Origin: Verrucomicrobiales bacterium
GTDB taxonomy: Bacteria; Verrucomicrobiota; Verrucomicrobiia; Limisphaerales; JACDHS01
DNA: 61,163 nt
Assembly: GCA_028293445.1 (NCBI GenBank)
Contig: JAQGOU010000251.1
Location: 1-61,163, forward strand
Reading direction: 5' to 3'
Each line of letters begins with the position of its first letter. The first letter of the stretch is position 1. A model generated the notes under the pieces. That model made no database searches. It saw nothing but the letters and a program-made list of their open reading frames with translations, and was not told the DNA's origin. This document shows, in pieces, positions 1 through 61,163 of the stretch. The position numbers were made by a program, and so were the translations under genes.

Positions 1-543
1 CTGAATCAATTGCGCATCGAGGTCTAAATAATAATCCAATCGACGATCTGTTTCCGCTAAATCGATGTCGCGCGCCATCATTAAAAACGTCGCGTAATGA
101 TTTCCCTCAGATTCTACCAAACTAGCGTAAAATAAGGCTAATTCGGGGTCTATCGGCTTCAATGCCTGAGCCAGGATCTGAAACTTCTCACAACTCCGGC
201 CTTCCACAAGTGCGAAAACCACCAAATGATCAATCACTTGCAAGCGCTGACCGTTGCGAATGGAGCGCATCAGGGCTGATATCCAGGGACTGGGATGGGG
301 TTGACCGAAGGGAATGCCGCGTTTCTCTAATAATTGCAGAACCAGTTCAAAATGTTGCAATTCCTCAATGGCAATCGCATTCAATTCACGCACACGGGGG
401 AAAAGATCACGATATTTCTCCAAATTCAGCGCGCTAGTCGCCGCTTTTCGTTCCAAATGGGCGTGATCGACGAGAATAGCCGGGATATTGGCCAGGACAG
501 TGGGCAACCAATCGGCCCGGGGCTTCGCACGCAACATTAACAT
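1..543 (-). CDS. miaE: MiaE-like tRNA-(ms2io6A37) hydroxylase (ferritin-like di-iron protein), N-terminal 181 codons; the 3' end lies beyond the left window edge
   Basis: Not in the ORF track because it has no stop in the window. My own translation from the ATG (complement of 541-543) stays open to position 1: MLMLRAKPRADWLPTVLANIPAILVDHAHLERKAATSALNLEKY..AIEELQHFELV..VIDHLVVFALVEGRSCEKFQILA..FYASLVESEGNHYATF. The DHxxxExKAA, EELxHF, EGRSCEKF and SEGxHY motifs match the MiaE family as I recall it. Confidence 0.7.
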   Translation of the reverse strand, partial: MLMLRAKPRADWLPTVLANIPAILVDHAHLERKAATSALNLEKYRDLFPRVRELNAIAIEELQHFELVLQLLEKRGIPFGQPHPSPWISALMRSIRNGQRLQVIDHLVVFALVEGRSCEKFQILAQALKPIDPELALFYASLVESEGNHYATFLMMARDIDLAETDRRLDYYLDLDAQLIQ

Positions 544-743
544 GCGATGTTTGTTAACTTAGAAGAGCCTTCGTGCAAGAGGAAAGTCACCGGAGAGGGC
601 GCAAATGATGCGAAGAAGCGATTGTGGCACGGATTTGCGCTTAAAACCGGTGGCTCCGCTGGAATTGGGCCAATTTGAGTATCTTTTCTATCAACGGGTG
701 GTGACGAGATCTCCAAAAAACGTGAATGTGCGTAAGTTGCTGA

Positions 744-1096
744 TATTCAGCTATAAGGCCGAGCCAATAATATTATTGGGTCTTTTTTAGCTTCTAAATC
801 CGACCCTATATTATTATTGGGTCCGTTTTAGCTTCTAAATTGGAGCCAATATTATTATTGGATGCATTTTAGTTCCTAGAACGGACCCAATATTAATATT
901 GGGTGCCTTTTAGCTTCTAAATCCGAGCCAATATTATTTTGGACTCCGTTTTAGCTTCTAAAATGGACCCTATATATTTATTGGCTGCGTTTTAGCTTCA
1001 AAACTGGAGCTTATATTATTATTGGGTGCCTTTTAGCTTCTAAGTTCGACCCAATATTAATATTCGGTGGGTTTTAGCTTCTAAAAACTATCCTGC
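744..1096. repeat. Tandem array 1: about 8.5 copies of a 41-bp unit (TTTTAGCTTCTAAA - variable - AATATTATTATTGG - variable)
   Basis: TTTTAG anchors at 785, 826, 867, 908, 949, 990, 1031 and 1072 are exactly 41 bp apart, with a degenerate copy near 744. Each unit carries two dyads: TTTTAG-CTT-CTAAAA and an AT-rich palindrome (perfect 20-mer ACCCAATATTAATATTGGGT at 885-904). Intergenic. Confidence 0.95.
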
Positions 1097-1198
1097 AACC
1101 TTCGGGACCAGAGTTTGTGTCCAAATTATGAAAAAGGAAAAATGCGCCTATCCTCTCGGGGAATGAAATCTTTCGGACGGTAAAATACCTGGAAACGA

Positions 1199-2596
1199 TC
1201 ATTTCCCCAGTTCGAGACAGACCAAATGATCTTCGCTGCGGAGATAGAGTTTTTTATTGGCGAGCACGGGTGCCGCCCACGTTGGATAATGTAATTGCGG
1301 GACTTGCCAGCGGGACAGTTCCTCGACCTTCTGCGGATTGGCTTTGAACAATCCGAGCAACCCACCCTCCCCCATCACGATCAGTTTTCCGTCGGCGAGG
1401 ATCGCTGAACCGCGTCCGTAAACATCCGGCTGCGCGGCGCTGTGTGGGGACCAATGCTCGTCGCGATCCCACATCAGTTTACCGCTGGCAAATTCGACGC
1501 AACGAAAGCGCGCGTCGGGTTCATTGCGTCCGCTGAATCCGAAGAGAAAACCATCCTGAATGATCGGCGTGGTGAAATGAATTTCCAAAACGAGACTGCG
1601 CCAGAGCTCTTCAAATTTTTGTTGCGCATTGATCTTCAATAGCACCGAACCATTGCGATAATAGGAACTGGAAATCATGACTTTGTCGCCCACAACAACA
1701 GGGTTCGCGGCATTCACCGATTCCTCAACGCGCGCGCGATACCAAAAGCTATCGTCAACCACGCCGGTCTTTGGGTCCAACATGACGAGTCCCTGACGCA
1801 TCAAGCAAAAGGCGCGACGTTTGCCGTTCACCGTGGCGAGCACGGGGGTCGCATAGCTCGCCTGCTTTTCAGAAGTTTTCCAGGCAACCTTTGTTTCTTC
1901 ATCCGCTTTTCGTGAGAGCGAAAACTTTTCCGACGGCTGGCGTTGTTGATAGGAATCGGTGAAGCCCAGCATCGGTTTGCCGGTCCAATTTTTTTCACCG
2001 ACACTTTCCCAAATGGTTTTTCCAGTCTTCGCATCGAGGCCCACGACACCGGAATTCGGTTGTCCGCCGATCATGACGAGAAGCAAATCACCTTCGAGCA
2101 CCGGCGTGCTGCCGACGCCAAAGAACGCTTCAGGAATATCCCATTCCCTGGCCGTGTTCCGTTGCCAAACCAGTTTACCGGTCGCCAACTCCACGCAGCT
2201 CAGCATTCCTTCGGCGCCGAAGGTGTAGCAGAATTTTTCTGCGAGCAGCGGCGTGCAGCGTGGACCGTTGTTGTAGCCGAACGGATCTTGAAATTTGCTT
2301 GGGTATGCGTAGCGCCACACTGCCTTGGCACTTATCGCGTCAATGCATTCGAGGACTTCCTCGTCGGCGACTCGATGAAAGAGAATGAGCTTTCCGTCGC
2401 GGATTGAAGGCGCGCTGTAGCCGGTGCCAATTTGTTTTTCCCAAACCAGCTTCGGTCCGCTCTCAGGAAATTTATCGAGCAACCCGGTCTCAGCGGAGAT
2501 GCCGTTACGATTGGGTCCAAGGAATTGCGGCCAGTCATTTGCGAGCAGGGAGTTGACGGCTAAAAGAATCGCGACAATAGAAAAGGACTTTTTCAT
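1199..2596 (-). CDS. Secreted PQQ-like (BamB-type) beta-propeller repeat protein
   Basis: ORF track 1199..2638 starts at TTG. The ATG at 2596 gives the signal peptide MKKSFSIVAILLAVNSLLA, then NDWPQFLGPNRNG and repeated G/W-rich blades (VWEKQIGTGYSAPSI, GKLVWQR, GKTIWES, GKLMWDR) typical of PQQ-like propellers. Confidence 0.8.
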   Translation of the reverse strand: MKKSFSIVAILLAVNSLLANDWPQFLGPNRNGISAETGLLDKFPESGPKLVWEKQIGTGYSAPSIRDGKLILFHRVADEEVLECIDAISAKAVWRYAYPSKFQDPFGYNNGPRCTPLLAEKFCYTFGAEGMLSCVELATGKLVWQRNTAREWDIPEAFFGVGSTPVLEGDLLLVMIGGQPNSGVVGLDAKTGKTIWESVGEKNWTGKPMLGFTDSYQQRQPSEKFSLSRKADEETKVAWKTSEKQASYATPVLATVNGKRRAFCLMRQGLVMLDPKTGVVDDSFWYRARVEESVNAANPVVVGDKVMISSSYYRNGSVLLKINAQQKFEELWRSLVLEIHFTTPIIQDGFLFGFSGRNEPDARFRCVEFASGKLMWDRDEHWSPHSAAQPDVYGRGSAILADGKLIVMGEGGLLGLFKANPQKVEELSRWQVPQLHYPTWAAPVLANKKLYLRSEDHLVCLELGK

Positions 2597-2766
2597 CGAT
2601 GAGGTCTTGAGAGATAACAGATGGGGAATAAACACCAAACATCAAAAACCAAACACCGAAAATAAACACCAAGATCCAAACATAAATACCAATCCGCGAG
2701 AAATATTTGAATCTCGGGACTTTTCCGTTTTCAGTAGTTCGTTGAAAACGTTTTTTTCGGGCTCTA

Positions 2767-3576
2767 TCAAAGTCCTTGGATGCGGATATTGCGCCAACGA
2801 GCTTTTGTTCCTGCGGGCCAGGCCGCCTTGCCACCATGAACCTGCAAACCGATAGAACCTTTGGCTCCGAGCACGCTGAACACCTTTTCCTGGTTGTAGT
2901 CGGGCAGGGAACAGGTTTCGCCGTTCCAGTGGCAAATTTTGACGCCATTAATCCACGTCGTGATTTGCGGGTGTTTACCGATGCACCGGATGCGCGCGGT
3001 ATTCCAATCGTTTAACCGCCACGTTTTAATCCACTCCTCCGGTCCACAACTGTATTCATAAACACCTTTCGGCCAATGAGCGGCGCGCGGATCGGGTTCC
3101 GTAGTAAACCGTTTTGGTTTGCCGTCCGCGCCGAGGGTGGCCTGAATCTGAAACGGTTTCATGGCAAAGTTCCCCGGCATTTCACCGCGTAGATGTCCGA
3201 CATTTCCGCCCTGGTGGTAGTCGACGTACATCTGGAAGCCGTGGCCTTCATCGGTGCAGCGAAAGAAGATTCCGGTGTCCGGTCCCCAATCGGGATTGAT
3301 ATCGATGGTGAGCTCGAAGTCTCCAAATTTCTCGTCGGTTAAAAGCATTCCGCCGTTACCGGAACCCGGAGGATCCTGTTCACAGATCAACAAACCGTCT
3401 TCAACCGTCCAGCTTCCGCCGGTGCCGTGCCCGATCTTTTTCGGGGGCTTGTGCCAGCCTTTGAGCGATTTCCCATCAAACAGTGATCGCGTTTCCGCCG
3501 CAGCCCACGAGGCGGGAGTGATCGCGGCACTGGCAACGGCACAGGTTCCAATAAAGTGGCGTCGAGTGATTCTCAT
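2767..3576 (-). CDS. DUF1080 (3-keto-disaccharide hydrolase-like, concanavalin-fold) protein with a Tat-type signal
   Basis: ORF track 2767..3906 has a 110-aa Arg/Ser-rich junk extension that would run past the stop of the upstream gene. The ATG at 3576 gives MRITRRHFIGTCAVASAAITPASWAAAE, then LFDGKSLKGWH..GSWTVEDGLL..GMLLTDEKFGDFEL..NSG(I)FFR-like motifs and a C-terminal RWRNIRIQ, which is typical of DUF1080. Confidence 0.8.
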   Translation of the reverse strand: MRITRRHFIGTCAVASAAITPASWAAAETRSLFDGKSLKGWHKPPKKIGHGTGGSWTVEDGLLICEQDPPGSGNGGMLLTDEKFGDFELTIDINPDWGPDTGIFFRCTDEGHGFQMYVDYHQGGNVGHLRGEMPGNFAMKPFQIQATLGADGKPKRFTTEPDPRAAHWPKGVYEYSCGPEEWIKTWRLNDWNTARIRCIGKHPQITTWINGVKICHWNGETCSLPDYNQEKVFSVLGAKGSIGLQVHGGKAAWPAGTKARWRNIRIQGL

Positions 3577-3701
3577 GGTGAAGAGTTCATCTTTCGGAGG
3601 AGATCCTTCTCTGTCGAGAAGTTTCAAGGCGGGAAAGGTTGACGACCTGGCAACGCGAGCGTTTCCGCAACAATCTCGTCCTGACTGAAATTGCGATGGA
3701 A

Positions 3702-4490
3702 TCAGGGAATGGTTTCTTGAACGCGAGTCAGGTCGGGATCGCCCACGGGCGCTGGCACATTGATGGCGACTCCGGCTGCGGCTTGGCCGACTCCAATGGC
3801 GAGAACACTCGTCCCTTTCCACTTCCAGATAATGGTATGCCCGTCGGCAAAGGACCCGCCGCACGCCTTGTTGTGGGCGCTTCCAGGCAGATTCCACCAT
3901 ATCCACGTTCCCGCTGGCCGAATGCCAATCATGCCGTTGTCGATGCTGCGAGGATCTTCTTCCCAGAATACAGAAGCCTGGCTTGGGTTGGGACGTTGAA
4001 TGGCCGTCTCTTTGACAAATGAGGTCGGATAGATGGCGGGATCACCACCCATCGTGTGCGTCATGGCGTAGGATCGGGTTCTCGGAATGCCGTTGGGAAA
4101 TGTGGCATTGCCCGCGGTTCGAGATTTGTCAGCAGGACAAACGTAAATCTTAACGTTCGGATTATATCTGAAGAGCATTCCGTTTTCGATGTTTGTGGTG
4201 TTCATATCCAGCTTGGGATCTCCGACCACCCAGGAATCGGCGAAACTGGCGGTCGAACTGCCGTGGTTCGGGACCAGAGTATCATTGTTATCGGCGGAGT
4301 ACATGTGCCAACCGAGCTGGAGTTGTTTCAGATTGTTCATGCAGTTGATGCCGAGCGTGCTCGATTTGGCTTTGCTCAGTGCAGGCAAAAGCATCCCCGC
4401 CAGGATAGCGATGATGGCGATAACGACGAGCAGTTCAATCAACGTAAAGCCATGACACTTCTTTTTTGACGGAAGGGATAAATTCTTCAT
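3702..4490 (-). CDS. Prepilin-type N-terminal cleavage/methylation domain protein with an H-X9-DG motif (DUF1559-like pseudopilin)
   Basis: ATG at 4490 (the track start at 4511 is TTG). N-terminus [38 protein letters not shown]; the C-terminal [13 protein letters not shown] fits H-X9-DG. It starts 17 nt after the stop of the giant LamG gene. Confidence 0.85.
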
Positions 4491-4507
4491 ATGGGTCCTC
4501 TGCTGTC

Positions 4508-7500
4508 TCAAGGTTTATGCAGGCGATAGAACCGGCTTCCTGCCGCACTGTTGATCGTGAATTTGTTCGTGCCAGCAGCGGTAGTGATGGAATTGGTGAC
4601 AGCCACCCAGTTCGTTGGAGACAGACTTAACGTCGTTTCCAGAGCAAGCGTAAGCGGTGTCACGGGCCAGGCCAGATCTATATTGGTTCCTGTGGTTTGC
4701 ACAGAGAGGGAAATGGGTGAGGCGAGGATTGCATACTTGTTAGCGACGTAGCTATCGAGTAATTGCCGTTCCTGATCGCTGAGCGCCGCACTGAAGATAA
4801 GTATCTCCGCCATGTCGCCGTTCATCTTCGGTCTCAGATCGTAACGAGTGCCGATGCCCAGTGGGTAACCAGAGTCAGCAATTGTCGTCACGATTGTTCC
4901 GGTGCCATTGGTGGCCCCGTCGAGATAATGTGTGACACTTGTGCCACTCATGACGACCGACAACGCATGGAGCGAATTCGTCCCCGGAGCGGACAGTCCG
5001 ATCACCGAACCATTGACCAAGCCGTTGCCTCGATAGAACTTCGGAAGGCCGGTAGTCTTGTTCAAGTAATAATCGTAAGGACCAGGTTGATTCCACGCCG
5101 CCCCGCCGGACTTACCCACCAGCCCAATCTCATTGGCCGTCGAAGTGAAGTCTTTGATCCGGACAACCGTGTAGATCGTCATGTCTCCCGTAATTTGCAG
5201 ACTCGGGTCATTACCCGCGAAAAGGTATTGCGTAGTGCCATCGAAGTTTACGACTGGAAGACCACTAAATCCGTTCGTCGTGAATAGCGGAGCCGGATTG
5301 CCAGAGAGCGTCGCCGCATGATTGGCATGGCCGGATTGATCCGTCCATTGAGTGACCAGGTTTTGGCCGTCCGCAGTCACACCAGCATCTGCTTTCAACC
5401 ACAACGCCAGCGACGCGGGATAAACGCCGAGCGCCGTGGGACTCGAGACAATCGCATTGCCAAAGAGATCTTTCACATTCTGCACTGTGAGGGAATACGA
5501 AGTCGGTGGGTTCAATCCTGACACGGTAAGAATCACCTGGTTCGGTGCGTCTCCCATGACCGCAGCCGTAACCACTGCTCCATTGTCCAAGGTGTAATTG
5601 GCAATGTTGGTGGCGAAGGACGGGTCCACCGCTTCAGAAAATGTGACCACCAATTGAGTCTGGTTCCATAATTTTAACCTGGCAGAAACAACCGTCGGTG
5701 GGACCGAATCACCAGTAACCGTCAGCGTAGCGGAGTCACTATTCGTCGTGGTTCCGTCCGGGAGGAAAATCACCGCGCGATAACCGGCGTTGTTGTCTCC
5801 GGTCGTCAAAGCAGGTGTGGTGTAAGTCAAACTGGTGGCGCCGGGAATGTTGGAGAGATTTTTTTGCCATTGATAATTGAACGTCGCAGGTCCAGCCGCC
5901 GCGGCGACCGTAAAGGTGGCGGTTTCTCCTTCCAGTTTCGCAACGCTTTGCGGCTGGGTTGTAATGCTGAAGGGGAAATATTTAAAGCCGAGATAGGAAG
6001 CAAGGGCCTTGCGTTCCACGGTGGAAATCGCGCTGCTGAACACCAGCACTTCGGCGATGTCCCCTTTCATGAATTGATCGAGGGCATCGCGAGAGCCAAT
6101 CTTTAATGGACGCCCGGCATCGGCTATCGTAGTGGAAAGATTGCCGGTGCCGTTCGCCAACCCGTCGAGGAAATGGCTGACATTGGTCCCAGCCATGACA
6201 GCGGTCATGATGTGCGGCACACCAGCAGAGGGGAGAGCCGATGCCAACACACGCGCGTTCACCGTCCCATTTCCACGATAGAGCGGCATCCCGTTCGCAC
6301 CATTGTTAATATAATAGTCGAATGGTGCAGGAAGGTTGGCGGTCGTTTTGCTAATCAATTGCCGCACCGCGCCAGTTGGCAGATCGGTCATTTTGGCTAC
6401 AACGACAATCGAAAGATCACCCGTAATGGCAAGGCTCGGCGTGGACACCGCTTGAAGATAGTTGCTCGCTCCATCGAAGCTCAAAACAGGCTTGCCGTTC
6501 ATCGAGACGGAAGTCCAGGTCGGACGTAACATCGTCAATCCATACTGTTGCGCATGGTTCGTGTTCCCGGATTGATCGTCCCATTGGTTCACGAGACCAG
6601 AAGCATTGGTGGAAACCCCCGAATCCGCCCGCAACCAGATCGACATGCTGGAAGGAAGAATAGAGATCGTCTGCGGAACCATGGTGTTCGCAGCAAGGTC
6701 CTGAATATTTTTCACCGACAATAAGTAGACCGTGTTGGTGTCGAGGATAGATGTCGTGAGAATAACCTGACTGGAAACACTTCCGACGGTAGCCGCGGAA
6801 ATTGTTGCGCCCTGATTGAGCGTATAATTGGTTAAAGTCGTTGCGGTGCCGGCGGTGACTGGCTCAGAAAAATTCACGATGACGTTCGTAACGTTTCCTG
6901 CAGCTTTCAGCGCGGAGGAAACGATCGGAGCCTGAGTATCCGCATTCACCGTCAAGGTGGCGAACGCGCTATTCGTGCTGATCCCGAGTGGCGTTGAAAC
7001 CACGACGCGGTAAGTAGAGGCATTGTTCGTCAAAGCAAGAGTGGGCGTAGTGTAAATAGAATTCGTGGCACCAACGATATTGTTCGTTCCCTTCTGCCAT
7101 TGGTAAAAGATGGTTGGGGTACCTGCCTGCGCGGTGACAGAAAACGTTGCGGTTTGGCCAACCATTCTCGTGGCATCCTCTGGCTGCGCAAGGATCCCGA
7201 GCGCGACAACCGAGATCCCATACTTGGCACCGAGATAGTTCTCGATGGTGGATTTTTCTGCGTCTGAGACTGCACCGCGAATGACCATTGCTTCAGCCAT
7301 GTTGCCCACAAACTTCGTGGCGTTATCCTGCCGAATCCCGAGTCGAATGGGATTTCCGCGATCAGCGAGTCCCGTAAGAATCGGCCCTGACCCATTGAAA
7401 TTGCCATTCACATAACTGGAACCGTTGGTTCCATTCACAACGACGGAGAGCAAATAGAATTGATTCGCGACGATCCCGGCTGTGCTGGGGAATGAGTTGA

Positions 7501-8806
7501 ACCCCGAGCCATTTCCGCGCACGAAAGAAATTTTCCCGGTTGTTTTAACAATTTGCAGATCGTAGGTCGCAGGAACATTGAGAGGCCCTTTACTGATTGG
7601 GCTTTGATTACCTGCGGGCGCAATGTTTTCGGTGCTCACCACCAGGAAAACAGAGACATCACGATTGGCCTGCAGGCTGGAACTGCCCGGCACTTCGAGC
7701 AGGTTCGTCACTCCGTCAAAATGGATCGCTGGTTTTCCGTTCACCGCGCCAGCCGTGAGAATCGGCTGAGAAACGTTCGTGACCTGGACCGCATGGTTAT
7801 TGGCACCGGATTGATCATTCCATTGACTGACGGCGTTATTCACGTCCGCAGTGACACCTTGATCGGCCATCAGCCAGAGCGTGAATTCAGCTTCCACTGT
7901 CACGGGTGCGTTGTTGAAGGTGACGGTGTCGGAGACGTCACGGATATTTTGAACCGCGACTGTATACACAAGATTGGAATCCAGAGTGGGCACCTGCAAA
8001 CGAACGGTGTCATTGTATTGACTCAGCGTCGCACTCGAGATGGTGACAATGTTCGTTCCACTCTGGACGGTGTAATTGGCGATGTTGTTGGCGGAAAGGG
8101 CCTGCACCGATTCGGAGAACTGAACCGTGATTCGGTCGCCAGAATAACTTCGAGTAGCCAGTTTGATCGTTGGAACAACGGTGTAATCGATGAACTGAAC
8201 TTTACTCAACCCCACACGATTGTCGGTCCCGTTCGCGCCATAATTCGTGAGCACATTAATACGAATGTATTGGGCAGAGATGCCGCCCATGTCGATGGTC
8301 TGGCCAAAGTTCGTGAAAACCAAAGGCGCCTTATCGAACACTTGGTTTACCAGGTTGGTTGTGAACGTAACGTTGTCGGAACTGTATGAAACATTGGCGC
8401 GCTGCAATCCGCGGCCAGGAATGGTGGTGGCGCCTGGTTCGTTATAGTTCCAGACCTTCATTTTATTAATCGTGTGTAATGAGCCCAGGTCAAACGTCAC
8501 GAAGGCGTTCGTAAAGGCGTTGGCGGTGGTAACGGAAGTGAGCCATGTGGAACCGTTCGGCGTAGTGGTATGAATGTCGCCGAATAAACCGACGCCATTC
8601 AACAAGTTCGTCGCTCCGTTAGCTGCTCCTTGCGAAGAAACCGAAGCGACGGCGACGTTTGGAATCACCCCGGCGGAGACAGTCAATTGGAAGGTCAGAA
8701 GAACGAAGGAGACGGCACGAAACCAGGTTTTTGTATTCACGATAGATTGTTTTTCCCAGGACCCCTTGCGTACGATGCGCCTAGTTACGACAAGGCTGTC
8801 GATCAT
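4508..8806 (-). CDS. Giant secreted/surface protein: N-terminal discoidin-like domain followed by three [bacterial Ig-like - LamG/concanavalin lectin - Ig I-set] modules and a C-terminal ..FYRL domain
   Basis: 1432 aa from the ATG at 8806 (the track start at 8812 is TTG). Three repeats of LWL(M/R/K)AD.GV....V.QW.DQSG..NHA (LamG_3-like), each followed by I-set-like segments (F.YQWQK....GAT...YTTP.L). Hydrophobic N-terminal segment [19 protein letters not shown]. Confidence 0.85.
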
Positions 8807-8911
8807 CGACAAAAGGGAAATCCGTTCCAGAGACTAGCTGAAAGGAGGTCTGTCTCCGATACCCCTATTCAGGTGACACTGCGAACCCTGAGAAATCGCG
8901 CGGTCGAGCAA

Positions 8912-9595
8912 TCAAGAAGCCGACAAATATCGCGCGACCGCCTGGGCGCGTGAGCGGACATGCATCTTTTTATAAATGCGTTTTAAGTAACTGCAAATCG
9001 TATCGACGCTCAATTCCAACTGCTCGGCGATTTCCTTGTTCGAATAGCCTTGGGATAGAAGCGCCAATACCTCCTCCTCGCGCGTAGACAATCGAGCATC
9101 ATCATCACGGGCAGCTTTGGTTTTGCTTTTCTGGCGGAAGAAACGGACGACCCGCCGGGCGATCTCGCTGCTCATCGGCGCGCCTCCCTTCAAAACATCC
9201 AACAACGAATCGCGCAGATTCTCCGGTTTCGTCAGCTTCAAGAGATAACCATCGGCTCCTGCTTCCAAGGCCAGAAAGATCAGGGCGTCATCGTCCACGG
9301 CGGTGAGGATAACAATTTGCAGGTCGGGTTGGGCTTCTTTGAGACGTTTGACACATTCGATTCCCGACATCCTAGGCAGAAAAATATCCATTAGAACCAC
9401 GTCCGGATTCATCTCGGGAATAATCCGCAGCGCCTCCTCGGCTGAAACGCAACAATGCACGCATTTAAATTCCGGGAATGAATTGATCAGCTTGCTCCAG
9501 TTCTCGCGGATTTCGGCTTTGTCCTCTACCAGAACGATCCGAAACGCAGGCTTGGCAGAAGCCTCTTTCGTTTCTTTTGGCCGATTTGTATTCAT
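8912..9595 (-). CDS. Two-component response regulator, NarL/LuxR family (REC + HTH_LuxR)
   Basis: RIVLVEDKAEIRE..VVLMDIFLPRMSGIE..VILTA..GADGYLLK receiver motifs and LSTREEEVLALLSQGYSNKEIAEQLELSVDTICSYLKRIYKKM. ATG at 9595, 6 nt after the kinase stop. Confidence 0.9.
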   Translation of the reverse strand: MNTNRPKETKEASAKPAFRIVLVEDKAEIRENWSKLINSFPEFKCVHCCVSAEEALRIIPEMNPDVVLMDIFLPRMSGIECVKRLKEAQPDLQIVILTAVDDDALIFLALEAGADGYLLKLTKPENLRDSLLDVLKGGAPMSSEIARRVVRFFRQKSKTKAARDDDARLSTREEEVLALLSQGYSNKEIAEQLELSVDTICSYLKRIYKKMHVRSRAQAVARYLSAS

Positions 9596-9600
9596 GAAAA

Positions 9601-11124
9601 TTATCGTTCCAACCAGAAATATCTGCGGCGTCGTTGCACCAACGGAACTTCGAATTCGATGCGACTCCCCTGCCCCGGTTCGCCGGAGGCGCGAAATTCA
9701 CCACCCAACCGCGTCATACGTTGAGCCATATTCTTTAAACCATTCCGTTCCGGATCCTGCCTGGAGCCATCGAAACCTTTGCCATTGTCTTCCACCACAA
9801 CTTTGAGCACGTCGTTTTCACAATGAATCCGCAGGAAGAGTTCGTTGGCCTGCGAATGTTTGGCAGCATTATTCAATGCTTCTTTGACCGCGAGAAAAAG
9901 ATTGCGGCGCGTAGGCAAATCAAAGGTGACATCTGGCAGTTCCAACCCGATATCAAAGCGACAACGGATCGTCGAATCGCGCAGGAACGTTTCGGCATAC
10001 TTGCAGACGTAGCCAGCAAAGTCAGGCAACGTGTCGCATTGGGAATTGACGGTCCAAATAATTTCATTCACGGCACCTGACAAGTCCCGCACGCGTTCAC
10101 AGATCTGATCAATCTTTGCGCGTGTCACCGTCCCCGGCGGAAGCTCGCGTTGCGCGACTTCACCCAATAATACCACCTGCGTTAGTCTTGCGCCGAGATC
10201 ATCATGAAAATCTTGCGCGACACGAGTCCGCTCCGCTTTCAGGACCTCCTCCGCTTTTCTTTGCACGGCTAATTGCGCCATCAATTTCAGGCAGAAAATC
10301 CCAATGATGACCATGATGCAGGTGGAGGAAATCTGAAACCAGCCTGTCTGCCAAAATTCCAGATAGACGGGGCGGATGGGCACGCGAATAGTCCGTCCGA
10401 GCTGTTTCCACGGCGCAACTCCGAACATGCCGATGACCGCTGGCGTAGACCAGGTCGGCCGCGGCTGCTTCCGGGTGTGCCAATCGGTCTCGTCCTCAGG
10501 CACGATGCGCCAACTCTGGTCGGAAACGATTCTCAAGGAGGTGCCATCCTTCAGGTCAACGGCTAGATCAGCCAAAAGTCCTGCGTCCGAATATTCATTG
10601 AATGCTTCCACTGCGATGACGTGAATGCCGGGGGAAAGCACCCAGGTCAGATCATAATCAGTGAGCGTTCGCCATTCGCTGCCTTGCCCGAGCTTTCGGC
10701 CGTCGAGATAAACCGCGTAAGAGTTGTCCGCAGTCATGCGAAGATGAGCTTCGACCACAAATCCATCGCGGGGAATTTTAACCGTTTTCCAAAACCTGCA
10801 GCTCTGGCGGTCCGTCGTTTTATCGGCCCAAATCCACAAGCCGCCGCCATCAAAGTTTAATTTCGAAGACGCTGGTGGTGACAAAGTCGAGTTGGTTGCC
10901 CCCTGGAGGCCGCAGGTTGTAATCGCGAGAAGAAACAAGAACGCAATGAACTGGAAAACTCTCTTCACAATGACAAAGGTGTTGCGGAAAAGGCCTCGCA
11001 AAGGTCGAGCAATCGCATTGTTCCATTTATTGCGTTCATACCGAAGACGCCTGAACCATCCCTGTTTCTCGAATAAAACACGACTGGAAAAGTTTCCAAG
11101 CTGCAGGAATGGGCAATTACGCAT
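9601..11124 (-). CDS. Sensor histidine kinase (HisKA_3 + HATPase_c) with an extracytoplasmic galactose-binding-like beta-sandwich sensor domain
   Basis: H-box RVAQDFHDDLGARLTQV, N-box ALNNAAKHS, G-box VEDNGKGF. Two hydrophobic segments flank about 200 aa (LWIWADK..AHLRMTADNSYAVYLDGRKLGQGSEW..GIHVIAVEAFN) that resemble rhamnosidase-N/GH2-type sugar-binding sandwiches. The start (ATG at 11124) is uncertain. Confidence 0.85.
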   Translation of the reverse strand: MRNCPFLQLGNFSSRVLFEKQGWFRRLRYERNKWNNAIARPLRGLFRNTFVIVKRVFQFIAFLFLLAITTCGLQGATNSTLSPPASSKLNFDGGGLWIWADKTTDRQSCRFWKTVKIPRDGFVVEAHLRMTADNSYAVYLDGRKLGQGSEWRTLTDYDLTWVLSPGIHVIAVEAFNEYSDAGLLADLAVDLKDGTSLRIVSDQSWRIVPEDETDWHTRKQPRPTWSTPAVIGMFGVAPWKQLGRTIRVPIRPVYLEFWQTGWFQISSTCIMVIIGIFCLKLMAQLAVQRKAEEVLKAERTRVAQDFHDDLGARLTQVVLLGEVAQRELPPGTVTRAKIDQICERVRDLSGAVNEIIWTVNSQCDTLPDFAGYVCKYAETFLRDSTIRCRFDIGLELPDVTFDLPTRRNLFLAVKEALNNAAKHSQANELFLRIHCENDVLKVVVEDNGKGFDGSRQDPERNGLKNMAQRMTRLGGEFRASGEPGQGSRIEFEVPLVQRRRRYFWLER

Positions 11125-11279
11125 TCAGTATCAGGCTCTTAAGGTCATCCTGACGCGCTTTGTTTCGGTTGTATCGCGTCACTCTGAGCAAGACACCCAT
11201 AAGCAATAACGCCCGCGTCCTTCTTGACACAAGTTTCCGCAAACTTCATTTTCCTCTGCTCGCGCGCATCGCGACGTTT

Positions 11280-14126
11280 ATGAACAACACACATAATCTT
11301 TTTAATTCTCTCCAGAAATTCGACCTCGGCAACGGACAACAAGGTTTGTTCTTTTCACTGCCCGCCCTCGAAAAGGCCGGCATCGGTCACATTTCCCAAT
11401 TGCCGGTTTCCGTCCGCATCGTCCTCGAATCGGTGCTGCGCAATTGCGACGGCAAACGTGTGAGCGAAAAAAACGTGACGCAACTCGCACTGTGGCAACC
11501 GAGCGCCACGCGCACTGAGGAAATTCCGTTCGTCGTCGCGCGTATTGTCTTGCAGGATTTCACCGGCGTTCCCCTGCTCGTTGACCTCGCTGCGATGCGC
11601 TCCGCCGTGGCCCGCCTGGAAAAGAATCCGAAGATGATCGAACCACTCGTGCCGGTTGATCTCGTGGTTGATCACTCCGTGCAGGTTGATTTCGCCGGGA
11701 CGCCTGACGCAATGGAGCGCAATCTGGAAATGGAATTCTCCCGCAATCGCGAGCGTTACCAGTTTTTGAAATGGGGCATGCAGGCTTTTGATACGTTCAA
11801 GGTCGTGCCGCCCGGCATCGGCATTGTTCACCAGGTGAATCTCGAATATCTGGCCAAAGGCGTTCTCTCCGACAAGCATGGCGTTTATTATCCGGACACA
11901 CTCGTCGGCACCGACTCACACACCACGATGATTAACGGTCTCGGCATTGTCGGCTGGGGTGTCGGTGGTATCGAAGCCGAAGCGGGCATGCTGGGACAAC
12001 CGGTTTATTTCCTCACGCCAGATGTCGTCGGGGTCCATCTCACCGGCACGCTGAATGAAGGCGTCACGGCCACGGATCTTGCTTTGACGATCACGCAAAT
12101 ACTCCGCAAAGCGAAAGTGGTTGGAAAGTTTGTGGAATTTTACGGCCCCGGTGCGGCGGCGCTCAGCCTGGTCGATCGCGCAACGATTGCCAACATGGCG
12201 CCTGAATATGGCGCGACCATGGGCTTCTTCCCGATTGATGATGAATCAGTGCGTTATCTCCGTGGAACCGGTCGCAGTGAAGAACAATGTAAGACTTACG
12301 AAAACTATTATCGCGCCCAGGGCCTTTTCGGCATGCCGAAAAAGGGCGAGATCAAATACTCCAGCGACGTGGAGTTGAATTTGTCCACGGTGGTGCCAAG
12401 CGTGGCCGGACCGAAACGCCCGCAGGACCGCATTGAACTGACCAGTTTGAAAGAGGAGTTCAACAAGACGTTTTCGAAGCCAGTTACTGAAAGCGGCTTT
12501 GGCAAACCGGCAGAAGATTTGCATCGAACGTTTCGCATTGAATGCGATGGCGGCACGAAGTCCGGCGGCGGCAGTCAGGAACCGGTATCGCCGAAAGAAT
12601 CTTTAGCAAAGAACACCAACCCGACGACCGAACTCGAAATGGCGAATAATCGCCCCACACCGGACGCAGTCGAAGCGCAGACTTTCGTTTGCGGCGGCGA
12701 AATTGGTCACGGCAGCGTGTTAATTGCTGCGATCACGAGTTGCACGAACACGAGCAATCCAAGCGTGATGCTCGCAGCGGGTTTACTGGCCAAGAAAGCG
12801 GTCGAACGCGGGTTAAAGCCGAATGAACTGGTGAAATCCTCGCTCGCGCCGGGATCGCGTGTCGTGACCGATTATCTGAATAAAACCGGTTTGCAACCGT
12901 ACCTGGATCAACTCGGTTTCAACCTTGTTGGCTACGGGTGCACCACCTGTATCGGCAATTCCGGTCCGCTCGCAACGCCGATTGAAGACACAGTCGTAAA
13001 GAACGATCTCGTGGCCGCAAGCGTTCTCTCCGGCAATCGCAATTTCGAAGCCCGCGTGCATCAAAGTATCAAGGCGAACTTCCTCATGTCCCCGCCGTTG
13101 GTCGTCGCTTTCGCCCTCGCCGGTCGTGTGAATATCGATTTGAGCAAAGAGCCGATTGGCAAAGGCAAGAAAGGCGATGACGTTTACCTCAAAGATATCT
13201 GGCCGACCTTGAAGGAAGTGGCGGATCTGATGTCGTCGGCACTCACACCCGCAGGCTTCAGTTCATTGTATAAAGATTTTGAAAAACAAAATCCGAAATG
13301 GAATGAAATCCCGTCTAGCACTGGAAACATTTACGACTGGGACAAGCAGAGCACTTATATTCAGGAGCCGCCGTTCTTCAACAACTTCAGTCTGAAAGCT
13401 GGCGAAATCAAAGAGATCACCGGCGCACGCGCCCTCGGCGTTTTCGGCGACAGCGTCACGACAGATCACATCTCCCCTGCCGGCAGCATCAAGAAGAATT
13501 CTCCTGCTGGGAAATACCTGGAGGATCACGGCGTAAATTATGTTGATTTCAACAGCTACGGTTCTCGTCGTGGCAACGATCGCGTCATGACACGCGGCAC
13601 CTTTGCGAATGTTCGTATCAAAAACCTGATGGTTCCCGGTGTGGAAGGCGGCGTGACGAAATATCAGCCCACGGGCGAGCTGATGAGCATTTATGATGCG
13701 TCAGTCAAATACGCGGAACACAAGACGCCGTTGATCATCCTGGCTGGCCAGGAATACGGAACCGGCAGTTCACGCGATTGGGCGGCGAAAGGAACGAACC
13801 TTCTTGGCGTGAAAGTGGTCGTGGCGCAGAGTTATGAACGTATCCATCGCTCTAACCTCGTCGGCATGGGCGTGCTTCCGCTGCAATTCCAGGAAGGCAC
13901 CACGGCACAAACCTTGAAACTGGACGGCACGGAAACCTATGACGTCGTTGGTCTCGGCTCGAATCTGAAACCGCAACAAGACCTGACATTGCGCATTACC
14001 TATCACAATACCTCGGTCATCGACGTGCCGGTTCGCTGCCGGATCGATACCCCGATCGAAATCGATTATTACCAGCACGGCGGCATCCTGCCGTATGTGT
14101 TGCGGCAATTGATTGCCAAGGCTTAA
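11280..14126 (+). CDS. acnA: Aconitate hydratase A
   Basis: ATG at 11280 (the track start at 11160 is TTG, adding 40 junk residues). [17 protein letters not shown]..; Fe-S ligand motifs [10 protein letters not shown] and [10 protein letters not shown]; [11 protein letters not shown]; the C-terminal swivel domain is present. Confidence 0.95.
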
Positions 14127-14144
14127 TTAATTCTAGAAACAATA

Positions 14145-14182
14145 AACCTGCAACTGCGTGAGCGGTTGCAGGTTTTGTTTTT
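14145..14182. terminator. Bidirectional intrinsic terminator between the convergent acnA and isomerase genes
   Basis: AACCTGCAAC (14145-14154) pairs with GTTGCAGGTT (14165-14174). It is followed by TTGTTTTT and preceded by an A-rich run. Confidence 0.75.
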
Positions 14183-14196
14183 AAAGGACGAAAGAA

Positions 14197-15135
14197 TTAG
14201 AGCGACGCAAAAAGCTTTTCGAGGAACTCCCGATTGTAACGGGCACTCGCTGTGACTTCGTCGTAATTTTTACCAGCAGTCCCTTCAACCATCACCGGGC
14301 CATTGTAGCCAGCCTTCTTCAATTCCGAAAACACCGCACGAAAATCAACTTTGCCCGTGCCGAATTGAATCATCACGTTGCCCTTTTGTTTGTCGCAATC
14401 TTTGGCGCAGAAGCCAATCACATGCTTGGCGATGGGCTTCAGCTGCTCCAATGGATCCAGGCCGGTGTAGTAAACAATATTGCCGGCATCATACCAGATT
14501 TTCAGATTCGGACGATTCACCTTGGCGAGGCAACGTTCAATTTCTTCAGACGCACCGCTGCCGCCGCCGTGTGGTTTCAACACAACTTTGATGCCGCGTT
14601 CTTGCGCGTAATCAGCAGCATCGGCCATCATCTTGTAATAGGTCTCATACTGCTCCGGCTTATCCACCCCGAACGTCAGCAACGATTCCAACTTCAAAGT
14701 TTTCCCGTTATCGATTTGTTTGCGCGTGTCTTTAATCGCTTCGTCGAGGGCAAGATCAGGACGCGTGCGCAAGGCACCCATATTCGCAGTGAGACCTGAG
14801 GCTTTGATTCGTTTCGCCAGGCCTGCGAGGTATTCAGGGGTCGCATCGACACCGATGAACGGTTCGTCAGGCATCCGTGTGAGCAAGCCGATGGTTTTGT
14901 AACCGGCCTCTTTCATTCCTTTCAGTGCAACATCGAAACCCCAATTCGCCGGCATCGGTTTATTGAGAGGTTGCATCGCGGTGCCGTGCGCCTGCATCCA
15001 GGGCCGGTTGAAACAACCAACGGTCCACTTGGCGGTCTTCGCGTCAGCGAAGAGCGAACTGCTGACCGCCACGGCGGCTGTGGCCGTCGCGGAAGTTTTC
15101 AGAAAAGAACGGCGACTCATGGAATTTGTTTTCAT
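14197..15135 (-). CDS. Sugar phosphate isomerase/epimerase (xylose isomerase-like TIM barrel) with a Tat signal
   Basis: MKTNSMSRRSFLKTSATATAAVAVSSSLFA twin-arginine leader. Length and motifs (VVLKPHGG, IWYDAGNIVYY, VMVEG) are consistent with the AP_endonuc_2/TIM-barrel family. Confidence 0.75.
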   Translation of the reverse strand: MKTNSMSRRSFLKTSATATAAVAVSSSLFADAKTAKWTVGCFNRPWMQAHGTAMQPLNKPMPANWGFDVALKGMKEAGYKTIGLLTRMPDEPFIGVDATPEYLAGLAKRIKASGLTANMGALRTRPDLALDEAIKDTRKQIDNGKTLKLESLLTFGVDKPEQYETYYKMMADAADYAQERGIKVVLKPHGGGSGASEEIERCLAKVNRPNLKIWYDAGNIVYYTGLDPLEQLKPIAKHVIGFCAKDCDKQKGNVMIQFGTGKVDFRAVFSELKKAGYNGPVMVEGTAGKNYDEVTASARYNREFLEKLFASL

Positions 15136-15210
15136 GGAAATTTAATCGAGAATCTACAGACCGCGCGTTGGTCACAAGGATATTTTTCTTTGCCCAGCGG
15201 AACGTGGGAA

Positions 15211-16110
15211 TCAAGGGTAAGGGAACTTGCCGTTGTTGCTGTTGTCGTCCTCTGAAATCAGATAGGTCTCGGTCCAATTCTTGGAGAGGACGAACTGGGC
15301 ATGCGTGTCGGCGAACAGCATGTTGTCGCCTTCCAAACCGTGACCGTCATAGGGATTGGGGGCATTTTCATAGTTAATCCCAGTATGATTCGGCCCGGGT
15401 GGACTTTTTTGTGTTCCGGGTCCAACCAAGCGATCGGCAATGGTGAAGATTCTCGCGGGGCCGGGCGTTGTGCCAGGAAACCTGACGGCGTTTTGATACG
15501 TTTGCACCGACATAATCGTCTTTCGCGGACGCAACGCTAAATCGTATCGATGCCAAAAGCCGAACACTTCATAACTATGTCCGTTCGTAGCACCTTTCCA
15601 GGTACCGGTCGTCGTGAGATCCAACAGAGTGGGATAGGATACGCCCGCGTTGTTGTCGATCGACGTACCGGTCGAATTTGGATTGATGAAATTCTTTGTG
15701 GAAGGACAGGCAAAGGTTTTCGTATTTGGAACGTAAGATGGTGACCCTCTGAATCCATACAGCCAGTTTAAATCATCGTCTGACATTTGTGCCTGCGTTC
15801 CAAACTCAGGGGCGCCTGGAGGATTATCTTTAAAAGTCCCCGTGAGCATTCCTTTGGCCCCGACGAACACGCTGTTCCCTTCCGATGAGTCATCAGCAAA
15901 CAGTTGCTGCCCGGTGCCCATCTGCTTGAGATTACTCAAACAATTGATGCGATAGGCTCTCTCTTTCGCTTTGGTCAAGGCGGGCAGAAGCATCCCGGCG
16001 AGGATCGCAATGATAGCGATCACGACGAGCAACTCGATCAGGGTGAAACCGCGTTTCGGAACAATTTTGGTGGAGTTGATGCAAGATTCAGGACCTCTGT
16101 ATAGCTTCAT
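15211..16110 (-). CDS. Prepilin-type N-terminal cleavage/methylation domain protein (DUF1559-like, variant C-terminal H-X10-DT motif)
   Basis: ..[47 protein letters not shown], and C-terminal [19 protein letters not shown]. Confidence 0.85.
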
Positions 16111-16470
16111 AGCGGATGCTTGATCATTCTCAATTTGCTCCGTGAAGTCAAGCCGGTCGGGCCGCCAGGTTACGGTTAAACCCCTTTAAATTCTGGTGTT
16201 TTGGCCTTGTTACTCCCAGGACACATTTTCTCATTTTTGCGACCGCCAGCATCATCCACTGACCTGTTTTGTGACACTCAGGATCGTTACCCCTTCAGCT
16301 CTGGCGCACATTTCACCTCTCCTCACAGTTGGCACGATTCTCGCGAACAAAACTGCGGCGTTTCCCACGAATGCGACGGCTCGGTCATGTTACGATTACA
16401 CGTCCGAAAACAATGACTTTCGGCGTCAGGTTTGAGAATCATTATAAGTCTCCACTTCATATTTATTTGC

Positions 16471-19400
16471 ATGAAACTCTTCTTTTTTAGCGCGATTGTG
16501 GCTGTTCTTGCGGCAACATCCATCCCGGCAAATGCCCAGACAACAAAAGTGTTGACCCCACTTGGCAGTTTCGGCTCGCACGCGGACGGCAGCCTTCGCC
16601 CCGGGGACGTTGGTTATGTCAGCGAAAACACTTACCAGCGTGGCCTCGCCTATAATCCGGCGACCGGCAATTTGATTTTCATCGACCGGCAATCATCAGC
16701 CCAATCCGCGATCATGACCGGGAGCATTTATATCCTGAACCCTTCGACGGGTGAGGTTCTGGCACCGTTACAAACCGGAGGCATGGGGGGAGGCAGTTAC
16801 GCGGACATCTCCACATCCGTGTCTGATGACGGAGTGATCTACGTTTGCAACATGGTCAATAATGCCTCGACTAATAATTTCATCATTTATCGTTGGGACA
16901 GTGAGGCCAGCGGCACCGGCGCGAACCCCGTGGTGGTTTACAGCGGCGATCCTGCTCCCGGCATCATTCCTCGTTGGGGCGAAACCATGGATGTCCGCGG
17001 CTCAGGGGCCACTACGCAGATTCTCATCGGCTCGAAATCGCAAACCGGCGGAGTCGGAACCAACGTCGTGATTTTTACCGCCACAGACGCCAGCGCCACG
17101 AGTTTTGTAGCGCATCGTCTCAATACCGATTTGGCCGCTTCAGAAGCAGGCACCACTGGCGAGCCTGGAATGGGTGTCGCCTTCGGTTCCGGGAATACTT
17201 TCTGGACCAAACACAAAGGTGGCGCCCCGTTGCGTCAGTTGAGCTTCGATCTGGCCACCAGCACCAACGCCACGACCGTTCGCATTTTCAGCAGCACGAA
17301 TTTTCCCGGTGCGGCGAATCTCGGACCTGTGGCTGTGGACACCGTAAACAACCTTATGGCCCTTGGGGATCTCAGCGCGACGAACGCCGTCCGTCTCTAC
17401 GACATTTCCGACCTGAGCAAGCCACCAGTCTTATTAGACATCAAAACATTTCCGACCGCTTCAGCTACCGTCGCGACAGCCACCGGCATGTATTTGGACT
17501 TTGGTGGCGGAAAACTTTACGCCCACAGTATCAATAATGGGATTATGGGGTTCTCTATTGATTCGGTCTCCATGGACATCCCTCAGTTCATTACGCAGCC
17601 CAGCGGAACGGTCCGCACCCTGGAAGGCCGATCCGTTTCTTTTGAAGTCCTCGCTTCCCAGGCCACCTCTTATCAATGGAAAAAAAATGGCGCGAACATC
17701 GTGGGAGCCACCAGCCCGACAATTAATTTGACCGGTGTCACCACCAATAACACCGGCAGTTATTCGGTAAACATCGCGAATGCAGCGGGCACCAATGTCG
17801 CTACGAGCAGCGTTTATCTGAGTGTCGTTGCCGGGGTTGATTTGTTTCGACTCACTCCGCTGTGGTATTCCACAGTCGTGGGGAATGTCGACACCCTCAA
17901 TCCTTTCGCCACCAATTATATCAACCAGAAAGGCACCGCGAATACACCCAACCAGCGGACCTTCGCTTACGATGCTGGATTGAACCATCTGCTGCTCGTC
18001 AGCCGAACGAACAACGCGAGTTCGCTTTTTAATATTTACGTCATCAATGGAACCAATGGACAGTATCTCTACAATCTCAAGACCAATGGCGTGACCGGCG
18101 GTGCGATCAGCCTCGTTGGCATCGCCGCTGCCGACGACGGCTCGATCTACGCGTGCAGCATGGAAAATGTCACGGCTGTCTGGAAGTTATATCGCTGGGC
18201 GGATTCCGGCTCAAACACCCTTCCCAGTCTGGTCTTTTCCGGCGATCCGACCGGCCTAAGTGCAGTCTCCCGTTGGGGCGACGTCTTAACGGCGCGAGGC
18301 TCCGGCACCAACACACAGCTTCTTATTGATAATAATAAACAAGGCACAGCTGTTACCCCCTACATGGCACTGTTAACACCGGGAAATGCCGCTCTCACGA
18401 ACTTCACCAGCATTTACGGAAAGCTCGATACCAATTCTCCCATGCAACCCATTGGCCGAAGCATTCAGTTCGGGCCCAATGGCGCGAATGAAATGTGGTA
18501 TCGAAGCAAGGCCAGCAATTTGATGAAAGCCAGCTTTGATCCCACAACGTCTGCTGCCGACGCTCCACTTGTCGCTCAATATGCCCTGCCAACGTCTCTC
18601 GGTTCTGTGAGTATCGATTTCGGCCGCAATCTTCTCGCCGCCATTGATTTCAACGGCGCCGTGAACACCGCGCCGGACTCGGTTGCCCTCTACGAGGTCA
18701 GCGATCTCGCTGCGCCTATTTTGATCAATCGCTACAACTTCACGGTGAACGAGCCCTACACCGCCAGCGCGAACTTCATCAGCCAGATTTCATTTGTAGG
18801 TGATTACGTTTTTGCGCTGGATTGCAACAACGGCCTTGCCGCGTTCAAGATTGAATCTGGCCCCACGACACCGCCCACGATTGTTTCTCAGCCAACCGCA
18901 TTGCGCGTGGTCAGCGGCCAAACCGGTTCACTCTCGGTCGCTTCTCCCGACGCCACGGCCTTCCAATGGAAAAAGGATGGCTCAAATGTTTCCGGTGGAA
19001 CGGCCTCAAAATTGACCTTTACCAGTGCGCAGGTGACCAACAGCGGATCTTATTTGGCCGTGGTCAGCAATTCCAGCGGCTCGATCACGAGCTCCGTTGT
19101 CAGCGTGACGGTGATTTCCAGCAACGACGTTTATCAACTCGTCCAGAAATGGCAGTATCTGCCAGGCACAAATGATTTCGGCGCCTTTACGAATTACGTC
19201 ACTAAAAACGGTGGCAGCTCAACGCCGAACGAACGTTCCATCGCTTACAATTCTCTCTCGAATCAGCTGTATATCGCCCAAAAGAGCGGCAGTGACTTCG
19301 CTGTTCATGCGATTAACGCGAACACGGGCGTTGAGCAGTACCTGCTGAACACGAACCACCTGTTTTACGCTGTCCCGACATTTTCCGGAGGCTCGGGTCT

Positions 19401-20343
19401 CGGAATCGATGCCATTGGCGTTGCGGACGATGGAGCCATTTACGGCTGCAATCTGACGTCTGATGCCTGCGGCTGCACCAATGCGAATGGCGTCTGGCGG
19501 CTCTATCGCTGGGCCAATTCCGATCCGGCGACAGAGCCCGTCCAGGTTTTCCAAGGTGATCCAGCGGGGCAAACCACCTCTCTCCGCTGGGGAGATGTGA
19601 TGTCGGTGCGTGGCAGCGGCATCAACACTGAAATTGTCGTGAACAACAACCAGGGAACCTTTGGAGCCGTCCTGAGGCCGACCGACGGTTCCATGACGAC
19701 GTTTACGAGTTTCGGTTTTAGCGAGGCCAGCGCCAGCAGTCCAATTGGTCGCAGCCTGCAATTCGCCAAAGAAAACACCAACACGATCTGGCAGAAACGA
19801 TCCGGTTCTGATCTCCAGCTTCTCAGCTATGATCTTGGGACAAGCAACAGCACCACTGTCACAAATATTAGCATTCTCCCGGGCACGTGGGGTCCGGTCA
19901 TGGTGGTTGAAGCACCGAACGTCGTGGCGGGCATTAATTTCTCGGCGTCCGGTTCACCCGATACCGTGGAAATGTATGACACGTCGTTCACGCCCATGCT
20001 GTTGCTGAACGGTTATAATTTCCCGATTACCCATCAAGCCAATCAGCACTTGATTGGACAGGTGATCGTCACGGCAAACCGGGTCTTCGCCATAAATGGG
20101 AACAACGGAGTGGTGGCGTATGACCTGATCGCACCGATTAAGCCGCAAATAACTCTCACGAATTCGGCGAACAGCATCACTATCGCCTGGCCAACCGCCC
20201 TCACCGGTTATGGACTTCAGGGGACACCCGCCCTGCCTGTCGGCTGGACGAACGTGACGGCGACCATCACCACCAACAACGGCCAAAATTCGGTCACGTT
20301 GGGGAAGACTGGTTCCGCGCAATATTTTCGGCTGAAGAAGTAA
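16471..20343 (+). CDS. Giant secreted protein with three ~435-aa repeats (uncharacterised propeller-like module + Ig I-set domain) and a C-terminal ..YFRL domain
   Basis: ATG at 16471 (the track start at 16432 is TTG) gives the signal peptide MKLFFFSAIVAVLAATSIPANA. The signature (I/L)YRW(D/A)S..........V(Y/F).GDP......RWG(E/D).(M/L).(V/A)RGSG..T(Q/E)(I/L)L(I/V) recurs at nt ~16888, ~18190 and ~19503. Ig segments carry YQWKKNG / FQWKKDG. Confidence 0.85.
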   Translation: MKLFFFSAIVAVLAATSIPANAQTTKVLTPLGSFGSHADGSLRPGDVGYVSENTYQRGLAYNPATGNLIFIDRQSSAQSAIMTGSIYILNPSTGEVLAPLQTGGMGGGSYADISTSVSDDGVIYVCNMVNNASTNNFIIYRWDSEASGTGANPVVVYSGDPAPGIIPRWGETMDVRGSGATTQILIGSKSQTGGVGTNVVIFTATDASATSFVAHRLNTDLAASEAGTTGEPGMGVAFGSGNTFWTKHKGGAPLRQLSFDLATSTNATTVRIFSSTNFPGAANLGPVAVDTVNNLMALGDLSATNAVRLYDISDLSKPPVLLDIKTFPTASATVATATGMYLDFGGGKLYAHSINNGIMGFSIDSVSMDIPQFITQPSGTVRTLEGRSVSFEVLASQATSYQWKKNGANIVGATSPTINLTGVTTNNTGSYSVNIANAAGTNVATSSVYLSVVAGVDLFRLTPLWYSTVVGNVDTLNPFATNYINQKGTANTPNQRTFAYDAGLNHLLLVSRTNNASSLFNIYVINGTNGQYLYNLKTNGVTGGAISLVGIAAADDGSIYACSMENVTAVWKLYRWADSGSNTLPSLVFSGDPTGLSAVSRWGDVLTARGSGTNTQLLIDNNKQGTAVTPYMALLTPGNAALTNFTSIYGKLDTNSPMQPIGRSIQFGPNGANEMWYRSKASNLMKASFDPTTSAADAPLVAQYALPTSLGSVSIDFGRNLLAAIDFNGAVNTAPDSVALYEVSDLAAPILINRYNFTVNEPYTASANFISQISFVGDYVFALDCNNGLAAFKIESGPTTPPTIVSQPTALRVVSGQTGSLSVASPDATAFQWKKDGSNVSGGTASKLTFTSAQVTNSGSYLAVVSNSSGSITSSVVSVTVISSNDVYQLVQKWQYLPGTNDFGAFTNYVTKNGGSSTPNERSIAYNSLSNQLYIAQKSGSDFAVHAINANTGVEQYLLNTNHLFYAVPTFSGGSGLGIDAIGVADDGAIYGCNLTSDACGCTNANGVWRLYRWANSDPATEPVQVFQGDPAGQTTSLRWGDVMSVRGSGINTEIVVNNNQGTFGAVLRPTDGSMTTFTSFGFSEASASSPIGRSLQFAKENTNTIWQKRSGSDLQLLSYDLGTSNSTTVTNISILPGTWGPVMVVEAPNVVAGINFSASGSPDTVEMYDTSFTPMLLLNGYNFPITHQANQHLIGQVIVTANRVFAINGNNGVVAYDLIAPIKPQITLTNSANSITIAWPTALTGYGLQGTPALPVGWTNVTATITTNNGQNSVTLGKTGSAQYFRLKK

Positions 20344-20362
20344 TTTGCGGGAGGATCTTTGA

Positions 20363-20398
20363 AAGCCGGCCTGATTCGTCAGGCCGGCTTTTTCGTTT
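20363..20398 (+). terminator. Intrinsic terminator of the giant gene
   Basis: AAGCCGGCCT (20363-20372) pairs perfectly with AGGCCGGCTT (20381-20390), with an 8-nt loop, followed by TTTTTCGTTT. Confidence 0.85.
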
Positions 20399-20408
20399 AT
20401 AGCGTAGC

Positions 20409-20609
20409 GCCGGTTTCCAAACGGGCTTGCGGCGAACTAACTCCCAAACTGTTGATTCTATGTTCATTCCTTACGCAAAGCCGGTTGGAAACGGGCGCTT
20501 CGCCGGAGCGCGGCCGGAGCGCCGACTTCCAAGTCGGCTTTCGACGCACGAATTACCGTAATGCACGTTTTCTCTTCATCGTTAACCCTAAGCCGGTTTG
20601 GAAACCGGC
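20409..20609. repeat. Cluster of four 17-18 bp palindromes of the form GCCG(G/A)(T/C)TT-SS-AA(A/G)(C/T)CGGC
   Basis: GCCGGTTTCCAAACGGGC at 20409, GCCGGTTGGAAACGGGC at 20480, GCCGACTTCCAAGTCGGC at 20521 (perfect) and GCCGGTTTGGAAACCGGC at 20592 (perfect). Spacings are 71/41/71, giving a 112-bp higher-order repeat. Confidence 0.85.
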
Positions 20610-20762
20610 GCTCCGCTCGGATAGCTCGCGGTTTGGGCGAACCTCGCTCGACGGGGCGTCTCTGGTCAGGCTTTCGGGGCTCAAAATTTCGGGAAAACAC
20701 CCTCGCCGGACCGAGCGGCGCGGAAGGAACTTCGGGAAGGAGGAATTGAGGTGCTTTTCGGA

Positions 20763-21140
20763 CGAAAAAGTTGTCGGAAAGTCGTCTCGGGATCGGATTT
20801 CCCGCCGCAGGGGAGGCGGGAAGTAGACTCGGGCGACCCTCCGGCGCTCCTCGGGAGGGTCGACCGAGTCTCGGGTGACCCTTCCGGACGTCTAAAAATC
20901 GGATCGGGAGTCTCCGAATCGACTTTCCCGCGGCAGGAAAATCGATTCCGAGCTTAAAACCGGCATTTTGGGGTCGGAAAACCCGTTTTTAGTCTCCGGG
21001 TCGAGTTTCCTGCGGCGGGAAAAGCGATCCCGAGTCTCCCAGGAGCCTTCCGGACGTCCAAAAAATCGATCCGGAGTCTCCCTCCTGCCTCCGGCGAAGC
21101 GCCGGAGGGTCGACCGAGTCTCAGGGAGGAAATTCAAAGC
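20763..21140. repeat. Tandem array 2: about 9 copies of a 42-bp unit built on CCGAG-T-CTCGG / CGGAG-T-CTCCG dyads and TTTCC-N6-GGAAA dyads
   Basis: G(T/A)CTC anchors at 20784, 20826, 20868, 20910, 20952, 20992, 21034, 21076 and 21118 (spacing 42, once 40). Mosaic sub-unit types recur at about 168 and 250 bp. Long hairpins are present, e.g. CGACCCTCC..GGAGGGTCG. Confidence 0.9.
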
Positions 21141-21261
21141 ACTGAATAGCAACAGTTAACGCAAAACAGTGAGCGCGGAACGCGGGGAAAAGTTGGCGGC
21201 TTTAATGATTAAAGTAAAAACGTCAACAAAAGATCAGAAAGAGCAGAAAAGAAGACTTTTT

Positions 21262-21293
21262 TAGACACTAATTACACAGATTAACACGAATTT
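21262..21293 (+). repeat. Solo copy of a dispersed ~30-nt element (TAGACACNAATTACACAGATTAACACGAA)
   Basis: 21262-21290 matches the reverse complement of 31929-31957 at 28 of 29 positions. Internally it is three ~10-nt ACAC(R)(R)ATT sub-repeats. Confidence 0.85.
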
Positions 21294-21472
21294 TTCAGAC
21301 CGGGAGGGGGAGACAAAGGGATGCTCACGAAGGAAGAAGGAAACGCCTTCTTAATTCGGAGGCAATGCCGAGCCGGAAGGAGAACATGCCCTTACTTTTG
21401 GCAGTCGCTTTAGAAACCGAGCTTGCTTCTTCAAGCTGACTTTTTACTTTGGCATTAGGTTAGGGAAACAAG

Positions 21473-22870
21473 ATGCCACTTCCAATCATCAGCGTTGCGC
21501 AGATGCGCGAATGGGAAAAGGCCACCTGGGCGACCGGACAAACGGAAGCCACTGTCATCGCGCTCGTCGGTCGCGCGATTGCCGAGCGGCTGTTGCAACT
21601 GACACCCGCAGGAACAGAAATTCTCGTGCTCGCCGGAAAGGGTCATAATGGCGATGACGCGAAGGCAGCCATCGCCCATCTCTCGGACCGCAAAGTAACG
21701 CTCCTGAATGTCATCGATCCCGAAGCGGCGTTAACCGAGGTGAGCCGACTGCCAAAGAATTTCGCCTTCATCGTCGATGGACTATTCGGCATTGGCTTGA
21801 GCCGTCCATTGAACGACTCGTGGCAGAAACTGATTGCCGCTATTAATGATTACGGCGTACCGATCCTTTCCATCGACGTCCCCTCTGGCTTGAACGGAGA
21901 CACGGGAAAGGTGGAAGGATCGGCGATTCGCGCCAGCGTGACGCTCACCGTGGGTGCGCCCAAGCTTGGGATGGTCTTTTCGCATGCAGTTCCATATGTG
22001 GGTCGACTTGAAACAGTGAGGAATATCGGCTTGGTTCCACCACCTCATCAGTCAGAACTCAACTGGATTACGGCCGAGGACTTCCGCAACTTTCCCCCAC
22101 CCCGCCCTGTCATCGCTCACAAAGGCTCTTTCGGACATCTCGCGATTGTTGCGGGAAGCGTCGGTTACCATGGAGCGGCAGTTCTGTGTGCTCGAGGTGC
22201 GTTGCGAGCACAACCCGGGTTGGTTTCGGTATTCACGCCCGAAAACGTTTACGTTCCGGTTGCTTCACAATTACAAGCGGCGATGGTTCATCCCTGGAAA
22301 CCAGGAGCTTCACTGCCAGCCAATTGCACCGCGTTATTATTCGGTCCAGGACTGGCGTCGAAGGATCTGCCAGCCGAATGCAAGAGTGAGCTGCAGCATT
22401 TGTGGCAAACTTCGCCCTTGCCGGTGATTGTCGATGCGAGTGCGTTGGATTGGATTCCGAACGGCAGGGTGGATTCACATGCCCTCCGCGTGATCACTCC
22501 GCATCCCGGTGAAGCGGCTCGCAAGCTGAACTGTTCCACCGACGCGGTGCAATCCGATCGGGTCGCTTCATTGCGCGAACTTTCCCGCCGTTACGGAAAG
22601 TGCTGGGTCGTGTTGAAAGGACACCAAACGCTCATTGGTCGCGACGTCGGCGGGATCTCCATAAACCCTTCCGGTAACCCATACCTCGCCCAGGGCGGAA
22701 GCGGCGATCTCCTCGCCGGTTTGCTCGCAGGATTAATGGCACAACCCACGTTGCAAACAGTCGCGGAACAAACGCTCCGTTACGGAGTTTGGCGACACGG
22801 ATCAGTCGCGGATCAACTGAATGAAACGACCCGGCCATGGACGGTGGAAGAACTGGCCTCTGTGCTTTGA
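21473..22870 (+). CDS. nnr: Bifunctional NAD(P)H-hydrate repair enzyme (epimerase + ADP-dependent dehydratase)
   Basis: YjeF-N part (LVLAGKGHNGDDAKAA, DGLFGIGLSRPL, SIDVPSGL) plus the carbohydrate-kinase-like C part (HKGSFGHLAIVAGS.GYHGAAVL, GGSGDLLAGLLAGL). Confidence 0.9.
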   Translation: MPLPIISVAQMREWEKATWATGQTEATVIALVGRAIAERLLQLTPAGTEILVLAGKGHNGDDAKAAIAHLSDRKVTLLNVIDPEAALTEVSRLPKNFAFIVDGLFGIGLSRPLNDSWQKLIAAINDYGVPILSIDVPSGLNGDTGKVEGSAIRASVTLTVGAPKLGMVFSHAVPYVGRLETVRNIGLVPPPHQSELNWITAEDFRNFPPPRPVIAHKGSFGHLAIVAGSVGYHGAAVLCARGALRAQPGLVSVFTPENVYVPVASQLQAAMVHPWKPGASLPANCTALLFGPGLASKDLPAECKSELQHLWQTSPLPVIVDASALDWIPNGRVDSHALRVITPHPGEAARKLNCSTDAVQSDRVASLRELSRRYGKCWVVLKGHQTLIGRDVGGISINPSGNPYLAQGGSGDLLAGLLAGLMAQPTLQTVAEQTLRYGVWRHGSVADQLNETTRPWTVEELASVL

Positions 22871-22950
22871 CGCGAAAGTGCTGCGCTGGACGAATTTCGC
22901 CGCACAAAAACCTTTCTTTGCCCGAAACGCTTTGTTATGCAAAACGAGAC

Positions 22951-23937
22951 ATGCGCAATTTAAAATTCCTTTTCACTTTCTGCTCCTTGTTTGCGCTGTT
23001 ACAGGGGTTGATTCACGCAGGAACCTATGGGCTGATCGACGGCCAGCAGATTAGCGGCGACCCGATTTCCTACGATGCAAAGGGGGTCATTCTAAAGTCG
23101 GATGGAACCGTCATGGAACGAACACCGTGGTCGAAATTCACGCAGGACGCCCTCAAACAGCTTCGGACCGAAGCCAAAACCGCGAAAGACAAAGCGTTGA
23201 TCGATCCCCTGATCGAAGAAGACATTCAGCAGAAAGCCAAAGCAAAAGAAATCACCGTCAAAGAGGTGGAACATCTCGAGCGACCGACCGGGAAGACCGG
23301 TTTTTTCACCTTGTTCACCAGCCCACTGGGACTATTCATTTTGCTCGCCGTTTACGGTGCCACCATTTATGCCGGTTACGAAGTAGCGCGTTATAAGAAC
23401 CTGTCGGTAGGATTGGTTGCGGGGCTGGCCGCGATTCCCTTCCTCGGTTTCCTTTCCCCGATCGCTTTCTTGTTTGTGCAACCGAAGACTCACGCCGAAG
23501 TGTTGCACGCGCATCGGGCTGCCGAAGAAGCGCACCAACACGAAGCTACGGATTACGTGGCACCGTCAGCAGAGACGCAAGCTGCGTATGTCGAGGGCGG
23601 CGCTGAGCCGTATCCTGCGGCGGCGCAAGAAGAACAACAGCCGGTTGCGCCGGTCGCCGCCGCGGTGGTTACCTTTCGCCGTGGAGAATTCACCTTCAAC
23701 CGCCGCTTTTTCGAAACGAAGTTCGCTGGCTTTGTCCGCCCGGTGCTGGGCGAAGCGGAAAAGAATTCCGTGCTCTACGTCAAGTCCCTTCGAGGTGAGT
23801 TTCTTGCTCGAAAAATCTCCAGCGTGACGCAGAACGAAGTGGTGTTCCAAATTTTCAAAGACGAAGCCACCGCAGATGAAGCCATTCCGTTCAGTGAAGT
23901 CAGCGAAGTCCAGATCCGTCCCAGAGAGACCGCTTGA
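22951..23937 (+). CDS. Hypothetical membrane protein (signal peptide, two TM helices, Ala/Glu/Gln-rich linker, conserved-looking C-terminal domain)
   Basis: The ATG at 22951 gives MRNLKFLFTFCSLFALLQGLIHA (the track start at 22837 overlaps nnr). TM segments FFTLFTSPLGLFILLAVYGATIYAGY and LVAGLAAIPFLGFLSPIAFLFV. No family recognised. Confidence 0.6.
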   Translation: MRNLKFLFTFCSLFALLQGLIHAGTYGLIDGQQISGDPISYDAKGVILKSDGTVMERTPWSKFTQDALKQLRTEAKTAKDKALIDPLIEEDIQQKAKAKEITVKEVEHLERPTGKTGFFTLFTSPLGLFILLAVYGATIYAGYEVARYKNLSVGLVAGLAAIPFLGFLSPIAFLFVQPKTHAEVLHAHRAAEEAHQHEATDYVAPSAETQAAYVEGGAEPYPAAAQEEQQPVAPVAAAVVTFRRGEFTFNRRFFETKFAGFVRPVLGEAEKNSVLYVKSLRGEFLARKISSVTQNEVVFQIFKDEATADEAIPFSEVSEVQIRPRETA

Positions 23938-23982
23938 AGAGAGTCTCAATTGAATTAAAGTCATTTTTATTCGTTCTGAATT

Positions 23983-24564
23983 ATGAAATATCGCACGTTT
24001 CTCCTGTTCGGTGCGCCGGGTTCCGGCAAGGGCACTCAAGGTAAAATCCTGGGGACGATCCCCAACTTTTTTCACTGCTCGTGCGGCGATGTTTTTCGCG
24101 GCCTGACAATTGAAAGTGAACTGGGAAAAATTTTCCTGGACTACTCCAGCAAGGGCCAATTGGTTCCGGACGAACCCACCGTGCAACTCTGGCGCGAGAA
24201 AATCAAAGGCCAACAAATGGTCGGCCGGTTCAACCCGGAACGCGATACGCTGATTCTCGACGGCATTCCGCGCAATCCAGCTCAAGCCCGAATCTTGAGC
24301 GATACTCTGGACGTCAAAGCCGTATTTTATTTGAGCTGCCCGGATTTCACCAAACTGGTGGAACGCCTGCAGCGCCGTGCCCTCCGCGAGAATCGTCTCG
24401 ACGACGCAAACCTCGACGTGATTCGCCAGCGGTTGGAAACCTACGAAAGCGAAACCAAACCTGTGCTGGAGCACTACGGCCCGGCGCTCGTCCACACCAT
24501 TGATTCCACCCAGACGCCGGTGAATGTATTGCGCGATATTTTGCGAGTCATTGCGAAGACGTAG
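23983..24564 (+). CDS. adk: Adenylate kinase (short form)
   Basis: P-loop LLFGAPGSGKGTQ, LVPDE, ILDGIPRN, and C-terminal QRLETYESETKPVLEHY. Confidence 0.9.
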   Translation: MKYRTFLLFGAPGSGKGTQGKILGTIPNFFHCSCGDVFRGLTIESELGKIFLDYSSKGQLVPDEPTVQLWREKIKGQQMVGRFNPERDTLILDGIPRNPAQARILSDTLDVKAVFYLSCPDFTKLVERLQRRALRENRLDDANLDVIRQRLETYESETKPVLEHYGPALVHTIDSTQTPVNVLRDILRVIAKT

Positions 24565-24595
24565 GTCGTTGCGCCGGGCACAGCCTCAGTTTCAA

Positions 24596-24627
24596 AGCCG
24601 CGTCGCACAGACGCGGCTCTATTTTTT
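24596..24627 (+). terminator. Intrinsic terminator after adk, ending 2 nt before the fmt ATG
   Basis: AGCCGCGTC (24596-24604), loop GCACA, GACGCGGCT (24610-24618), then CTATTTTTT. Confidence 0.8.
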
Positions 24628-24629
24628 AT

Positions 24630-25568
24630 ATGTTACGAGTGATTTTCATGGGAACAGCAGAGCTTGCCTGCGCAAGTCTCGAGGCGTTATCTCAAGACTC
24701 CGGAATGCAGGTCGTTGCGGTCGTCACCCAACCGGACCGTCCAAAAGGACGCGACCTGAAATTGCAGCCCTCCGCAGTCAAGGAACTTGCGCTGCGTAAA
24801 AATCTCCCGGTGCTGCAACCTGAAAAGGCGCGGCACGAATCGTTCATTCAAATATTGCGGGAGCTGAATCCGGACTTGATCGTTGTCGCCGCGTATGGAC
24901 AAATTTTGCCGCAAACCATGTTGGATCTGCCGCGTTTTGGCTGCTTGAATGTTCACACTTCCCTGCTCCCGAAATATCGCGGTGCCGCGCCGATCCAGTG
25001 GGCGATCTTGAACGGGGATGCAGAAACAGGGGTGACGATCATGAAAATGGACGCGGGTCTCGATACCGGCGACATGCTTGCGACCGTCAGCACGCGAATC
25101 GAAGAGAGTGACGATGCGCAAACCTTGCACGATCGACTCGCACAGCTCGGCGCTGAGTTGCTTATGAAAACAATTCCCGAATTCGTCGCGGGGAAAATCA
25201 CTCCACAAAAGCAACCCGAGGGCTCTACTTATGCCCGGAAAATTACAAGGGAAGATGCGCGGTTCGACTGGACGAAGCCAGCGCGGGATTTGTGGAATCA
25301 ACTACGCGCATTCACCCCATGGCCTGGAGCTTTTACATTTCAAGCTGCACAGCCCAAGCCGCGTCTGTTAAAAATCTGGAAAGTCGAGATGGCGCCTTTT
25401 CACGGGAAACCTGGAGAGGTTCTCAGCGCCGATCGAAATGGAATCGTGGTCGCCTGCGGTCAGGACGCCTTGCGCATTCTCGTGCTGCAACGTGAAGGCG
25501 GTAAGCGACTGAACGCCCAGGACTTCCTCTCCGGCAGTGAAATAAAAGCTGGCGACTACTTTGATTGA
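24630..25568 (+). CDS. fmt: Methionyl-tRNA formyltransferase
   Basis: VIFMGTAELA, QPDRPKGR, NVHTSLLPKYRGAAPIQWAILNGD.ETGVTIMKMDAGLDTGD. Confidence 0.95.
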   Translation: MLRVIFMGTAELACASLEALSQDSGMQVVAVVTQPDRPKGRDLKLQPSAVKELALRKNLPVLQPEKARHESFIQILRELNPDLIVVAAYGQILPQTMLDLPRFGCLNVHTSLLPKYRGAAPIQWAILNGDAETGVTIMKMDAGLDTGDMLATVSTRIEESDDAQTLHDRLAQLGAELLMKTIPEFVAGKITPQKQPEGSTYARKITREDARFDWTKPARDLWNQLRAFTPWPGAFTFQAAQPKPRLLKIWKVEMAPFHGKPGEVLSADRNGIVVACGQDALRILVLQREGGKRLNAQDFLSGSEIKAGDYFD

Positions 25569-27874
25569 CGCCCTTGAGCCTGGGTCACGGCGTGCGGTTC
25601 GTTTTCAGAGAGAACAACAAAATCCGCGAGGATCCGCTTTGTCTCCTCCAGAGTCGTGTCTACAGGTGGCGTTTTATCTTCTGGCTCGATCGTTGGATCC
25701 AAATCTTCTTCGACAACTTTCTCCACCTTGGCCACAGGCTGGAGACCCGGCAAATCGAAATTCTTAAGCGTCACTTCGTAAATCTTTTCAGTAACCGGTT
25801 TCCGTCCCTTGCGTTCTTTCTTCCTGGCCTCGACGCTTTCCTTTTGTTCTGTTTTTTCTTTTCGACGCTGCTCTTCGTTTAATCCGACCGTCTTATCGGC
25901 GATTATCTTTTTAAACCGTTCGATGTCCTCCCGTATGTAAGCAAAGTCTTTATCAGTTTGCACCCGGCGCTCGGAACGTTTTCGCAACTCCGGCAGGTAG
26001 CTTTCCACCCAATTGAGTTTATCATACTTCGCACTGCTGATTTCGTCCCAGATCAATGGCGCATCAAGGGACGCTTCACCCACTTCGGCGTAATTATTCA
26101 CCGAAGGCAGAATGACATCAGGAATCACACCCTTCAATTGAGTCGAGGAACCACTGGCGCGATAAAACTTTCGGATGGTCGGCTTCAAGGCCCCGGGATG
26201 ATAGTCAAAGGTAAGCCCATTCTGTGTCATCACCGGCGCGAGTTGAATCAGCGACTGCACAGTACCTTTTCCGTGTGTGGAAGAATCACCAACGATCAGC
26301 GCACGGCCATAATCCTGGAGAGCACCTGCTAAAATTTCTGATGCGGAAGCACTGAACCGACTGGTCAGAACCACGAGAGGGCCAGCGTAAAGAATGTTCG
26401 TGTCTGTGTCCGACTCAACGATAACGCTGCCGTCTGGATCTTTGGTCTGAACGACAGGACCTTTCTTGATGAACAAACCGGTGAGTTTGATGGCCTCATT
26501 GAGCGAACCGCCACCATTCCTGCGCAAATCGATAATCAAACCATCAACCTTTTCCTGGTTCAATTTTTGCAGAATCTTCGAGACGTCTGCAGACGTGCTC
26601 TTGTGTTCGCCGGCTCCCCCGCGATTGTCCATGTCTTCGTAAAAAGAATTCAAATCAAGGACACCAACCCGGAATGTCTTCTGCTTTTCAGCCGGAAACT
26701 CCATGATCTTTGCCTTGGCTTCCTGGTCTTCGAGTTTGATTTCATCCCGAACCAGGCTCACTGCTTTGCGAACTGACGAATCTGCCGCGTCATGCGGGAC
26801 GACGACCAGCTTTACGACCGTTCCTTTCGTGCCACGAATCAGGTCCACGGCCTTGGACAATTTCATGTCAACGATATCAACCGGCTCAGCCTCGCCTTGT
26901 CCGACGGCAACAATTTTGTCCTTTACGTGAAGTTGATGGCTCTTCTGCGCAGGACCGGGAACCAGCTCTTTGATTTGGCAATAGCCGTCAATCGATTCGA
27001 GCACTGCGCCGATGCCGAAGAGCGACAGCTTCATTTGAATATTAAAATTCTCAAATTGAGAACGACCCATGTAATCGGAATGCGGGTCATACACATGCGC
27101 CAATGACGTCAGGTAAATCTCGAAAACCTCGTCATGACTCAACTCACGAAGCGTCTTGAGCAAACGCGCATAACGACCTGAAATTTTCTTGGAGATATCT
27201 TCCGGTTCTTTTTTCTTGGGAACCTGCACGTCCAACGGATTGACCTTGGGAGCCTTTAACGGGTTCTCTTTTTTCTTGGGCTGAAAATCACTTTGCACTT
27301 CACGCACCTTGAAATTCGGGGAGGCATCGGCGGCGGATAGTTTTTCTTCGAGAAACTCGTAGCGGAGATGCTGGCGCCAGATCTTTTGCGCTTCGGCCAT
27401 ATCCTTTGGATAAGGCGCGTTCTTGCGATCCAAATTGTAACGGTCGTTATCTTTGAAATCGAATTTCTCGCTTTGCAGGAGGTTCGTGCTGTAGGTGACG
27501 CGCTGTTCGACTCGTTGCAGAAGACGCGCAAAGATAATCTGCGCAGGGGTCGTGTCCCCTTTTTTCAAGGTCAAGTCGTCAAGAGTCGTTCGATATTTCT
27601 CAAACTCAGCCAGATCGCTTAGCAGGAAATGGATGTGCATTCCATCCAGTGTATCCAGATAGCGGTCCAGGAACTTGCTGGAAACGGCATCGTCGAAAGG
27701 AGTCTGCGAATAATGCGATCGCTCGAGCATTTTACCCACCAGCCGGGCGATGTTCCGTTCGGTTTCGTCCGGCGCCGAAGTGGAACCAGCTGCCTTTTTG
27801 GCGGTAACATCCGGCTCGGCTGCGAACAAGGTACACGCCAGCTGGAAACAAAAGAGAAATGTTAAACGTTTCAC
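25556..27874 (-). CDS. prc: Tail-specific (C-terminal processing) protease, S41 family, with a PDZ domain
   Basis: The GTG start gives the signal peptide MKRLTFLFCFQLACTLFA. Motifs: DLRRNGGGSLNEA, catalytic region TSRFSASASEILAGALQDYGRALIVGDSSTHGKGTVQ. The 3' end overlaps the fmt 3' end by 13 nt (convergent genes). Confidence 0.9.
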   Translation of the reverse strand: MKRLTFLFCFQLACTLFAAEPDVTAKKAAGSTSAPDETERNIARLVGKMLERSHYSQTPFDDAVSSKFLDRYLDTLDGMHIHFLLSDLAEFEKYRTTLDDLTLKKGDTTPAQIIFARLLQRVEQRVTYSTNLLQSEKFDFKDNDRYNLDRKNAPYPKDMAEAQKIWRQHLRYEFLEEKLSAADASPNFKVREVQSDFQPKKKENPLKAPKVNPLDVQVPKKKEPEDISKKISGRYARLLKTLRELSHDEVFEIYLTSLAHVYDPHSDYMGRSQFENFNIQMKLSLFGIGAVLESIDGYCQIKELVPGPAQKSHQLHVKDKIVAVGQGEAEPVDIVDMKLSKAVDLIRGTKGTVVKLVVVPHDAADSSVRKAVSLVRDEIKLEDQEAKAKIMEFPAEKQKTFRVGVLDLNSFYEDMDNRGGAGEHKSTSADVSKILQKLNQEKVDGLIIDLRRNGGGSLNEAIKLTGLFIKKGPVVQTKDPDGSVIVESDTDTNILYAGPLVVLTSRFSASASEILAGALQDYGRALIVGDSSTHGKGTVQSLIQLAPVMTQNGLTFDYHPGALKPTIRKFYRASGSSTQLKGVIPDVILPSVNNYAEVGEASLDAPLIWDEISSAKYDKLNWVESYLPELRKRSERRVQTDKDFAYIREDIERFKKIIADKTVGLNEEQRRKEKTEQKESVEARKKERKGRKPVTEKIYEVTLKNFDLPGLQPVAKVEKVVEEDLDPTIEPEDKTPPVDTTLEETKRILADFVVLSENEPHAVTQAQGRQSK

Positions 27875-27914
27875 GTAATGGGGAAAGACCCCGCACTAAA
27901 GTATCAAACAAAAA

Positions 27915-28655
27915 TTATTTTTCAATTCCGACTAATTCGAGTTCCGTTACCAGTGTCTCATTGGCTTTAATGTTACGTCCGGCACCCTGTTCTCCGTAGG
28001 CGAGCTCCGGGGCAATGTAAAACTCATAAACGGCTCCTTCTTTCATCAGTTGCAGGCCTTCCTGCCATCCTTTCATGAGACTGCGCACGTGGGAACCGAT
28101 CGGTTTGGGCAGGCGATGTGAGTCATCGAGCAGATTGCCTTCAATGCCTTTGACCACGTAATGAAAACGAACGCGGTCTGTGGCGACCGGCGTCGCTCCC
28201 GTGCCCTCTTTAATGACTTTGTATTGCAGACCACTGGCGGTAACTTTCACTCCCTCTTTCTTTTGGTTTTCTTCCAAAAACTTCGCGCCGATACGGCGAT
28301 TCTTCACACCTTCGAGTTCAGTCGTCTTCTTCTCCAGCGCATTCATTTCCTTCTCAAACTTTTCCATCAACTCTTTGGCCTCATCATATTCCATGATCGG
28401 TTTCTTCGCATCGAACGCGTCCCGAAAACCTTGGATCATCCGCTCTTTGTCCAGTTCGTCCCGGTGCGCCATATGAAAACCAGCCATGTCAAAACCGATC
28501 GCATAACTGACTTTTTCCTTTTCCGTTTTCAGGGCGGGCCAACGAGGAGCCTCGACTGCGTTCGTTTTGGACGCTTCGTCCTTCTTAATTGGCTCGTCTG
28601 CAAAAACTGGAACCGCCAAAGCCAACAAAGCAAAGAAAATAGATTTCGTGTTCAT
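27915..28655 (-). CDS. FKBP-type peptidyl-prolyl cis-trans isomerase (FkpA/Mip-like, secreted)
   Basis: Signal peptide MNTKSIFFALLALAVPVFA, a helical dimerisation region, then GLQYKVIKEGTG..VRFHY..G..GW.EGLQLMKEG..YEFYIAPELAYG. Confidence 0.9.
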   Translation of the reverse strand: MNTKSIFFALLALAVPVFADEPIKKDEASKTNAVEAPRWPALKTEKEKVSYAIGFDMAGFHMAHRDELDKERMIQGFRDAFDAKKPIMEYDEAKELMEKFEKEMNALEKKTTELEGVKNRRIGAKFLEENQKKEGVKVTASGLQYKVIKEGTGATPVATDRVRFHYVVKGIEGNLLDDSHRLPKPIGSHVRSLMKGWQEGLQLMKEGAVYEFYIAPELAYGEQGAGRNIKANETLVTELELVGIEK

Positions 28656-28810
28656 GTAAGTGTGTGAATTATCCTAGGATAGAGCGCAAAAAAGCTCAAG
28701 CGTTCAAGATTTTTAATATTTTATTTGCTCAGCGGCGACCGGAAAATCTTCGGTGCGCGACATCAAGCAAGCAATGCGGTTCGGAGGAATTGCCAGCCCG
28801 GCCCCTTCTG

Positions 28811-29149
28811 CTATCGGTTCGTCGTTGTTGACGGCAAATTCGTGAGAGTCGAGACAGTATTGGTGTTCGTCGGTTTTTTGAGAAATTTTGTGAATCGGGT
28901 CTCCGGAAGGTAATTGATACTTCGGTAATACAGAGACTCGAGGTTGATGGATGAATACGGATCTCCCACCGTGAAGAGCCAGCCCATATAAAGTATAAAG
29001 CCGACAACGCACCACATTCGCTTCTTGCCCTTTTTGACCGACCTCGAGTCCACGATAATCATCAACACCAAGGCGAGGATTAATCCCAGAACTCCGGTGA
29101 CAAGGAGTGTGAGCAACGCCCATCTCGGGTCCATCATGATGGCTTCCAT
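28811..29149 (-). CDS. Small two-TM membrane protein (hypothetical)
   Basis: WALLTLLVTGVLGLILALVLMIIV and WCVVGFILYMGWLFTV hydrophobic helices. The C-terminal third is low complexity, and competing frames overlap it. This is a weak call. Confidence 0.4.
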   Translation of the reverse strand: MEAIMMDPRWALLTLLVTGVLGLILALVLMIIVDSRSVKKGKKRMWCVVGFILYMGWLFTVGDPYSSINLESLYYRSINYLPETRFTKFLKKPTNTNTVSTLTNLPSTTTNR

Positions 29150-29470
29150 AAGTTACTTAGCGCATGACCAGAGGGATTCATTCAAGCCCAAAGTTTTTAT
29201 GGCCTTCTTCATATTTGCGTCCATGGGATGCTAAGCGCCAACAATGCCAAGTCTCAATGCAGAGAAATACCCTCCTGATCGCTCAGCGAAAACCCGTACT
29301 GTTCCTCGGCGGATTTCGAAGGTTGCCGCAAGTTGTTCAGCCATTTTCGCAAGGGAAGTACATCTATCAGCCCGATGGAAAGTGCCTGTTTGGTTCCTTA
29401 GTATTAGGTGAAACTGTTGGTGCAGTTTTCCCAGTCCAAACGGAAAATCTCTAACTCAACAAGGAGCCTT

Positions 29471-29749
29471 ATGAGAAACGAAGCCGCAGATATTGTGCAA
29501 GACAACGTCGAAGACATTAAAGAAGCCACTCAAGAATGGAAAGAGAAGGCGCGCGTCGCCGGAACCGCGGCATGGGACGCCACCAAAGCAACTTATCAAC
29601 AGTTGCAGGACAAAACGGTTGCCGGAGCCAAAGCCACTGATCAAGCCATTCGTGCCAATCCTTACATTGCGCTCGGCTGTGCCTTGGGTGCCGGACTTGC
29701 CCTCGGATTATTCCTCGCTCGCGGCGGCAAAGAAGGAGAAGAGGATTAA
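29471..29749 (+). CDS. DUF883 (ElaB/YqjD-type) tail-anchored stress protein
   Basis: ATG at 29471 preceded by AAGGAG (29461-29466). The C-terminus ...AIRANPYIALGCALGAGLALGLFLAR matches the DUF883 tail (E.P...xG.A...G...G.L..R). Confidence 0.8.
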   Translation: MRNEAADIVQDNVEDIKEATQEWKEKARVAGTAAWDATKATYQQLQDKTVAGAKATDQAIRANPYIALGCALGAGLALGLFLARGGKEGEED

Positions 29750-29813
29750 TCGCCCGTCGAGTGGAAAAGACCTTACGTAGACTTATATTAAATTAAACAA
29801 AGAAAGGATTCTT

Positions 29814-30092
29814 ATGGAAACACGTACAAAAGATCTGACCGGACAAGCAAAGACCCTCGCCCAGGACGCAAAAGAATCTCTGCAGGAGAAGGCGCAGGAA
29901 GTTTCAGCGAAAGCGCGCACCATGGGAACAGCAGCGATGGAGTCCGCGCGAGGCGCTTACCAGGCCAGCAAAGAAAAGGTGATTTCCGGCGCGGAAGCCA
30001 CCGACGAAGCAATTCGCGAGAACCCGTACACCGCTATCGGCATCGCCTTTGGTGTTGGGCTCTTAATCGGGATCGTTGCGCGTCGCAAATAA
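29814..30092 (+). CDS. DUF883 (ElaB/YqjD-type) tail-anchored protein, paralog
   Basis: ..EATDEAIRENPYTAIGIAFGVGLLIGIVARRK; same length (92 aa) and architecture as the preceding gene. Confidence 0.8.
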   Translation: METRTKDLTGQAKTLAQDAKESLQEKAQEVSAKARTMGTAAMESARGAYQASKEKVISGAEATDEAIRENPYTAIGIAFGVGLLIGIVARRK

Positions 30093-30107
30093 CGGATTCA
30101 ACTGATT

Positions 30108-30137
30108 CGCGCCCTTTCGGGGCGCGATTTTCTTTTT
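30108..30137 (+). terminator. Intrinsic terminator whose T-tract abuts the next ATG
   Basis: CGCGCCC (30108-30114) pairs with GGGCGCG (30120-30126), then ATTTTCTTTTT, immediately followed by the ATG at 30138. Confidence 0.75.
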
Positions 30138-30449
30138 ATGGAAACCGCCGACTTGCGTTCAAAAGAAGAGATCAAGGCCGACATCGAGCAGAATCGACAT
30201 CAGGTCCGCTCGCAATATCGGCGCACCAAAACTGCCGTGGTGGAACAAAACCCGGCTGTCCTCGCCTGGCAGGCAACCAAGCGAAAATTTTCCCGCGCGA
30301 AAGCCAAATCTGTTTTGAGAGCACGAGAAGCCGACATAAGTGTTCGCTCGAACGTTTACCGCACGCTCGCTTTTGCCGCGATCGCCGGAGTGCTCGTGGG
30401 ATTGTTTGCGCCGCGAAAACGAAAGATCGTGGTTTACAAAGAATTGTAG
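30138..30449 (+). CDS. Small tail-anchored membrane protein (third member of the DUF883-like cluster, divergent)
   Basis: A charged helical N-terminal 70 aa, then one C-terminal TM helix, YRTLAFAAIAGVLVGLFA. Confidence 0.6.
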   Translation: METADLRSKEEIKADIEQNRHQVRSQYRRTKTAVVEQNPAVLAWQATKRKFSRAKAKSVLRAREADISVRSNVYRTLAFAAIAGVLVGLFAPRKRKIVVYKEL

Positions 30450-30487
30450 GCTGGCCAATCGCCGCGCCCAGAAGGTAGGTTCAAAAT

Positions 30488-31861
30488 ATGGCCACCTTCC
30501 GCATTGAATCCGACTCCATGGGTGAGATGCAGGTTCCCACGGATGTCCATTACGGCCCGCAAACAGCTCGGGCGGTTGAAAACTTTCCTGTCAGCTCCCT
30601 TCGGTTTCCCCGCAGTTTCATCCGTGCGCTCGGATTAATTAAAAAGCACGCGGCGACAACCAACCAAGAATTAGGCTTTCTTCCTCCTGATCTGGCTGAA
30701 GCAATCGAACGCGCTGCACTGGAAGTGGCTGATGGCCGTTGGGATCGGGACTTCGTAGTGGATATATTTCAGACTGGTTCCGGCACCTCCACGAACATGA
30801 ACGCGAACGAAGTTATCGCGCATCGTGCGAGTGAACTGCTAAAAATAAAAGTTCATCCGAATGACCAGGTGAATCGCGGTCAATCCAGTAACGACGTCAT
30901 TCCCACCGCGATCCATGTTGCGACTCTGGAAAGCATCGACACGCAGTTACTCCCTGCCCTTCGCGAACTTCGTGACGCCCTCTCCGTCAAAGCAAAACAG
31001 TTTCACGATATTTTGAAAACCGGTCGGACGCATCTTCAGGATGCGACACCGATTACGCTCGGCCAGGAATTCAGCGGTTACACCAGTCAACTGGACCATG
31101 CGATAGCGCGAATTGAATCCTGCAAGAAGAATCTCTGCGAACTGGCGCTCGGCGGGACGGCCGTCGGCACGGGAATCAATACGCACCCGGACTTCGCCAG
31201 AAAAACGATTGCCCGGCTGGCGACAGAAATGAATTTGCCGCTGTGCGAGGCTAAGAATCATTTTGAAGCGCAAGGATCTCGCGATGCCTGTGTCGAAGCG
31301 AGCGGCGCGTTGAAGACGGTCGCCGTGAGTTTGATCAAAATCGCCAACGACATTCGTTTCCTCGGCTCTGGTCCGCGCCTCGGCCTCGGTGAATTGAAAT
31401 TGCCCGCCACACAGCCAGGCTCCTCGATCATGCCCGGCAAAGTAAATCCGGTGATGTGCGAGATGCTGATCCAGGTTGGCGCACAAGTGCTGGGCAATGA
31501 TGCGACGATCACGTTCGCTGGAACGTTCGGCAATCTGGAGCTCAATGTAATGATGCCAGTCATCGCCTACAACCTTTTGCAATCGATTGAACTCCTCGCG
31601 AATGGGAGCCGCGTTTTCGCAAGACGATGTATTAGTGGATTGGAGGCTGATCGTGAAAAGTGCGAAAGCAACGTGGAACGAAGTCTGGCGATGTGCACCG
31701 CCCTGGCGCCAGTGATTGGCTACGATAAAGCCGCGAAGATTGCGAAGATCGCTTACGAAACAAATCGTACGGTCCGGGAAGTCGCAAAAGAAATCTCCGG
31801 CCTGCCCGAATCAGAACTCAACACGCTGCTCGATCCAAAAAGTCAGACGGAGCCGAGATGA
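30488..31861 (+). CDS. fumC: Class II fumarate hydratase (aspartase/fumarase superfamily)
   Basis: FQTGSGTSTNMNANEV, HPNDQVNRGQSSNDVIPT and the signature GSSIMPGKVNP. The TGSGT and SSND motifs favour fumarase over aspartase. Confidence 0.8.
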   Translation: MATFRIESDSMGEMQVPTDVHYGPQTARAVENFPVSSLRFPRSFIRALGLIKKHAATTNQELGFLPPDLAEAIERAALEVADGRWDRDFVVDIFQTGSGTSTNMNANEVIAHRASELLKIKVHPNDQVNRGQSSNDVIPTAIHVATLESIDTQLLPALRELRDALSVKAKQFHDILKTGRTHLQDATPITLGQEFSGYTSQLDHAIARIESCKKNLCELALGGTAVGTGINTHPDFARKTIARLATEMNLPLCEAKNHFEAQGSRDACVEASGALKTVAVSLIKIANDIRFLGSGPRLGLGELKLPATQPGSSIMPGKVNPVMCEMLIQVGAQVLGNDATITFAGTFGNLELNVMMPVIAYNLLQSIELLANGSRVFARRCISGLEADREKCESNVERSLAMCTALAPVIGYDKAAKIAKIAYETNRTVREVAKEISGLPESELNTLLDPKSQTEPR

Positions 31862-31884
31862 AACGGCAAATTGAAATTATGAAG

Positions 31885-31960
31885 GTGAGACACGAATTGT
31901 GCAGATTGGCACGAATTTAAATCCGGATTTCGTGTTAATCTGTGTAATTCGTGTCTACAC
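31885..31960 (+). repeat. Long imperfect inverted repeat made of two copies of the dispersed ~30-nt element; probable fumC 3' stem-loop or terminator
   Basis: 31888-31915 pairs with 31929-31956 as 28 contiguous pairs (23 Watson-Crick + 5 G.U, counted by hand), with a 13-nt loop and 3 further pairs after a 1-nt bulge. It is followed by CCGTTTTCAG and starts 24 nt after the fumC stop. Confidence 0.8.
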
Positions 31961-31985
31961 ATTCCGTTTTCAGTCCACTGGCCCC

Positions 31986-33068
31986 TCACTGATTCGTTCC
32001 ATACGTCTGCTGGACCCAACTCCACGCGTTACGATCGCCGTAGAGTTTCATGCGATCCATGAAAATCATTTTGTCGCCGTCGCTCATCTGCGGAAATAAT
32101 TTTCCCATGCCCGTAGAAATCGTCTTCACGCCCTCTTGTTGTTTTTTCAAATCGGCGAGCCCTTCCCCCGCCGTTTTGCCGAGGAACTCATAGTAGGTAT
32201 TGGGATCCAAATTCTGGAGAACGACCCGTTGCATCGCGATTCCAACGAGCTCATTGATCAGGAATAGACTCGAGTTGGGATCGCCCCAACGCTTTCCGAG
32301 GTTAACCCCCAACGCAGCCATCTCGGCGGCTGCGGCTGGGTTCCCTGATGTCAGGTAATTCTTTTGCAACTCTGCCAACTGCGTCGCGATCCCTTTCATC
32401 TTTGCCTCCAGGGGCAAAAGCATATTGTGGGTTGCCTGCGCCTTAGCCTCTTGCGGTGACAAGCCCGCGACGAGATACATTTCCTCCAGGCTTTGCAGGC
32501 GCTCGGCATAAAACGCACTCATTCCAGCCTTCTCATTCGCGCTTTTAATTTCGGCCAGAGCCTCCTGCGTCCGTCCGTTGTTCAAATCATCCATCGCAGC
32601 CAGTGCGTTCGGCAATCCATTGTCGGGCGAAGATTCCTTGAGCCGATCGAGCCATAACTTTCGTGCCTCCGGGGTCAATGCTTTGTCCAACGCATCCTGA
32701 GTCAGAACAGCCAACTGCACCCGAGGATCGTTGGGAAATTTTTCCGCCGCTTCTTTCAGCATTGCCTTATCGTGAGTCTCATCGAAGGCCGACAAGAGAC
32801 TTTCAGCGCTTCGCTTATACTTCAGCAAATACGTTGCAACTTGCTCCCCAGACAACTTCATCACCTCTCCTTCTCCGGTCGTCGAGTTTGTGTCGGGCAT
32901 TGAATGGGTAAATGGCTGTGCAACGGCTGCTGGCTTTAAAACAGTTTTAAGCGCTGCCGTAGAGTTCGTTCCGTCAACGTTCGGCGACAACCTTTGCGAA
33001 GTGGAAAACTTCCACAACAAAAGTGCCAGGCCGAGCATTACCACCAGGATTAAATAGATACGGCGCAT
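31986..33068 (-). CDS. Hypothetical N-terminally anchored helical protein (tandem paralog 2)
   Basis: The ATG at 33068 gives MRRIYLILVVMLGLALLLWKF, parallel to the paralog's N-terminus (the track start at 33152 overlaps the upstream gene). Blocks shared with the neighbour: AEKFPNDPRVQLA, SSPDNGLPN, LGVNLG.RW.DPNSS, NLDPNTYY.FLGKTA, W.W.QQTYGTN. Confidence 0.75.
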   Translation of the reverse strand: MRRIYLILVVMLGLALLLWKFSTSQRLSPNVDGTNSTAALKTVLKPAAVAQPFTHSMPDTNSTTGEGEVMKLSGEQVATYLLKYKRSAESLLSAFDETHDKAMLKEAAEKFPNDPRVQLAVLTQDALDKALTPEARKLWLDRLKESSPDNGLPNALAAMDDLNNGRTQEALAEIKSANEKAGMSAFYAERLQSLEEMYLVAGLSPQEAKAQATHNMLLPLEAKMKGIATQLAELQKNYLTSGNPAAAAEMAALGVNLGKRWGDPNSSLFLINELVGIAMQRVVLQNLDPNTYYEFLGKTAGEGLADLKKQQEGVKTISTGMGKLFPQMSDGDKMIFMDRMKLYGDRNAWSWVQQTYGTNQ

Positions 33069-33081
33069 AGTTTTCCAATAC

Positions 33082-34188
33082 CTACGGCTGCACCGCTCCT
33101 CCATTGGTTCCATACGTCTGCTGCAACCACTTCCACGCACCCCTCTCGCCATACATTTTCAGGCGGTTCATATAAATCATTCGATCTGACTCCGACATCT
33201 GGACATAATATTTTGACAGGTCCGTCGCAAAAACCTTTAATTCTCCTCGTTCAGCTTTCAATTCTGCGATCCGTTCCGCTGCTGTCTTGCCGAGAAAATC
33301 ATAGTAGGTATTTGGATCCAGGTTTTTGAGAGGGATTTGTTGTATGGCGATGCCCACCATTTCGCTGATGACGAACGGACTGGAATTCGGATCGGCCCAG
33401 CGATGGCCGAGATTCACTCCGAGAGCCGCAATTTTATTTGCGGCTACGCCGTCCCCGGCGGCAAGGTAGTCCTTTTGCATTTCGCCAAGTCGTTGAGCGA
33501 GGGCTTTCATGTGGGCCTCAAGACTAACATCCGGAACCTGCAACGCCTTCTCGGCGGCTTCCCGTGGAGATAATCCCGCCGAGAGATACATCTCTTCCCG
33601 GCTTTGCATTTGTTGGACGTAGAACGCGCTCAATCCCGGTTTTGCGTTCGAACTCATGATTTCCGCCACAAAGATATCCTTCTGGCCTTCTTTTAAATTA
33701 TTCAGGGCAGTCAGGAGATTCGGCAATCCGTTGTCAGGAGAGCTCTTCTTAAAACGCTCCAGCCATAAGTTGCGCTCTTCCGAGGTGAGTTCGCTGTCCG
33801 ACTTGTCCTGCATGAGCATCGCCAACTGAACTCGAGGATCGTTCGGAAACTTTTCAGCGGCCTCTTTAAGCAAGGCTTTGTCCTGACACTCGGCAAATGC
33901 CGTCAGAAGACTTTCGGCGTTTCGCTTGTATTTGAGCAAGTAGGCTGCGATCTGGTCAGCGGATAATCCCGTGACAGTGGGCTCTTCGGCCTGATCAGCG
34001 GCGGCGTTCGTCGACGGCGGGGATTGCTCAACCGACCGCCGAGCCACTTTTGGCTTCAACAGGGTTTTGAGCATGGCAGTCGAATTTGTCCCGGTGTGTT
34101 TCGTGCCGGACGGTTCCGTATTGGAAAATTTCCAAAACACAATCGTCAGCACGAGTATGGCTACCAAGATAGGAAAGAGGCGTCGCAT
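33082..34188 (-). CDS. Hypothetical N-terminally anchored helical protein (tandem paralog 1)
   Basis: MRRLFPILVAILVLTIVFWKF anchor. It aligns colinearly with 31986..33068 along its full length, at roughly half identical residues by eye. Confidence 0.75.
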   Translation of the reverse strand: MRRLFPILVAILVLTIVFWKFSNTEPSGTKHTGTNSTAMLKTLLKPKVARRSVEQSPPSTNAAADQAEEPTVTGLSADQIAAYLLKYKRNAESLLTAFAECQDKALLKEAAEKFPNDPRVQLAMLMQDKSDSELTSEERNLWLERFKKSSPDNGLPNLLTALNNLKEGQKDIFVAEIMSSNAKPGLSAFYVQQMQSREEMYLSAGLSPREAAEKALQVPDVSLEAHMKALAQRLGEMQKDYLAAGDGVAANKIAALGVNLGHRWADPNSSPFVISEMVGIAIQQIPLKNLDPNTYYDFLGKTAAERIAELKAERGELKVFATDLSKYYVQMSESDRMIYMNRLKMYGERGAWKWLQQTYGTNGGAVQP

Positions 34189-34258
34189 TTATGTTGTCGT
34201 TTGAATTGGACAGGAGCAAATCTGCTTCGTTCCGGACTTTGTCGCTCGATCCTGTGTT

Positions 34259-34528
34259 TTACGCCGGACTCGGCGTCTCAAACCAGACCCGCACCAGTTG
34301 ATACCAGCGACTGCTCCCCTCGCCACTCGTATAGATGCCGATTTTGGAGGCATCCTCGATTTTGTTGACGTTGGGAAGAACAACCGTCTCCACGTTGATG
34401 ACGCGGACGTTCGCCTGCGCGATCCATTCATTGGCACGGGAAACCGTTGAAGCGATGGTTTCGTGCTCATCGGAAAAAAAGCCGCTTTTAAGGATCGTAG
34501 GGAAGAAATCTTTATAGCCAATGAGCAT
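34259..34528 (-). CDS. Small hypothetical protein (89 aa)
   Basis: ATG at 34528 (the track start at 34630 is TTG). Globular-looking sequence: MLIGYKDFFPTILKSGFFSDEHETIASTVSRANEWIAQANVRVINVETVVLPN..YQLVRVWFE. The overlapping alternative frame is Arg-rich junk. Confidence 0.5.
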   Translation of the reverse strand: MLIGYKDFFPTILKSGFFSDEHETIASTVSRANEWIAQANVRVINVETVVLPNVNKIEDASKIGIYTSGEGSSRWYQLVRVWFETPSPA

Positions 34529-34750
34529 GGGAAGACTCTTTTCAATTTCAGGCGGCAAATCAAGAGCTGAGCAATGGCCACGTCCGTTGCGTCCGAACGG
34601 CTGAGAGCCTTGGGGAACGGGCAACTTCAAAGCTTGTTTGAGTATTTACCAAGGCATCGTGCTGGGAAGAGTTTCAGACCACCGTTACCGATAAAGGAGT
34701 TTTGGATGCCATTTTGAGCCCAATATCACGGCGGCCTCAAAAAGCCGCCT

Positions 34751-35143
34751 GTTTTTAGACTGGAAATCCCGTCAAAAAATTATTCGTCGGGATTTCCAGA
34801 GTGAAAATGGCGACAAAAAATTAAACCGGCACTTTTCCAGAGTGGAAATACCGTCGAAAAATTAAACCGCCTCATTTCCAGAGTGGAATTCCCGTCAAAA
34901 AATTATTTATCGGGATTTCCAGAGTGGAAATGACGGCAAAAAATTAAACGGGCACTTTTCCGGAGTGGAAATCCCGCCGAAAAATTAAATCGCCTCATTT
35001 CCAGAGTGGAATTCTCGTCGAAAAATTATTTATCCGGATTTCCAGAGTGGAAATGGCGACAAAAAATTAAATGGACACCTTTCCGGACTGGAATTTCCGA
35101 CAAAACATTTTTTATTTCCATTTCCGAAGTGAAATCGGGTGCG
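34751..35143. repeat. Tandem array 3: about 10 copies of a 41-bp unit (ATTTCCAGAGTGGAAAT + CG-flanked A-tract AAAAAATTAAA) with a 123-bp (3-unit) higher-order repeat
   Basis: CC anchors of TTTCCAGAG at 34796, 34837, 34878, 34919, 34960, 35001, 35042, 35083 and 35124, all exactly 41 bp apart. Three unit subtypes recur in the order C-A-B-C-A-B-C-A-B-C. Confidence 0.95.
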
Positions 35144-35434
35144 TTGAGGGTAAATGACCCGAAAACTTTCCGAAACTGGCGGGTAGAGCGACCAAAACCA
35201 TTATTTTTCTAGAAAAATTTCCGTTTCCGATGCTCGAACCCCAAACGTGCCTCAAAAACCGAAAAAGGACGAAAATCTGGCTTTCGGGAGCGACCAGGTT
35301 CTCTCTGTCAGGAAATCTGGCTGAAAAAGTACCGTCTTGATGATCAGAGACCATAATCGACTTCCGATTTTCGCCGTTGTCGATGTCAGAAAGAGACCCA
35401 CGACCGATCAGAGTGCCACATTCAACTCACGGGA

Positions 35435-38092
35435 CTAATTATTCACATACGATAATTCCGTCCAGTTTCCACCATCCCAAATCAACGTCAGCGTATCACC
35501 CAGTCCCAACAGGCGCGACGCTGCACCAAGCTGGGTGTTGGCGCCGTCCGGTACAGTGACTGTGCCAGTAATATTGCCGCCTTGGAGAATCAAAATGCTG
35601 CCGGTAGCAGCGCCATTGGCAATCGCGGTCGTTGCGTTCAGAGTGACAGCCGTTGAACCGGAAAAGAGAACGTAACCGGTAGTGGGTGTCAGGGTAGCGG
35701 TATTGGTCGGAGACATCGAGGTGCGCGAGACGATCGGAAACCCATTGATAGTCACGTTGCCGGCGAAGGTTTCGGCGCCGTTATTCATGGCAACATTGGC
35801 GGAAAGGCGGCCATCGGCAATGGTTCCGATTAAATTAGTCGCGTTCAGATTAGTCAGACCGCCGGCGTTCCCGGTGAAATTGGTGCCCGTGATTCCGCCG
35901 GCACTGAAGCTGCCGCCCGCATCACGCTTTACAATTGTATTGGCCGTATTTGCGCTCGTCGCCGCATTGGCCGCGCTCGTGCCGCTCGCCACGTTCGCCG
36001 CAGTTTGTCCGCCCACGGTTGCAACCACTGTCGCTCCCTGCGTCCCGGTCACGTTACCACTGAGCGAACCGGTGAAATTGGCGGAGCTGACATTGGTCAA
36101 ACCGCTGCCATTACCGACGAAACTACCCGCCGTGAGAATTCCGCTAATGTTCAAGGTCGAGCCGGTGAAGTTGCCTTGCAAAGTGGCCGTGGTGGTTACT
36201 GTCGACAGCGTGTTGAACAATACCGTCATTGTGCTGTCATTATAATTGGCGCTGATTAAATCCACGTTGTTGTCGCCATTGACATCCGCAGCCAGGACTA
36301 AACGCGGGTCATCGCCGACGGTTGGTGAAGAGGCCAGCGTAAATCCGCCGACACCGTTGTTCGTAAACACAGAGAGCGTGTTCGCATTGGCGCCAATCAA
36401 GTCCACCTTGCCATCGCCGTTGACATCCGAGGCCGTGACCGGAGAACCCGCACTAAACGTGGAGTTCGATCCAAATGTGCCGCCACCATTGTTAGTCAGC
36501 ACCAGGACATTGTCGCCGAGATTGACACTGACCAAATCCATCTTGCCATCGCCGTTGACATCCGCGGTTGTGACCCAATTCGGGAAAGTCCCGATGACTG
36601 GAGAGGAATGAAGCACAAAGGTGCCAGTGCCAGTGCCAAACAATACTGAAAGGGTGTTGGAACCGTAATTCGAAGTGATCAAGTCAATTGTAGTATCTCC
36701 ATTGAGATCCGCCGCCGCCACGGAACTCGGGCTACTGCCGACAGTGGGCGAGGAGGCCAGCACAAAGATACCACCGCCTTTGTTGGTCAACACCGAGAGC
36801 GTGTTCGTGTTGCCATAGGAGCAGATTAAATCCATCTTGCTATCGCCATTCACATCCGCCGCTGTGACAGAATTGGGGAACGCCCCGACAGCCAGAGAGG
36901 AAGCTATCACAAATCCGCCGCTGCCGTTGTTGGTCAGCACGGAGAGCGTGGCAGCGTTGAAATTGGCACTGATCAAGTCCACCTTGCCATCGCCATTGAC
37001 ATCCGCCGCCGCGACCGAGTTCGCACCGGTGCCGACAGTTGGCGAGGATGCCAGCACAAATCCACCGCTCCCGTTATTCGTCAAGACCGAAAGCGTGTTG
37101 CCTGAAGCATTGCCAAAGTTTGCGCTGATCAAATCCACTTTGCCGTCCCCATTGACGTCCGCAGCTGCAGCCCAAACCGGACCAGTGCCGACGAGTGGCG
37201 CGGAGGCGATGGAAAAGCCCAATCCACCAACGGAGTTGGTGGTCAGAGTAATCGCATACGCAGGCAGAGCCGTCATCAGATTCACATTGGTCAGGCCTGC
37301 GCCGTTGCCGCTGAAATTTCCCGTGATTGTGCCCGCTGAGATGTTTCCAGATCCGTCGCGTTTCACAATCGTGCCGGGCGTGTTCGCGCTCGTCGCGGCG
37401 TTGGCTGCGCTCGCTCCGCTGGCCACATTCGCCGCGCTTTGTCCACCCACGGTCGACACCACAGTCGCTCCCTGCGTCCCGGTCACATTGCCAGCGAGCG
37501 AACCAGAGAAACTGGTGGCGGACGTCGCCGTGGTGGCGTTGCCGCTGATGTTGATATCTGCCGTGCCACTGGAAATGTTGCCTGCGTTCAAGGCAGTTAA
37601 TCCCGCGCCGTTGCCGGAAAACGAATTCGCCGTAACCGTCCCCGAAACATTCGGGCTGGCTGGCAGACTCGCATTGGCAATCGTCCCGCTCAACTGCGAC
37701 GCAGCCAATGTTCCCGTAAGAGTGGCGGCCGCGACCGCGTACGGCGTAGCGGTGATTTTCTGGCGTGGCGTCAGCGTCGTGAATCCGCCCGCGCCATTCG
37801 TCCGCACAGAAATTTCCAACCAACGGTCCGCTCCCGGAAAAGCGCCCACACCAAAATCCAAAGAAGCGGTGAAAAGGCCGTTCGTCACAGCAACCGCCGT
37901 GCTCGTGAGCGTGCCACCAATTTGGTTTCCGGCGCTGAGAGCATCCTGCAACGAAAATTGTAAGTCGTAGTTTCCGCTCGCTGCCGCGCCGTTGGCGTTT
38001 AACCGGCCTTGATAAGTAAACGCTGTTGTTTGGGCGTGGACAGTCCCGCAGAACAGAGATACGAGCAGGACCTGGAGGATTTTAGTTTTCAT
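35435..38092 (-). CDS. Secreted FG-GAP/VCBS repeat (integrin-alpha-like propeller) protein flanked by tail-fibre-like Gly/Ala/Thr-rich segments
   Basis: Signal peptide MKTKILQVLLVSLFCGTVHA, then FTYQGRLNANGAAASGNYDLQF. At least 7 repeats of A(A/T)DVNGD(G/S)K(V/M)DLI(S/C). Two about 70-aa segments, GNVTGTQGATVV.TVGGQ.AANVASG.SAANAATSANT..TIVKRD..G..SAG.ITG, lie before and after the propeller. Confidence 0.8.
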   Translation of the reverse strand: MKTKILQVLLVSLFCGTVHAQTTAFTYQGRLNANGAAASGNYDLQFSLQDALSAGNQIGGTLTSTAVAVTNGLFTASLDFGVGAFPGADRWLEISVRTNGAGGFTTLTPRQKITATPYAVAAATLTGTLAASQLSGTIANASLPASPNVSGTVTANSFSGNGAGLTALNAGNISSGTADINISGNATTATSATSFSGSLAGNVTGTQGATVVSTVGGQSAANVASGASAANAATSANTPGTIVKRDGSGNISAGTITGNFSGNGAGLTNVNLMTALPAYAITLTTNSVGGLGFSIASAPLVGTGPVWAAAADVNGDGKVDLISANFGNASGNTLSVLTNNGSGGFVLASSPTVGTGANSVAAADVNGDGKVDLISANFNAATLSVLTNNGSGGFVIASSLAVGAFPNSVTAADVNGDSKMDLICSYGNTNTLSVLTNKGGGIFVLASSPTVGSSPSSVAAADLNGDTTIDLITSNYGSNTLSVLFGTGTGTFVLHSSPVIGTFPNWVTTADVNGDGKMDLVSVNLGDNVLVLTNNGGGTFGSNSTFSAGSPVTASDVNGDGKVDLIGANANTLSVFTNNGVGGFTLASSPTVGDDPRLVLAADVNGDNNVDLISANYNDSTMTVLFNTLSTVTTTATLQGNFTGSTLNISGILTAGSFVGNGSGLTNVSSANFTGSLSGNVTGTQGATVVATVGGQTAANVASGTSAANAATSANTANTIVKRDAGGSFSAGGITGTNFTGNAGGLTNLNATNLIGTIADGRLSANVAMNNGAETFAGNVTINGFPIVSRTSMSPTNTATLTPTTGYVLFSGSTAVTLNATTAIANGAATGSILILQGGNITGTVTVPDGANTQLGAASRLLGLGDTLTLIWDGGNWTELSYVNN

Positions 38093-38354
38093 GCCTGAAA
38101 TACTTTCGTCAAAAGCAATTACCCAATGACCCGGGATGGACGGTTCTAAAGGAAGTTGCTACCGCGAGTGAAACAGAATGACTAATGATCGCAATCAAGA
38201 ACGAAAATTCTTTTCTTTGCGTTGACCACTTAAACCCCCAATGCAATCAGCCCTTGTCCCATCGTTGCGTCAATACCATTTTCTTCCTCGCCTGAAACCG
38301 TTTGAAGCGAGGGATTTGAACGGGAACTTAAAACGGCTTATAGACGAAGAGGGG

Positions 38355-39938
38355 TTACCTGCCGGCGGCAATTTGAGTCAATGCGGGGAGGAAATCTCCC
38401 AAAGCAACCGGATCCGAACCCCGCGTCCCCATGGAAAAGTAAAGTCGCCGATAAAGAAGAAACAACTTTTCGTAGATAGCGACGGCTTCCGGTTGTGGTG
38501 TGACGGTCCGATACGGTGGACACAAAGATTTCTGCGCCTCTTCGACCGTCTTGAAAACGCCTCCCGCAAGGAACGCAAAAATCCCAGAACCGAGACCGGT
38601 GATTTCCTGCGTCGGGACAAGCACCGGTTTATTGAACACGTTCGCGTAAACCTGGTTCAAGGTTTCATTCTTTTGAGGAATGCCACCACCATGAATGACT
38701 CGCTCGATGGGCACCCCATGTTCCGCGACGCGTTCAAGAATGATTCGGGTGTGGAATGCGGTGCCTTCGATCGCCGCAAATAATTCATCCTGTGCAGTGT
38801 GGAGAAGATTCCAACCAAACGTCACGCCACCGAGCGCTGGGTTGGACAACACATTGCGATCGCCATTATCCCAGGTCATTCGCAACAAACCCGTTTGACC
38901 GGCACGAAACGTTTCGAGCCCACGCGACAGTTCGCTCACGCTGGTGTCCGCTCGTCTCGCAATTGCTTCAAAAATATCCCCGACCGCCGAAAGCCCCGCT
39001 TCGATCCCGGCGTAATGCGGATGAACGGAGCCTTGCACGACACCAAACACGCCCGGAATCGGAATCGCTTCTTTAACAATGGCCATGACGCAGGTGGAGG
39101 TGCCGACCACATTCACGACGTCGCCAACCGAGATGCCCGCGCCGATCGCATCCCAATGCGCATCGATCGCGCCGACAGGAATCGGAATGCCCGCACGAAG
39201 TCCGAGGTTATCCGCCCATTCCGGAGAAAGGTGACCGGCAATTTTGTCTGAAGTCGCATAGCAGCCGCCGAGTTGTTTGCGAACACCTGCGAGGAGCGGA
39301 TCGAGTTGGCTGAGAAATTTTTCCGGAGGCAGTCCGCCAAGATCGGCGTTCCACATCCATTTGTGTCCGGCGGCGCAAACGCTGCGCTGCAACGATGAGA
39401 TATCCTTCACGCCGGTGAGCGAAGCCAAAGCCAGATCACAATGTTCAATCATCGTCGCGAATTGAGCCCGCTTCGCCGGGTTGTTCCGCAGCCAGTGCAA
39501 CAACTTGGGCAGAGCCATCTCGGAGGAACATGCCCCGCCACTCCATGGCAACGCTGGAAGATTTTCGCGACGCGCCAAATTGGCGATTTCTTCGGCTTCC
39601 TTTTTTCCGCGGTGATCGCACCAGAGATAATAATCATCCAGCGGACGCAACTGTTCATCCACCGGCACGACTGTTGAACCCGTGGTCGCAATCGCCAGAG
39701 CCAGAACCTCACGCCCCGCCACGTTGGCATTCGCCAGCGCATCCCGCATCGCGGCCACCATTGCCTGCATGTGGTCTTCATGCCGTTGCGAGGCGTGATC
39801 GGGATTTTCTTTTTTCCGAGAAAGCGGATACGAAGCCGTGGCCGAACCGAGCTTTCCCTTTTCGCTGTCGAAAAGAGAGACGCGAACGCTCAACGTTCCA
39901 AAATCAATTCCTGCGACAATAGGCATTTCGTCGCGCAT
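38355..39938 (-). CDS. FGGY-family carbohydrate kinase, ribulokinase-like
   Basis: N-terminal VAGIDFGTLSVR, ATTGSTVVPVD, YYLWCDHRG..EAEEI, and C-terminal HGGGIPQKNE.LNQVYANVFNKPV.. resemble AraB-type kinases. The start may be 39938 or 39926. Confidence 0.7.
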   Translation of the reverse strand: MRDEMPIVAGIDFGTLSVRVSLFDSEKGKLGSATASYPLSRKKENPDHASQRHEDHMQAMVAAMRDALANANVAGREVLALAIATTGSTVVPVDEQLRPLDDYYLWCDHRGKKEAEEIANLARRENLPALPWSGGACSSEMALPKLLHWLRNNPAKRAQFATMIEHCDLALASLTGVKDISSLQRSVCAAGHKWMWNADLGGLPPEKFLSQLDPLLAGVRKQLGGCYATSDKIAGHLSPEWADNLGLRAGIPIPVGAIDAHWDAIGAGISVGDVVNVVGTSTCVMAIVKEAIPIPGVFGVVQGSVHPHYAGIEAGLSAVGDIFEAIARRADTSVSELSRGLETFRAGQTGLLRMTWDNGDRNVLSNPALGGVTFGWNLLHTAQDELFAAIEGTAFHTRIILERVAEHGVPIERVIHGGGIPQKNETLNQVYANVFNKPVLVPTQEITGLGSGIFAFLAGGVFKTVEEAQKSLCPPYRTVTPQPEAVAIYEKLFLLYRRLYFSMGTRGSDPVALGDFLPALTQIAAGR

Positions 39939-40047
39939 ATATGCCGTGAAAAATTAAATTTGGCGATTGAATAGACGTTTTCGAGGGCGAGTTGTGACCG
40001 ACACCATTTGCTATTGTGGTTTGTGTTACCTCACCTATGTTCGAGGT

Positions 40048-41319
40048 ATGAAATGGGGAATGAAACAAACTGGGGCTGCCGTTTTCTTTTGCCTGCTTAT
40101 TACCCTTTTCGCCCAGCAGTGGATCGTCCGGTCGCCGGATAATTCGCCGACAGTTTCTACGAATCAGGTCCGGATCGCGTTGCCACGTCCCGCTAAAATC
40201 AGGGCGCCTCAGCTCGTTCCGGCCGCAAGTATGGAAGCCGAGGATTCCGAGCCGAAAGCCATCAATCACACGCCACTTCCAAAAGCTCCGGTCGTCGCCG
40301 TTGAGACCCATCCGGGAGCTGAGCCGCCCGCAGAATTACTTGAACGCGCAAGAAATGGGGAAGCCAGCGCTCAACGTGATCTGGGCAAATTTTATAATGA
40401 CCATGGAAATATCGAAGAAGCCAACGTCTGGTATGTAAAAGCCGCTGAGCAAGGCGACGCTGAGGCCCAACGGATCATGGGCATCCGCTATACCTTTGGA
40501 CAAGGAGTGGAACGTGACATGAAGGAAGCCGGCAAATGGTTTTTGCTCGCCGCACAACAAGGCGATGTCATTGCTCAACGTGAACTCGGAAAAGTTTATG
40601 GCGACCAATGGAAGTATACCGAATCGAACGAGTGGTATTTGAAAGCGGCCCTGCAAGGCGACGCCGAGGCGCAACGCATCCTGGGACTTCGTTACACCAT
40701 CGGCCAGGGCGTCGCGAGCAATCGTGAAGAGGCCGTGAAATGGTTTACCATGGCGGCAAACCAGGGCGATCCCGTCGCGCAACGGGAACTGGGAAAATAT
40801 TACGGCGAGAAATGGCAGCTTCCAGAATCCAACGAATGGTATTTGAAAGCTGCCTCGCAAGGAGACATCCGGGCGCAGCACATGATGGGTGTGCGTTATA
40901 CTTTCGGACAAGGCGTGGAACGCAATATCGAAGAGGCCGGCAAATGGTTTCTGCTTGCCGCCGAACAAGGCGACGCGCAGTCGCAATACAGCATCGGTTT
41001 GCGTTGGGCTCGTGGTGAAGCAGGCGAACCGAAGGATTTTGCGGAAGCCGCGAAATGGTTCCGACTCTCCGCTGAACAAGGTTTGGACGAGGCGCAACTC
41101 CGTCTTGGCCAGCGCTACGCTGAAGGCAGCGGCGTAAAACAAGATTTCGTTGAAGCCTATAAGTGGCTGACGCTCGCGCAGACTCAGGGAAAAGTGCAAG
41201 GCGCGGGAACTTTTCTGGACACGATCCGACCGCAGATGACACCAGAACAAATTGCGGAAGCACAGGAGCAGGTGAAGGCATTCGTCGCAAAGCCACCGGC
41301 TCCGATCAAACCGCAGTAA
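40048..41319 (+). CDS. Sel1-like (SLR/TPR) repeat protein with an N-terminal anchor
   Basis: At least 7 repeats of the pattern (A/S)(E/V)AQ..LG..Y..G.GV..(D/N)..EA.KW(F)..AA.QGD. The track start at 39967 is TTG; ATG at 40048 (MKWGMKQTGAAVFFCLLITLFA) or 40060. Confidence 0.85.
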   Translation: MKWGMKQTGAAVFFCLLITLFAQQWIVRSPDNSPTVSTNQVRIALPRPAKIRAPQLVPAASMEAEDSEPKAINHTPLPKAPVVAVETHPGAEPPAELLERARNGEASAQRDLGKFYNDHGNIEEANVWYVKAAEQGDAEAQRIMGIRYTFGQGVERDMKEAGKWFLLAAQQGDVIAQRELGKVYGDQWKYTESNEWYLKAALQGDAEAQRILGLRYTIGQGVASNREEAVKWFTMAANQGDPVAQRELGKYYGEKWQLPESNEWYLKAASQGDIRAQHMMGVRYTFGQGVERNIEEAGKWFLLAAEQGDAQSQYSIGLRWARGEAGEPKDFAEAAKWFRLSAEQGLDEAQLRLGQRYAEGSGVKQDFVEAYKWLTLAQTQGKVQGAGTFLDTIRPQMTPEQIAEAQEQVKAFVAKPPAPIKPQ

Positions 41320-41329
41320 AATGAACGGC

Positions 41330-43087
41330 CTATTTGGGCCGTTTTTCCTGTGATTCTTTGAACAAAGCAAACAACGTTTTCGGTGCGACGACTTCGATAT
41401 TCAAATCAGGATATTTGCGATGCAACGCCGCCACCGCTTCGGCGATGGTCGATGGATTCACCCAGACGCAGCGGAAGAAATAAAATCCCGGCGTAACATT
41501 CCTGCGACCTCTGATCGCGTTCGCCATGACATCAGCGAGTGGCTCGGGATCCTTGGTGTTACACGTGTCATTGATCAGTTCCAGGATCGGCATCCCTTTC
41601 CAAACCTGCGGCGCTGGATAGGTGGCGCGTCCCCCGTTTACATCCGCGACGATCGTGGCGTAACCGTCAGGCGCGAATTGTTGAAACGCATCCTTCACTT
41701 CAGGCGTCGGCTGGTCGCGGTCCAGCACCATGGGCGCCATGGTCATGTCGGCTTCGTGGAAGAACTGTTGATTGTGTCGAACGAACAACGGCAGATATTC
41801 CTTTCGAATGCGATTGGGATTCATATAGCCCGCAGCGCTGGCGTCGGCGGTGAACGTGTCGGCGGTTGAAGCGGTTTCGTAAAAATAGGAAATGATGTCT
41901 GGATACGTTTCGAGCTGATTCGGATTGATGCCCCACGCCAGCGGAGTTTTTTCGCGGTTGGCGCCTTGCCAATGCTTAGGGAGAAAATCGTAGAGCGGCG
42001 TCGCGGAATCGTAATCCGCCATCAGAATCGAAATGTAAGCTTTCTTCTCTAAGGCCACCGGCTTCGGGTTGCTCCGTTGTTTGAGTTGTTTCCGCGGAAA
42101 TTGACTGTGCAACGATTGATTGAAGCAATCGCTAGAGATCGTGTTCTGATAACAATTAAACGGAGACATCAGCCAGACGCTTTCCCATTCGGTCGGCACC
42201 TCTTTGTGAGCGCTCGGGTGGTTTGGTTGCTCCGAATATTTGGCGAAAGCAAAGAATCCGGTTAACTCCGTCATGTGTTCTCCAGCGGCCTGACGGAGCG
42301 TTTCGGCCAGGATCAGATTGTAGGTCTCCAGGTCGAGGCCAAGACGTTGCGTGAGATCATCTCCCGGCTTCTCATCGCCCCAAGGCGAAAGATCAAAAAC
42401 AAACGCACGATTCTTCACCGCCCAATCACGCGTCAGCACATAGCTGATGTCGCCCTTGGCACGAGTGGTAAATGCATCTTCAAAAAGACAAAGCAGGCGC
42501 GAGGAACATTTTCCCTTCGCCAAATATTCCCGAATCGCCCAACGATACGCATCGTTCTTTTTGCTCCCCGTTTCTGCGCCGGTAAATTTGCCGCGCAGAT
42601 CGACAAGAACTTTCAGTCGCCATTTAGCGCGATACTGATCCGCCAGTTCCGGACTGAGGACCACCGCATCATGAACACCAGCGATCGTGGTGGCGACGTT
42701 GACCGTCGCTGGAACGGCGGGATCCCAGATGATCACCCCTTTGAGCCGCTTTCCCGCGAGCTTCACAATTGCGCCGAGATCGGACAGCGGCATCTGCTTC
42801 CGTCCCTGCAGCCAGCGTCCATCCTTCGACAACACATCCAGCCAGAATTGAGGACGCGTGTTCGTGCGCGACAGCACGTAAAGTTCCGGTGCCGTCCGAT
42901 TGATGATCCCCTGCAATGAAGCCACGGCCAACGATTCGTCGTAGGAAGCCGCCGTGCCGTTTGATGACAACGTATAAGTGTAAAGCGGTTTGCTTGTATT
43001 CGCAGTGCGGGTCTGAGCAACGCTGTTTTCAGCGCGGCCCAACCAAACGGACATCAGCAGAGTGAAGAGAACAAACTTCTGGGTCAT
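41330..43087 (-). CDS. Putative glycoside hydrolase of the GxGYxYP family (secreted)
   Basis: Signal peptide MTQKFVLFTLLMSVWLGRAENSVA. N-terminal block LAVASLQGIINR..P.LY, a later W.....F.FDLS motif, and SAAGYMNP matching the GxGYxYP signature loosely. Assignment is from memory of PF14323/PF16216. Confidence 0.55.
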   Translation of the reverse strand: MTQKFVLFTLLMSVWLGRAENSVAQTRTANTSKPLYTYTLSSNGTAASYDESLAVASLQGIINRTAPELYVLSRTNTRPQFWLDVLSKDGRWLQGRKQMPLSDLGAIVKLAGKRLKGVIIWDPAVPATVNVATTIAGVHDAVVLSPELADQYRAKWRLKVLVDLRGKFTGAETGSKKNDAYRWAIREYLAKGKCSSRLLCLFEDAFTTRAKGDISYVLTRDWAVKNRAFVFDLSPWGDEKPGDDLTQRLGLDLETYNLILAETLRQAAGEHMTELTGFFAFAKYSEQPNHPSAHKEVPTEWESVWLMSPFNCYQNTISSDCFNQSLHSQFPRKQLKQRSNPKPVALEKKAYISILMADYDSATPLYDFLPKHWQGANREKTPLAWGINPNQLETYPDIISYFYETASTADTFTADASAAGYMNPNRIRKEYLPLFVRHNQQFFHEADMTMAPMVLDRDQPTPEVKDAFQQFAPDGYATIVADVNGGRATYPAPQVWKGMPILELINDTCNTKDPEPLADVMANAIRGRRNVTPGFYFFRCVWVNPSTIAEAVAALHRKYPDLNIEVVAPKTLFALFKESQEKRPK

Positions 43088-43225
43088 AGAATGATTTGAA
43101 TTGGGTTTTGCAGTCGTGGCAATTCATTTTCCGATTTGCCAAACTTGTCGATAGTACGCTTTTCCGGCAATGCCGTTCGCAAATAGGTGTTGCGCTCGCT
43201 GTGAATCCTGAAAACAATTCGGACC

Positions 43226-43957
43226 ATGGAAGATTCGATCTCCCCTACCTACACCGGCAAAATCCATCCGCCATACTCAGACCAGATTTCTTTATTGAAA
43301 ACCACAAGCGCCAGTTCGAAGGCTGGTAAGATTTTCTACGCTGTTTTAGGGTCGGCGCTCATCGCAGGAATCGTTTGGTTCATTCTCATGCTCTTCTTTT
43401 GGAAATGGTCGACATATGCCGCGATTGCAGCTGGGTTATACTTCCTCATTGCGACGATTCGAAGTATGCTCAAATCGCAGTGTGCGTCCTGTCCGTATTG
43501 CGGCTTTGAAGTAGGATCTAAATCGCTGTTGCAGTTGTCACTTAACGACAAAGATCTTCAATTTGCCTGCGAGCGTTGTTACGAATGGCTGGTCAGCGAT
43601 GCGAGCAAAGTTCGCGCTTTTCGTGAGACAGATGTTGGCAGTAAAAAGGAGTTTGACTGCCCTGTAATCGCCAACGGCGTCTGGCCGAATGAGTGCATTG
43701 TGTGCGGAGCGGAAGCCACACAACGATTGAGCGCGAGGACGTTTGGCGTTGGTTTATCCAGCCTGCTGATCGGTCGGCTCTCGGTTTCATACGGTTCCGT
43801 CAAAAATATCCCATATTGTGCCGCCCACACGGATGCAATCTCGGTCAAAGACAGTGATAACAAGCTCTGGGCTGTCTTCAATGATTACAGTGCGCGCCGC
43901 CGCTACTTGTACGTGAACAAGCTTCAATTCGCGGGAAGACAAAAAAATCGAGCTTAG
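43226..43957 (+). CDS. Hypothetical membrane protein with a Cys-rich (zinc-ribbon-like) C-terminal domain
   Basis: Two TM helices (IFYAVLGSALIAGIVWFILMLFFW, AAIAAGLYFLIATI), then CASCPYCG..CERC..CPV..CIVCG..YCAAH. Confidence 0.55.
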   Translation: MEDSISPTYTGKIHPPYSDQISLLKTTSASSKAGKIFYAVLGSALIAGIVWFILMLFFWKWSTYAAIAAGLYFLIATIRSMLKSQCASCPYCGFEVGSKSLLQLSLNDKDLQFACERCYEWLVSDASKVRAFRETDVGSKKEFDCPVIANGVWPNECIVCGAEATQRLSARTFGVGLSSLLIGRLSVSYGSVKNIPYCAAHTDAISVKDSDNKLWAVFNDYSARRRYLYVNKLQFAGRQKNRA

Positions 43958-44116
43958 AAGAGAGCATTCTCGGATTTCAACGGTTTGGTTCGCGGCAGAC
44001 TCAAACACCAACTGAGCCTTCATTGGTGATTTTTATATTAACTTTGTCATACGCCCTTTCGTGACGGAATTCATCACGGACTTGTCTCCCGCCGCACTCC
44101 GTGCAAAATCCTATTC

Positions 44117-45325
44117 GTGAACTTTCCCAAATACCTGCTCATTGCCCTGCTCTGCCTCTTTTGCAATTGGGAGGCTCACGCGTTGCCCGCAACAAACAGC
44201 GTGATTCAAATCGATACCAATTTCCCCAGCGGCAACATCATCGTGGAGAAGATTGAAGGTGATACTATCACTGTGCATCAAGATCGTCGCGATACGGAGG
44301 GTTATTGGTTTTATTGGTGCTTTCGCGTCCGCGGTGCGGCGGGCAAAACGCTCACGTTCAACTTCACCGACGGCTCTCCCATTGGCGTGCGCGGTCCTGG
44401 GGTTTCAATTGATGAAGGCGCGAGTTGGACGTGGCTTGGAAAACAGCCGACGATGAAATCGTTCATATATTCGTTTCCAGCCACGGCGGAGTCGGTGCGC
44501 TTTTCTTTTGGGATGCCTTACACCGAGGCGACTCTGAAAACGTTTCTCGCGCGCATCGGCTCGAATCGCGCGTTGAAACACGAAACGCTTTGCTTAAGCC
44601 GAAAAGGTCGTGCGGTCGAACGATTGCGCGTCGGAAAGATCAAGGGTGAACCCAAGTTCCGCGCGCTCGTGACCTGCCGCGCACATTGTTGCGAGATGAT
44701 GACGTCGTATGTCGCCGAAGGTTTGATCGAAGCCGTATTGGCCAAGGACAAGGAAGGAGAATGGTTTCGTAACAATGTGGAACTGCTCGTGATTCCGTTC
44801 GTGGACAAGGACGGCGTTGAAGATGGTGACCAAGGGAAGAACCGGCGTCCGCGCGACCACAATCGCGACTACGGGACGAACAGCATTTATCCGGAGACGC
44901 GTGCCATCAAGGATTTCGCGACGCAATGGTCAAAAGGCAAACTCCGTTTCGCCCTCGATTTACATTGCCCAAATGTTCGCGGCAGCGTCAACGAAACGAT
45001 CTATATCGTTGGTAGCGAGAATCCGAAGACGTGGCAGGAACAGGAGCGGTTTGGCGCCATTTTAGAGAAGGTCCAGAACGGTCCGCTCGTGTATAAAGCG
45101 TCGAATAATCTTCCATTCGGCACGAGTTGGAACGCGCCCGCGAACTTCACCGCCGGAACCAGCGGTTCCCGTTGGGCGGCGCAAGTGCCCGGGGTAAAAC
45201 TGGGCACAACCATTGAGTTTCCTTACGCCAACGCCTCGGACGGCGAAGTCAACGCCAACACCGGACGCGCCTTCGGGCATGACCTGGCCCGTGCGATTCG
45301 CGGATACCTTGAGGCAACGCCATAG
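44117..45325 (+). CDS. M14-family zinc carboxypeptidase-like protein (secreted)
   Basis: The GTG start gives the signal peptide MNFPKYLLIALLCLFCNWEAHA. HxxE zinc motif in RAHCCEMMTSY; VIPFVDKDGVEDGDQGKNR..DHNRDY; a second His in LDLHCP. Confidence 0.7.
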   Translation: MNFPKYLLIALLCLFCNWEAHALPATNSVIQIDTNFPSGNIIVEKIEGDTITVHQDRRDTEGYWFYWCFRVRGAAGKTLTFNFTDGSPIGVRGPGVSIDEGASWTWLGKQPTMKSFIYSFPATAESVRFSFGMPYTEATLKTFLARIGSNRALKHETLCLSRKGRAVERLRVGKIKGEPKFRALVTCRAHCCEMMTSYVAEGLIEAVLAKDKEGEWFRNNVELLVIPFVDKDGVEDGDQGKNRRPRDHNRDYGTNSIYPETRAIKDFATQWSKGKLRFALDLHCPNVRGSVNETIYIVGSENPKTWQEQERFGAILEKVQNGPLVYKASNNLPFGTSWNAPANFTAGTSGSRWAAQVPGVKLGTTIEFPYANASDGEVNANTGRAFGHDLARAIRGYLEATP

Positions 45326-45420
45326 AAGCTTGCCTGAATCGAACGCTCGGATAGGGAGCGCGTCAGCCCGAAGTTCCGGAAGTTGCATCACGCTAAGGTC
45401 GTAGTTTCTATGACCGAAAA

Positions 45421-46028
45421 GGACGTACAACGCGTTGTACGTCCTAAACCTGCGGTTCGAAATCGGGGTACAACGGCTCTGGAGCAAAAAAGGACGATCG
45501 GAAAACAGGGTACAAGCCTCCTGGACCAATTTTCTATTCCCGGAAACTCCCGTACAAGCGTTGTACGCCCGTTTCCGGTTGTCGGAAACTACGGTACAAG
45601 CGTTGTACGCCAATTTTCCGGAATCCGAAATCGGGGTACAACGCGTTGTACGCCTCAAAACTGCTCCGGAAAATTCCGGTACAAGCATTTTCCAGGAAAT
45701 TTGGTTGTCCGGGAAGAGCGTACAAGCCTTGTACCCTCTTTCTGAACTCCCCGGAAGTGGGGTACAACGCGTTGTACGTCATTTTTCTTTCCAAAAGTTA
45801 TCCTTTTTCGTTGTACCCTCTTTTCCTGGCACGTAACTTCGGTCCATAAGGCTTGTACGGGAGTTCCGGACAACCGGAAAGTGGCGTACAACGCTTGCAC
45901 CCTCATTTCCCGGAAGAATTTTTCCTGGAAAATGCTTGTACCGGAATTTTCCGTGACGGATTTTTCACGTACTTCGCGTTGTACCCTGTTTTCCGACGCC
46001 AGATTTTCCGCGTACAACGCGTTGTACC
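45421..46028. repeat. Tandem array 4: about 15 copies of a ~42-bp unit (GTACAACGCGTTGTAC palindrome + TTTCCGG..CCGGAAA dyad)
   Basis: GTACAA (or inferred) anchors at 45425, 45468, 45510, 45552, 45594, 45636, 45679, 45720, 45762, ~45801, ~45843, 45886, ~45926, 45969 and 46012 (mean 41.9 bp). Perfect 24-bp palindrome GGACGTACAACGCGTTGTACGTCC at 45421-45444. Confidence 0.95.
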
Positions 46029-46273
46029 TTTTTGCAGGAGCTTGATTTGCTACGAGTTGCAGAGAAAAGCCCGGATTCCTTCGATGTTTTCCACGGAATG
46101 AATGTAACTCTCGCAGTCGCCGACGGGCAGCACGGCGGGACAGCGCTCCCCTCCCCAACCTTGCGTCCGACGGGAAAGGAGGAAGAGAAGCATGGTATTC
46201 CTGCTGGCTCTTCGTTGTAACGTTTTCTGTCAGTCTCGTGTCTGAAGCGAACAACGGATGCTATTTGAACTTT

Positions 46274-47641
46274 ATGCGCTCACGACGTTGCCTTTTTCTA
46301 TCCCTTTTGCCGATTCTTCTGTCCTGTGCCTTCGTCCGCGCCGCTGAAAAACCCGACATCGTTTTTATTCTGTCGGATGATCAAGGTTCTTACGACGTGG
46401 GCTGGCGGGGCAGCGAAATCAAAACGCCCAACCTCGACAAATTGGCCCGGGCTGGCGCGCGGCTCGAAAACTTTTACGTCCAACCGCTCTGCTCTCCCAC
46501 GCGCGCCGCACTGATGACCGGTCGTTATCCGATGCGTTACGGATTACAAGTCGGCGTGATTTTGCCGGATGCGGATTTCGGATTGCCACTGGAAGAACGC
46601 ATGTTGCCGCAAGCCCTGCACGAAGTGGGCTATACCACAGCCATCTGCGGCAAATGGCATCTGGGCAGTCTTGATAAAACCTACTGGCCCGATCATCGCG
46701 GTTTCGATCATTGGTATGGAATGCTGTTCGGGATGACGGACTATTTCAAACACACCCGCACCGATAAGCTGGATTGGTGGCGCAACGGTAAACTCAGTCA
46801 CGACGAAGGCTACACCACGGAATTGATCGGACGCGAAGCGGTCACACAGATTCGCAATCAAGCGAAAGACAAACCGCTCTTTCTCTACGTTCCTTTCAAC
46901 GCGGTCCATTATCCGTTTCAAGCTCCGGAAAAATACAAGGAACCTTACGCTGCTTTGAAAGACCCGCGCCGCACCTACGCAGGAATGATTGCGGCGATGG
47001 ACGAAGCCATCGGCAAAATCGTCGCGGCGATTGATGAGACAGGCCGCCGCAAAAACACCCTCTTTATTTTCTCCAGCGACAATGGCGGATACAAGCCCGG
47101 CACGGTGACCAGTAACGGCCCGTTGCGCGGTGGAAAAGGTTCGGTCTATGAAGGCGGGGTTCACACCTGTGCCTTTGCCACTTGGGAAAACCACATCAAA
47201 CCCGGCAGCGCTGTCAACGCCATGGCCCACATGGTGGATTGGTATCCAACGTTGCTGAATCTCACCGGCGCATCGCTCAAGCAGAAATTGCCGCTCGATG
47301 GGAAAGATATCTGGCCCTGCGTGACCGAAGGAAAGCCTTCGCCGCACCATGAGATTTTATTTAATTCCACACCCACGACTGGCGCGATCCGCGTCGGCGA
47401 CTGGAAGCTCGTTCTGCACGGCAAGCAGGACGGTGCGGAACAAAGGGGCAAAGGTAAAAAGCGTAAGCGCAACGCGGACGCCGGCATGAACATCGAATTG
47501 TTCAACCTGGCCGAGGATCTTTCCGAAAAGAAAAATCTGGCCGATGAAAATCCGAAAAAGCTGAAGGAATTACGCTCTCGTTACGACGCTTTAGCCAGCC
47601 AAGCCGTCCCGCCGAAAAACCAAAACGACAAGGAGCCGTAG
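46274..47641 (+). CDS. Arylsulfatase-type sulfatase (formylglycine-dependent)
   Basis: The ATG at 46274 gives MRSRRCLFLSLLPILLSCAFVRA. PDIVFILSDDQG, the FGly motif CSPTRAALMTGR, GKWHLG, and SSDNGG. Confidence 0.9.
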   Translation: MRSRRCLFLSLLPILLSCAFVRAAEKPDIVFILSDDQGSYDVGWRGSEIKTPNLDKLARAGARLENFYVQPLCSPTRAALMTGRYPMRYGLQVGVILPDADFGLPLEERMLPQALHEVGYTTAICGKWHLGSLDKTYWPDHRGFDHWYGMLFGMTDYFKHTRTDKLDWWRNGKLSHDEGYTTELIGREAVTQIRNQAKDKPLFLYVPFNAVHYPFQAPEKYKEPYAALKDPRRTYAGMIAAMDEAIGKIVAAIDETGRRKNTLFIFSSDNGGYKPGTVTSNGPLRGGKGSVYEGGVHTCAFATWENHIKPGSAVNAMAHMVDWYPTLLNLTGASLKQKLPLDGKDIWPCVTEGKPSPHHEILFNSTPTTGAIRVGDWKLVLHGKQDGAEQRGKGKKRKRNADAGMNIELFNLAEDLSEKKNLADENPKKLKELRSRYDALASQAVPPKNQNDKEP

Positions 47642-47676
47642 TCGCTAATCAGGAAACCGGAATGAGCCCCTTGGTT

Positions 47677-49731
47677 TTACCGTTTTTGAAAACCAATCTG
47701 CTCAAACGGTATCGGTTTGAAACCCGGCAGGTGCTTGAAAACTTCGGCGTCAGGACGCAATTGAAAATTCCCACTGGCCACATCCACGAAGCCGGGATCG
47801 CTGTTGGTCTGCCACATTTCGTTCGCTGAGTATTGCCAATTGCCGCTGCTGATCTCGCTCGCACGGATCAGCACGTTGTTCTTGGCATGGCTGTTTCGCG
47901 GTTGGCCAGGTTGCGGGTTCATGAATCCAATCAACTCGGGATAATGCGTCGTGTAAGGCGGTTTGGTGATGTCGACTTCCTGCAACAGTTTTTCAGTGAA
48001 ATGACAATCTTGTCCACCGTTGATGGCATCTTTCCAGCGAGCATCGTCCCATGGCGCGGAGCCAAGTGGACGCTGACAGTCGAGGAAAATATTGTTCTCG
48101 GCGCGGATGTCGTGACCGCCATGAGAGAAGACTGTGCCGAAGCTGCCGCCGCCCGGATGTCCGCAGCGGAGGAAAACGTTCCCGAAGACGAGATCGCCGC
48201 CATCGCCGTCGTCGAAGTAAATCGCGGCGGTGCCGTGGCCCATGGGACTGCCAATGTCCTTCCAGAAATTGTAACGGATGATATTGCCGCGACAGGAGGG
48301 ATTGCGGCCTTTATACAGCGCGCCCGCATCGTCGGTTTCCATGACGACGTTGCTCACAGTATTGAATTCAAAAATGTGATCATTGCCGTTCAGGAAGACG
48401 GCTTGATGCGGCGCGTCATGGAGGACGTTGTGCGCGGCGCGATTGCCGACGCCGCCGAGGACGATACCGTAAGCCGAAGTCAACTGATGCCGCGAGAATC
48501 CCCAGATATGATTGTTCAACGCTTCATGATGCGCCGGGGCGAGCGTCTTGCGATCGCCCCCTTCCAGAATTAATCCGCCGGTTCCAGTGTCATGGATGTC
48601 GCAGCTCTCGACGGTATGTCCCGTCCCGCCAGTCACGCGGATCCCGAGCTGGCGCGTGTTCCGCACAATGCAACTCTCGATGCGATTACTGCGACCGCCG
48701 GAGATTTCAATTCCATTACCCAGCGATGCTTCCATGGTGAAACCGCGAAAGGTGATGTGCTCCACATTGGTGAGCACGAGCAGAGGCGCGTTGAGAACCG
48801 AGAGTGTAACCCGTGCTTCTTTCAACGGAGCAGGCGGCCAGAAGTAAAGAATACCAGCGACGCGGTCGATATAGAATTCGCCGGGCTCATCGAGTTCTTC
48901 GAGAAGGTTTAAGGCTCGGAAGCGGCGCGGCGAAGGATTGCCTTGTTTGACACTGTAAAGTGCGGGCGTTGCCAACGTGATCTGGTTTTTCTCCCGATCG
49001 ATGGATTTTACCTTGATGGTTTCCTCATACCAATCGTAGCACCAGTAACCTTGCAGCCAGACGCCCTGCTCCGCATTCCAACGGTCAGGGCGCGCATCTG
49101 AATATTCGAAAATCCCCGGACGATCAGACTTGTCACCCTCACGCGGATTGGAACCGGATTCGATAATTTTGGAAACTGTAGCCCAACCTTTGTTCGGCCA
49201 GCGCGCCAGAGTCATCCGTTGATCCTGGAAAAACAATTCGGGCGCAGCGGGCACACCGCGAAAGTTCTTCGGGAACTCTGGGATTTCCATCGAACTCACG
49301 TCGCGAAGATTCGCTTGAAAGACCTTACCGTGGGCGATTGGGTCAAGCCGCTTAAGAAGCGTGGAGTCGGTTACCAAACTGAACGCCTTGGCGGTCAACG
49401 TCGGCCCGCCAGCCAGACGGACTTGTTCGCCGGGCGCTCCTCGCCATACGACGGGATGTTTTGGCGTGCCCGAATCCTCCTTCGCAAGTTCAAGGCTGTT
49501 GGTCTGAAAATACGTGCCGCCATGCACAATGATTGTTACCGGCTCACGAAGTCGCCGGAACTTAAGATGACGCACGGCATCCCTGGCGCGCACCAGACTT
49601 GCGAACGGCCTTTTTGAACTGCCGGAATTCTTGTCATTTCCATTTGTCGCGACGTGTAACGTGGTCGCGGGCATATCCGTCAGCGCTAAAAAGAAAACTG
49701 TGGCCAGTAAGATTCGAGGAACGGGATTCAC
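47677..49731 (-). CDS. Right-handed parallel beta-helix repeat protein (pectate-lyase fold, secreted)
   Basis: GTG start, signal peptide, then LHVATNGNDKNSGSSKRPFASLVRARDAV, typical of this family. Repeated G..I....N..I..C/N turns (e.g. NRIESCIVRNT, HTVESCDIHDTG). Confidence 0.8.
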   Translation of the reverse strand: MNPVPRILLATVFFLALTDMPATTLHVATNGNDKNSGSSKRPFASLVRARDAVRHLKFRRLREPVTIIVHGGTYFQTNSLELAKEDSGTPKHPVVWRGAPGEQVRLAGGPTLTAKAFSLVTDSTLLKRLDPIAHGKVFQANLRDVSSMEIPEFPKNFRGVPAAPELFFQDQRMTLARWPNKGWATVSKIIESGSNPREGDKSDRPGIFEYSDARPDRWNAEQGVWLQGYWCYDWYEETIKVKSIDREKNQITLATPALYSVKQGNPSPRRFRALNLLEELDEPGEFYIDRVAGILYFWPPAPLKEARVTLSVLNAPLLVLTNVEHITFRGFTMEASLGNGIEISGGRSNRIESCIVRNTRQLGIRVTGGTGHTVESCDIHDTGTGGLILEGGDRKTLAPAHHEALNNHIWGFSRHQLTSAYGIVLGGVGNRAAHNVLHDAPHQAVFLNGNDHIFEFNTVSNVVMETDDAGALYKGRNPSCRGNIIRYNFWKDIGSPMGHGTAAIYFDDGDGGDLVFGNVFLRCGHPGGGSFGTVFSHGGHDIRAENNIFLDCQRPLGSAPWDDARWKDAINGGQDCHFTEKLLQEVDITKPPYTTHYPELIGFMNPQPGQPRNSHAKNNVLIRASEISSGNWQYSANEMWQTNSDPGFVDVASGNFQLRPDAEVFKHLPGFKPIPFEQIGFQKR

Positions 49732-49792
49732 GGCGATGATTTATCAGTCACGGCACGTTGGCTCAATGACAAAGGGCTAATTGTTCGCTAAC

Positions 49793-52060
49793 ATGCGTCG
49801 CGTGAATCAAGCCCGCATACTATTTAGCCTTCTGGCATCAATGCTTCTCGCTTGCTACGTCGTTCAAGCCGCGGCCACCCCTGATCCTCTCGACCGTTAC
49901 AACGTGGTTTGGGACACGCCCAGTCAGAATTCGTCTGGTTCCATGCCGCTGGGCAACGGTGACATTGGGCTGAACGTTTGGGTGGAGACAAATGGTGATC
50001 TCCTGTTTTACATCAGCAAAACCGATGCGTGGGACGAACATGGACGCCTGCTTAAACTGGGCCGCGTCCGGATGAAGCTCTCGCCCAATCCATTTCGCGC
50101 GGGAACTCCGTTTCGTCAGGAACTGAAATTGCGTCAGGGCGAAATTCAAATTCACGCGGGCGAAAAGGCAGCCGAGATTATTCTTCACATTTGGGTTGAT
50201 GCAAATCGTCCAGTCATTCACGTGGAAGCCGAAGGGAAGCAACCTTTTCATTGCGAGGCCGCGTTGGAGCTGTGGCGCACGACAAAGCGTCCATTGACGG
50301 AAGACGAAATGTCAGCCGGTGTGGATTCGTTTACGAAAAACGAGCCAGCCTTTAGCTATCCCGACACCATCGTCGAGAATCACAAAACGTATGTGGGATG
50401 GTTTCATCGTAATGTTGAATCACTCTGGCCCGCGACGCTGGGACATCAAGGGCTCGAAAGTCTAATTCCAAAACTTAATGACCCTCTTTTGCATCGGACA
50501 TTCGGCGCGGTGATGACAAGCGCTGAATTGATTCGCACGAACGATACGACATTCAAGTCTGCTCAACCTGTTCGCCATGTCGTGCTTTCCATTTATCCGT
50601 TGACCGCTCAGACATCGACAACCAACGACTGGCTTTCCCAAGTTGAAGCGAGCAAGAAGAAAGTTGACGTGGTCAATGTGAGACGAGCGCTTTCGCAGCA
50701 TTTGGACTGGTGGGACGCGTTTTGGAATCGCAGTTGGATTCGCATCACTGGCGGCGATAAAATACGTTCGGAACAGGAAATCGTTTCGCAGTCCTACGCC
50801 TTGCAGCGATTCATCAGCGCTTGCGGAGGACGCGGCAGTTCACCCATCAAGTTTAACGGCTCGATCTTCACGGTGGACGTTTCCGGAAAATTCGACGCCG
50901 ATTATCGACGATGGGGTGGTCCTTACTGGAATCAAAACACGCGTCTGAACTATTGGCCGATGCTGGCCAGTGGCGACTTCGATATGATGCAGCCGTGGTT
51001 TCGGATGTATCTCGATGCCTTGCCACTCGCACAGAGGCGAACTGAAATTTACTACTCGCATGGCGGCGCGTTTTTCCCCGAGACAATGTATTTTTGGGGT
51101 GCTTATTTTAACAACAGTTCTGGCTATGGCTGGGATCGAGAGGGCGAACCATTGGGCCGAACCGTGAATCGTTACATCCGTTACCATTGGCAGGGTGGAA
51201 TCGAATTGACGGCCGTCATGCTGGACTATTATGCGTTCACGAAAGACCGCGAATTCTTGCACAAGACACTGCTCCCACTTGCAGGCGACATCATTGAATT
51301 TTACGAGAAACATTATCCACGCGAAACCAATGGACGTTTGCTGATCGCGCCCGCGCAAGCCTTGGAAACCTGGTGGGACTGTGAAAATCCATTACCGGAA
51401 ATCGCGGGCCTTCAATTTGTGTTACCGCGTTTGTTGGACTTACCGGACGCCCAGGTGTTGCAACGCAAAGCCTGGCGAGATCTGTTAGCCGCATTGCCGC
51501 CGGTGCCCATGCGTGAAGCAGACGGAAAGCAAATACTCGCGCCCGCCGCGAAATTTCAAACGCTACAAAACCAGGAAATCCCGGAACTTTACGCTGTGTT
51601 TCCCTACCGACTTTTTGGCGTGGGCAAACCTGAATTGGAAATGGCACGACGCACGTTTGCCCAACGAGCCGTCAAAGGAAATAGCGGCTGGCAACAGGAC
51701 GATACGCAAGCTGCATTGCTCGGACTCTCCGACGAAGCGCGCCGAATGTTGGTAAGCCGGTTCTCAACAAAAGACCCCGACAGCCGGTTCCCGGCCTTTT
51801 GGGGACCGAACTTCGACTGGACTCCTGATCAGGACCACGGCGCCAACGGACTCATGACCTTGCAGAGCATGTTGCTCCAATGCGACGGACAAAAGCTCTT
51901 GCTCTTCCCCGCATGGCCGAAGGAGTGGGACGTGGAATTCAAATTGCACGCGCCCATGAACACAACCGTGGAAGGCGTTTACCGCCACGGCAAACTGCTG
52001 CAACTGAAAGTTACGCCACGCGCCCGAAAAAAGGATCTCGCGATTCTGGACGCACAGTAA
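49793..52060 (+). CDS. DUF5703-type putative glycoside hydrolase (six-hairpin, GH95-like)
   Basis: ATG at 49793 (the track start is TTG at 49781). YNVVWDTPSQNSSGSMPLGNGDIGLNVWVE.NGDLLFYISKTDAWDE..RLLKLGRVR matches my memory of the DUF5703 N-terminal domain. Confidence 0.6.
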   Translation: MRRVNQARILFSLLASMLLACYVVQAAATPDPLDRYNVVWDTPSQNSSGSMPLGNGDIGLNVWVETNGDLLFYISKTDAWDEHGRLLKLGRVRMKLSPNPFRAGTPFRQELKLRQGEIQIHAGEKAAEIILHIWVDANRPVIHVEAEGKQPFHCEAALELWRTTKRPLTEDEMSAGVDSFTKNEPAFSYPDTIVENHKTYVGWFHRNVESLWPATLGHQGLESLIPKLNDPLLHRTFGAVMTSAELIRTNDTTFKSAQPVRHVVLSIYPLTAQTSTTNDWLSQVEASKKKVDVVNVRRALSQHLDWWDAFWNRSWIRITGGDKIRSEQEIVSQSYALQRFISACGGRGSSPIKFNGSIFTVDVSGKFDADYRRWGGPYWNQNTRLNYWPMLASGDFDMMQPWFRMYLDALPLAQRRTEIYYSHGGAFFPETMYFWGAYFNNSSGYGWDREGEPLGRTVNRYIRYHWQGGIELTAVMLDYYAFTKDREFLHKTLLPLAGDIIEFYEKHYPRETNGRLLIAPAQALETWWDCENPLPEIAGLQFVLPRLLDLPDAQVLQRKAWRDLLAALPPVPMREADGKQILAPAAKFQTLQNQEIPELYAVFPYRLFGVGKPELEMARRTFAQRAVKGNSGWQQDDTQAALLGLSDEARRMLVSRFSTKDPDSRFPAFWGPNFDWTPDQDHGANGLMTLQSMLLQCDGQKLLLFPAWPKEWDVEFKLHAPMNTTVEGVYRHGKLLQLKVTPRARKKDLAILDAQ

Positions 52061-52083
52061 ACGGCGTGGCTCTCGCATAAGCC

Positions 52084-53469
52084 CTAACTTCTCAAATACG
52101 CGCCCTTTGCCACCAGTTCATCGCGCAATCGGCATACGTTTACCTTCGCTGGCGATACATTATCACGCACACACATTTTCGCGGCGCGTCCGGCAGCTTC
52201 GCCCATCGCCATGCAGGTCGCCATGACACGGATTGCTCCCATCGCTTCGTGCGTGGTGGAAATACAACGGCCCGCGACCAAGAGGTTATCTACTTTCGTC
52301 GGGACGAGTGAACGGTATGGGATGTCGTAACAATCGCCGCACCAGATTAACGTGCAGCCTTCGTCCCCCGGACGATGGATGTCGATCGGATAGCTCGCGA
52401 CCGCGATGGCGTCGTCGAATTTGCGACAGCCTAAAACATCTTCCTGCGTCATCACGTATTGGCCGACTATGCGGCGCGTTTCGCGAATGCCAAGGAAGGG
52501 CGCAGTCTTGGTGAAATAGGATTTCTCGAAGCCTGGCACGTAGTCTTTCAGGTACGTATAGATGTCGTCGATCTGGTGACGTGCTTCTATTTCACCCATC
52601 GAAAGACTGCGCGCATCCGTACCGTCCACGCCGGCGACGCGTGTCATGTTCAACCACGCTTCACCCTCGCGCAAGCCGGTGATGATGATCGTGCGTTCGT
52701 TCGGAATCTTCAGACCTTTTTCCGCACGCGCCTTCGCGATGAGTTCGCGCAGGCCGACGACAATGAACTGATTGTTCTGGCCGAAATATTCTGCCGGAAT
52801 GAAATCGGTGAGATACGTGCGCGTTTGATTGGCGATGCTCATGCGCAGCTTCTCTGTGTCCACGCCTGCGAGACAAAACATGAGGGTGGGCGGTTGCATC
52901 CCGCCTTTCTCGTTCCCCTTCTCGCACGGCACACCGGAACGGAACGCAACGTCGCCGTCGCCGGTGCAGTCGATCACAATTTTAGCGAGCACCGCTTCGC
53001 GCCCACTTTTACTTTCCGTGATGATCCCTTTGATTGTATCGCCGTCCATGACTACTCCAGCGCAGGCGGTGTAAAACGTTACATCAACGCCGGCTTCCGT
53101 GAGCATTTCGAGTGCAACGGTCTTCACCGCTTCCGGTTCCACCAAAGTGATCCCCATGTGTAACGGGCACGGACGATGTTCGCTCGCGCCTTTGCGGACC
53201 TTGAGGCGGTCGATGAATTTTTGCGGCAGACCTTTGATGATCTGGTTTCCTTTTTGACCGAGGAATCCGAGGATCGGCAGACCGATGGTCATATTGCCGC
53301 CGAGAAAACTTCGGCTCTCGATCAAGCCGACTTTCAAACCGTCCTCAGCTGCTGCGAGCGCGGAGGTCAGCCCCGCCGGACCGCCGCCTACAACAAGAAC
53401 ATCGTATTGCGCGCGAACGGGAATGGTTCTTTGTGGCTCTGTAATAGAAGTCATTGGATTCTGTGACAT
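52084..53469 (-). CDS. FAD-dependent oxidoreductase (FAD_oxidored/PF12831-like)
   Basis: YDVLVVGGGPAGLTSALAAAEDGLKVGLIESRSFLGGN dinucleotide-binding motif; about 460 aa. Confidence 0.8.
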   Translation of the reverse strand: MSQNPMTSITEPQRTIPVRAQYDVLVVGGGPAGLTSALAAAEDGLKVGLIESRSFLGGNMTIGLPILGFLGQKGNQIIKGLPQKFIDRLKVRKGASEHRPCPLHMGITLVEPEAVKTVALEMLTEAGVDVTFYTACAGVVMDGDTIKGIITESKSGREAVLAKIVIDCTGDGDVAFRSGVPCEKGNEKGGMQPPTLMFCLAGVDTEKLRMSIANQTRTYLTDFIPAEYFGQNNQFIVVGLRELIAKARAEKGLKIPNERTIIITGLREGEAWLNMTRVAGVDGTDARSLSMGEIEARHQIDDIYTYLKDYVPGFEKSYFTKTAPFLGIRETRRIVGQYVMTQEDVLGCRKFDDAIAVASYPIDIHRPGDEGCTLIWCGDCYDIPYRSLVPTKVDNLLVAGRCISTTHEAMGAIRVMATCMAMGEAAGRAAKMCVRDNVSPAKVNVCRLRDELVAKGAYLRS

Positions 53470-53487
53470 ATAAAGTGTTCGTCGGAA

Positions 53488-54369
53488 TTACAACTCGACC
53501 ACGGCCGAAACAAAGTAATGGTCGCTCGGATAATGACCGTTGCGCCCATCGCGGATCACCGCGGCGGCCAGCGGCTTGACCGCACCGCGGCAAAAGATCC
53601 AATCGATTTTCTTATGCGGCGCAGCTTTCGGCCCGCGGAAACCGTGAAACGTCTGTCCCGGGTCCTTCCCGGGATTTGCGGCGGCAAAAGTATCTACCCA
53701 GCCTCCTTCGGTGAAATTGGTGATGGCCTGATTCTCAATACCTGCGTTCATGTCGCCCGTGAGTATTTGTGGAAACTCTTTGGGCAAGACGTCGCTCGCC
53801 TGCACGATCAGTGCCGCACTCTTCGCGCGAGCTTGTTGTCCCTTGTGATCGAGGTGGGTGTTCCAATATCGGAATTCTTTTCCGGAACTGCGCTCCTTGA
53901 GATCGACCCAGTTGACGAGACGCGGAAGGGCCGAATCCCACGACTTAGCGAACGCAATATGCGGCGTTTCCGAGAGCCAGAATCCACCCGCGGAAATCAA
54001 TTCGTACCGTGAACGCAAAAAGAAAATGGCATTGATCGGATGAAAGGTTGTCGGGAAATACGACAGCGCGTAAGTGTCGTATTCCGGCATGCGACTTTTC
54101 AAATCTTTCCAGTGTATCTCCTGAGCTTCCTGCAACCCGAAGAGATCGGCCTTCTGCGCTTTGATAATGTCGGCGCACATTTCTTTGCGGTGCTTCCAGC
54201 CGTCGCCGGTTTTGCTGTCGGCAGGCACATCCACGCGGACATTGCACGTGAGAACTTTGTGTGTGCTCACTGTTTTCTTGAGGGCGCTGTCATCGGCACG
54301 CAAGGATTGCGCAAGATTCGGCAACGCTGCGACAAGCCCGATTGCTTTGATAAAGTTTCTTCGTTTCAT
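53488..54369 (-). CDS. Endonuclease/exonuclease/phosphatase (EEP) family protein with a Tat-like signal
   Basis: MKRRNFIKAIGLVAALPNLA; FGLQE; NTHLDH; GDMN; C-terminal YPSDHYFV. Confidence 0.8.
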   Translation of the reverse strand: MKRRNFIKAIGLVAALPNLAQSLRADDSALKKTVSTHKVLTCNVRVDVPADSKTGDGWKHRKEMCADIIKAQKADLFGLQEAQEIHWKDLKSRMPEYDTYALSYFPTTFHPINAIFFLRSRYELISAGGFWLSETPHIAFAKSWDSALPRLVNWVDLKERSSGKEFRYWNTHLDHKGQQARAKSAALIVQASDVLPKEFPQILTGDMNAGIENQAITNFTEGGWVDTFAAANPGKDPGQTFHGFRGPKAAPHKKIDWIFCRGAVKPLAAAVIRDGRNGHYPSDHYFVSAVVEL

Positions 54370-54370
54370 T

Positions 54371-55633
54371 TTAGGAAAAGGAGGATGCAGGAACTAACAC
54401 AGGTTTGGGTTCGGCAGGTTTCTCCGGTCGCACCATCGTCCAGAGAACCACCATGGCGAGAGGATGCAGCAGCGCCATGATCGCAAAAATTTGGGGAGCA
54501 CCGACGGTCTGCATCATTTTACCAACGTAGGTATTAAAGAGTATGGCGCCCGCCGTTCCAAAGCCGGCCGTAATTCCCATGACACTACCGATATTGGCGG
54601 CCGGAAACGTTTCGGCAATCACGACGCTCATACTAAATAACCAACTGAGGCAAACAGCGCAGACGATGCTGAACAGAATCAGCGTCACGACGGCGTGTGG
54701 CAGATGTGGAGTCAACGCGCAAACAGGTGCGCAGAGCGCAGTAACGGTGAGCATGATTTTGCGGGCGCGAAGCGGTTCGGTCCCGCCTTTCACCAAACGA
54801 TCAGACCACGCCGCGCTTCCGATCCCGCCGATGTCGGCGACGAGAAACGGGATCCATCCATACATGCCAATTTGTTTGAGCGTCAGGCCGGAATTTTCCT
54901 GCAAATAACCAGGCAACCAGAACAAACAAAAATACCAGACCGGATCGCTGATGAAACGGCAGAGCAGAATTCCCCACAAACTGCGGGTGCGCCAGAGTTG
55001 CGGCCAGGTGAACGCCTGGGTCGCAGCGTTGTCGCGGATCGACTGCGCAGCGATTTCAACCGGCGGATCGCGATAGATGAACCACCAGAGAACGGCGACT
55101 CCAAAGCCGATAACGCCGGGGATAACAAACGCGAGATGCCAATTGAACTTGAGCGCGATCGACGCGACCAACGGCGGCGCCAGAATCGCCCCAATCGAAC
55201 CGCCCGACACACACAGGCTGTTTGCCGTGGCGCGCATCGTGCCCGGACACCAGATCGTGATGGCGCGCAATTGCGCGGGATAGGCCAGCGGTTCCGCCAT
55301 GCCGAGCATCCCACGGAAAAATGCGAGTTGACCGAACGTTCTCGTGAGCCCTGCGCCGAGGCACGCCGTCGACCAGCCAATAATTCCGGTGAGCATGACT
55401 CCACGAGTACCGAAACGATCGACGAGCCAACCCGCGACTGGATACATGCCGGCGTAACAGATGGCGAAGACGTTCACGAGCCTGGCGTATCCGCTGTCAT
55501 CCAGGCTGAATTCCGTTTTCAGCGTCGGTTTGAGAATCGAAACAATTTGGCGGTCGAAGTAATTCAGCACCATCGCCCCGAAAATCAGCGCGACGATGAA
55601 CCAGCGACGTCGGGATGGAGTGAGGAACGACAT
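54371..55633 (-). CDS. MFS transporter (anion:cation symporter/hexuronate-like subfamily)
   Basis: 12 predicted hydrophobic spans. N-terminal RRRWFIVALIFGAMVLNYFDRQ and GWLVDRFGTRG are typical of the ACS family. Its stop lies 1 nt from the EEP start. Confidence 0.85.
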   Translation of the reverse strand: MSFLTPSRRRWFIVALIFGAMVLNYFDRQIVSILKPTLKTEFSLDDSGYARLVNVFAICYAGMYPVAGWLVDRFGTRGVMLTGIIGWSTACLGAGLTRTFGQLAFFRGMLGMAEPLAYPAQLRAITIWCPGTMRATANSLCVSGGSIGAILAPPLVASIALKFNWHLAFVIPGVIGFGVAVLWWFIYRDPPVEIAAQSIRDNAATQAFTWPQLWRTRSLWGILLCRFISDPVWYFCLFWLPGYLQENSGLTLKQIGMYGWIPFLVADIGGIGSAAWSDRLVKGGTEPLRARKIMLTVTALCAPVCALTPHLPHAVVTLILFSIVCAVCLSWLFSMSVVIAETFPAANIGSVMGITAGFGTAGAILFNTYVGKMMQTVGAPQIFAIMALLHPLAMVVLWTMVRPEKPAEPKPVLVPASSFS

Positions 55634-55648
55634 GCGCAGAACCGGTCT

Positions 55649-56143
55649 TTAGACAGGTTTGGCGAGATACGGCTGTAACGCAGCAACCATATCTTCTGGA
55701 GCGCGCTTTGGTTTTTCGTTGAGGCTCGTGCAGACATGCCACGTCTCCCCTTCGAGGAGCAACTTCCCGTCTTGATTCAGAATGCGGTAGCCAAAGTTAG
55801 CGCGGATTTTTCCAAGCTCAGTCAGCCAGGCTTCGATTGTCAGCAAATCATCGTAGCGCGCGGGCGCTTTATATTTCAGATGCACTTCGACGACCGGGAA
55901 AATCATGTCGGCCTGCTGAAGTTGCAACGCGGTCTTGCCGATCTTGCGCATAAACTCGCCGCGCGCTGCTTCGAGCAGGTCCAAATAACGAGCGTAATAG
56001 ATATGGTTGCCGACCGTGCATTCCGCGTAGGTGACGCGATGTTGGTATTGGAAAATCTCGTGCACACCCGAATTGTGTGTTTCGCCAAATGAAAGTCCAG
56101 AATTTCGTTGCGGAATAATTATTCTTATTCGTGAATTTCTCAT
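55649..56143 (-). CDS. Acyl-CoA thioesterase, YbgC/4HBT hot-dog fold
   Basis: HRVTYAECTVGNHIYYARYLDLLEAARGEFMR..G......QQADMIFPVVEVHLKYKAPARYDDLL. The N-terminal 35 aa are uncertain. Confidence 0.75.
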   Translation of the reverse strand: MRNSRIRIIIPQRNSGLSFGETHNSGVHEIFQYQHRVTYAECTVGNHIYYARYLDLLEAARGEFMRKIGKTALQLQQADMIFPVVEVHLKYKAPARYDDLLTIEAWLTELGKIRANFGYRILNQDGKLLLEGETWHVCTSLNEKPKRAPEDMVAALQPYLAKPV

Positions 56144-56262
56144 GTCCCTGCCACCCGACCGATTGGCAAGCTGGCGAACGGAGAAGGTCCCTTACTTTTA
56201 GTGATTGTGGAGGAAATTGAGCTGAATTTGCGTAAGCTGCTGGCTGACAGTCTTGTAAAAAC

Positions 56263-56775
56263 GTCTGGTAACGTTACCAGACCGGAATTCCAGCCTGACA
56301 TTGAGGGCTGGTAACGTTACCAGACGCTAAATCCACTCTGGAATTTCCGTCCGTAATATTACGGACGGTTTTTCCAGCCTGAAAATTGACCTTCTAACGT
56401 TAGAAGGTCGATTTTCAGGCTGACGGAGACGTCTGGTAACGTTAGAAGGGTCCAAATCCACTCTGGAATTTTGGTCGGGTAACGCTACCACCTCAATTTT
56501 ACGCTGAAAACGGGGTCCGTGGCGTAACTTGCGGAATTTCCATTCCGTAAACGGCGTCTGGTAACGTTACCAGACGCCAATGTGAGGCTGGAATTTCGGT
56601 CCGTAACGTTACCAGACGGTTTTTCAGGCTGGAATTTGACCCTTCTAACGTTACCAGGCCTCTTTTCAGGCTAACATTGGAGGCTGGTAACGTTAGAAGG
56701 TCTAAATTCCAGCCTGGAAATCCCGCCCGTACCGCTACCACATGCTTTTCCAGATTGAAAAAAGGGTCGTTACTG
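56263..56775. repeat. Tandem array 5: about 12-13 copies of a ~42-bp unit (CTGGTAACGTTACCAG-type palindrome + TTCCAG-C-CTGGAA-type dyad)
   Basis: AACGTT-type centres at 56270, 56313, 56355, 56396, 56438, 56481, 56526, 56563, 56605, 56647, 56689 and 56731. Perfect palindromes: GTCTGGTAACGTTACCAGAC (56263-56282), CCGTCCGTAATATTACGGACGG (56347-56368) and GACCTTCTAACGTTAGAAGGTC (56388-56409). Confidence 0.95.
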
Positions 56776-56932
56776 GCAAAAACTTTCTTTCGAAACTCGA
56801 AATCGTTCTGCGCGCCAAAAAACCTCCCGCGGCCTGAGTTCGCCCCTAAAGCGAGGACGGAATCATTACGTGAACGCTTATCCTTTATGTCTCGCGGTTG
56901 CGCCTCGCGGAAATTGAGCTATCTTAGCGCCT

Positions 56933-57136
56933 GTGGATTCTCAAACATGGCAGGAAGTGGTGGCGTTGAGCATAGTTGCGCTCGCTGCATCGCTTTTGCT
57001 TTGGGGAAAATTTCGGAAACGGAAGTATAAGTTACCTTGTGACACAAATTGCGGCTGCTCTGGGTCGAGTCAAAAGGGGTTCGTTCTGCAAGGACGTCGC
57101 GGTGAACCGCCTCGGCTTAGTGTTAAGATGAAATAA
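56933..57136 (+). CDS. Possible small Cys-rich membrane protein (FeoB-associated Cys-rich/p12-like architecture)
   Basis: GTG start; one TM helix, VVALSIVALAASLLLWG, then basic residues and CDTNCGCSGS. It is short and its family resemblance is only architectural, so this is a weak call. Confidence 0.35.
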   Translation: MDSQTWQEVVALSIVALAASLLLWGKFRKRKYKLPCDTNCGCSGSSQKGFVLQGRRGEPPRLSVKMK

Positions 57137-57182
57137 GTTTCTTGCAGAATGGCGGTCGGTAAAATAATTTTAAATTAAGCCC

Positions 57183-57590
57183 ATGTGTAAAGTTAACTCG
57201 GCACTGCATTTTCAGAAACGACCTCACGGCCATAGTAGTAAAGATTCCGACGCCCACTGGGTACCTAACACAGATGTTTACTCCGCCGAGACCGGGCTGG
57301 TGATTAAAGTCGAACTCGCAGGAATGCGTCGGGAAGACCTGGAACTCACCATCGAAGAGAATCGTTTACGCATCAGCGGTCAGCGTCCGGACGGTTGCCG
57401 CGCGCCGAAGTGCAAATTTTTGGTGATGGAAATTAATTACGGTTTCTTCGAAAGCGTCATCGAACTTCCCGAGGGCTATGACCTCTCTCAGGCGAAAGCA
57501 GCGTATCAGAACGGATTTCTCCGCATTGACGTTCCGGTCATTTCGCGGCAGTCTGCGAAAAAACTTGCGGTGAAGATTACGGACGCATGA
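57183..57590 (+). CDS. Hsp20/alpha-crystallin small heat-shock protein
   Basis: WVPNTDVYSAETGLVIKVELAGMRREDLELTIEENRLRISGQR..FESVIELPEGYDLSQAKAAYQNGFLRIDVP. Confidence 0.9.
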   Translation: MCKVNSALHFQKRPHGHSSKDSDAHWVPNTDVYSAETGLVIKVELAGMRREDLELTIEENRLRISGQRPDGCRAPKCKFLVMEINYGFFESVIELPEGYDLSQAKAAYQNGFLRIDVPVISRQSAKKLAVKITDA

Positions 57591-57629
57591 TGAAGCTTTA
57601 ACAGGCGATGGCGTCTAAAACCAAATGGC

Positions 57630-60032
57630 ATGATGACGTCGCCTGATACTGAATTTATCGACATTCTCCGGAGCACCGGGGAAGCCGACCCTGCACCAAC
57701 CGGAACCAAGATCTGGTCCAAATCGCTTCCCGAGAGCCTTCCGATCCTCGGCCTTTCCGACATTGTTATCTTTCCCGGGATGATTGTTCCGCTGCTCGTG
57801 GATACGCAGCAAAGCACACGACTCATCGACGATGTCGTCGCGGGTAATCGCTTCATCGGATTGATCCTCCAAAAAAAAGCTGAGGTCGAGAACCCGGCTC
57901 CGGATGATTTGTGGAATCACGGCTGCGCGGGCCGCGTGTTAAAGATGTTGAAATTTCCGGACAACACCGTGCGCGTGTTGGTGGAAGGGCTCCGTCGTTT
58001 CCGTGTGCGCGAATACACTTCGAAAGATCCATATCTGCAGGCGAAAGTGGAGGTGCTTAAAGATTCGATCGAAGACTCGCTCGAGATCACAGCCCTCGCG
58101 CGCAAGGCGGCAACTCTTTTTCAGGAAATCGTCAAGCTCTCCCCTACTCTCTCGGAACAGATCAAGGTGGCGGCATTGAATACAGAGGAGCCGGGAAAAC
58201 TTACCGACCTCATCGCAGCCAATCTTAATCTCTCACTGCAGGAACGGCAGCATCTGCTCGAATCTCATATCGTCAAGGATCGCCTCGTGCGCCTGCTGCC
58301 TCTGCTCAGCCGCGAAGTCGAACTGCTGACTCTCGGCTCAAAGATTCAAAGCGAAGTCGTGACATCGATGTCGAAGTCGCAGCGTGATTTTTTCCTGCGG
58401 GAACAAATCCGCGCCATCCAACGGGAACTCGGCGATGGGGATGCAGGCGCCGCCGAAGCCGGAGAATTGCGCGAGTTGGTGGAGAAAAACAAACTTCCCG
58501 AGGAAGCCAAAAAAGTCGCGTTGAAAGAGATTGAGCGACTGGAACAGATGTCGCCGGCGGTCGCGGAATACACGATCACCCGCAATTATCTCGATTGGCT
58601 GGTCAATCTTCCCTGGAATAAGTTCACGGAAGATAAAATCGATTTGCGCGCCTCGGAGCGGGTCCTGAATGAACAGCATTTTGGCCTGAGCAAGGTGAAG
58701 GATCGGTTGCTGGAATTTCTTGCGGTCATCAAGTTGAGAAACGAAATCAAAGGGCCGATCCTCTGCCTCGTGGGTCCTCCAGGAGTCGGGAAAACGTCAC
58801 TCGGAAAAAGTGTCGCCGATGCGTTGGGACGAAAGTTTGCGCGCATCTCTCTCGGCGGTATGCGCGATGAAGCAGAAATTCGAGGCCATCGCCGCACCTA
58901 CGTGGGCGCTTTGCCCGGACGCATCATTCAAACGCTGCGCCGTGTCGACAGCCGCAATCCCGTGATCCTGCTCGATGAAATTGACAAGGTCGGTTCAGAT
59001 TTTCGCGGCGATCCCTCTTCGGCTTTGCTGGAGGTTTTGGATCCCGCGCAGAACCACACGTTTAGCGATCATTATCTCGACGTGCCGTTTGATCTTTCGC
59101 GGGTCTTGTTCATCACGACCGCCAATTGGCTCGACCCGATTCATGTTGCCTTGCGCGATCGCCTCGAAGTGATCGAATTGCCGAGTTATACTGCTGTCGA
59201 AAAACTTCAGATCGCCAAACTTCATTTAGTGCCGCGTCAACTGGAAGAACATGGTCTCAAGAAGAAGCTGGTGAAGTTCCCGGACACCACGTTGCGTAAA
59301 GTCATTGAAGATTACACGCGCGAAGCCGGCGTGCGCCAACTCGAACGGGAGATTGCTGCGCTCACCCGCAAAGCCGCGCGGAAAATCATCAACCGGAAGA
59401 ACCACGAGACACTCGTGATCAAGCCGGAGAACCTAAAAGAGCTTCTTGGACCGCGCCGGTTTTTCCCCGAAGTTGCCGAAGCCATCCGCGAGCCGGGAAT
59501 TTCCATTGGCCTGGCCTGGACACCGGTCGGCGGCGAAATTCTTTTTATCGAAGCCACGCGCATGGCTGGCAAAGGCCAACTGATCCTCACCGGCTCACTT
59601 GGCGATGTCATGAAAGAAAGCGCCCACGCCGCGCTGAGTTATTTGCGGAGCCAGGCACAGTTCCTGAACATTGATCTCACGGACTACGATAAGTTTGACA
59701 TTCACATTCACGTCCCGTCCGGCGCGACGCCCAAAGATGGCCCGAGCGCTGGCGCATCGATTGTGGTCGCTCTGGCTTCTCTACTCAGCCATCGGGTGGT
59801 TCGTTCGGACACGGCGATGACCGGCGAGATCAGTTTGCGAGGCCGCGTGCTCCGCATTGGCGGCGTAAAAGAAAAGGTTATGGCCGCCGCGCGAACCGGC
59901 CTGAAGCAGGTCATTTTGCCAGAAGAAAATCGACCCGACTGGGAAGAAGTTCCTCTCGAAGTCCGCCGCAAAATGAAAGTTCACTTTGTCCGTCAGATTT
60001 CTGAACTCATTCCTCTGGCCCTTACGAAATGA
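57630..60032 (+). CDS. lon: ATP-dependent Lon protease
   Basis: LON N-domain (LPILGLSDIVIFPGMIVPLLV), Walker A GPPGVGKTSLGKS, ILLDEIDK, and the protease Ser in PKDGPSAGASIVVAL. Confidence 0.95.
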   Translation: MMTSPDTEFIDILRSTGEADPAPTGTKIWSKSLPESLPILGLSDIVIFPGMIVPLLVDTQQSTRLIDDVVAGNRFIGLILQKKAEVENPAPDDLWNHGCAGRVLKMLKFPDNTVRVLVEGLRRFRVREYTSKDPYLQAKVEVLKDSIEDSLEITALARKAATLFQEIVKLSPTLSEQIKVAALNTEEPGKLTDLIAANLNLSLQERQHLLESHIVKDRLVRLLPLLSREVELLTLGSKIQSEVVTSMSKSQRDFFLREQIRAIQRELGDGDAGAAEAGELRELVEKNKLPEEAKKVALKEIERLEQMSPAVAEYTITRNYLDWLVNLPWNKFTEDKIDLRASERVLNEQHFGLSKVKDRLLEFLAVIKLRNEIKGPILCLVGPPGVGKTSLGKSVADALGRKFARISLGGMRDEAEIRGHRRTYVGALPGRIIQTLRRVDSRNPVILLDEIDKVGSDFRGDPSSALLEVLDPAQNHTFSDHYLDVPFDLSRVLFITTANWLDPIHVALRDRLEVIELPSYTAVEKLQIAKLHLVPRQLEEHGLKKKLVKFPDTTLRKVIEDYTREAGVRQLEREIAALTRKAARKIINRKNHETLVIKPENLKELLGPRRFFPEVAEAIREPGISIGLAWTPVGGEILFIEATRMAGKGQLILTGSLGDVMKESAHAALSYLRSQAQFLNIDLTDYDKFDIHIHVPSGATPKDGPSAGASIVVALASLLSHRVVRSDTAMTGEISLRGRVLRIGGVKEKVMAAARTGLKQVILPEENRPDWEEVPLEVRRKMKVHFVRQISELIPLALTK

Positions 60033-60784
60033 AATTTAAAGCAGCAGCTTTTATTGCCATCGCGCTTCTAGCCGCGACGTCTCCATCGGCAAATGCCGTT
60101 GCTTTGACCTCCAATGCGGCCGGACAGGAACTCGCGGCTCAGTTGCGCAATGCGCCACCGAGCCAAGGGTCCGAAGTTTCTGGGGTTCTCAAAATTACCT
60201 TTGGAACAAATCGCGTTGAGATTCCTGTGCGTGCCCAGGCAATTACGGAAGACGATAAATGGAAAACCATTTACACGACTAGTTCTGTGAAGAATATCCC
60301 GGCAATGCAGATCGTGGTGATCCATTCCAGCAATGCCCCAAATCAATATTCCTACGCTCGCGCCACTGACACTAATTCGGTTTTCCAAAAACCCATTGTT
60401 ATTAATAGTCAGGTTGCGGCAGAAACGTCACTGGCTGGATCCGATTTCACGATCGCCGACCTGGGAATGGACTTCTTGCATTGGCCAGAGCAGATCCGCC
60501 TCACCGCTACTCCGCGCCTCGGACGCGACTGTTACCTCTTGGAAAGCAGAAATCCGGCAGCAAAAGAAATGGTCCGGGTAAAATCCTGGATCGATAAGGA
60601 ATCCGAAGGCGTCGGTCTCCTGGTCGCCGAAGGCTACAATGCCAAAGACGAAAAGGTGAAAGTATTTTCCTTGAGCGGCAGCAGTTTCAAAAAAGTTAAC
60701 GGGCGGATGCAGCTGGAGAAAATGACGATTCGTTCGCCGAAGAAGAGTTCCGAAACCGTTTTGCAATTCGACCTGCAAAAATAA
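60029..60784 (+). CDS. LolA-like outer-membrane lipoprotein-sorting family protein (secreted)
   Basis: Signal peptide MKFKAAAFIAIALLAATSPSANA. LAGSDFTIADLGMDFLHW resembles the GSDF(S/T)YEDL motif of LolA_like proteins. The ATG overlaps the lon stop (ATGA). Confidence 0.6.
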   Translation: MKFKAAAFIAIALLAATSPSANAVALTSNAAGQELAAQLRNAPPSQGSEVSGVLKITFGTNRVEIPVRAQAITEDDKWKTIYTTSSVKNIPAMQIVVIHSSNAPNQYSYARATDTNSVFQKPIVINSQVAAETSLAGSDFTIADLGMDFLHWPEQIRLTATPRLGRDCYLLESRNPAAKEMVRVKSWIDKESEGVGLLVAEGYNAKDEKVKVFSLSGSSFKKVNGRMQLEKMTIRSPKKSSETVLQFDLQK

Positions 60785-60814
60785 TGCTTCTTTGGGCAGC
60801 GCTGCGACGAGTCG

Positions 60815-61163
60815 TCACGCCAGAATATCCTTCACCACTTTTCCGTAAACATCGGTCAACCGGAAATCCCGACCGGCGTAGCGATACGTAAACTTTTCGT
60901 GATCGAATCCCATGAGATGCAAAATCGTCGCGTGGAGATCGTGAACATGCGTCACGTTTTCCACGGCTTTGAAACCAAACTCGTCCGTGGCGCCGTAGAC
61001 GGTCCCACCTTTCACTCCCCCTCCCGCGAGCAAGACAGAGAATCCGTACGGATTATGATCACGCCCATATTTCGTTTCCCCTTTGTCGTTTAACTCCACG
61101 GTCGGCGTGCGGCCAAATTCTCCACCGACAATAATCAGCGTGTCTTCAAGCATCCCGCGCTGC
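60815..61163 (-). CDS. DUF1501 (sulfatase-like) protein, C-terminal 116 codons; the 5' end lies beyond the right window edge
   Basis: The frame stays open upstream of the track's Met (..[50 protein letters not shown]....[13 protein letters not shown]), the canonical DUF1501 C-terminus. Confidence 0.85.

Follow-up and report, generated by a model that had tools for sequence, protein, structure and literature searches.

Five intergenic arrays of nearly palindromic 41-42 bp units in a Verrucomicrobiales contig, tentatively read as a new REP/BIME-like repeat family

The stretch of Verrucomicrobiales DNA analysed here (61,163 nucleotides, called the window below) raises the question of what five tandem arrays with almost the same short period, lying between its genes, may be. 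These are array 1 (764..1091; 8 units in an exact 41-bp register), array 2 (20778..21135; three types of unit, ~9 in all, 40-42 bp long), array 3 (34757..35130; ~9 units, also in an exact 41-bp register), array 4 (45425..46040; ~15 degenerate units of 41-43 bp) and array 5 (56263..56770; 12 units of 41-43 bp); no strand is assigned to any of them. Because the units are nearly symmetric, their orientation is mostly undefined. The exact 41-bp period that an earlier note on this DNA had claimed for arrays 1 and 3 was recovered, as was the mean spacing of ~42 bp that it had given for arrays 2, 4 and 5 (42±1 bp), in which the palindromes used as anchors lie 40-43 bp apart. The arrays are the only non-coding periodic regions of the window, the other periodic regions (147 and 108/204 bp) being inside FG-GAP and Sel1 repeat genes. 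Also in line with the earlier note, they cannot be coding, since stop codons occur in every frame of every array, and they are strictly intergenic, with Pfam-supported ORFs on both sides; a coding tandem repeat was rejected, as no open frame crosses any array and the unit length varies from 41 to 43 bp. Their settings vary (3' of genes, between tandem genes or between divergent genes), and there is therefore no fixed relation between arrays and genes. The five arrays are real non-coding tandem repeats of nearly palindromic 41-42 bp units.

In each unit a short dyad, T-rich/A-rich (TTTYCA-N3-TGRAAA), flanks a longer palindrome that is specific to its array. The array 1 unit joins TTTTAG-CTT-CTAAAA to CCCAATATT(A/T)ATATTGGG and is ~70% reverse-complement symmetric across its whole length, the array 3 unit joins ATTTCCAGAGTGGAAAT to a CG-flanked A-tract, the array 4 unit joins GTACAACGCGTTGTAC to TTTCCGG..CCGGAAA, and the array 5 palindromes NNNNTAACGTTANNNN come in three arm types. 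Palindromes with 8-bp arms (at least 7/8 paired) were found in 5/8 units of array 1, 6/15 of array 4 and 5/12 of array 5, and at 2.5% of random positions; perfect palindromes make up 5/12 units in array 5 and 2/8 in array 1. The palindrome arms of array 2 are only 5 bp long, and two of the three unit types of array 3 are without a stable second hairpin. Palindromes of 16-22 bp, able to form a stem-loop as REPs do, are present in 40-60% of units. Whole units have a reverse-complement identity of 0.59-0.73, which in arrays 2, 4 and 5 is higher than their identity as direct repeats. Because the whole unit is reverse-complement symmetric, dyad centres come at intervals of ~20-21 bp and a chain of hairpins can form on either strand. 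The two alternating dyads described earlier are thus present, but as a separate design they are largely a by-product of this symmetry, and the covariation claimed for the palindrome arms is weak, array 5 pairing 77% of cells versus 73% in shuffles. In that array, asymmetric "hybrid" units occur in both orientations, so that adjacent units can mirror each other: hybrids pair with mirror-image neighbours, as in an 88-bp hairpin at 56627-56714, and units 10 and 11 are an inverted pair that folds into a longer hairpin.

The description of the arrays as unrelated in sequence holds at the k-mer level, 11-mers recurring outside their own array no more often than by chance in the 61-kb window, but not throughout: arrays 3 and 5 share eight 11-mers (the shared words being 11-14-mers) and arrays 1 and 5 share a head box. 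The short dyad is found in most arrays, among them arrays 3 and 5, those of the genomes L199 and L012, and the metagenome arrays L080, L125 and L154; the metagenome arrays carrying it have periods of 20-21 or 41-43 bp, in a search that imposed both the dyad and a 39-44 bp spacing and is not an independent test. The common geometry proposed for the arrays is borne out by the non-coding arrays of the same order that were seen without period bias, as 9/9 have a period of 41-42 bp (five in the window, two in L021 and one each in L012 and L199). A variable 20-nt part of the unit was seen in L021A only.

One end of these arrays is marked. A head box of array 1 (723..762, + strand, TGAATGTGCGTAAGTTGCTGATATTCAG...) is about one unit long and stops just ahead of the first long palindrome, and array 5 is preceded by another (56223..56262, + strand, TGAATTTGCGTAAGCTGCTGGCTGACAGTCT...); the array 1 box matches 56223-56242 at 18/20 positions, at an equal offset from the first unit. 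This one-sided box of ~40 bp is common to arrays 1 and 5 and to the L199 array, which belongs to another genus, its offset being unchanged. It was found by nhmmer with E = 5e-7, and the regular expression GC[AG]TAAG[CT]N10CAG gave 6 matches in 2.1 Mb, 3 of them at arrays. A possible degenerate head box of array 4 (45379..45398, + strand, GAAGTTGCATCACGCTAAGG) is weak: it aligns only in part with the other heads and had no nhmmer match. The conserved head stands at one end and not at the other, which makes the arrays polar. As the head box is 90% identical while the units are unrelated, it is probably under selection, for some function that our best explanation leaves unspecified. Independent convergence of unrelated sequences was not supported, because the head box and the short dyad shared between arrays indicate common descent; judged from these elements, the five arrays constitute one homologous, lineage-specific non-coding repeat family rather than independent inventions.

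Genera differ, through gain or loss, in the arrays that they have. At the corresponding intergenic site, between the thioesterase gene and hsp20-lon, array 5 is missing in L197 and L198 (Lon 88-89% identical) and in L207-L209, and none of 74 relatives has an array upstream of nnr, the best nnr identity in the searched genome contigs being 67%. A 12-bp direct repeat (GGAAATTGAGCT, + strand) borders array 5: its left copy (56212..56223) abuts the head box, and its right copy (56909..56920) lies in a conserved promoter-proximal region that the window shares with L197 and L198. The head, array 5 and a 133-bp tail stand between the two copies, and this whole block is missing from the closest relatives.

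The internal order of the units records how the arrays grew. Array 2 has the mirror order A C B A x A B C and forms an imperfect palindrome of ~300 bp centred near 20973, while the halves of array 4 mirror each other with arms of up to 135 nt around a centre near 45726. Array 3 has a higher-order repeat of 123 bp (3 units; 88-90% identity) and array 5 was built from an old duplicated block of 6 units (lag 250), higher-order repeats of 123-125 or 250 bp being present in arrays 2, 3 and 5, in L021B and in L199. Since 3- or 6-unit higher-order repeats are combined with long mirror symmetry, array growth was by direct and inverted duplication. Separately, a 3-unit higher-order periodicity recurs in several arrays, a regularity that our best explanation does not account for.

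REP elements are imperfect palindromes of 20-40 bp with an unpaired GTAG/CGTC tag at one hairpin end; they are dispersed in high copy number as a single sequence type that includes singletons and doublets, RAYT genes are flanked by the same repeats, and REPs in BIME clusters have regular spacing and alternating orientation (PMC3733652, PMC2817692). By analogy, the arrays resemble such hairpin repeats without fitting that family. Like REP/BIME clusters, they are short hairpin palindromes found only between genes, regularly spaced in clusters and expanding in particular lineages, and their inverted (head-to-head) pairs, such as array 5 units 10 and 11, fold into longer hairpins. Unlike REPs, their units have no unpaired GTAG/CGTC tag (the CGTC of array 5 lies within the stem), and within the 61-kb window their palindromes are array-specific instead of one dispersed high-copy sequence, and no solitary units occur. 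They also differ from REP/BIME clusters in that the units, up to 15 of them, follow one another strictly head-to-tail at a period of 41-42 bp, and in having a conserved one-sided head box and 3-unit higher-order repeats. The earlier note had found no described family to match the arrays, and Rfam and a literature search likewise gave none that fits.

Other known systems were compared in the same way. CRISPR arrays have repeats of 23-55 bp, unique spacers of similar length and usually cas genes. A leader-like conserved head on one side and degenerate leader-distal units recall them, but a period of 41-42 bp is too short and unique spacers are absent; CRISPR was rejected on the lack of such spacers and of cas domains in 44 ORFs of the window. 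Bacterial minisatellites or VNTRs, for instance mycobacterial MIRUs, are intergenic, lineage-variable tandem repeats of 40-100 bp shaped by slippage and unequal recombination, and the arrays are like them in being intergenic, tandem and lineage-variable, and probably in the way they evolve. To our knowledge, however, MIRU-type repeats are not palindromic and do not share a head, a dyad or a common period across sequence-unrelated loci. Partition centromeres and iteron arrays are tandem binding sites next to their own parAB or rep genes, and this identity was rejected as well, given five different palindromes and no ParA/ParB/Rep domains among the flanking ORFs. The closest geometrical parallel of that kind is sopC of plasmid F, with 12 x 43 bp and a 16-bp inverted repeat per unit that is bound by SopB: in both, some twelve direct repeats of ~43 bp each contain an inverted repeat, the sites being phased on the helix (PMC3177203). 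Unlike sopC, iteron or parS arrays, the arrays have no partition or replication genes linked to them, and they further differ from sopC in numbering five per 61 kb of chromosome, with a different palindrome in each, in being missing from close relatives and in having units that are palindromic over their whole length.

The explanation that we favour, tentatively and with slightly less than even confidence, is that the arrays are head-capped, hairpin-module minisatellites that form a new family akin to REP/BIME elements and act through DNA structure. An array would be seeded in intergenic DNA along with the conserved ~40-bp head, possibly by a RAYT-like enzyme acting on single-stranded hairpins. 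It could then expand by 1, 3 or 6 units at a time through slipped-strand or unequal recombination, inverted growth occurring through strand-switch duplication, and its dyad symmetry might be upheld mainly by templated quasi-palindrome correction and less by selection on each stem. Such arrays would behave like REP/BIME clusters, as hairpin- or cruciform-prone structural DNA tolerated only between genes, and any effect on the host would come from the structure of the DNA or RNA, by insulating adjacent transcription units or docking proteins, rather than from sequence-specific regulation. Against this explanation, it accounts for the tight 41-42 bp period only by descent and homogenisation, the window contains no transposase, and the units are untagged and not dispersed singly.

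Alternatively, the arrays could be phased sites for a dimeric DNA-binding protein of the centromere, iteron or nucleoid-protein type, with TTTYCA-N3-TGRAAA as the operator and the head as the point where the complex nucleates. With an operator every 2 or 4 helical turns, dimers would all sit on the same side of the helix and bind cooperatively. The geometry matches that of sopC (PMC3177203), the head is conserved, and of the unit elements only the short dyad is conserved from array to array and across genera, the metagenome arrays bearing the identical dyad, though in the search that had imposed it. The earlier proposal that the dyads share one helix face is compatible with their spacing of ~20-21 bp. 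The phased A/T tracts and intrinsic curvature proposed with it were not supported: in arrays 3, 4 and 5 and in L199, A/T and AA/TT periodicity is dominated by the third harmonic (~13.7-14 bp), not the fourth (10.25-10.5 bp). Against the protein-based account, the dyad changes on both arms within one genome (TTTTAG/CTAAAA, TTTCCAG/CTGGAAA, TTTCCGG/CCGGAAA), which is hard to square with a single sequence-specific protein, the arrays have no parA/parB, rep or other gene for DNA binding linked to them, and five arrays in 61 kb with none in most relatives are unlike a centromere or an origin. We consider this account unlikely.

Less plausible still is transcription driven from the head, yielding a multi-hairpin ncRNA (a protein sponge, or a precursor cut into hairpin units), or units that serve as bidirectional intrinsic terminators or stabilisers of RNA 3' ends. 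In an intrinsic terminator, a T-run comes immediately after a GC-rich stem-loop on the transcribed strand. The unit order of A-run, GC-rich hairpin and T-run, a one-sided conserved head that could be a promoter or leader, and strong folding z-scores (-6 to -18, on both strands) would suit this reading, and a terminator scan of the L199 array found 5 sites versus 1.1 expected, with 4 units passing in head orientation. In the window, however, the scan gave 0-4 sites per array versus 1.1-1.8 expected, arrays 2, 3 and 4 showing no enrichment and arrays 1 and 5 hardly any, and no sigma-70-like promoter was found at a head. Rfam gave 0 matches at the gathering score in the whole window, its sub-threshold matches being generic miRNA-like hairpins on both strands, and array 3 is without a stable second hairpin in 2/3 unit types. 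The strands do not differ in how well they fold, and the linkers are reverse-complement symmetric too, neither of which an RNA needs; together with the variable orientation of arrays to genes, this disfavours the strand-specific, beads-on-a-string RNA once suggested. As for the possibility that the arrays come from faulty assembly or sequencing or from periodicity by chance, short-read assemblies do break at the arrays (the L196 contig begins inside array 5), so that array length rests on one assembly. The short-read contigs of SRR13312974 are nevertheless 100% identical to the window, independent Logan contigs match the flanks and the last ~1.5 units exactly, similar arrays occur in other assemblies (L199, L021, L012 and the metagenome loci), and the structured differences between units (higher-order repeats, mirror order) are not what collapse or expansion yields; an artefact, which the earlier note had named as something that would refute its reading, or chance periodicity is extremely improbable.

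The palindrome cluster at 20409-20609, which had been regarded as related to array 2, proved to be a separate cluster of ordinary REPs (20401..20617, no strand assigned). Its four GTAG/GGAG-tagged REPs are G(T/G)AGCGCC-tagged hairpins in + - + - orientation forming two REPIN-like doublets, and they do not belong to the array family. The same tag with a variable hairpin is found in the relatives L013, L021, L028, L051, L052 and L070. The 61-kb window has no RAYT or other transposase gene; RAYT genes flanked by tagged REPs are present in L021 and L052, and the one in L021 (NF047646, 85.3 bits, cutoff 80) lies ~120 bp from a 42-bp array, the only such case among ~10 arrays, its flanks being GTAG-type REPs and not array units. 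Since an array in L021 has a RAYT gene nearby and array 2 has GTAG-tagged REP doublets at a distance of 160 bp, the comparison with BIMEs drawn in the earlier note is a fair analogy.

Five periodic non-coding tracts, and no others, were detected in the window by Tandem Repeats Finder and a lag-identity scan, confirming that the intergenic tandem arrays described in the earlier note are real and unusual and that their 41-42 bp geometry is right. The register is perfect in array 1 (764-1091, 8 units) and array 3 (34757-35130, about 9 units), both with a period of exactly 41 bp; spacings taken from palindrome anchors are 40-42 bp in array 2 (20778-21135, about 9 units) and 41-43 bp in arrays 4 (45425-46040, about 15 units) and 5 (56263-56770, 12 units). 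Together, these arrays make up about 4% of the window. No open frame runs through any of them and stop codons occur in all frames of all five, so that coding repeats were rejected. The ORFs on either side (BamB-like, Nnr, FG-GAP, M14 peptidase, sulfatase, thioesterase, Hsp20 and Lon) belong to the ordinary chromosomal gene complement of the Planctomycetota-Verrucomicrobiota-Chlamydiota group. The source organism is a Pedosphaera-like member of the order Limisphaerales (Verrucomicrobiota), and no genome in the species collection comes closer to it than one with a 67% identical Nnr. Two short-read contigs from SRR13312974 match the window at 100% identity and one of them starts within array 5, showing that the sequence is real and that such arrays break short-read assemblies, so that they are systematically under-represented in Verrucomicrobiota metagenome-assembled genomes.

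Other repetitive or structured tracts were also seen in the window. Tandem repeats of 147 bp in an FG-GAP/dockerin protein gene and of 108/204 bp in a Sel1-repeat gene (36750-37099 and 40230-41150) are ordinary protein repeats, and the gene junction at 2630-2692 contains a short A/C-rich tract resembling a microsatellite (AAACACC, periods 7/14/20). Directly ahead of array 3, the plus strand carries a strong terminator-like hairpin (GGCGGCCTCAAAAAGCCGCC followed by TGTTTTT, 34730-34757) with no supported plus-strand gene upstream; this hairpin may point to an sRNA or small gene missed by the annotation, at about 34590-34730.

Each unit had been described as carrying two alternating dyad-symmetric elements. 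Both dyad centres are real, but they correspond to one property rather than two, because the whole unit is palindromic: reverse-complement identity of entire units, linkers included, is 0.59-0.73 (exceeding direct-repeat identity in arrays 2, 4 and 5), and any palindromic unit, once tandemly repeated, has two dyad centres in each period, separated by half its length. Symmetry extends beyond single units: each of arrays 2 and 4 as a whole forms a large imperfect palindrome, with mirror arms of up to 63 nt (centre near 20973) and 135 nt (centre near 45726), respectively, and units with "hybrid" arms in array 5 mirror the units beside them (for example, in the 88-bp hairpin at 56627-56714). The covariation of palindrome arms reported from the sequence alone turned out to be weak: 77% of cells pair in array 5 against 73% in shuffles, and perfect units number 5 of 12 in array 5 and 2 of 8 in array 1. 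Several arrays also display three- or six-unit higher-order repeats, with lags of 123 bp in array 3 (88% identity) and 250 bp in arrays 5 and 2; outside the window, similar lags were found in two arrays from relatives, L021B (124 bp) and L199 (123 bp).

The view that the five arrays are unrelated in sequence could not be upheld. Eight 11-mers are common to arrays 3 and 5, the short dyads conform to one pattern (TTTYCA-N3-TGRAAA), and a head box, a one-sided element of about 40 bp preceding the first unit, is shared by arrays 1 and 5 (18/20 identical, at an equal distance from the first long palindrome). On the L199 contig, where Lon shares 86% identity with the window's Lon, a 41-bp array carries the same box at one of its ends, facing the opposite way. 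Searching with a loose regular expression gave 6 matches in 2.1 Mb, half of them the boxes of arrays 1 and 5 and L199, and an nhmmer head profile found only these three copies in 2.2 Mb, with E-values of about 1e-7. This profile did not detect a head at array 4, where a weak candidate may be a decayed version, and our search for a conserved tail sequence found none. Such a shared one-sided box makes the arrays polar at one end and points to common ancestry or to a common requirement. Heads are far better conserved than units, an argument that they matter for the element.

A palindrome cluster near array 2, previously taken to be related to it, is a different element. At 20401-20617, directly past the terminator of a gene encoding a 1303-aa Ig-domain protein, four REP hairpins of the GCCGGTTTCCAAACCGGC type tagged with G(T/G)AGCGCC alternate in orientation (+ - + -) as two REPIN-like doublets, and their tag recurs with variable stems in several relatives. 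Such tagged doublets imply that a RAYT (REP-associated tyrosine transposase) gene exists somewhere in the source genome; neither Pfam searches on 44 ORFs nor tblastn with the L021 RAYT found a transposase in the window. This L021 enzyme (79-639 of a related locus) matches NCBIfam NF047646 with 85.3 bits (cutoff 80), has the HUH and Tyr motifs and is flanked by inverted REPs, the region spanning 1-700. About 120 bp downstream of it lies a 42-bp array of 8 units (760-1090). Units of that array consist of a constant 22 nt (TTTGCGGAAAnnnAAGTTAAC) then a variable stretch of about 20 nt, with a spacer-like look and a style unlike the other arrays, and the constant stretch is similar to the head-box core TTTGCGTAAG at 8 of 10 positions. 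L052 has a second RAYT (17399-18140), which has GTAG-tagged inverted REPs and is inserted in an apparent type I restriction-modification locus. The arrays of the window behave in a REP/BIME-like way, but their units lack the tag of REP elements; within the window, no unit occurs singly. No described family was found in the literature to fit them, and we regard the arrays as a novel variant form of REP/BIME-type element.

Non-coding arrays are rare among relatives. Across 74 nnr loci from related genomes (1.2 Mb), they were found only in L021 (42 bp and 41 bp) and L012 (41 bp), all with periods of 41-42 bp, and none occupied the position of array 2. In the closest relatives by Lon, L197 (89%) and L198 (88%), the order thioesterase / small ORF / hsp20 / lon is kept but array 5 is missing, with an intergenic length of 530 and 413 bp, respectively, against 1039 bp in the window; array 5 is also missing from the more distant L207-L209. 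Conservation of arrays at orthologous sites was thus rejected. Copies of a 12-bp direct repeat stand on either side of the segment formed in the window by the head, array 5 and a 133-bp tail; this is a lead, not a proof, for their insertion. Scanning metagenomes for pairs of short dyads spaced 39-44 bp, a pattern that presupposes the spacing and is thus no test of the period, gave about 25 true arrays, some with the dyad alone at a 20-21 bp period and others combining the dyad with a palindrome, private or variable, at 41-43 bp (e.g., L080, L125 and L154). In IMG/VR viral contigs, the same pattern matched only a single coding sequence, and on this dyad-pair scan a phage origin was rejected. 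Long and highly homogeneous metagenome arrays of 14-19 units (L077, L147, L172 and L141, with periods of 41, 42, 43 and 42 bp) contain a TTYCAGnnTGRAA motif but have little dyad symmetry and may represent a wider class of ~42-bp satellites.

What these arrays do or how they arise may be read in several ways. The best-supported reading, which we hold tentatively, is that they form a single lineage-specific family of head-capped hairpin-module minisatellites. On this reading, its members are homologous to one another, are gained and lost between genera and grow by direct duplication of 1, 3 or 6 units as well as by inverted duplication. Quasi-palindromes tend to be corrected by template switching, and we infer that unit symmetry may largely be held in this way. 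That the arrays instead serve as a phased protein-binding array appears unlikely. The short dyad has some resemblance to DnaA boxes, Noc/ParB half-sites and CodY boxes, from which it differs in spacing. A head-driven multi-hairpin RNA seems somewhat less likely still. Units in the L199 array are terminator-like in the head orientation, but neither canonical terminators nor sigma-70 promoters show enrichment in the arrays of the window, folding is equally strong on both strands, and neither Rfam families at gathering score nor tRNA/tmRNA were matched, E-value searches yielding only generic miRNA-like hairpins on both strands. CRISPR was rejected, as the arrays have no spacers and the window no cas genes. 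The A-tract phasing proposed earlier did not withstand analysis: three A/T-rich patches per unit give a dominant harmonic of ~14 bp rather than 10.25-10.5 bp, so that A-tract curvature is not supported.

Since the tight period, the conserved head and the 3-unit periodicity are left unaccounted for, we keep alive, as a long shot, the idea of polar, leader-dependent arrays whose head box would be recognised by a dedicated module-adding machinery, possibly a hairpin-acting HUH/RAYT-like enzyme or a recombinase. Such a machinery would add or copy fixed-length hairpin modules of 41-42 nt beside the head, often in 3-unit steps, amounting to Cas-independent array building with a molecular ruler, and the finished arrays might later be docking tracks for a chromosome-organising protein. 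Odd, regular palindromic arrays were also how REP/BIME elements, and later CRISPR, first came to attention. Current REP/REPIN models do not account for a unit fixed at 41-42 bp whose palindromes differ from array to array, for a head that is conserved on one side only, or for a higher-order structure that recurs in steps of 3 units; these features suggest either that the generative mechanism measures length or that DNA structure is under constraint. Besides, the minisatellite family offers natural strain-typing markers and a test case for the tolerance of palindromic DNA in bacterial chromosomes.

The neighbourhood of array 5 displayed additional features. Relatives encode a thioesterase of 138 aa, so the window's longest ORF for this gene (55649-56143, 164 aa) probably begins too far upstream. 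A short way upstream of the gene, L197 and L198 share with the window a perfect palindrome of 12 bp (GAATAATTATTC, 56113-56124), a candidate operator. Upstream of hsp20-lon, a conserved 67-codon small ORF (56933-57136), also found in L197, L198 and L209, encodes VDSQTWQEVVALSIVALAASLLLWGKFRKRKYKLPCDTNCGCSG..., which looks like a Cys-rich single-pass membrane peptide. Before this ORF and hsp20 lies a promoter-proximal block (GGAAATTGAGCTATCTTAGCGCCTGTGG, 56880-56935; conserved as GAAAT..TATCTTACCCCCGTGG in relatives) that we take to be reminiscent of a sigma-32-type -10 element (CCCCAT-like).

Follow-up and report, generated by a model that had tools for sequence, protein, structure and literature searches.

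Between minus-strand genes for a 4HBT thioesterase, MFS transporter, EEP-family protein and FAD oxidoreductase, and plus-strand genes for HSP20, Lon and a LolA-like protein, lies an array of short palindromes, here designated array 5. Its palindromes carry different arms around a nearly constant core. Is dyad symmetry itself maintained at this locus, as a preliminary description of the DNA proposed, or does it follow from the way in which the array grows? We analyzed the window, i.e., the whole stretch of 61,163 nucleotides, together with syntenic relatives, contigs of the same soil metagenome and genomes of other phyla. The Pfam assignments of the flanking genes agree with those made earlier from the sequence.

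Array 5 is non-coding, intergenic, and chromosomal. Rfam covariance models gave no match at the gathering score over the whole window, and a tRNA search found none. Each unit consists of two dyads about 21 bp apart: dyad A, formed by the TAACGTTA core and its arms, and dyad B, a TTCCAG-N-CTGGAA-like sequence (Table 1). TAACGTTA occurs eight times in the window, always within array 5, whereas 0.26 occurrences are expected and none of 100 shuffles reaches eight. The three perfect palindromes claimed in the preliminary description are found exactly at their positions in units 1, 3, and 4. The core of unit 3 is also altered symmetrically (TAAT/ATTA), and the symmetry of unit 4 reaches 48 bp (56375-56422, 96%). 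The hybrid units are likewise present (CTGGTAACGTTAGAAG at 56433 and 56684, CCGTAACGTTACCAG at 56600), as is the second element of the TTCCAG-C-CTGGAA type, perfect in one copy.

Three arm types can be distinguished: a (CGTCTGG), c (CCGTCCG), and b (GACCTTC). The sole difference between arms a and c is TG in the former and C in the latter, with CA and G in the mirrored half, so that the arms can be said to have changed completely for type b but not for a versus c. The left arms follow a strict a-c-b rotation, and the right arms are variable. Five units are symmetric, four are hybrid, and three are degenerate; units 1, 2, and 8 are near-copies.

The array has higher-order periods of 125 bp (three units) and 251 bp (six units). 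The autocorrelation is 0.45 at 125 bp and 0.52 at 250 bp, compared with 0.39 at 42 bp, and the repeat spacings are 125, 125, and 126 bp for D1 and 251 bp for D3. Blocks 1+2 and 3+4 form a 251-bp duplication, in which units 2-7 correspond to units 8-13. The symmetric units 3 (c/c) and 4 (b/b) of the first copy have hybrid counterparts in the second (c/a and b/a). Hence the palindromes reported as successive units, though correctly positioned, are not independent, given the 125/251-bp higher-order repeat, the fixed a-c-b rotation, and the near-copies.

Table 1. Positions of array 5, its parts and neighboring genes, and of related arrays in the window and in two relatives.
Feature	Position	Strand	Description
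Array 1 with leader	724-1090 (array 759-1086)	+	8 units of 41 bp: CCCAATATTATTATTGGG + TTTTAGCTTCTAAAT
Array 3	34757-35109	.	41-bp units, 123-bp higher-order period, dyad B ATTTCCAGAGTGGAAAT
Array 4	45417-46030	.	about 15 degenerate 42-bp units: GTACAACGCGTTGTAC + TTTCCGG-N-CCGGAAA
4HBT thioesterase	55649-56066	-	start probably near 56066, not the ATG at 56143
Array 5 leader	56224-56258	+	GAATTTGCGTAAGCTGCTGGCTGACAGTCTTG
Array 5	56261-56775	.	12 units, each 41-43 bp
Dyad A centers, units 1-6	after 56272, 56315, 56357, 56398, 56440, 56483		
Dyad A centers, units 7-12	after 56524, 56565, 56607, 56649, 56691, 56734		
Arms left/right, units 1-6			a/a, a/a, c/c, b/b, a/b, c'/d
Arms left/right, units 7-12			degenerate, a/a, c/a, b/a, a/b, c''/d
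Unit 1	56263-56282	.	GTCTGG-TAACGTTA-CCAGAC, perfect 20-bp palindrome, type a arms on both sides
Unit 3	56347-56368	.	CCGTCCG-TAATATTA-CGGACGG, perfect 22-bp palindrome, type c arms on both sides
Unit 4	56388-56409	.	GACCTTC-TAACGTTA-GAAGGTC, perfect 22-bp palindrome, type b arms on both sides
Unit 5, hybrid a/b	56433-56448	.	CTGGTAACGTTAGAAG
Remaining hybrids	centers 56607, 56649, 56691		unit 9 (c/a), unit 10 (b/a), unit 11 (a/b)
Best dyad B copy	56707-56719	.	TTCCAGCCTGGAA, perfect
Higher-order repeat	56304-56805	.	four 125-126-bp blocks from about 56304, 56429, 56554, 56680
Promoter-like block	56868-56932	+	TTGCGCC...GAAAT...TATCTTA; aligned with L107, L108, L109
Small Cys-rich membrane ORF	56933-57136	+	precedes hsp20 in all relatives; called as a gene in L128
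hsp20	57183-57590	+	Pfam
lon	57630-60032	+	Pfam
Array in relative L109	15217-15605		41/123-bp period; GCGAATATTCGC
Array in relative L132	9808-10230		42-bp period; CCTCATACG/CGTATGAGG and CCTCATACC/GGTATGAGG

The palindromes of array 5 were at first taken for textbook covariation. The evidence for this within the array is weak: when the right-arm types are shuffled among the units, 2.8-3.7 symmetric units are expected against the 5 observed (P = 0.08-0.27). A column-wise count over the 12 aligned dyads gives 71.4% paired cells versus 64.5% after shuffling (reached by 2 of 500 shuffles), and the covariation score is 0.262 versus 0.189 (reached by 9 of 500), with a shuffle control known to be inflated by related rows such as the near-copies 1, 2, and 8. 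Since the units are related by duplication, this modest excess is inflated. Column conservation in dyad A is highest at the central TAACGTTA and lowest in the arms. The would-be loop (ACGT in the core) is therefore conserved and the stem variable, the opposite of what a structure-only model predicts. Dyad B, the alternating second element, is not independent evidence, because one dyad per period automatically yields a second dyad half a period away.

Template switching within quasi-palindromes perfects imperfect inverted repeats in one step (PMC7202029, PMC8604942). Because it can produce mirrored arm changes of this kind, such changes do not prove selection, and the symmetry of array 5 could arise through mutation alone. 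The preliminary description stated that symmetry would be no more than a by-product if hybrid units proved as frequent as symmetric ones genome-wide; in array 5 the numbers are nearly equal, four and five, in a small sample.

A different picture is obtained when arrays are compared with each other. One genome per species was scanned for three TAACGTTA cores at 40-44-bp spacing, which gave 105 stretches in many phyla. Many of these were simple repeats or arrays with a 21-bp period, and their removal left 36 arrays of four or more cores. Within the 36 arrays, arm matches between units number 701, versus 711 after permutation (P = 0.92). Contrarily, among 34 distinct TAACGTTA arrays of other genomes, the consensus arms are complementary at 53% of positions within their own array versus 32% when arms are swapped, and none of 5000 arm-swap shuffles reaches the observed value. 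This complementarity between arrays declines away from the core. Thus, "same symmetry, different sequence" is a property between arrays and not within them. The idea that symmetry is kept rather than a particular sequence finds partial support at the former level, but none within array 5 or within the 36 arrays. The palindromes are real, but they were over-read. A few perfect palindromes inside one higher-order repeat should not be regarded as evidence of covariation.

Similar 42-bp arrays with two dyads are found in Tannerellaceae, Pirellulaceae, and Chthoniobacter, and some of these other genomes have several array loci with common flanking sequence. A 21-bp period is also found in 11 of 37 unrelated arrays at the fetched loci, which were not picked by the search pattern. 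Offsets of 125/126 bp in the core-spacing scan were rejected as a superperiod, being an artefact of non-overlapping match reporting. A leader common to phyla was also rejected: sequence beside the arrays is mildly enriched for the k-mers CATAAGC and GCAAGCT, but their positions are inconsistent except in single-genome families. Viral contigs scanned for three TAACGTTA copies gave three unrelated matches (coding or of another period), and a protein search for other arrays with an 80-aa ORF read through the array gave none.

Array 5 has relatives nearby. The window contains three more arrays built in this way, and L109 and L132 have one each. The palindrome differs by array (for example CCAATATT/AATATTGG in array 1 and GTACAACG/CGTTGTAC in array 4, some units of which retain only half a dyad), which supports dyad symmetry with differing sequences as a recurring trait of these arrays. 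Dyad B does not vary in arrays 1 and 3 or between further copies of the A1 type. The three-unit higher-order period recurs in arrays 3 and 5 and in the L109 array and is absent in the arrays of other phyla; the autocorrelation is 0.88 at lag 123 versus 0.72 at lag 41 in array 3, and 0.82 at the three-unit period versus 0.67 at the single unit in the L109 array. The L132 array was considered as an ortholog of array 3 and rejected, as the flanking small proteins are dissimilar.

A leader of about 30 nt, TGAAT-N-TGCRTAAG...CAG, precedes arrays 1 (window position 724) and 5 and is found in reversed orientation at the L109 array. At all three it lies 43 nt from the first dyad center (nhmmer E = 5e-8 to 1e-7). 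In array 5, TGCGTAAG of the leader begins 43 nt before that center, and the leader is thus in register with the array. Variants of the leader lie next to the L132 array, next to another locus of the A5 type, and next to one of the A4 type. An exact-pattern search did not find the leader outside this lineage. Metagenome contigs scanned for TGAATNTGCGTAAGYTGCTG gave 15 matches, about the number expected by chance, none of them beside an array; a tRNA-like sequence beside one match was not found to be a tRNA by ARAGORN. All four leaders with known flanks point toward the 5' end of a gene about 125-180 bp off whose transcription runs away from the array, an orientation that is informative in two of the four cases and not significant.

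The family appears to be dispersed. A1-type units have a depth of about 12-16 times single copy in the Logan contigs of this metagenome and occur on several contigs with unique flanks, these copy numbers being derived from unlinked short contigs and not from the genome itself. A3-, A4-, and A5-type units recur at other loci there as well, and the contigs on which unit types recur are similar in depth. At the second A5-type locus the first two units are a/a and b/a; the arm types of array 5 thus recur elsewhere, and hybrids with them. The ends of the arrays were also inspected. Terminal inverted repeats were not found, and the leader motif is on one side only, with no reverse-complement copy found (at most two mismatches; nhmmer). 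A 12-bp direct repeat, GGAAATTGAGCT (56212 and 56909), flanks array 5 only and was rejected as a target-site duplication: its right copy lies within ancestral sequence common to the relatives, so that simple duplication does not account for the pair. No target-site duplication is present at array 1 or at the L109 array. Restriction-site avoidance was likewise rejected, AACGTT being not depleted outside the arrays (27 versus 28.9 expected).

The source names of the Lon homologues are Verrucomicrobiota or Limisphaerales, and the host of array 5 is a soil member of the Verrucomicrobiota close to Limisphaerales. In the two closest syntenic relatives, L107 and L108, whose Lon proteins are 89% and 88% identical, the order FAD-EEP-MFS-4HBT followed by HSP20-Lon is kept, and their 4HBT/HSP20 intergenic regions (531 and 414 bp) contain no array. 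More distant relatives (Lon 79%) keep 4HBT, the small ORF, HSP20, and Lon in this arrangement. L128 and L130, which share the gene order, have intergenic regions that could not accommodate an array of this size, and tandem repeats were not found in L128, L129, or L130. The promoter-like block and the small ORF are conserved in all these relatives. The thioesterase start near 56066 is probable from the length of the relatives' proteins (138-150 aa).

Since relatives with the same gene order lack it, array 5 is a lineage-specific and recent gain at this locus and not a conserved control element of hsp20/lon. A link to the regulation of these genes had been suggested earlier, with the array as part of the heat-shock promoter region or as its insulator. 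A position with the thioesterase operon on one side and the small ORF, hsp20, and lon on the other would suit such a role. However, besides its absence in the relatives, the conserved promoter-like block lies intact about 100-150 bp downstream, outside the array, and arrays of the same design lie beside unrelated genes. By comparison with the relatives, the heat-shock reading is largely refuted, and we consider it highly improbable; any effect of array 5 on neighboring genes would be secondary.

The surroundings were also searched for associated enzymes. The 38 ORFs scanned with Pfam across the window are housekeeping or PVC-typical genes. No cas genes or transposases are found among them or in the relatives' loci, and the window contains no rep or par genes or linked regulators. 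In a total of about 250 kb (the window plus about 190 kb from relatives), no RAYT, transposase, or other candidate enzyme was found.

Among known repeat classes, the array family comes closest to REP/BIME and NIME mosaics and to minisatellites borne by MITEs, and descriptively to "false CRISPR" tandem repeats. REP superfamilies include GTAG- and CGTC-tagged ones, and Opitutus terrae is reported as a REP-rich genome of the Verrucomicrobia (PMC3733652). Like REPs and BIMEs, the elements described here are short extragenic palindromes, apparently dispersed and multi-copy, that form clusters of alternating orientation joined by short linkers and differ from one related genome to another. Their dyads (20-22 bp, intergenic) fall within the size range of REPs (20-40 nt extragenic palindromes), and arms a and c start with CGTC and end with GACG. 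In contrast to the unpaired GTAG or CGTC tag at one end of a REP, however, CGTC is paired here at both ends; type b arms lack it, and GTAG is confined to the reverse strand of units 6 and 12. The stem starts also are not A/T, each array has its own palindrome, and a RAYT was seen neither in the window nor in about 190 kb of the relatives' sequence. The strict 41-42-bp period, the three-unit higher-order repeats, and the leader are features of the present arrays and not of REPs or BIMEs.

Neisseria NIMEs with dRS3 are described as CGTC-1 REPs in large clusters. They too are intergenic mosaics, made up of a short palindrome (ATTCCC-N8-GGGAAT) and other repeat units in alternation, and dyad B ATTTCCAGAGTGGAAAT presumably resembles the dRS3 palindrome in form. 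However, NIME units are 50-150 bp long and irregular, and dRS3 is a phage integration target, neither of which is seen here. Plasmid iterons and centromere arrays are phased at about two or four helical turns and, as here, could allow for cooperative protein binding, whereas the present arrays are chromosomal, lie at many loci, differ in sequence, and have no linked rep or par gene. Resemblances to CIRCE, CtsR boxes, sigma-54 and ECF promoters, IHF, KorB and Noc sites, and the IS5 end were rejected, as none of these appears to fit in spacing or sequence.

BrickBuilt, a minisatellite-in-MITE element of Porphyromonas gingivalis, is also intergenic and multi-copy, combines a tandem array with a conserved leader, and disrupts short-read assemblies as the present arrays do (PMC4596501). 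Its 23-nt unit is non-palindromic, however, and its leader and tail have IS5-like inverted ends (PMC4596501), whereas no tail or inverted end was found here. "False CRISPR" tandem repeats share the repeat-spacer appearance, the lack of spacer diversity, and the lack of cas genes, but form a catch-all class with no proposed mechanism (PMC5294841). The array family is thus a clean member of none of the REP/BIME, NIME, BrickBuilt, and "false CRISPR" classes, and a prior description of it was not found in the literature searched.

Among the alternatives, the array may be a protein-binding platform, in which dimeric proteins would bind the TAACGTTA core and/or dyad B, symmetry would be selected, and sites spaced by 21 bp on one helix face would permit cooperative binding or spreading from the leader, in possible analogy to iteron or centromere arrays, MetJ-type tandem operators, or nucleoid or insulator sites. 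Such a platform agrees with a core more conserved than the arms, with the invariant dyad B of arrays 1, 3, and the other A1-type copies, with a 21/42-bp phasing favored even in arrays outside the search pattern, with a leader in register, and with the complementarity of own-array arms seen between arrays. But a palindrome that differs in each array would require many cognate proteins, close relatives lack the array at the same locus, no par, rep, or regulator gene is linked, and hybrid units are common. On balance we consider a platform rather unlikely. A role at the RNA level, with transcribed hairpins serving as bidirectional terminators, mRNA stabilizers, or a processed small-RNA array, is less likely than protein binding and must be called doubtful. 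Units 1 and 3 do score as terminators (hairpin plus T-run), A-runs and T-runs often flank dyad A, the folding energy is far below that of shuffles (z = -18.6 and -18.9), and REPs elsewhere are reported to be often transcribed (PMC3733652). Yet terminator-like sites are not enriched (4, two of them on dyad A, versus 2.5 +/- 1.6 in shuffles), the two strands fold equally well without a strand signal, and the fold is mostly inter-unit pairing, as in any self-complementary repeat. The conserved would-be loop and variable would-be stem also speak against it, and arrays 5 and L109 lie between divergent genes, where a terminator is not needed.

The regular spacing, the palindromic repeat, and the conserved leader at one end recall a CRISPR-like or TIGR-like guide array. 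Its "spacers", however, are not diverse and are themselves repeated palindromes, three unit types rotate, the period is 42 bp with a dyad B of just about 15 nt, and cas or tas-like genes are absent among the 38 ORFs, so that we give this idea almost no weight. It should also be asked whether the middle of the array, hybrids included, is an assembly chimera of similar loci. The stretches 55900-56460 and 56713-57300 are identical in the independently assembled Logan contigs of this metagenome, no identical contig covers 56460-56713 (units 6-11), and similar units are found at another locus; but hybrid unit 5 lies inside a zero-difference contig, and the 251-bp higher-order structure is coherent. 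We consider a chimera very unlikely.

We put at slightly better than even the chance that array 5 is a dispersed, mosaic, REP/BIME-like array from a lineage-specific, leader-associated family of short palindromic modules. Its building block would be a half-unit of about 21 bp, placed head-to-head and tail-to-tail to give two dyads per 42-bp period. The array grew as blocks were duplicated, first of 42, then of 125 and 251 bp, and exchange of half-units during growth would have given the hybrid units. Perfect palindromes are probably inherited from a founding palindrome, multiplied by unit duplication, or, as we infer, made by template switching or gene conversion within quasi-palindromes. The family would spread to new intergenic sites, with the leader probably as one terminus. 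Growth by block duplication, mosaicism, and the recent gain at this locus are themselves observed directly, and the recurrence of unit types on several contigs points to dispersal.

The strict 41-42-bp (four-turn) period, the 21-bp dyad spacing, and the three-unit block go beyond a purely selfish or neutral model and hint at a structural or protein-binding constraint. Sequence-specific recognition is suggested by how strongly TAACGTTA is conserved in array 5 and, in arrays 1 and 3, dyad B. These features together keep the protein-binding model alive. On another reading, which seems to us improbable, Limisphaerales-like Verrucomicrobiota would have an undescribed leader-directed system, where the conserved leader TGAAT-TGCRTAAG would nucleate an array builder with a 42-bp ruler or a spreading dimeric protein, dyad symmetry would be selected, and the three-unit (123-125 bp) block would be functional. 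A dimeric protein of this kind would spread over dyads phased every two helical turns.

Arrays of this type disrupt assembly from short reads and may be misread as CRISPRs or as regulatory sites. If the family is as it appears, about 3.5% of the window consists of rapidly turning-over palindromic arrays with an unusually strict 41-42-bp period, three-unit repeats, and a common leader. If true, the mosaic-repeat class of REPs, BIMEs, and NIMEs would be extended to a poorly studied soil phylum, and these arrays would offer a tractable case for distinguishing perfect palindromes kept by selection from those made by template-switch mutation.

Leader, array 5 (palindromic units of 41–43 bp) and the sequence beyond the array are bracketed by two copies of the direct repeat GGAAATTGAGCT (see the table). 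A simple target-site duplication around array 5 was rejected as the origin of these copies, since the right one lies within a conserved promoter-like block. This block is found 5′ of a small ORF, and both the block and the ORF are conserved in relatives (L107, L108, L109, and L128). The product of the small ORF is a Cys-rich membrane peptide with one helix and a CDTNCGCSGS motif. On the other side of the array, the longest thioesterase ORF is probably over-extended at its start. The thioesterases of relatives are 138–150 aa long, and the alignment with them places the likely start at a GTG near 56066.

Features in the window and in a relative (L133)
Feature	Position	Strand	Remarks
Terminator-like hairpin GGCGGCCTCAAAAAGCCGCC, then TGTTTTT	34713-34745	+	immediately 5′ of array 3
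147-bp tandem repeat	36750-37099		2.4 copies, 73% matches; within FG-GAP/dockerin gene 35435-38092
Longest thioesterase ORF	55649-56143	-	164 aa, ATG at 56143
12-bp direct repeat GGAAATTGAGCT	56212-56223 and 56909-56920
Small ORF	56933-57136	+	precedes hsp20
42-bp tandem repeat	L133:4565-4674		2.6 copies; within called 104-aa ORF beside fumC

Logan contigs, an independent assembly of the same soil metagenome, contain joined forms of the array 3 type missing exactly 123 bp (window 34983–35107) and of the array 4 type missing exactly 42 bp (window 45551–45594). These skipping forms come from loci elsewhere, or else the arrays vary in copy number. The tetranucleotide GTAC is rare in the window outside the arrays (27 observed versus 91 expected from a Markov model, an approximately 3.4-fold deficit). 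Array 4 (45417–46030) alone holds 24 of the 51 copies in the window, each of its GTACAACGCGTTGTAC units giving two.

The 147-bp repeat is presumably a coding domain repeat, and the 42-bp repeat at L133 may not belong to the array-5 family but encode a 14-aa repeat. In the Bacteroidota, an individual genome can have 42-bp TAACGTTA arrays with the same family of units at several loci: L022, L068, L081, and L094 in the Tannerellaceae MAG Pc512_bin80, and L026, L059, and L072 in a Chitinophagaceae MAG, where the three loci have approximately 76 nt of flanking sequence in common. The Spartobacteria MAG Umea_bin-08385 carries 21-bp GGACGGCGGAGTAACGTTATT arrays at several loci (L002, L011, L032, L048, and L054), preceded by a common leader, GGGCTACAGAGGGGCTTCTCTGAGGAAAAGAGG; at L048, a second 21-bp array, TTGGACGACCCCGCCAAGTTT, follows the GGACGGCGGAGTAACGTTATT array. 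The 21-bp arrays of Umea_bin-08385 are a further leader-plus-array family in Verrucomicrobiota.
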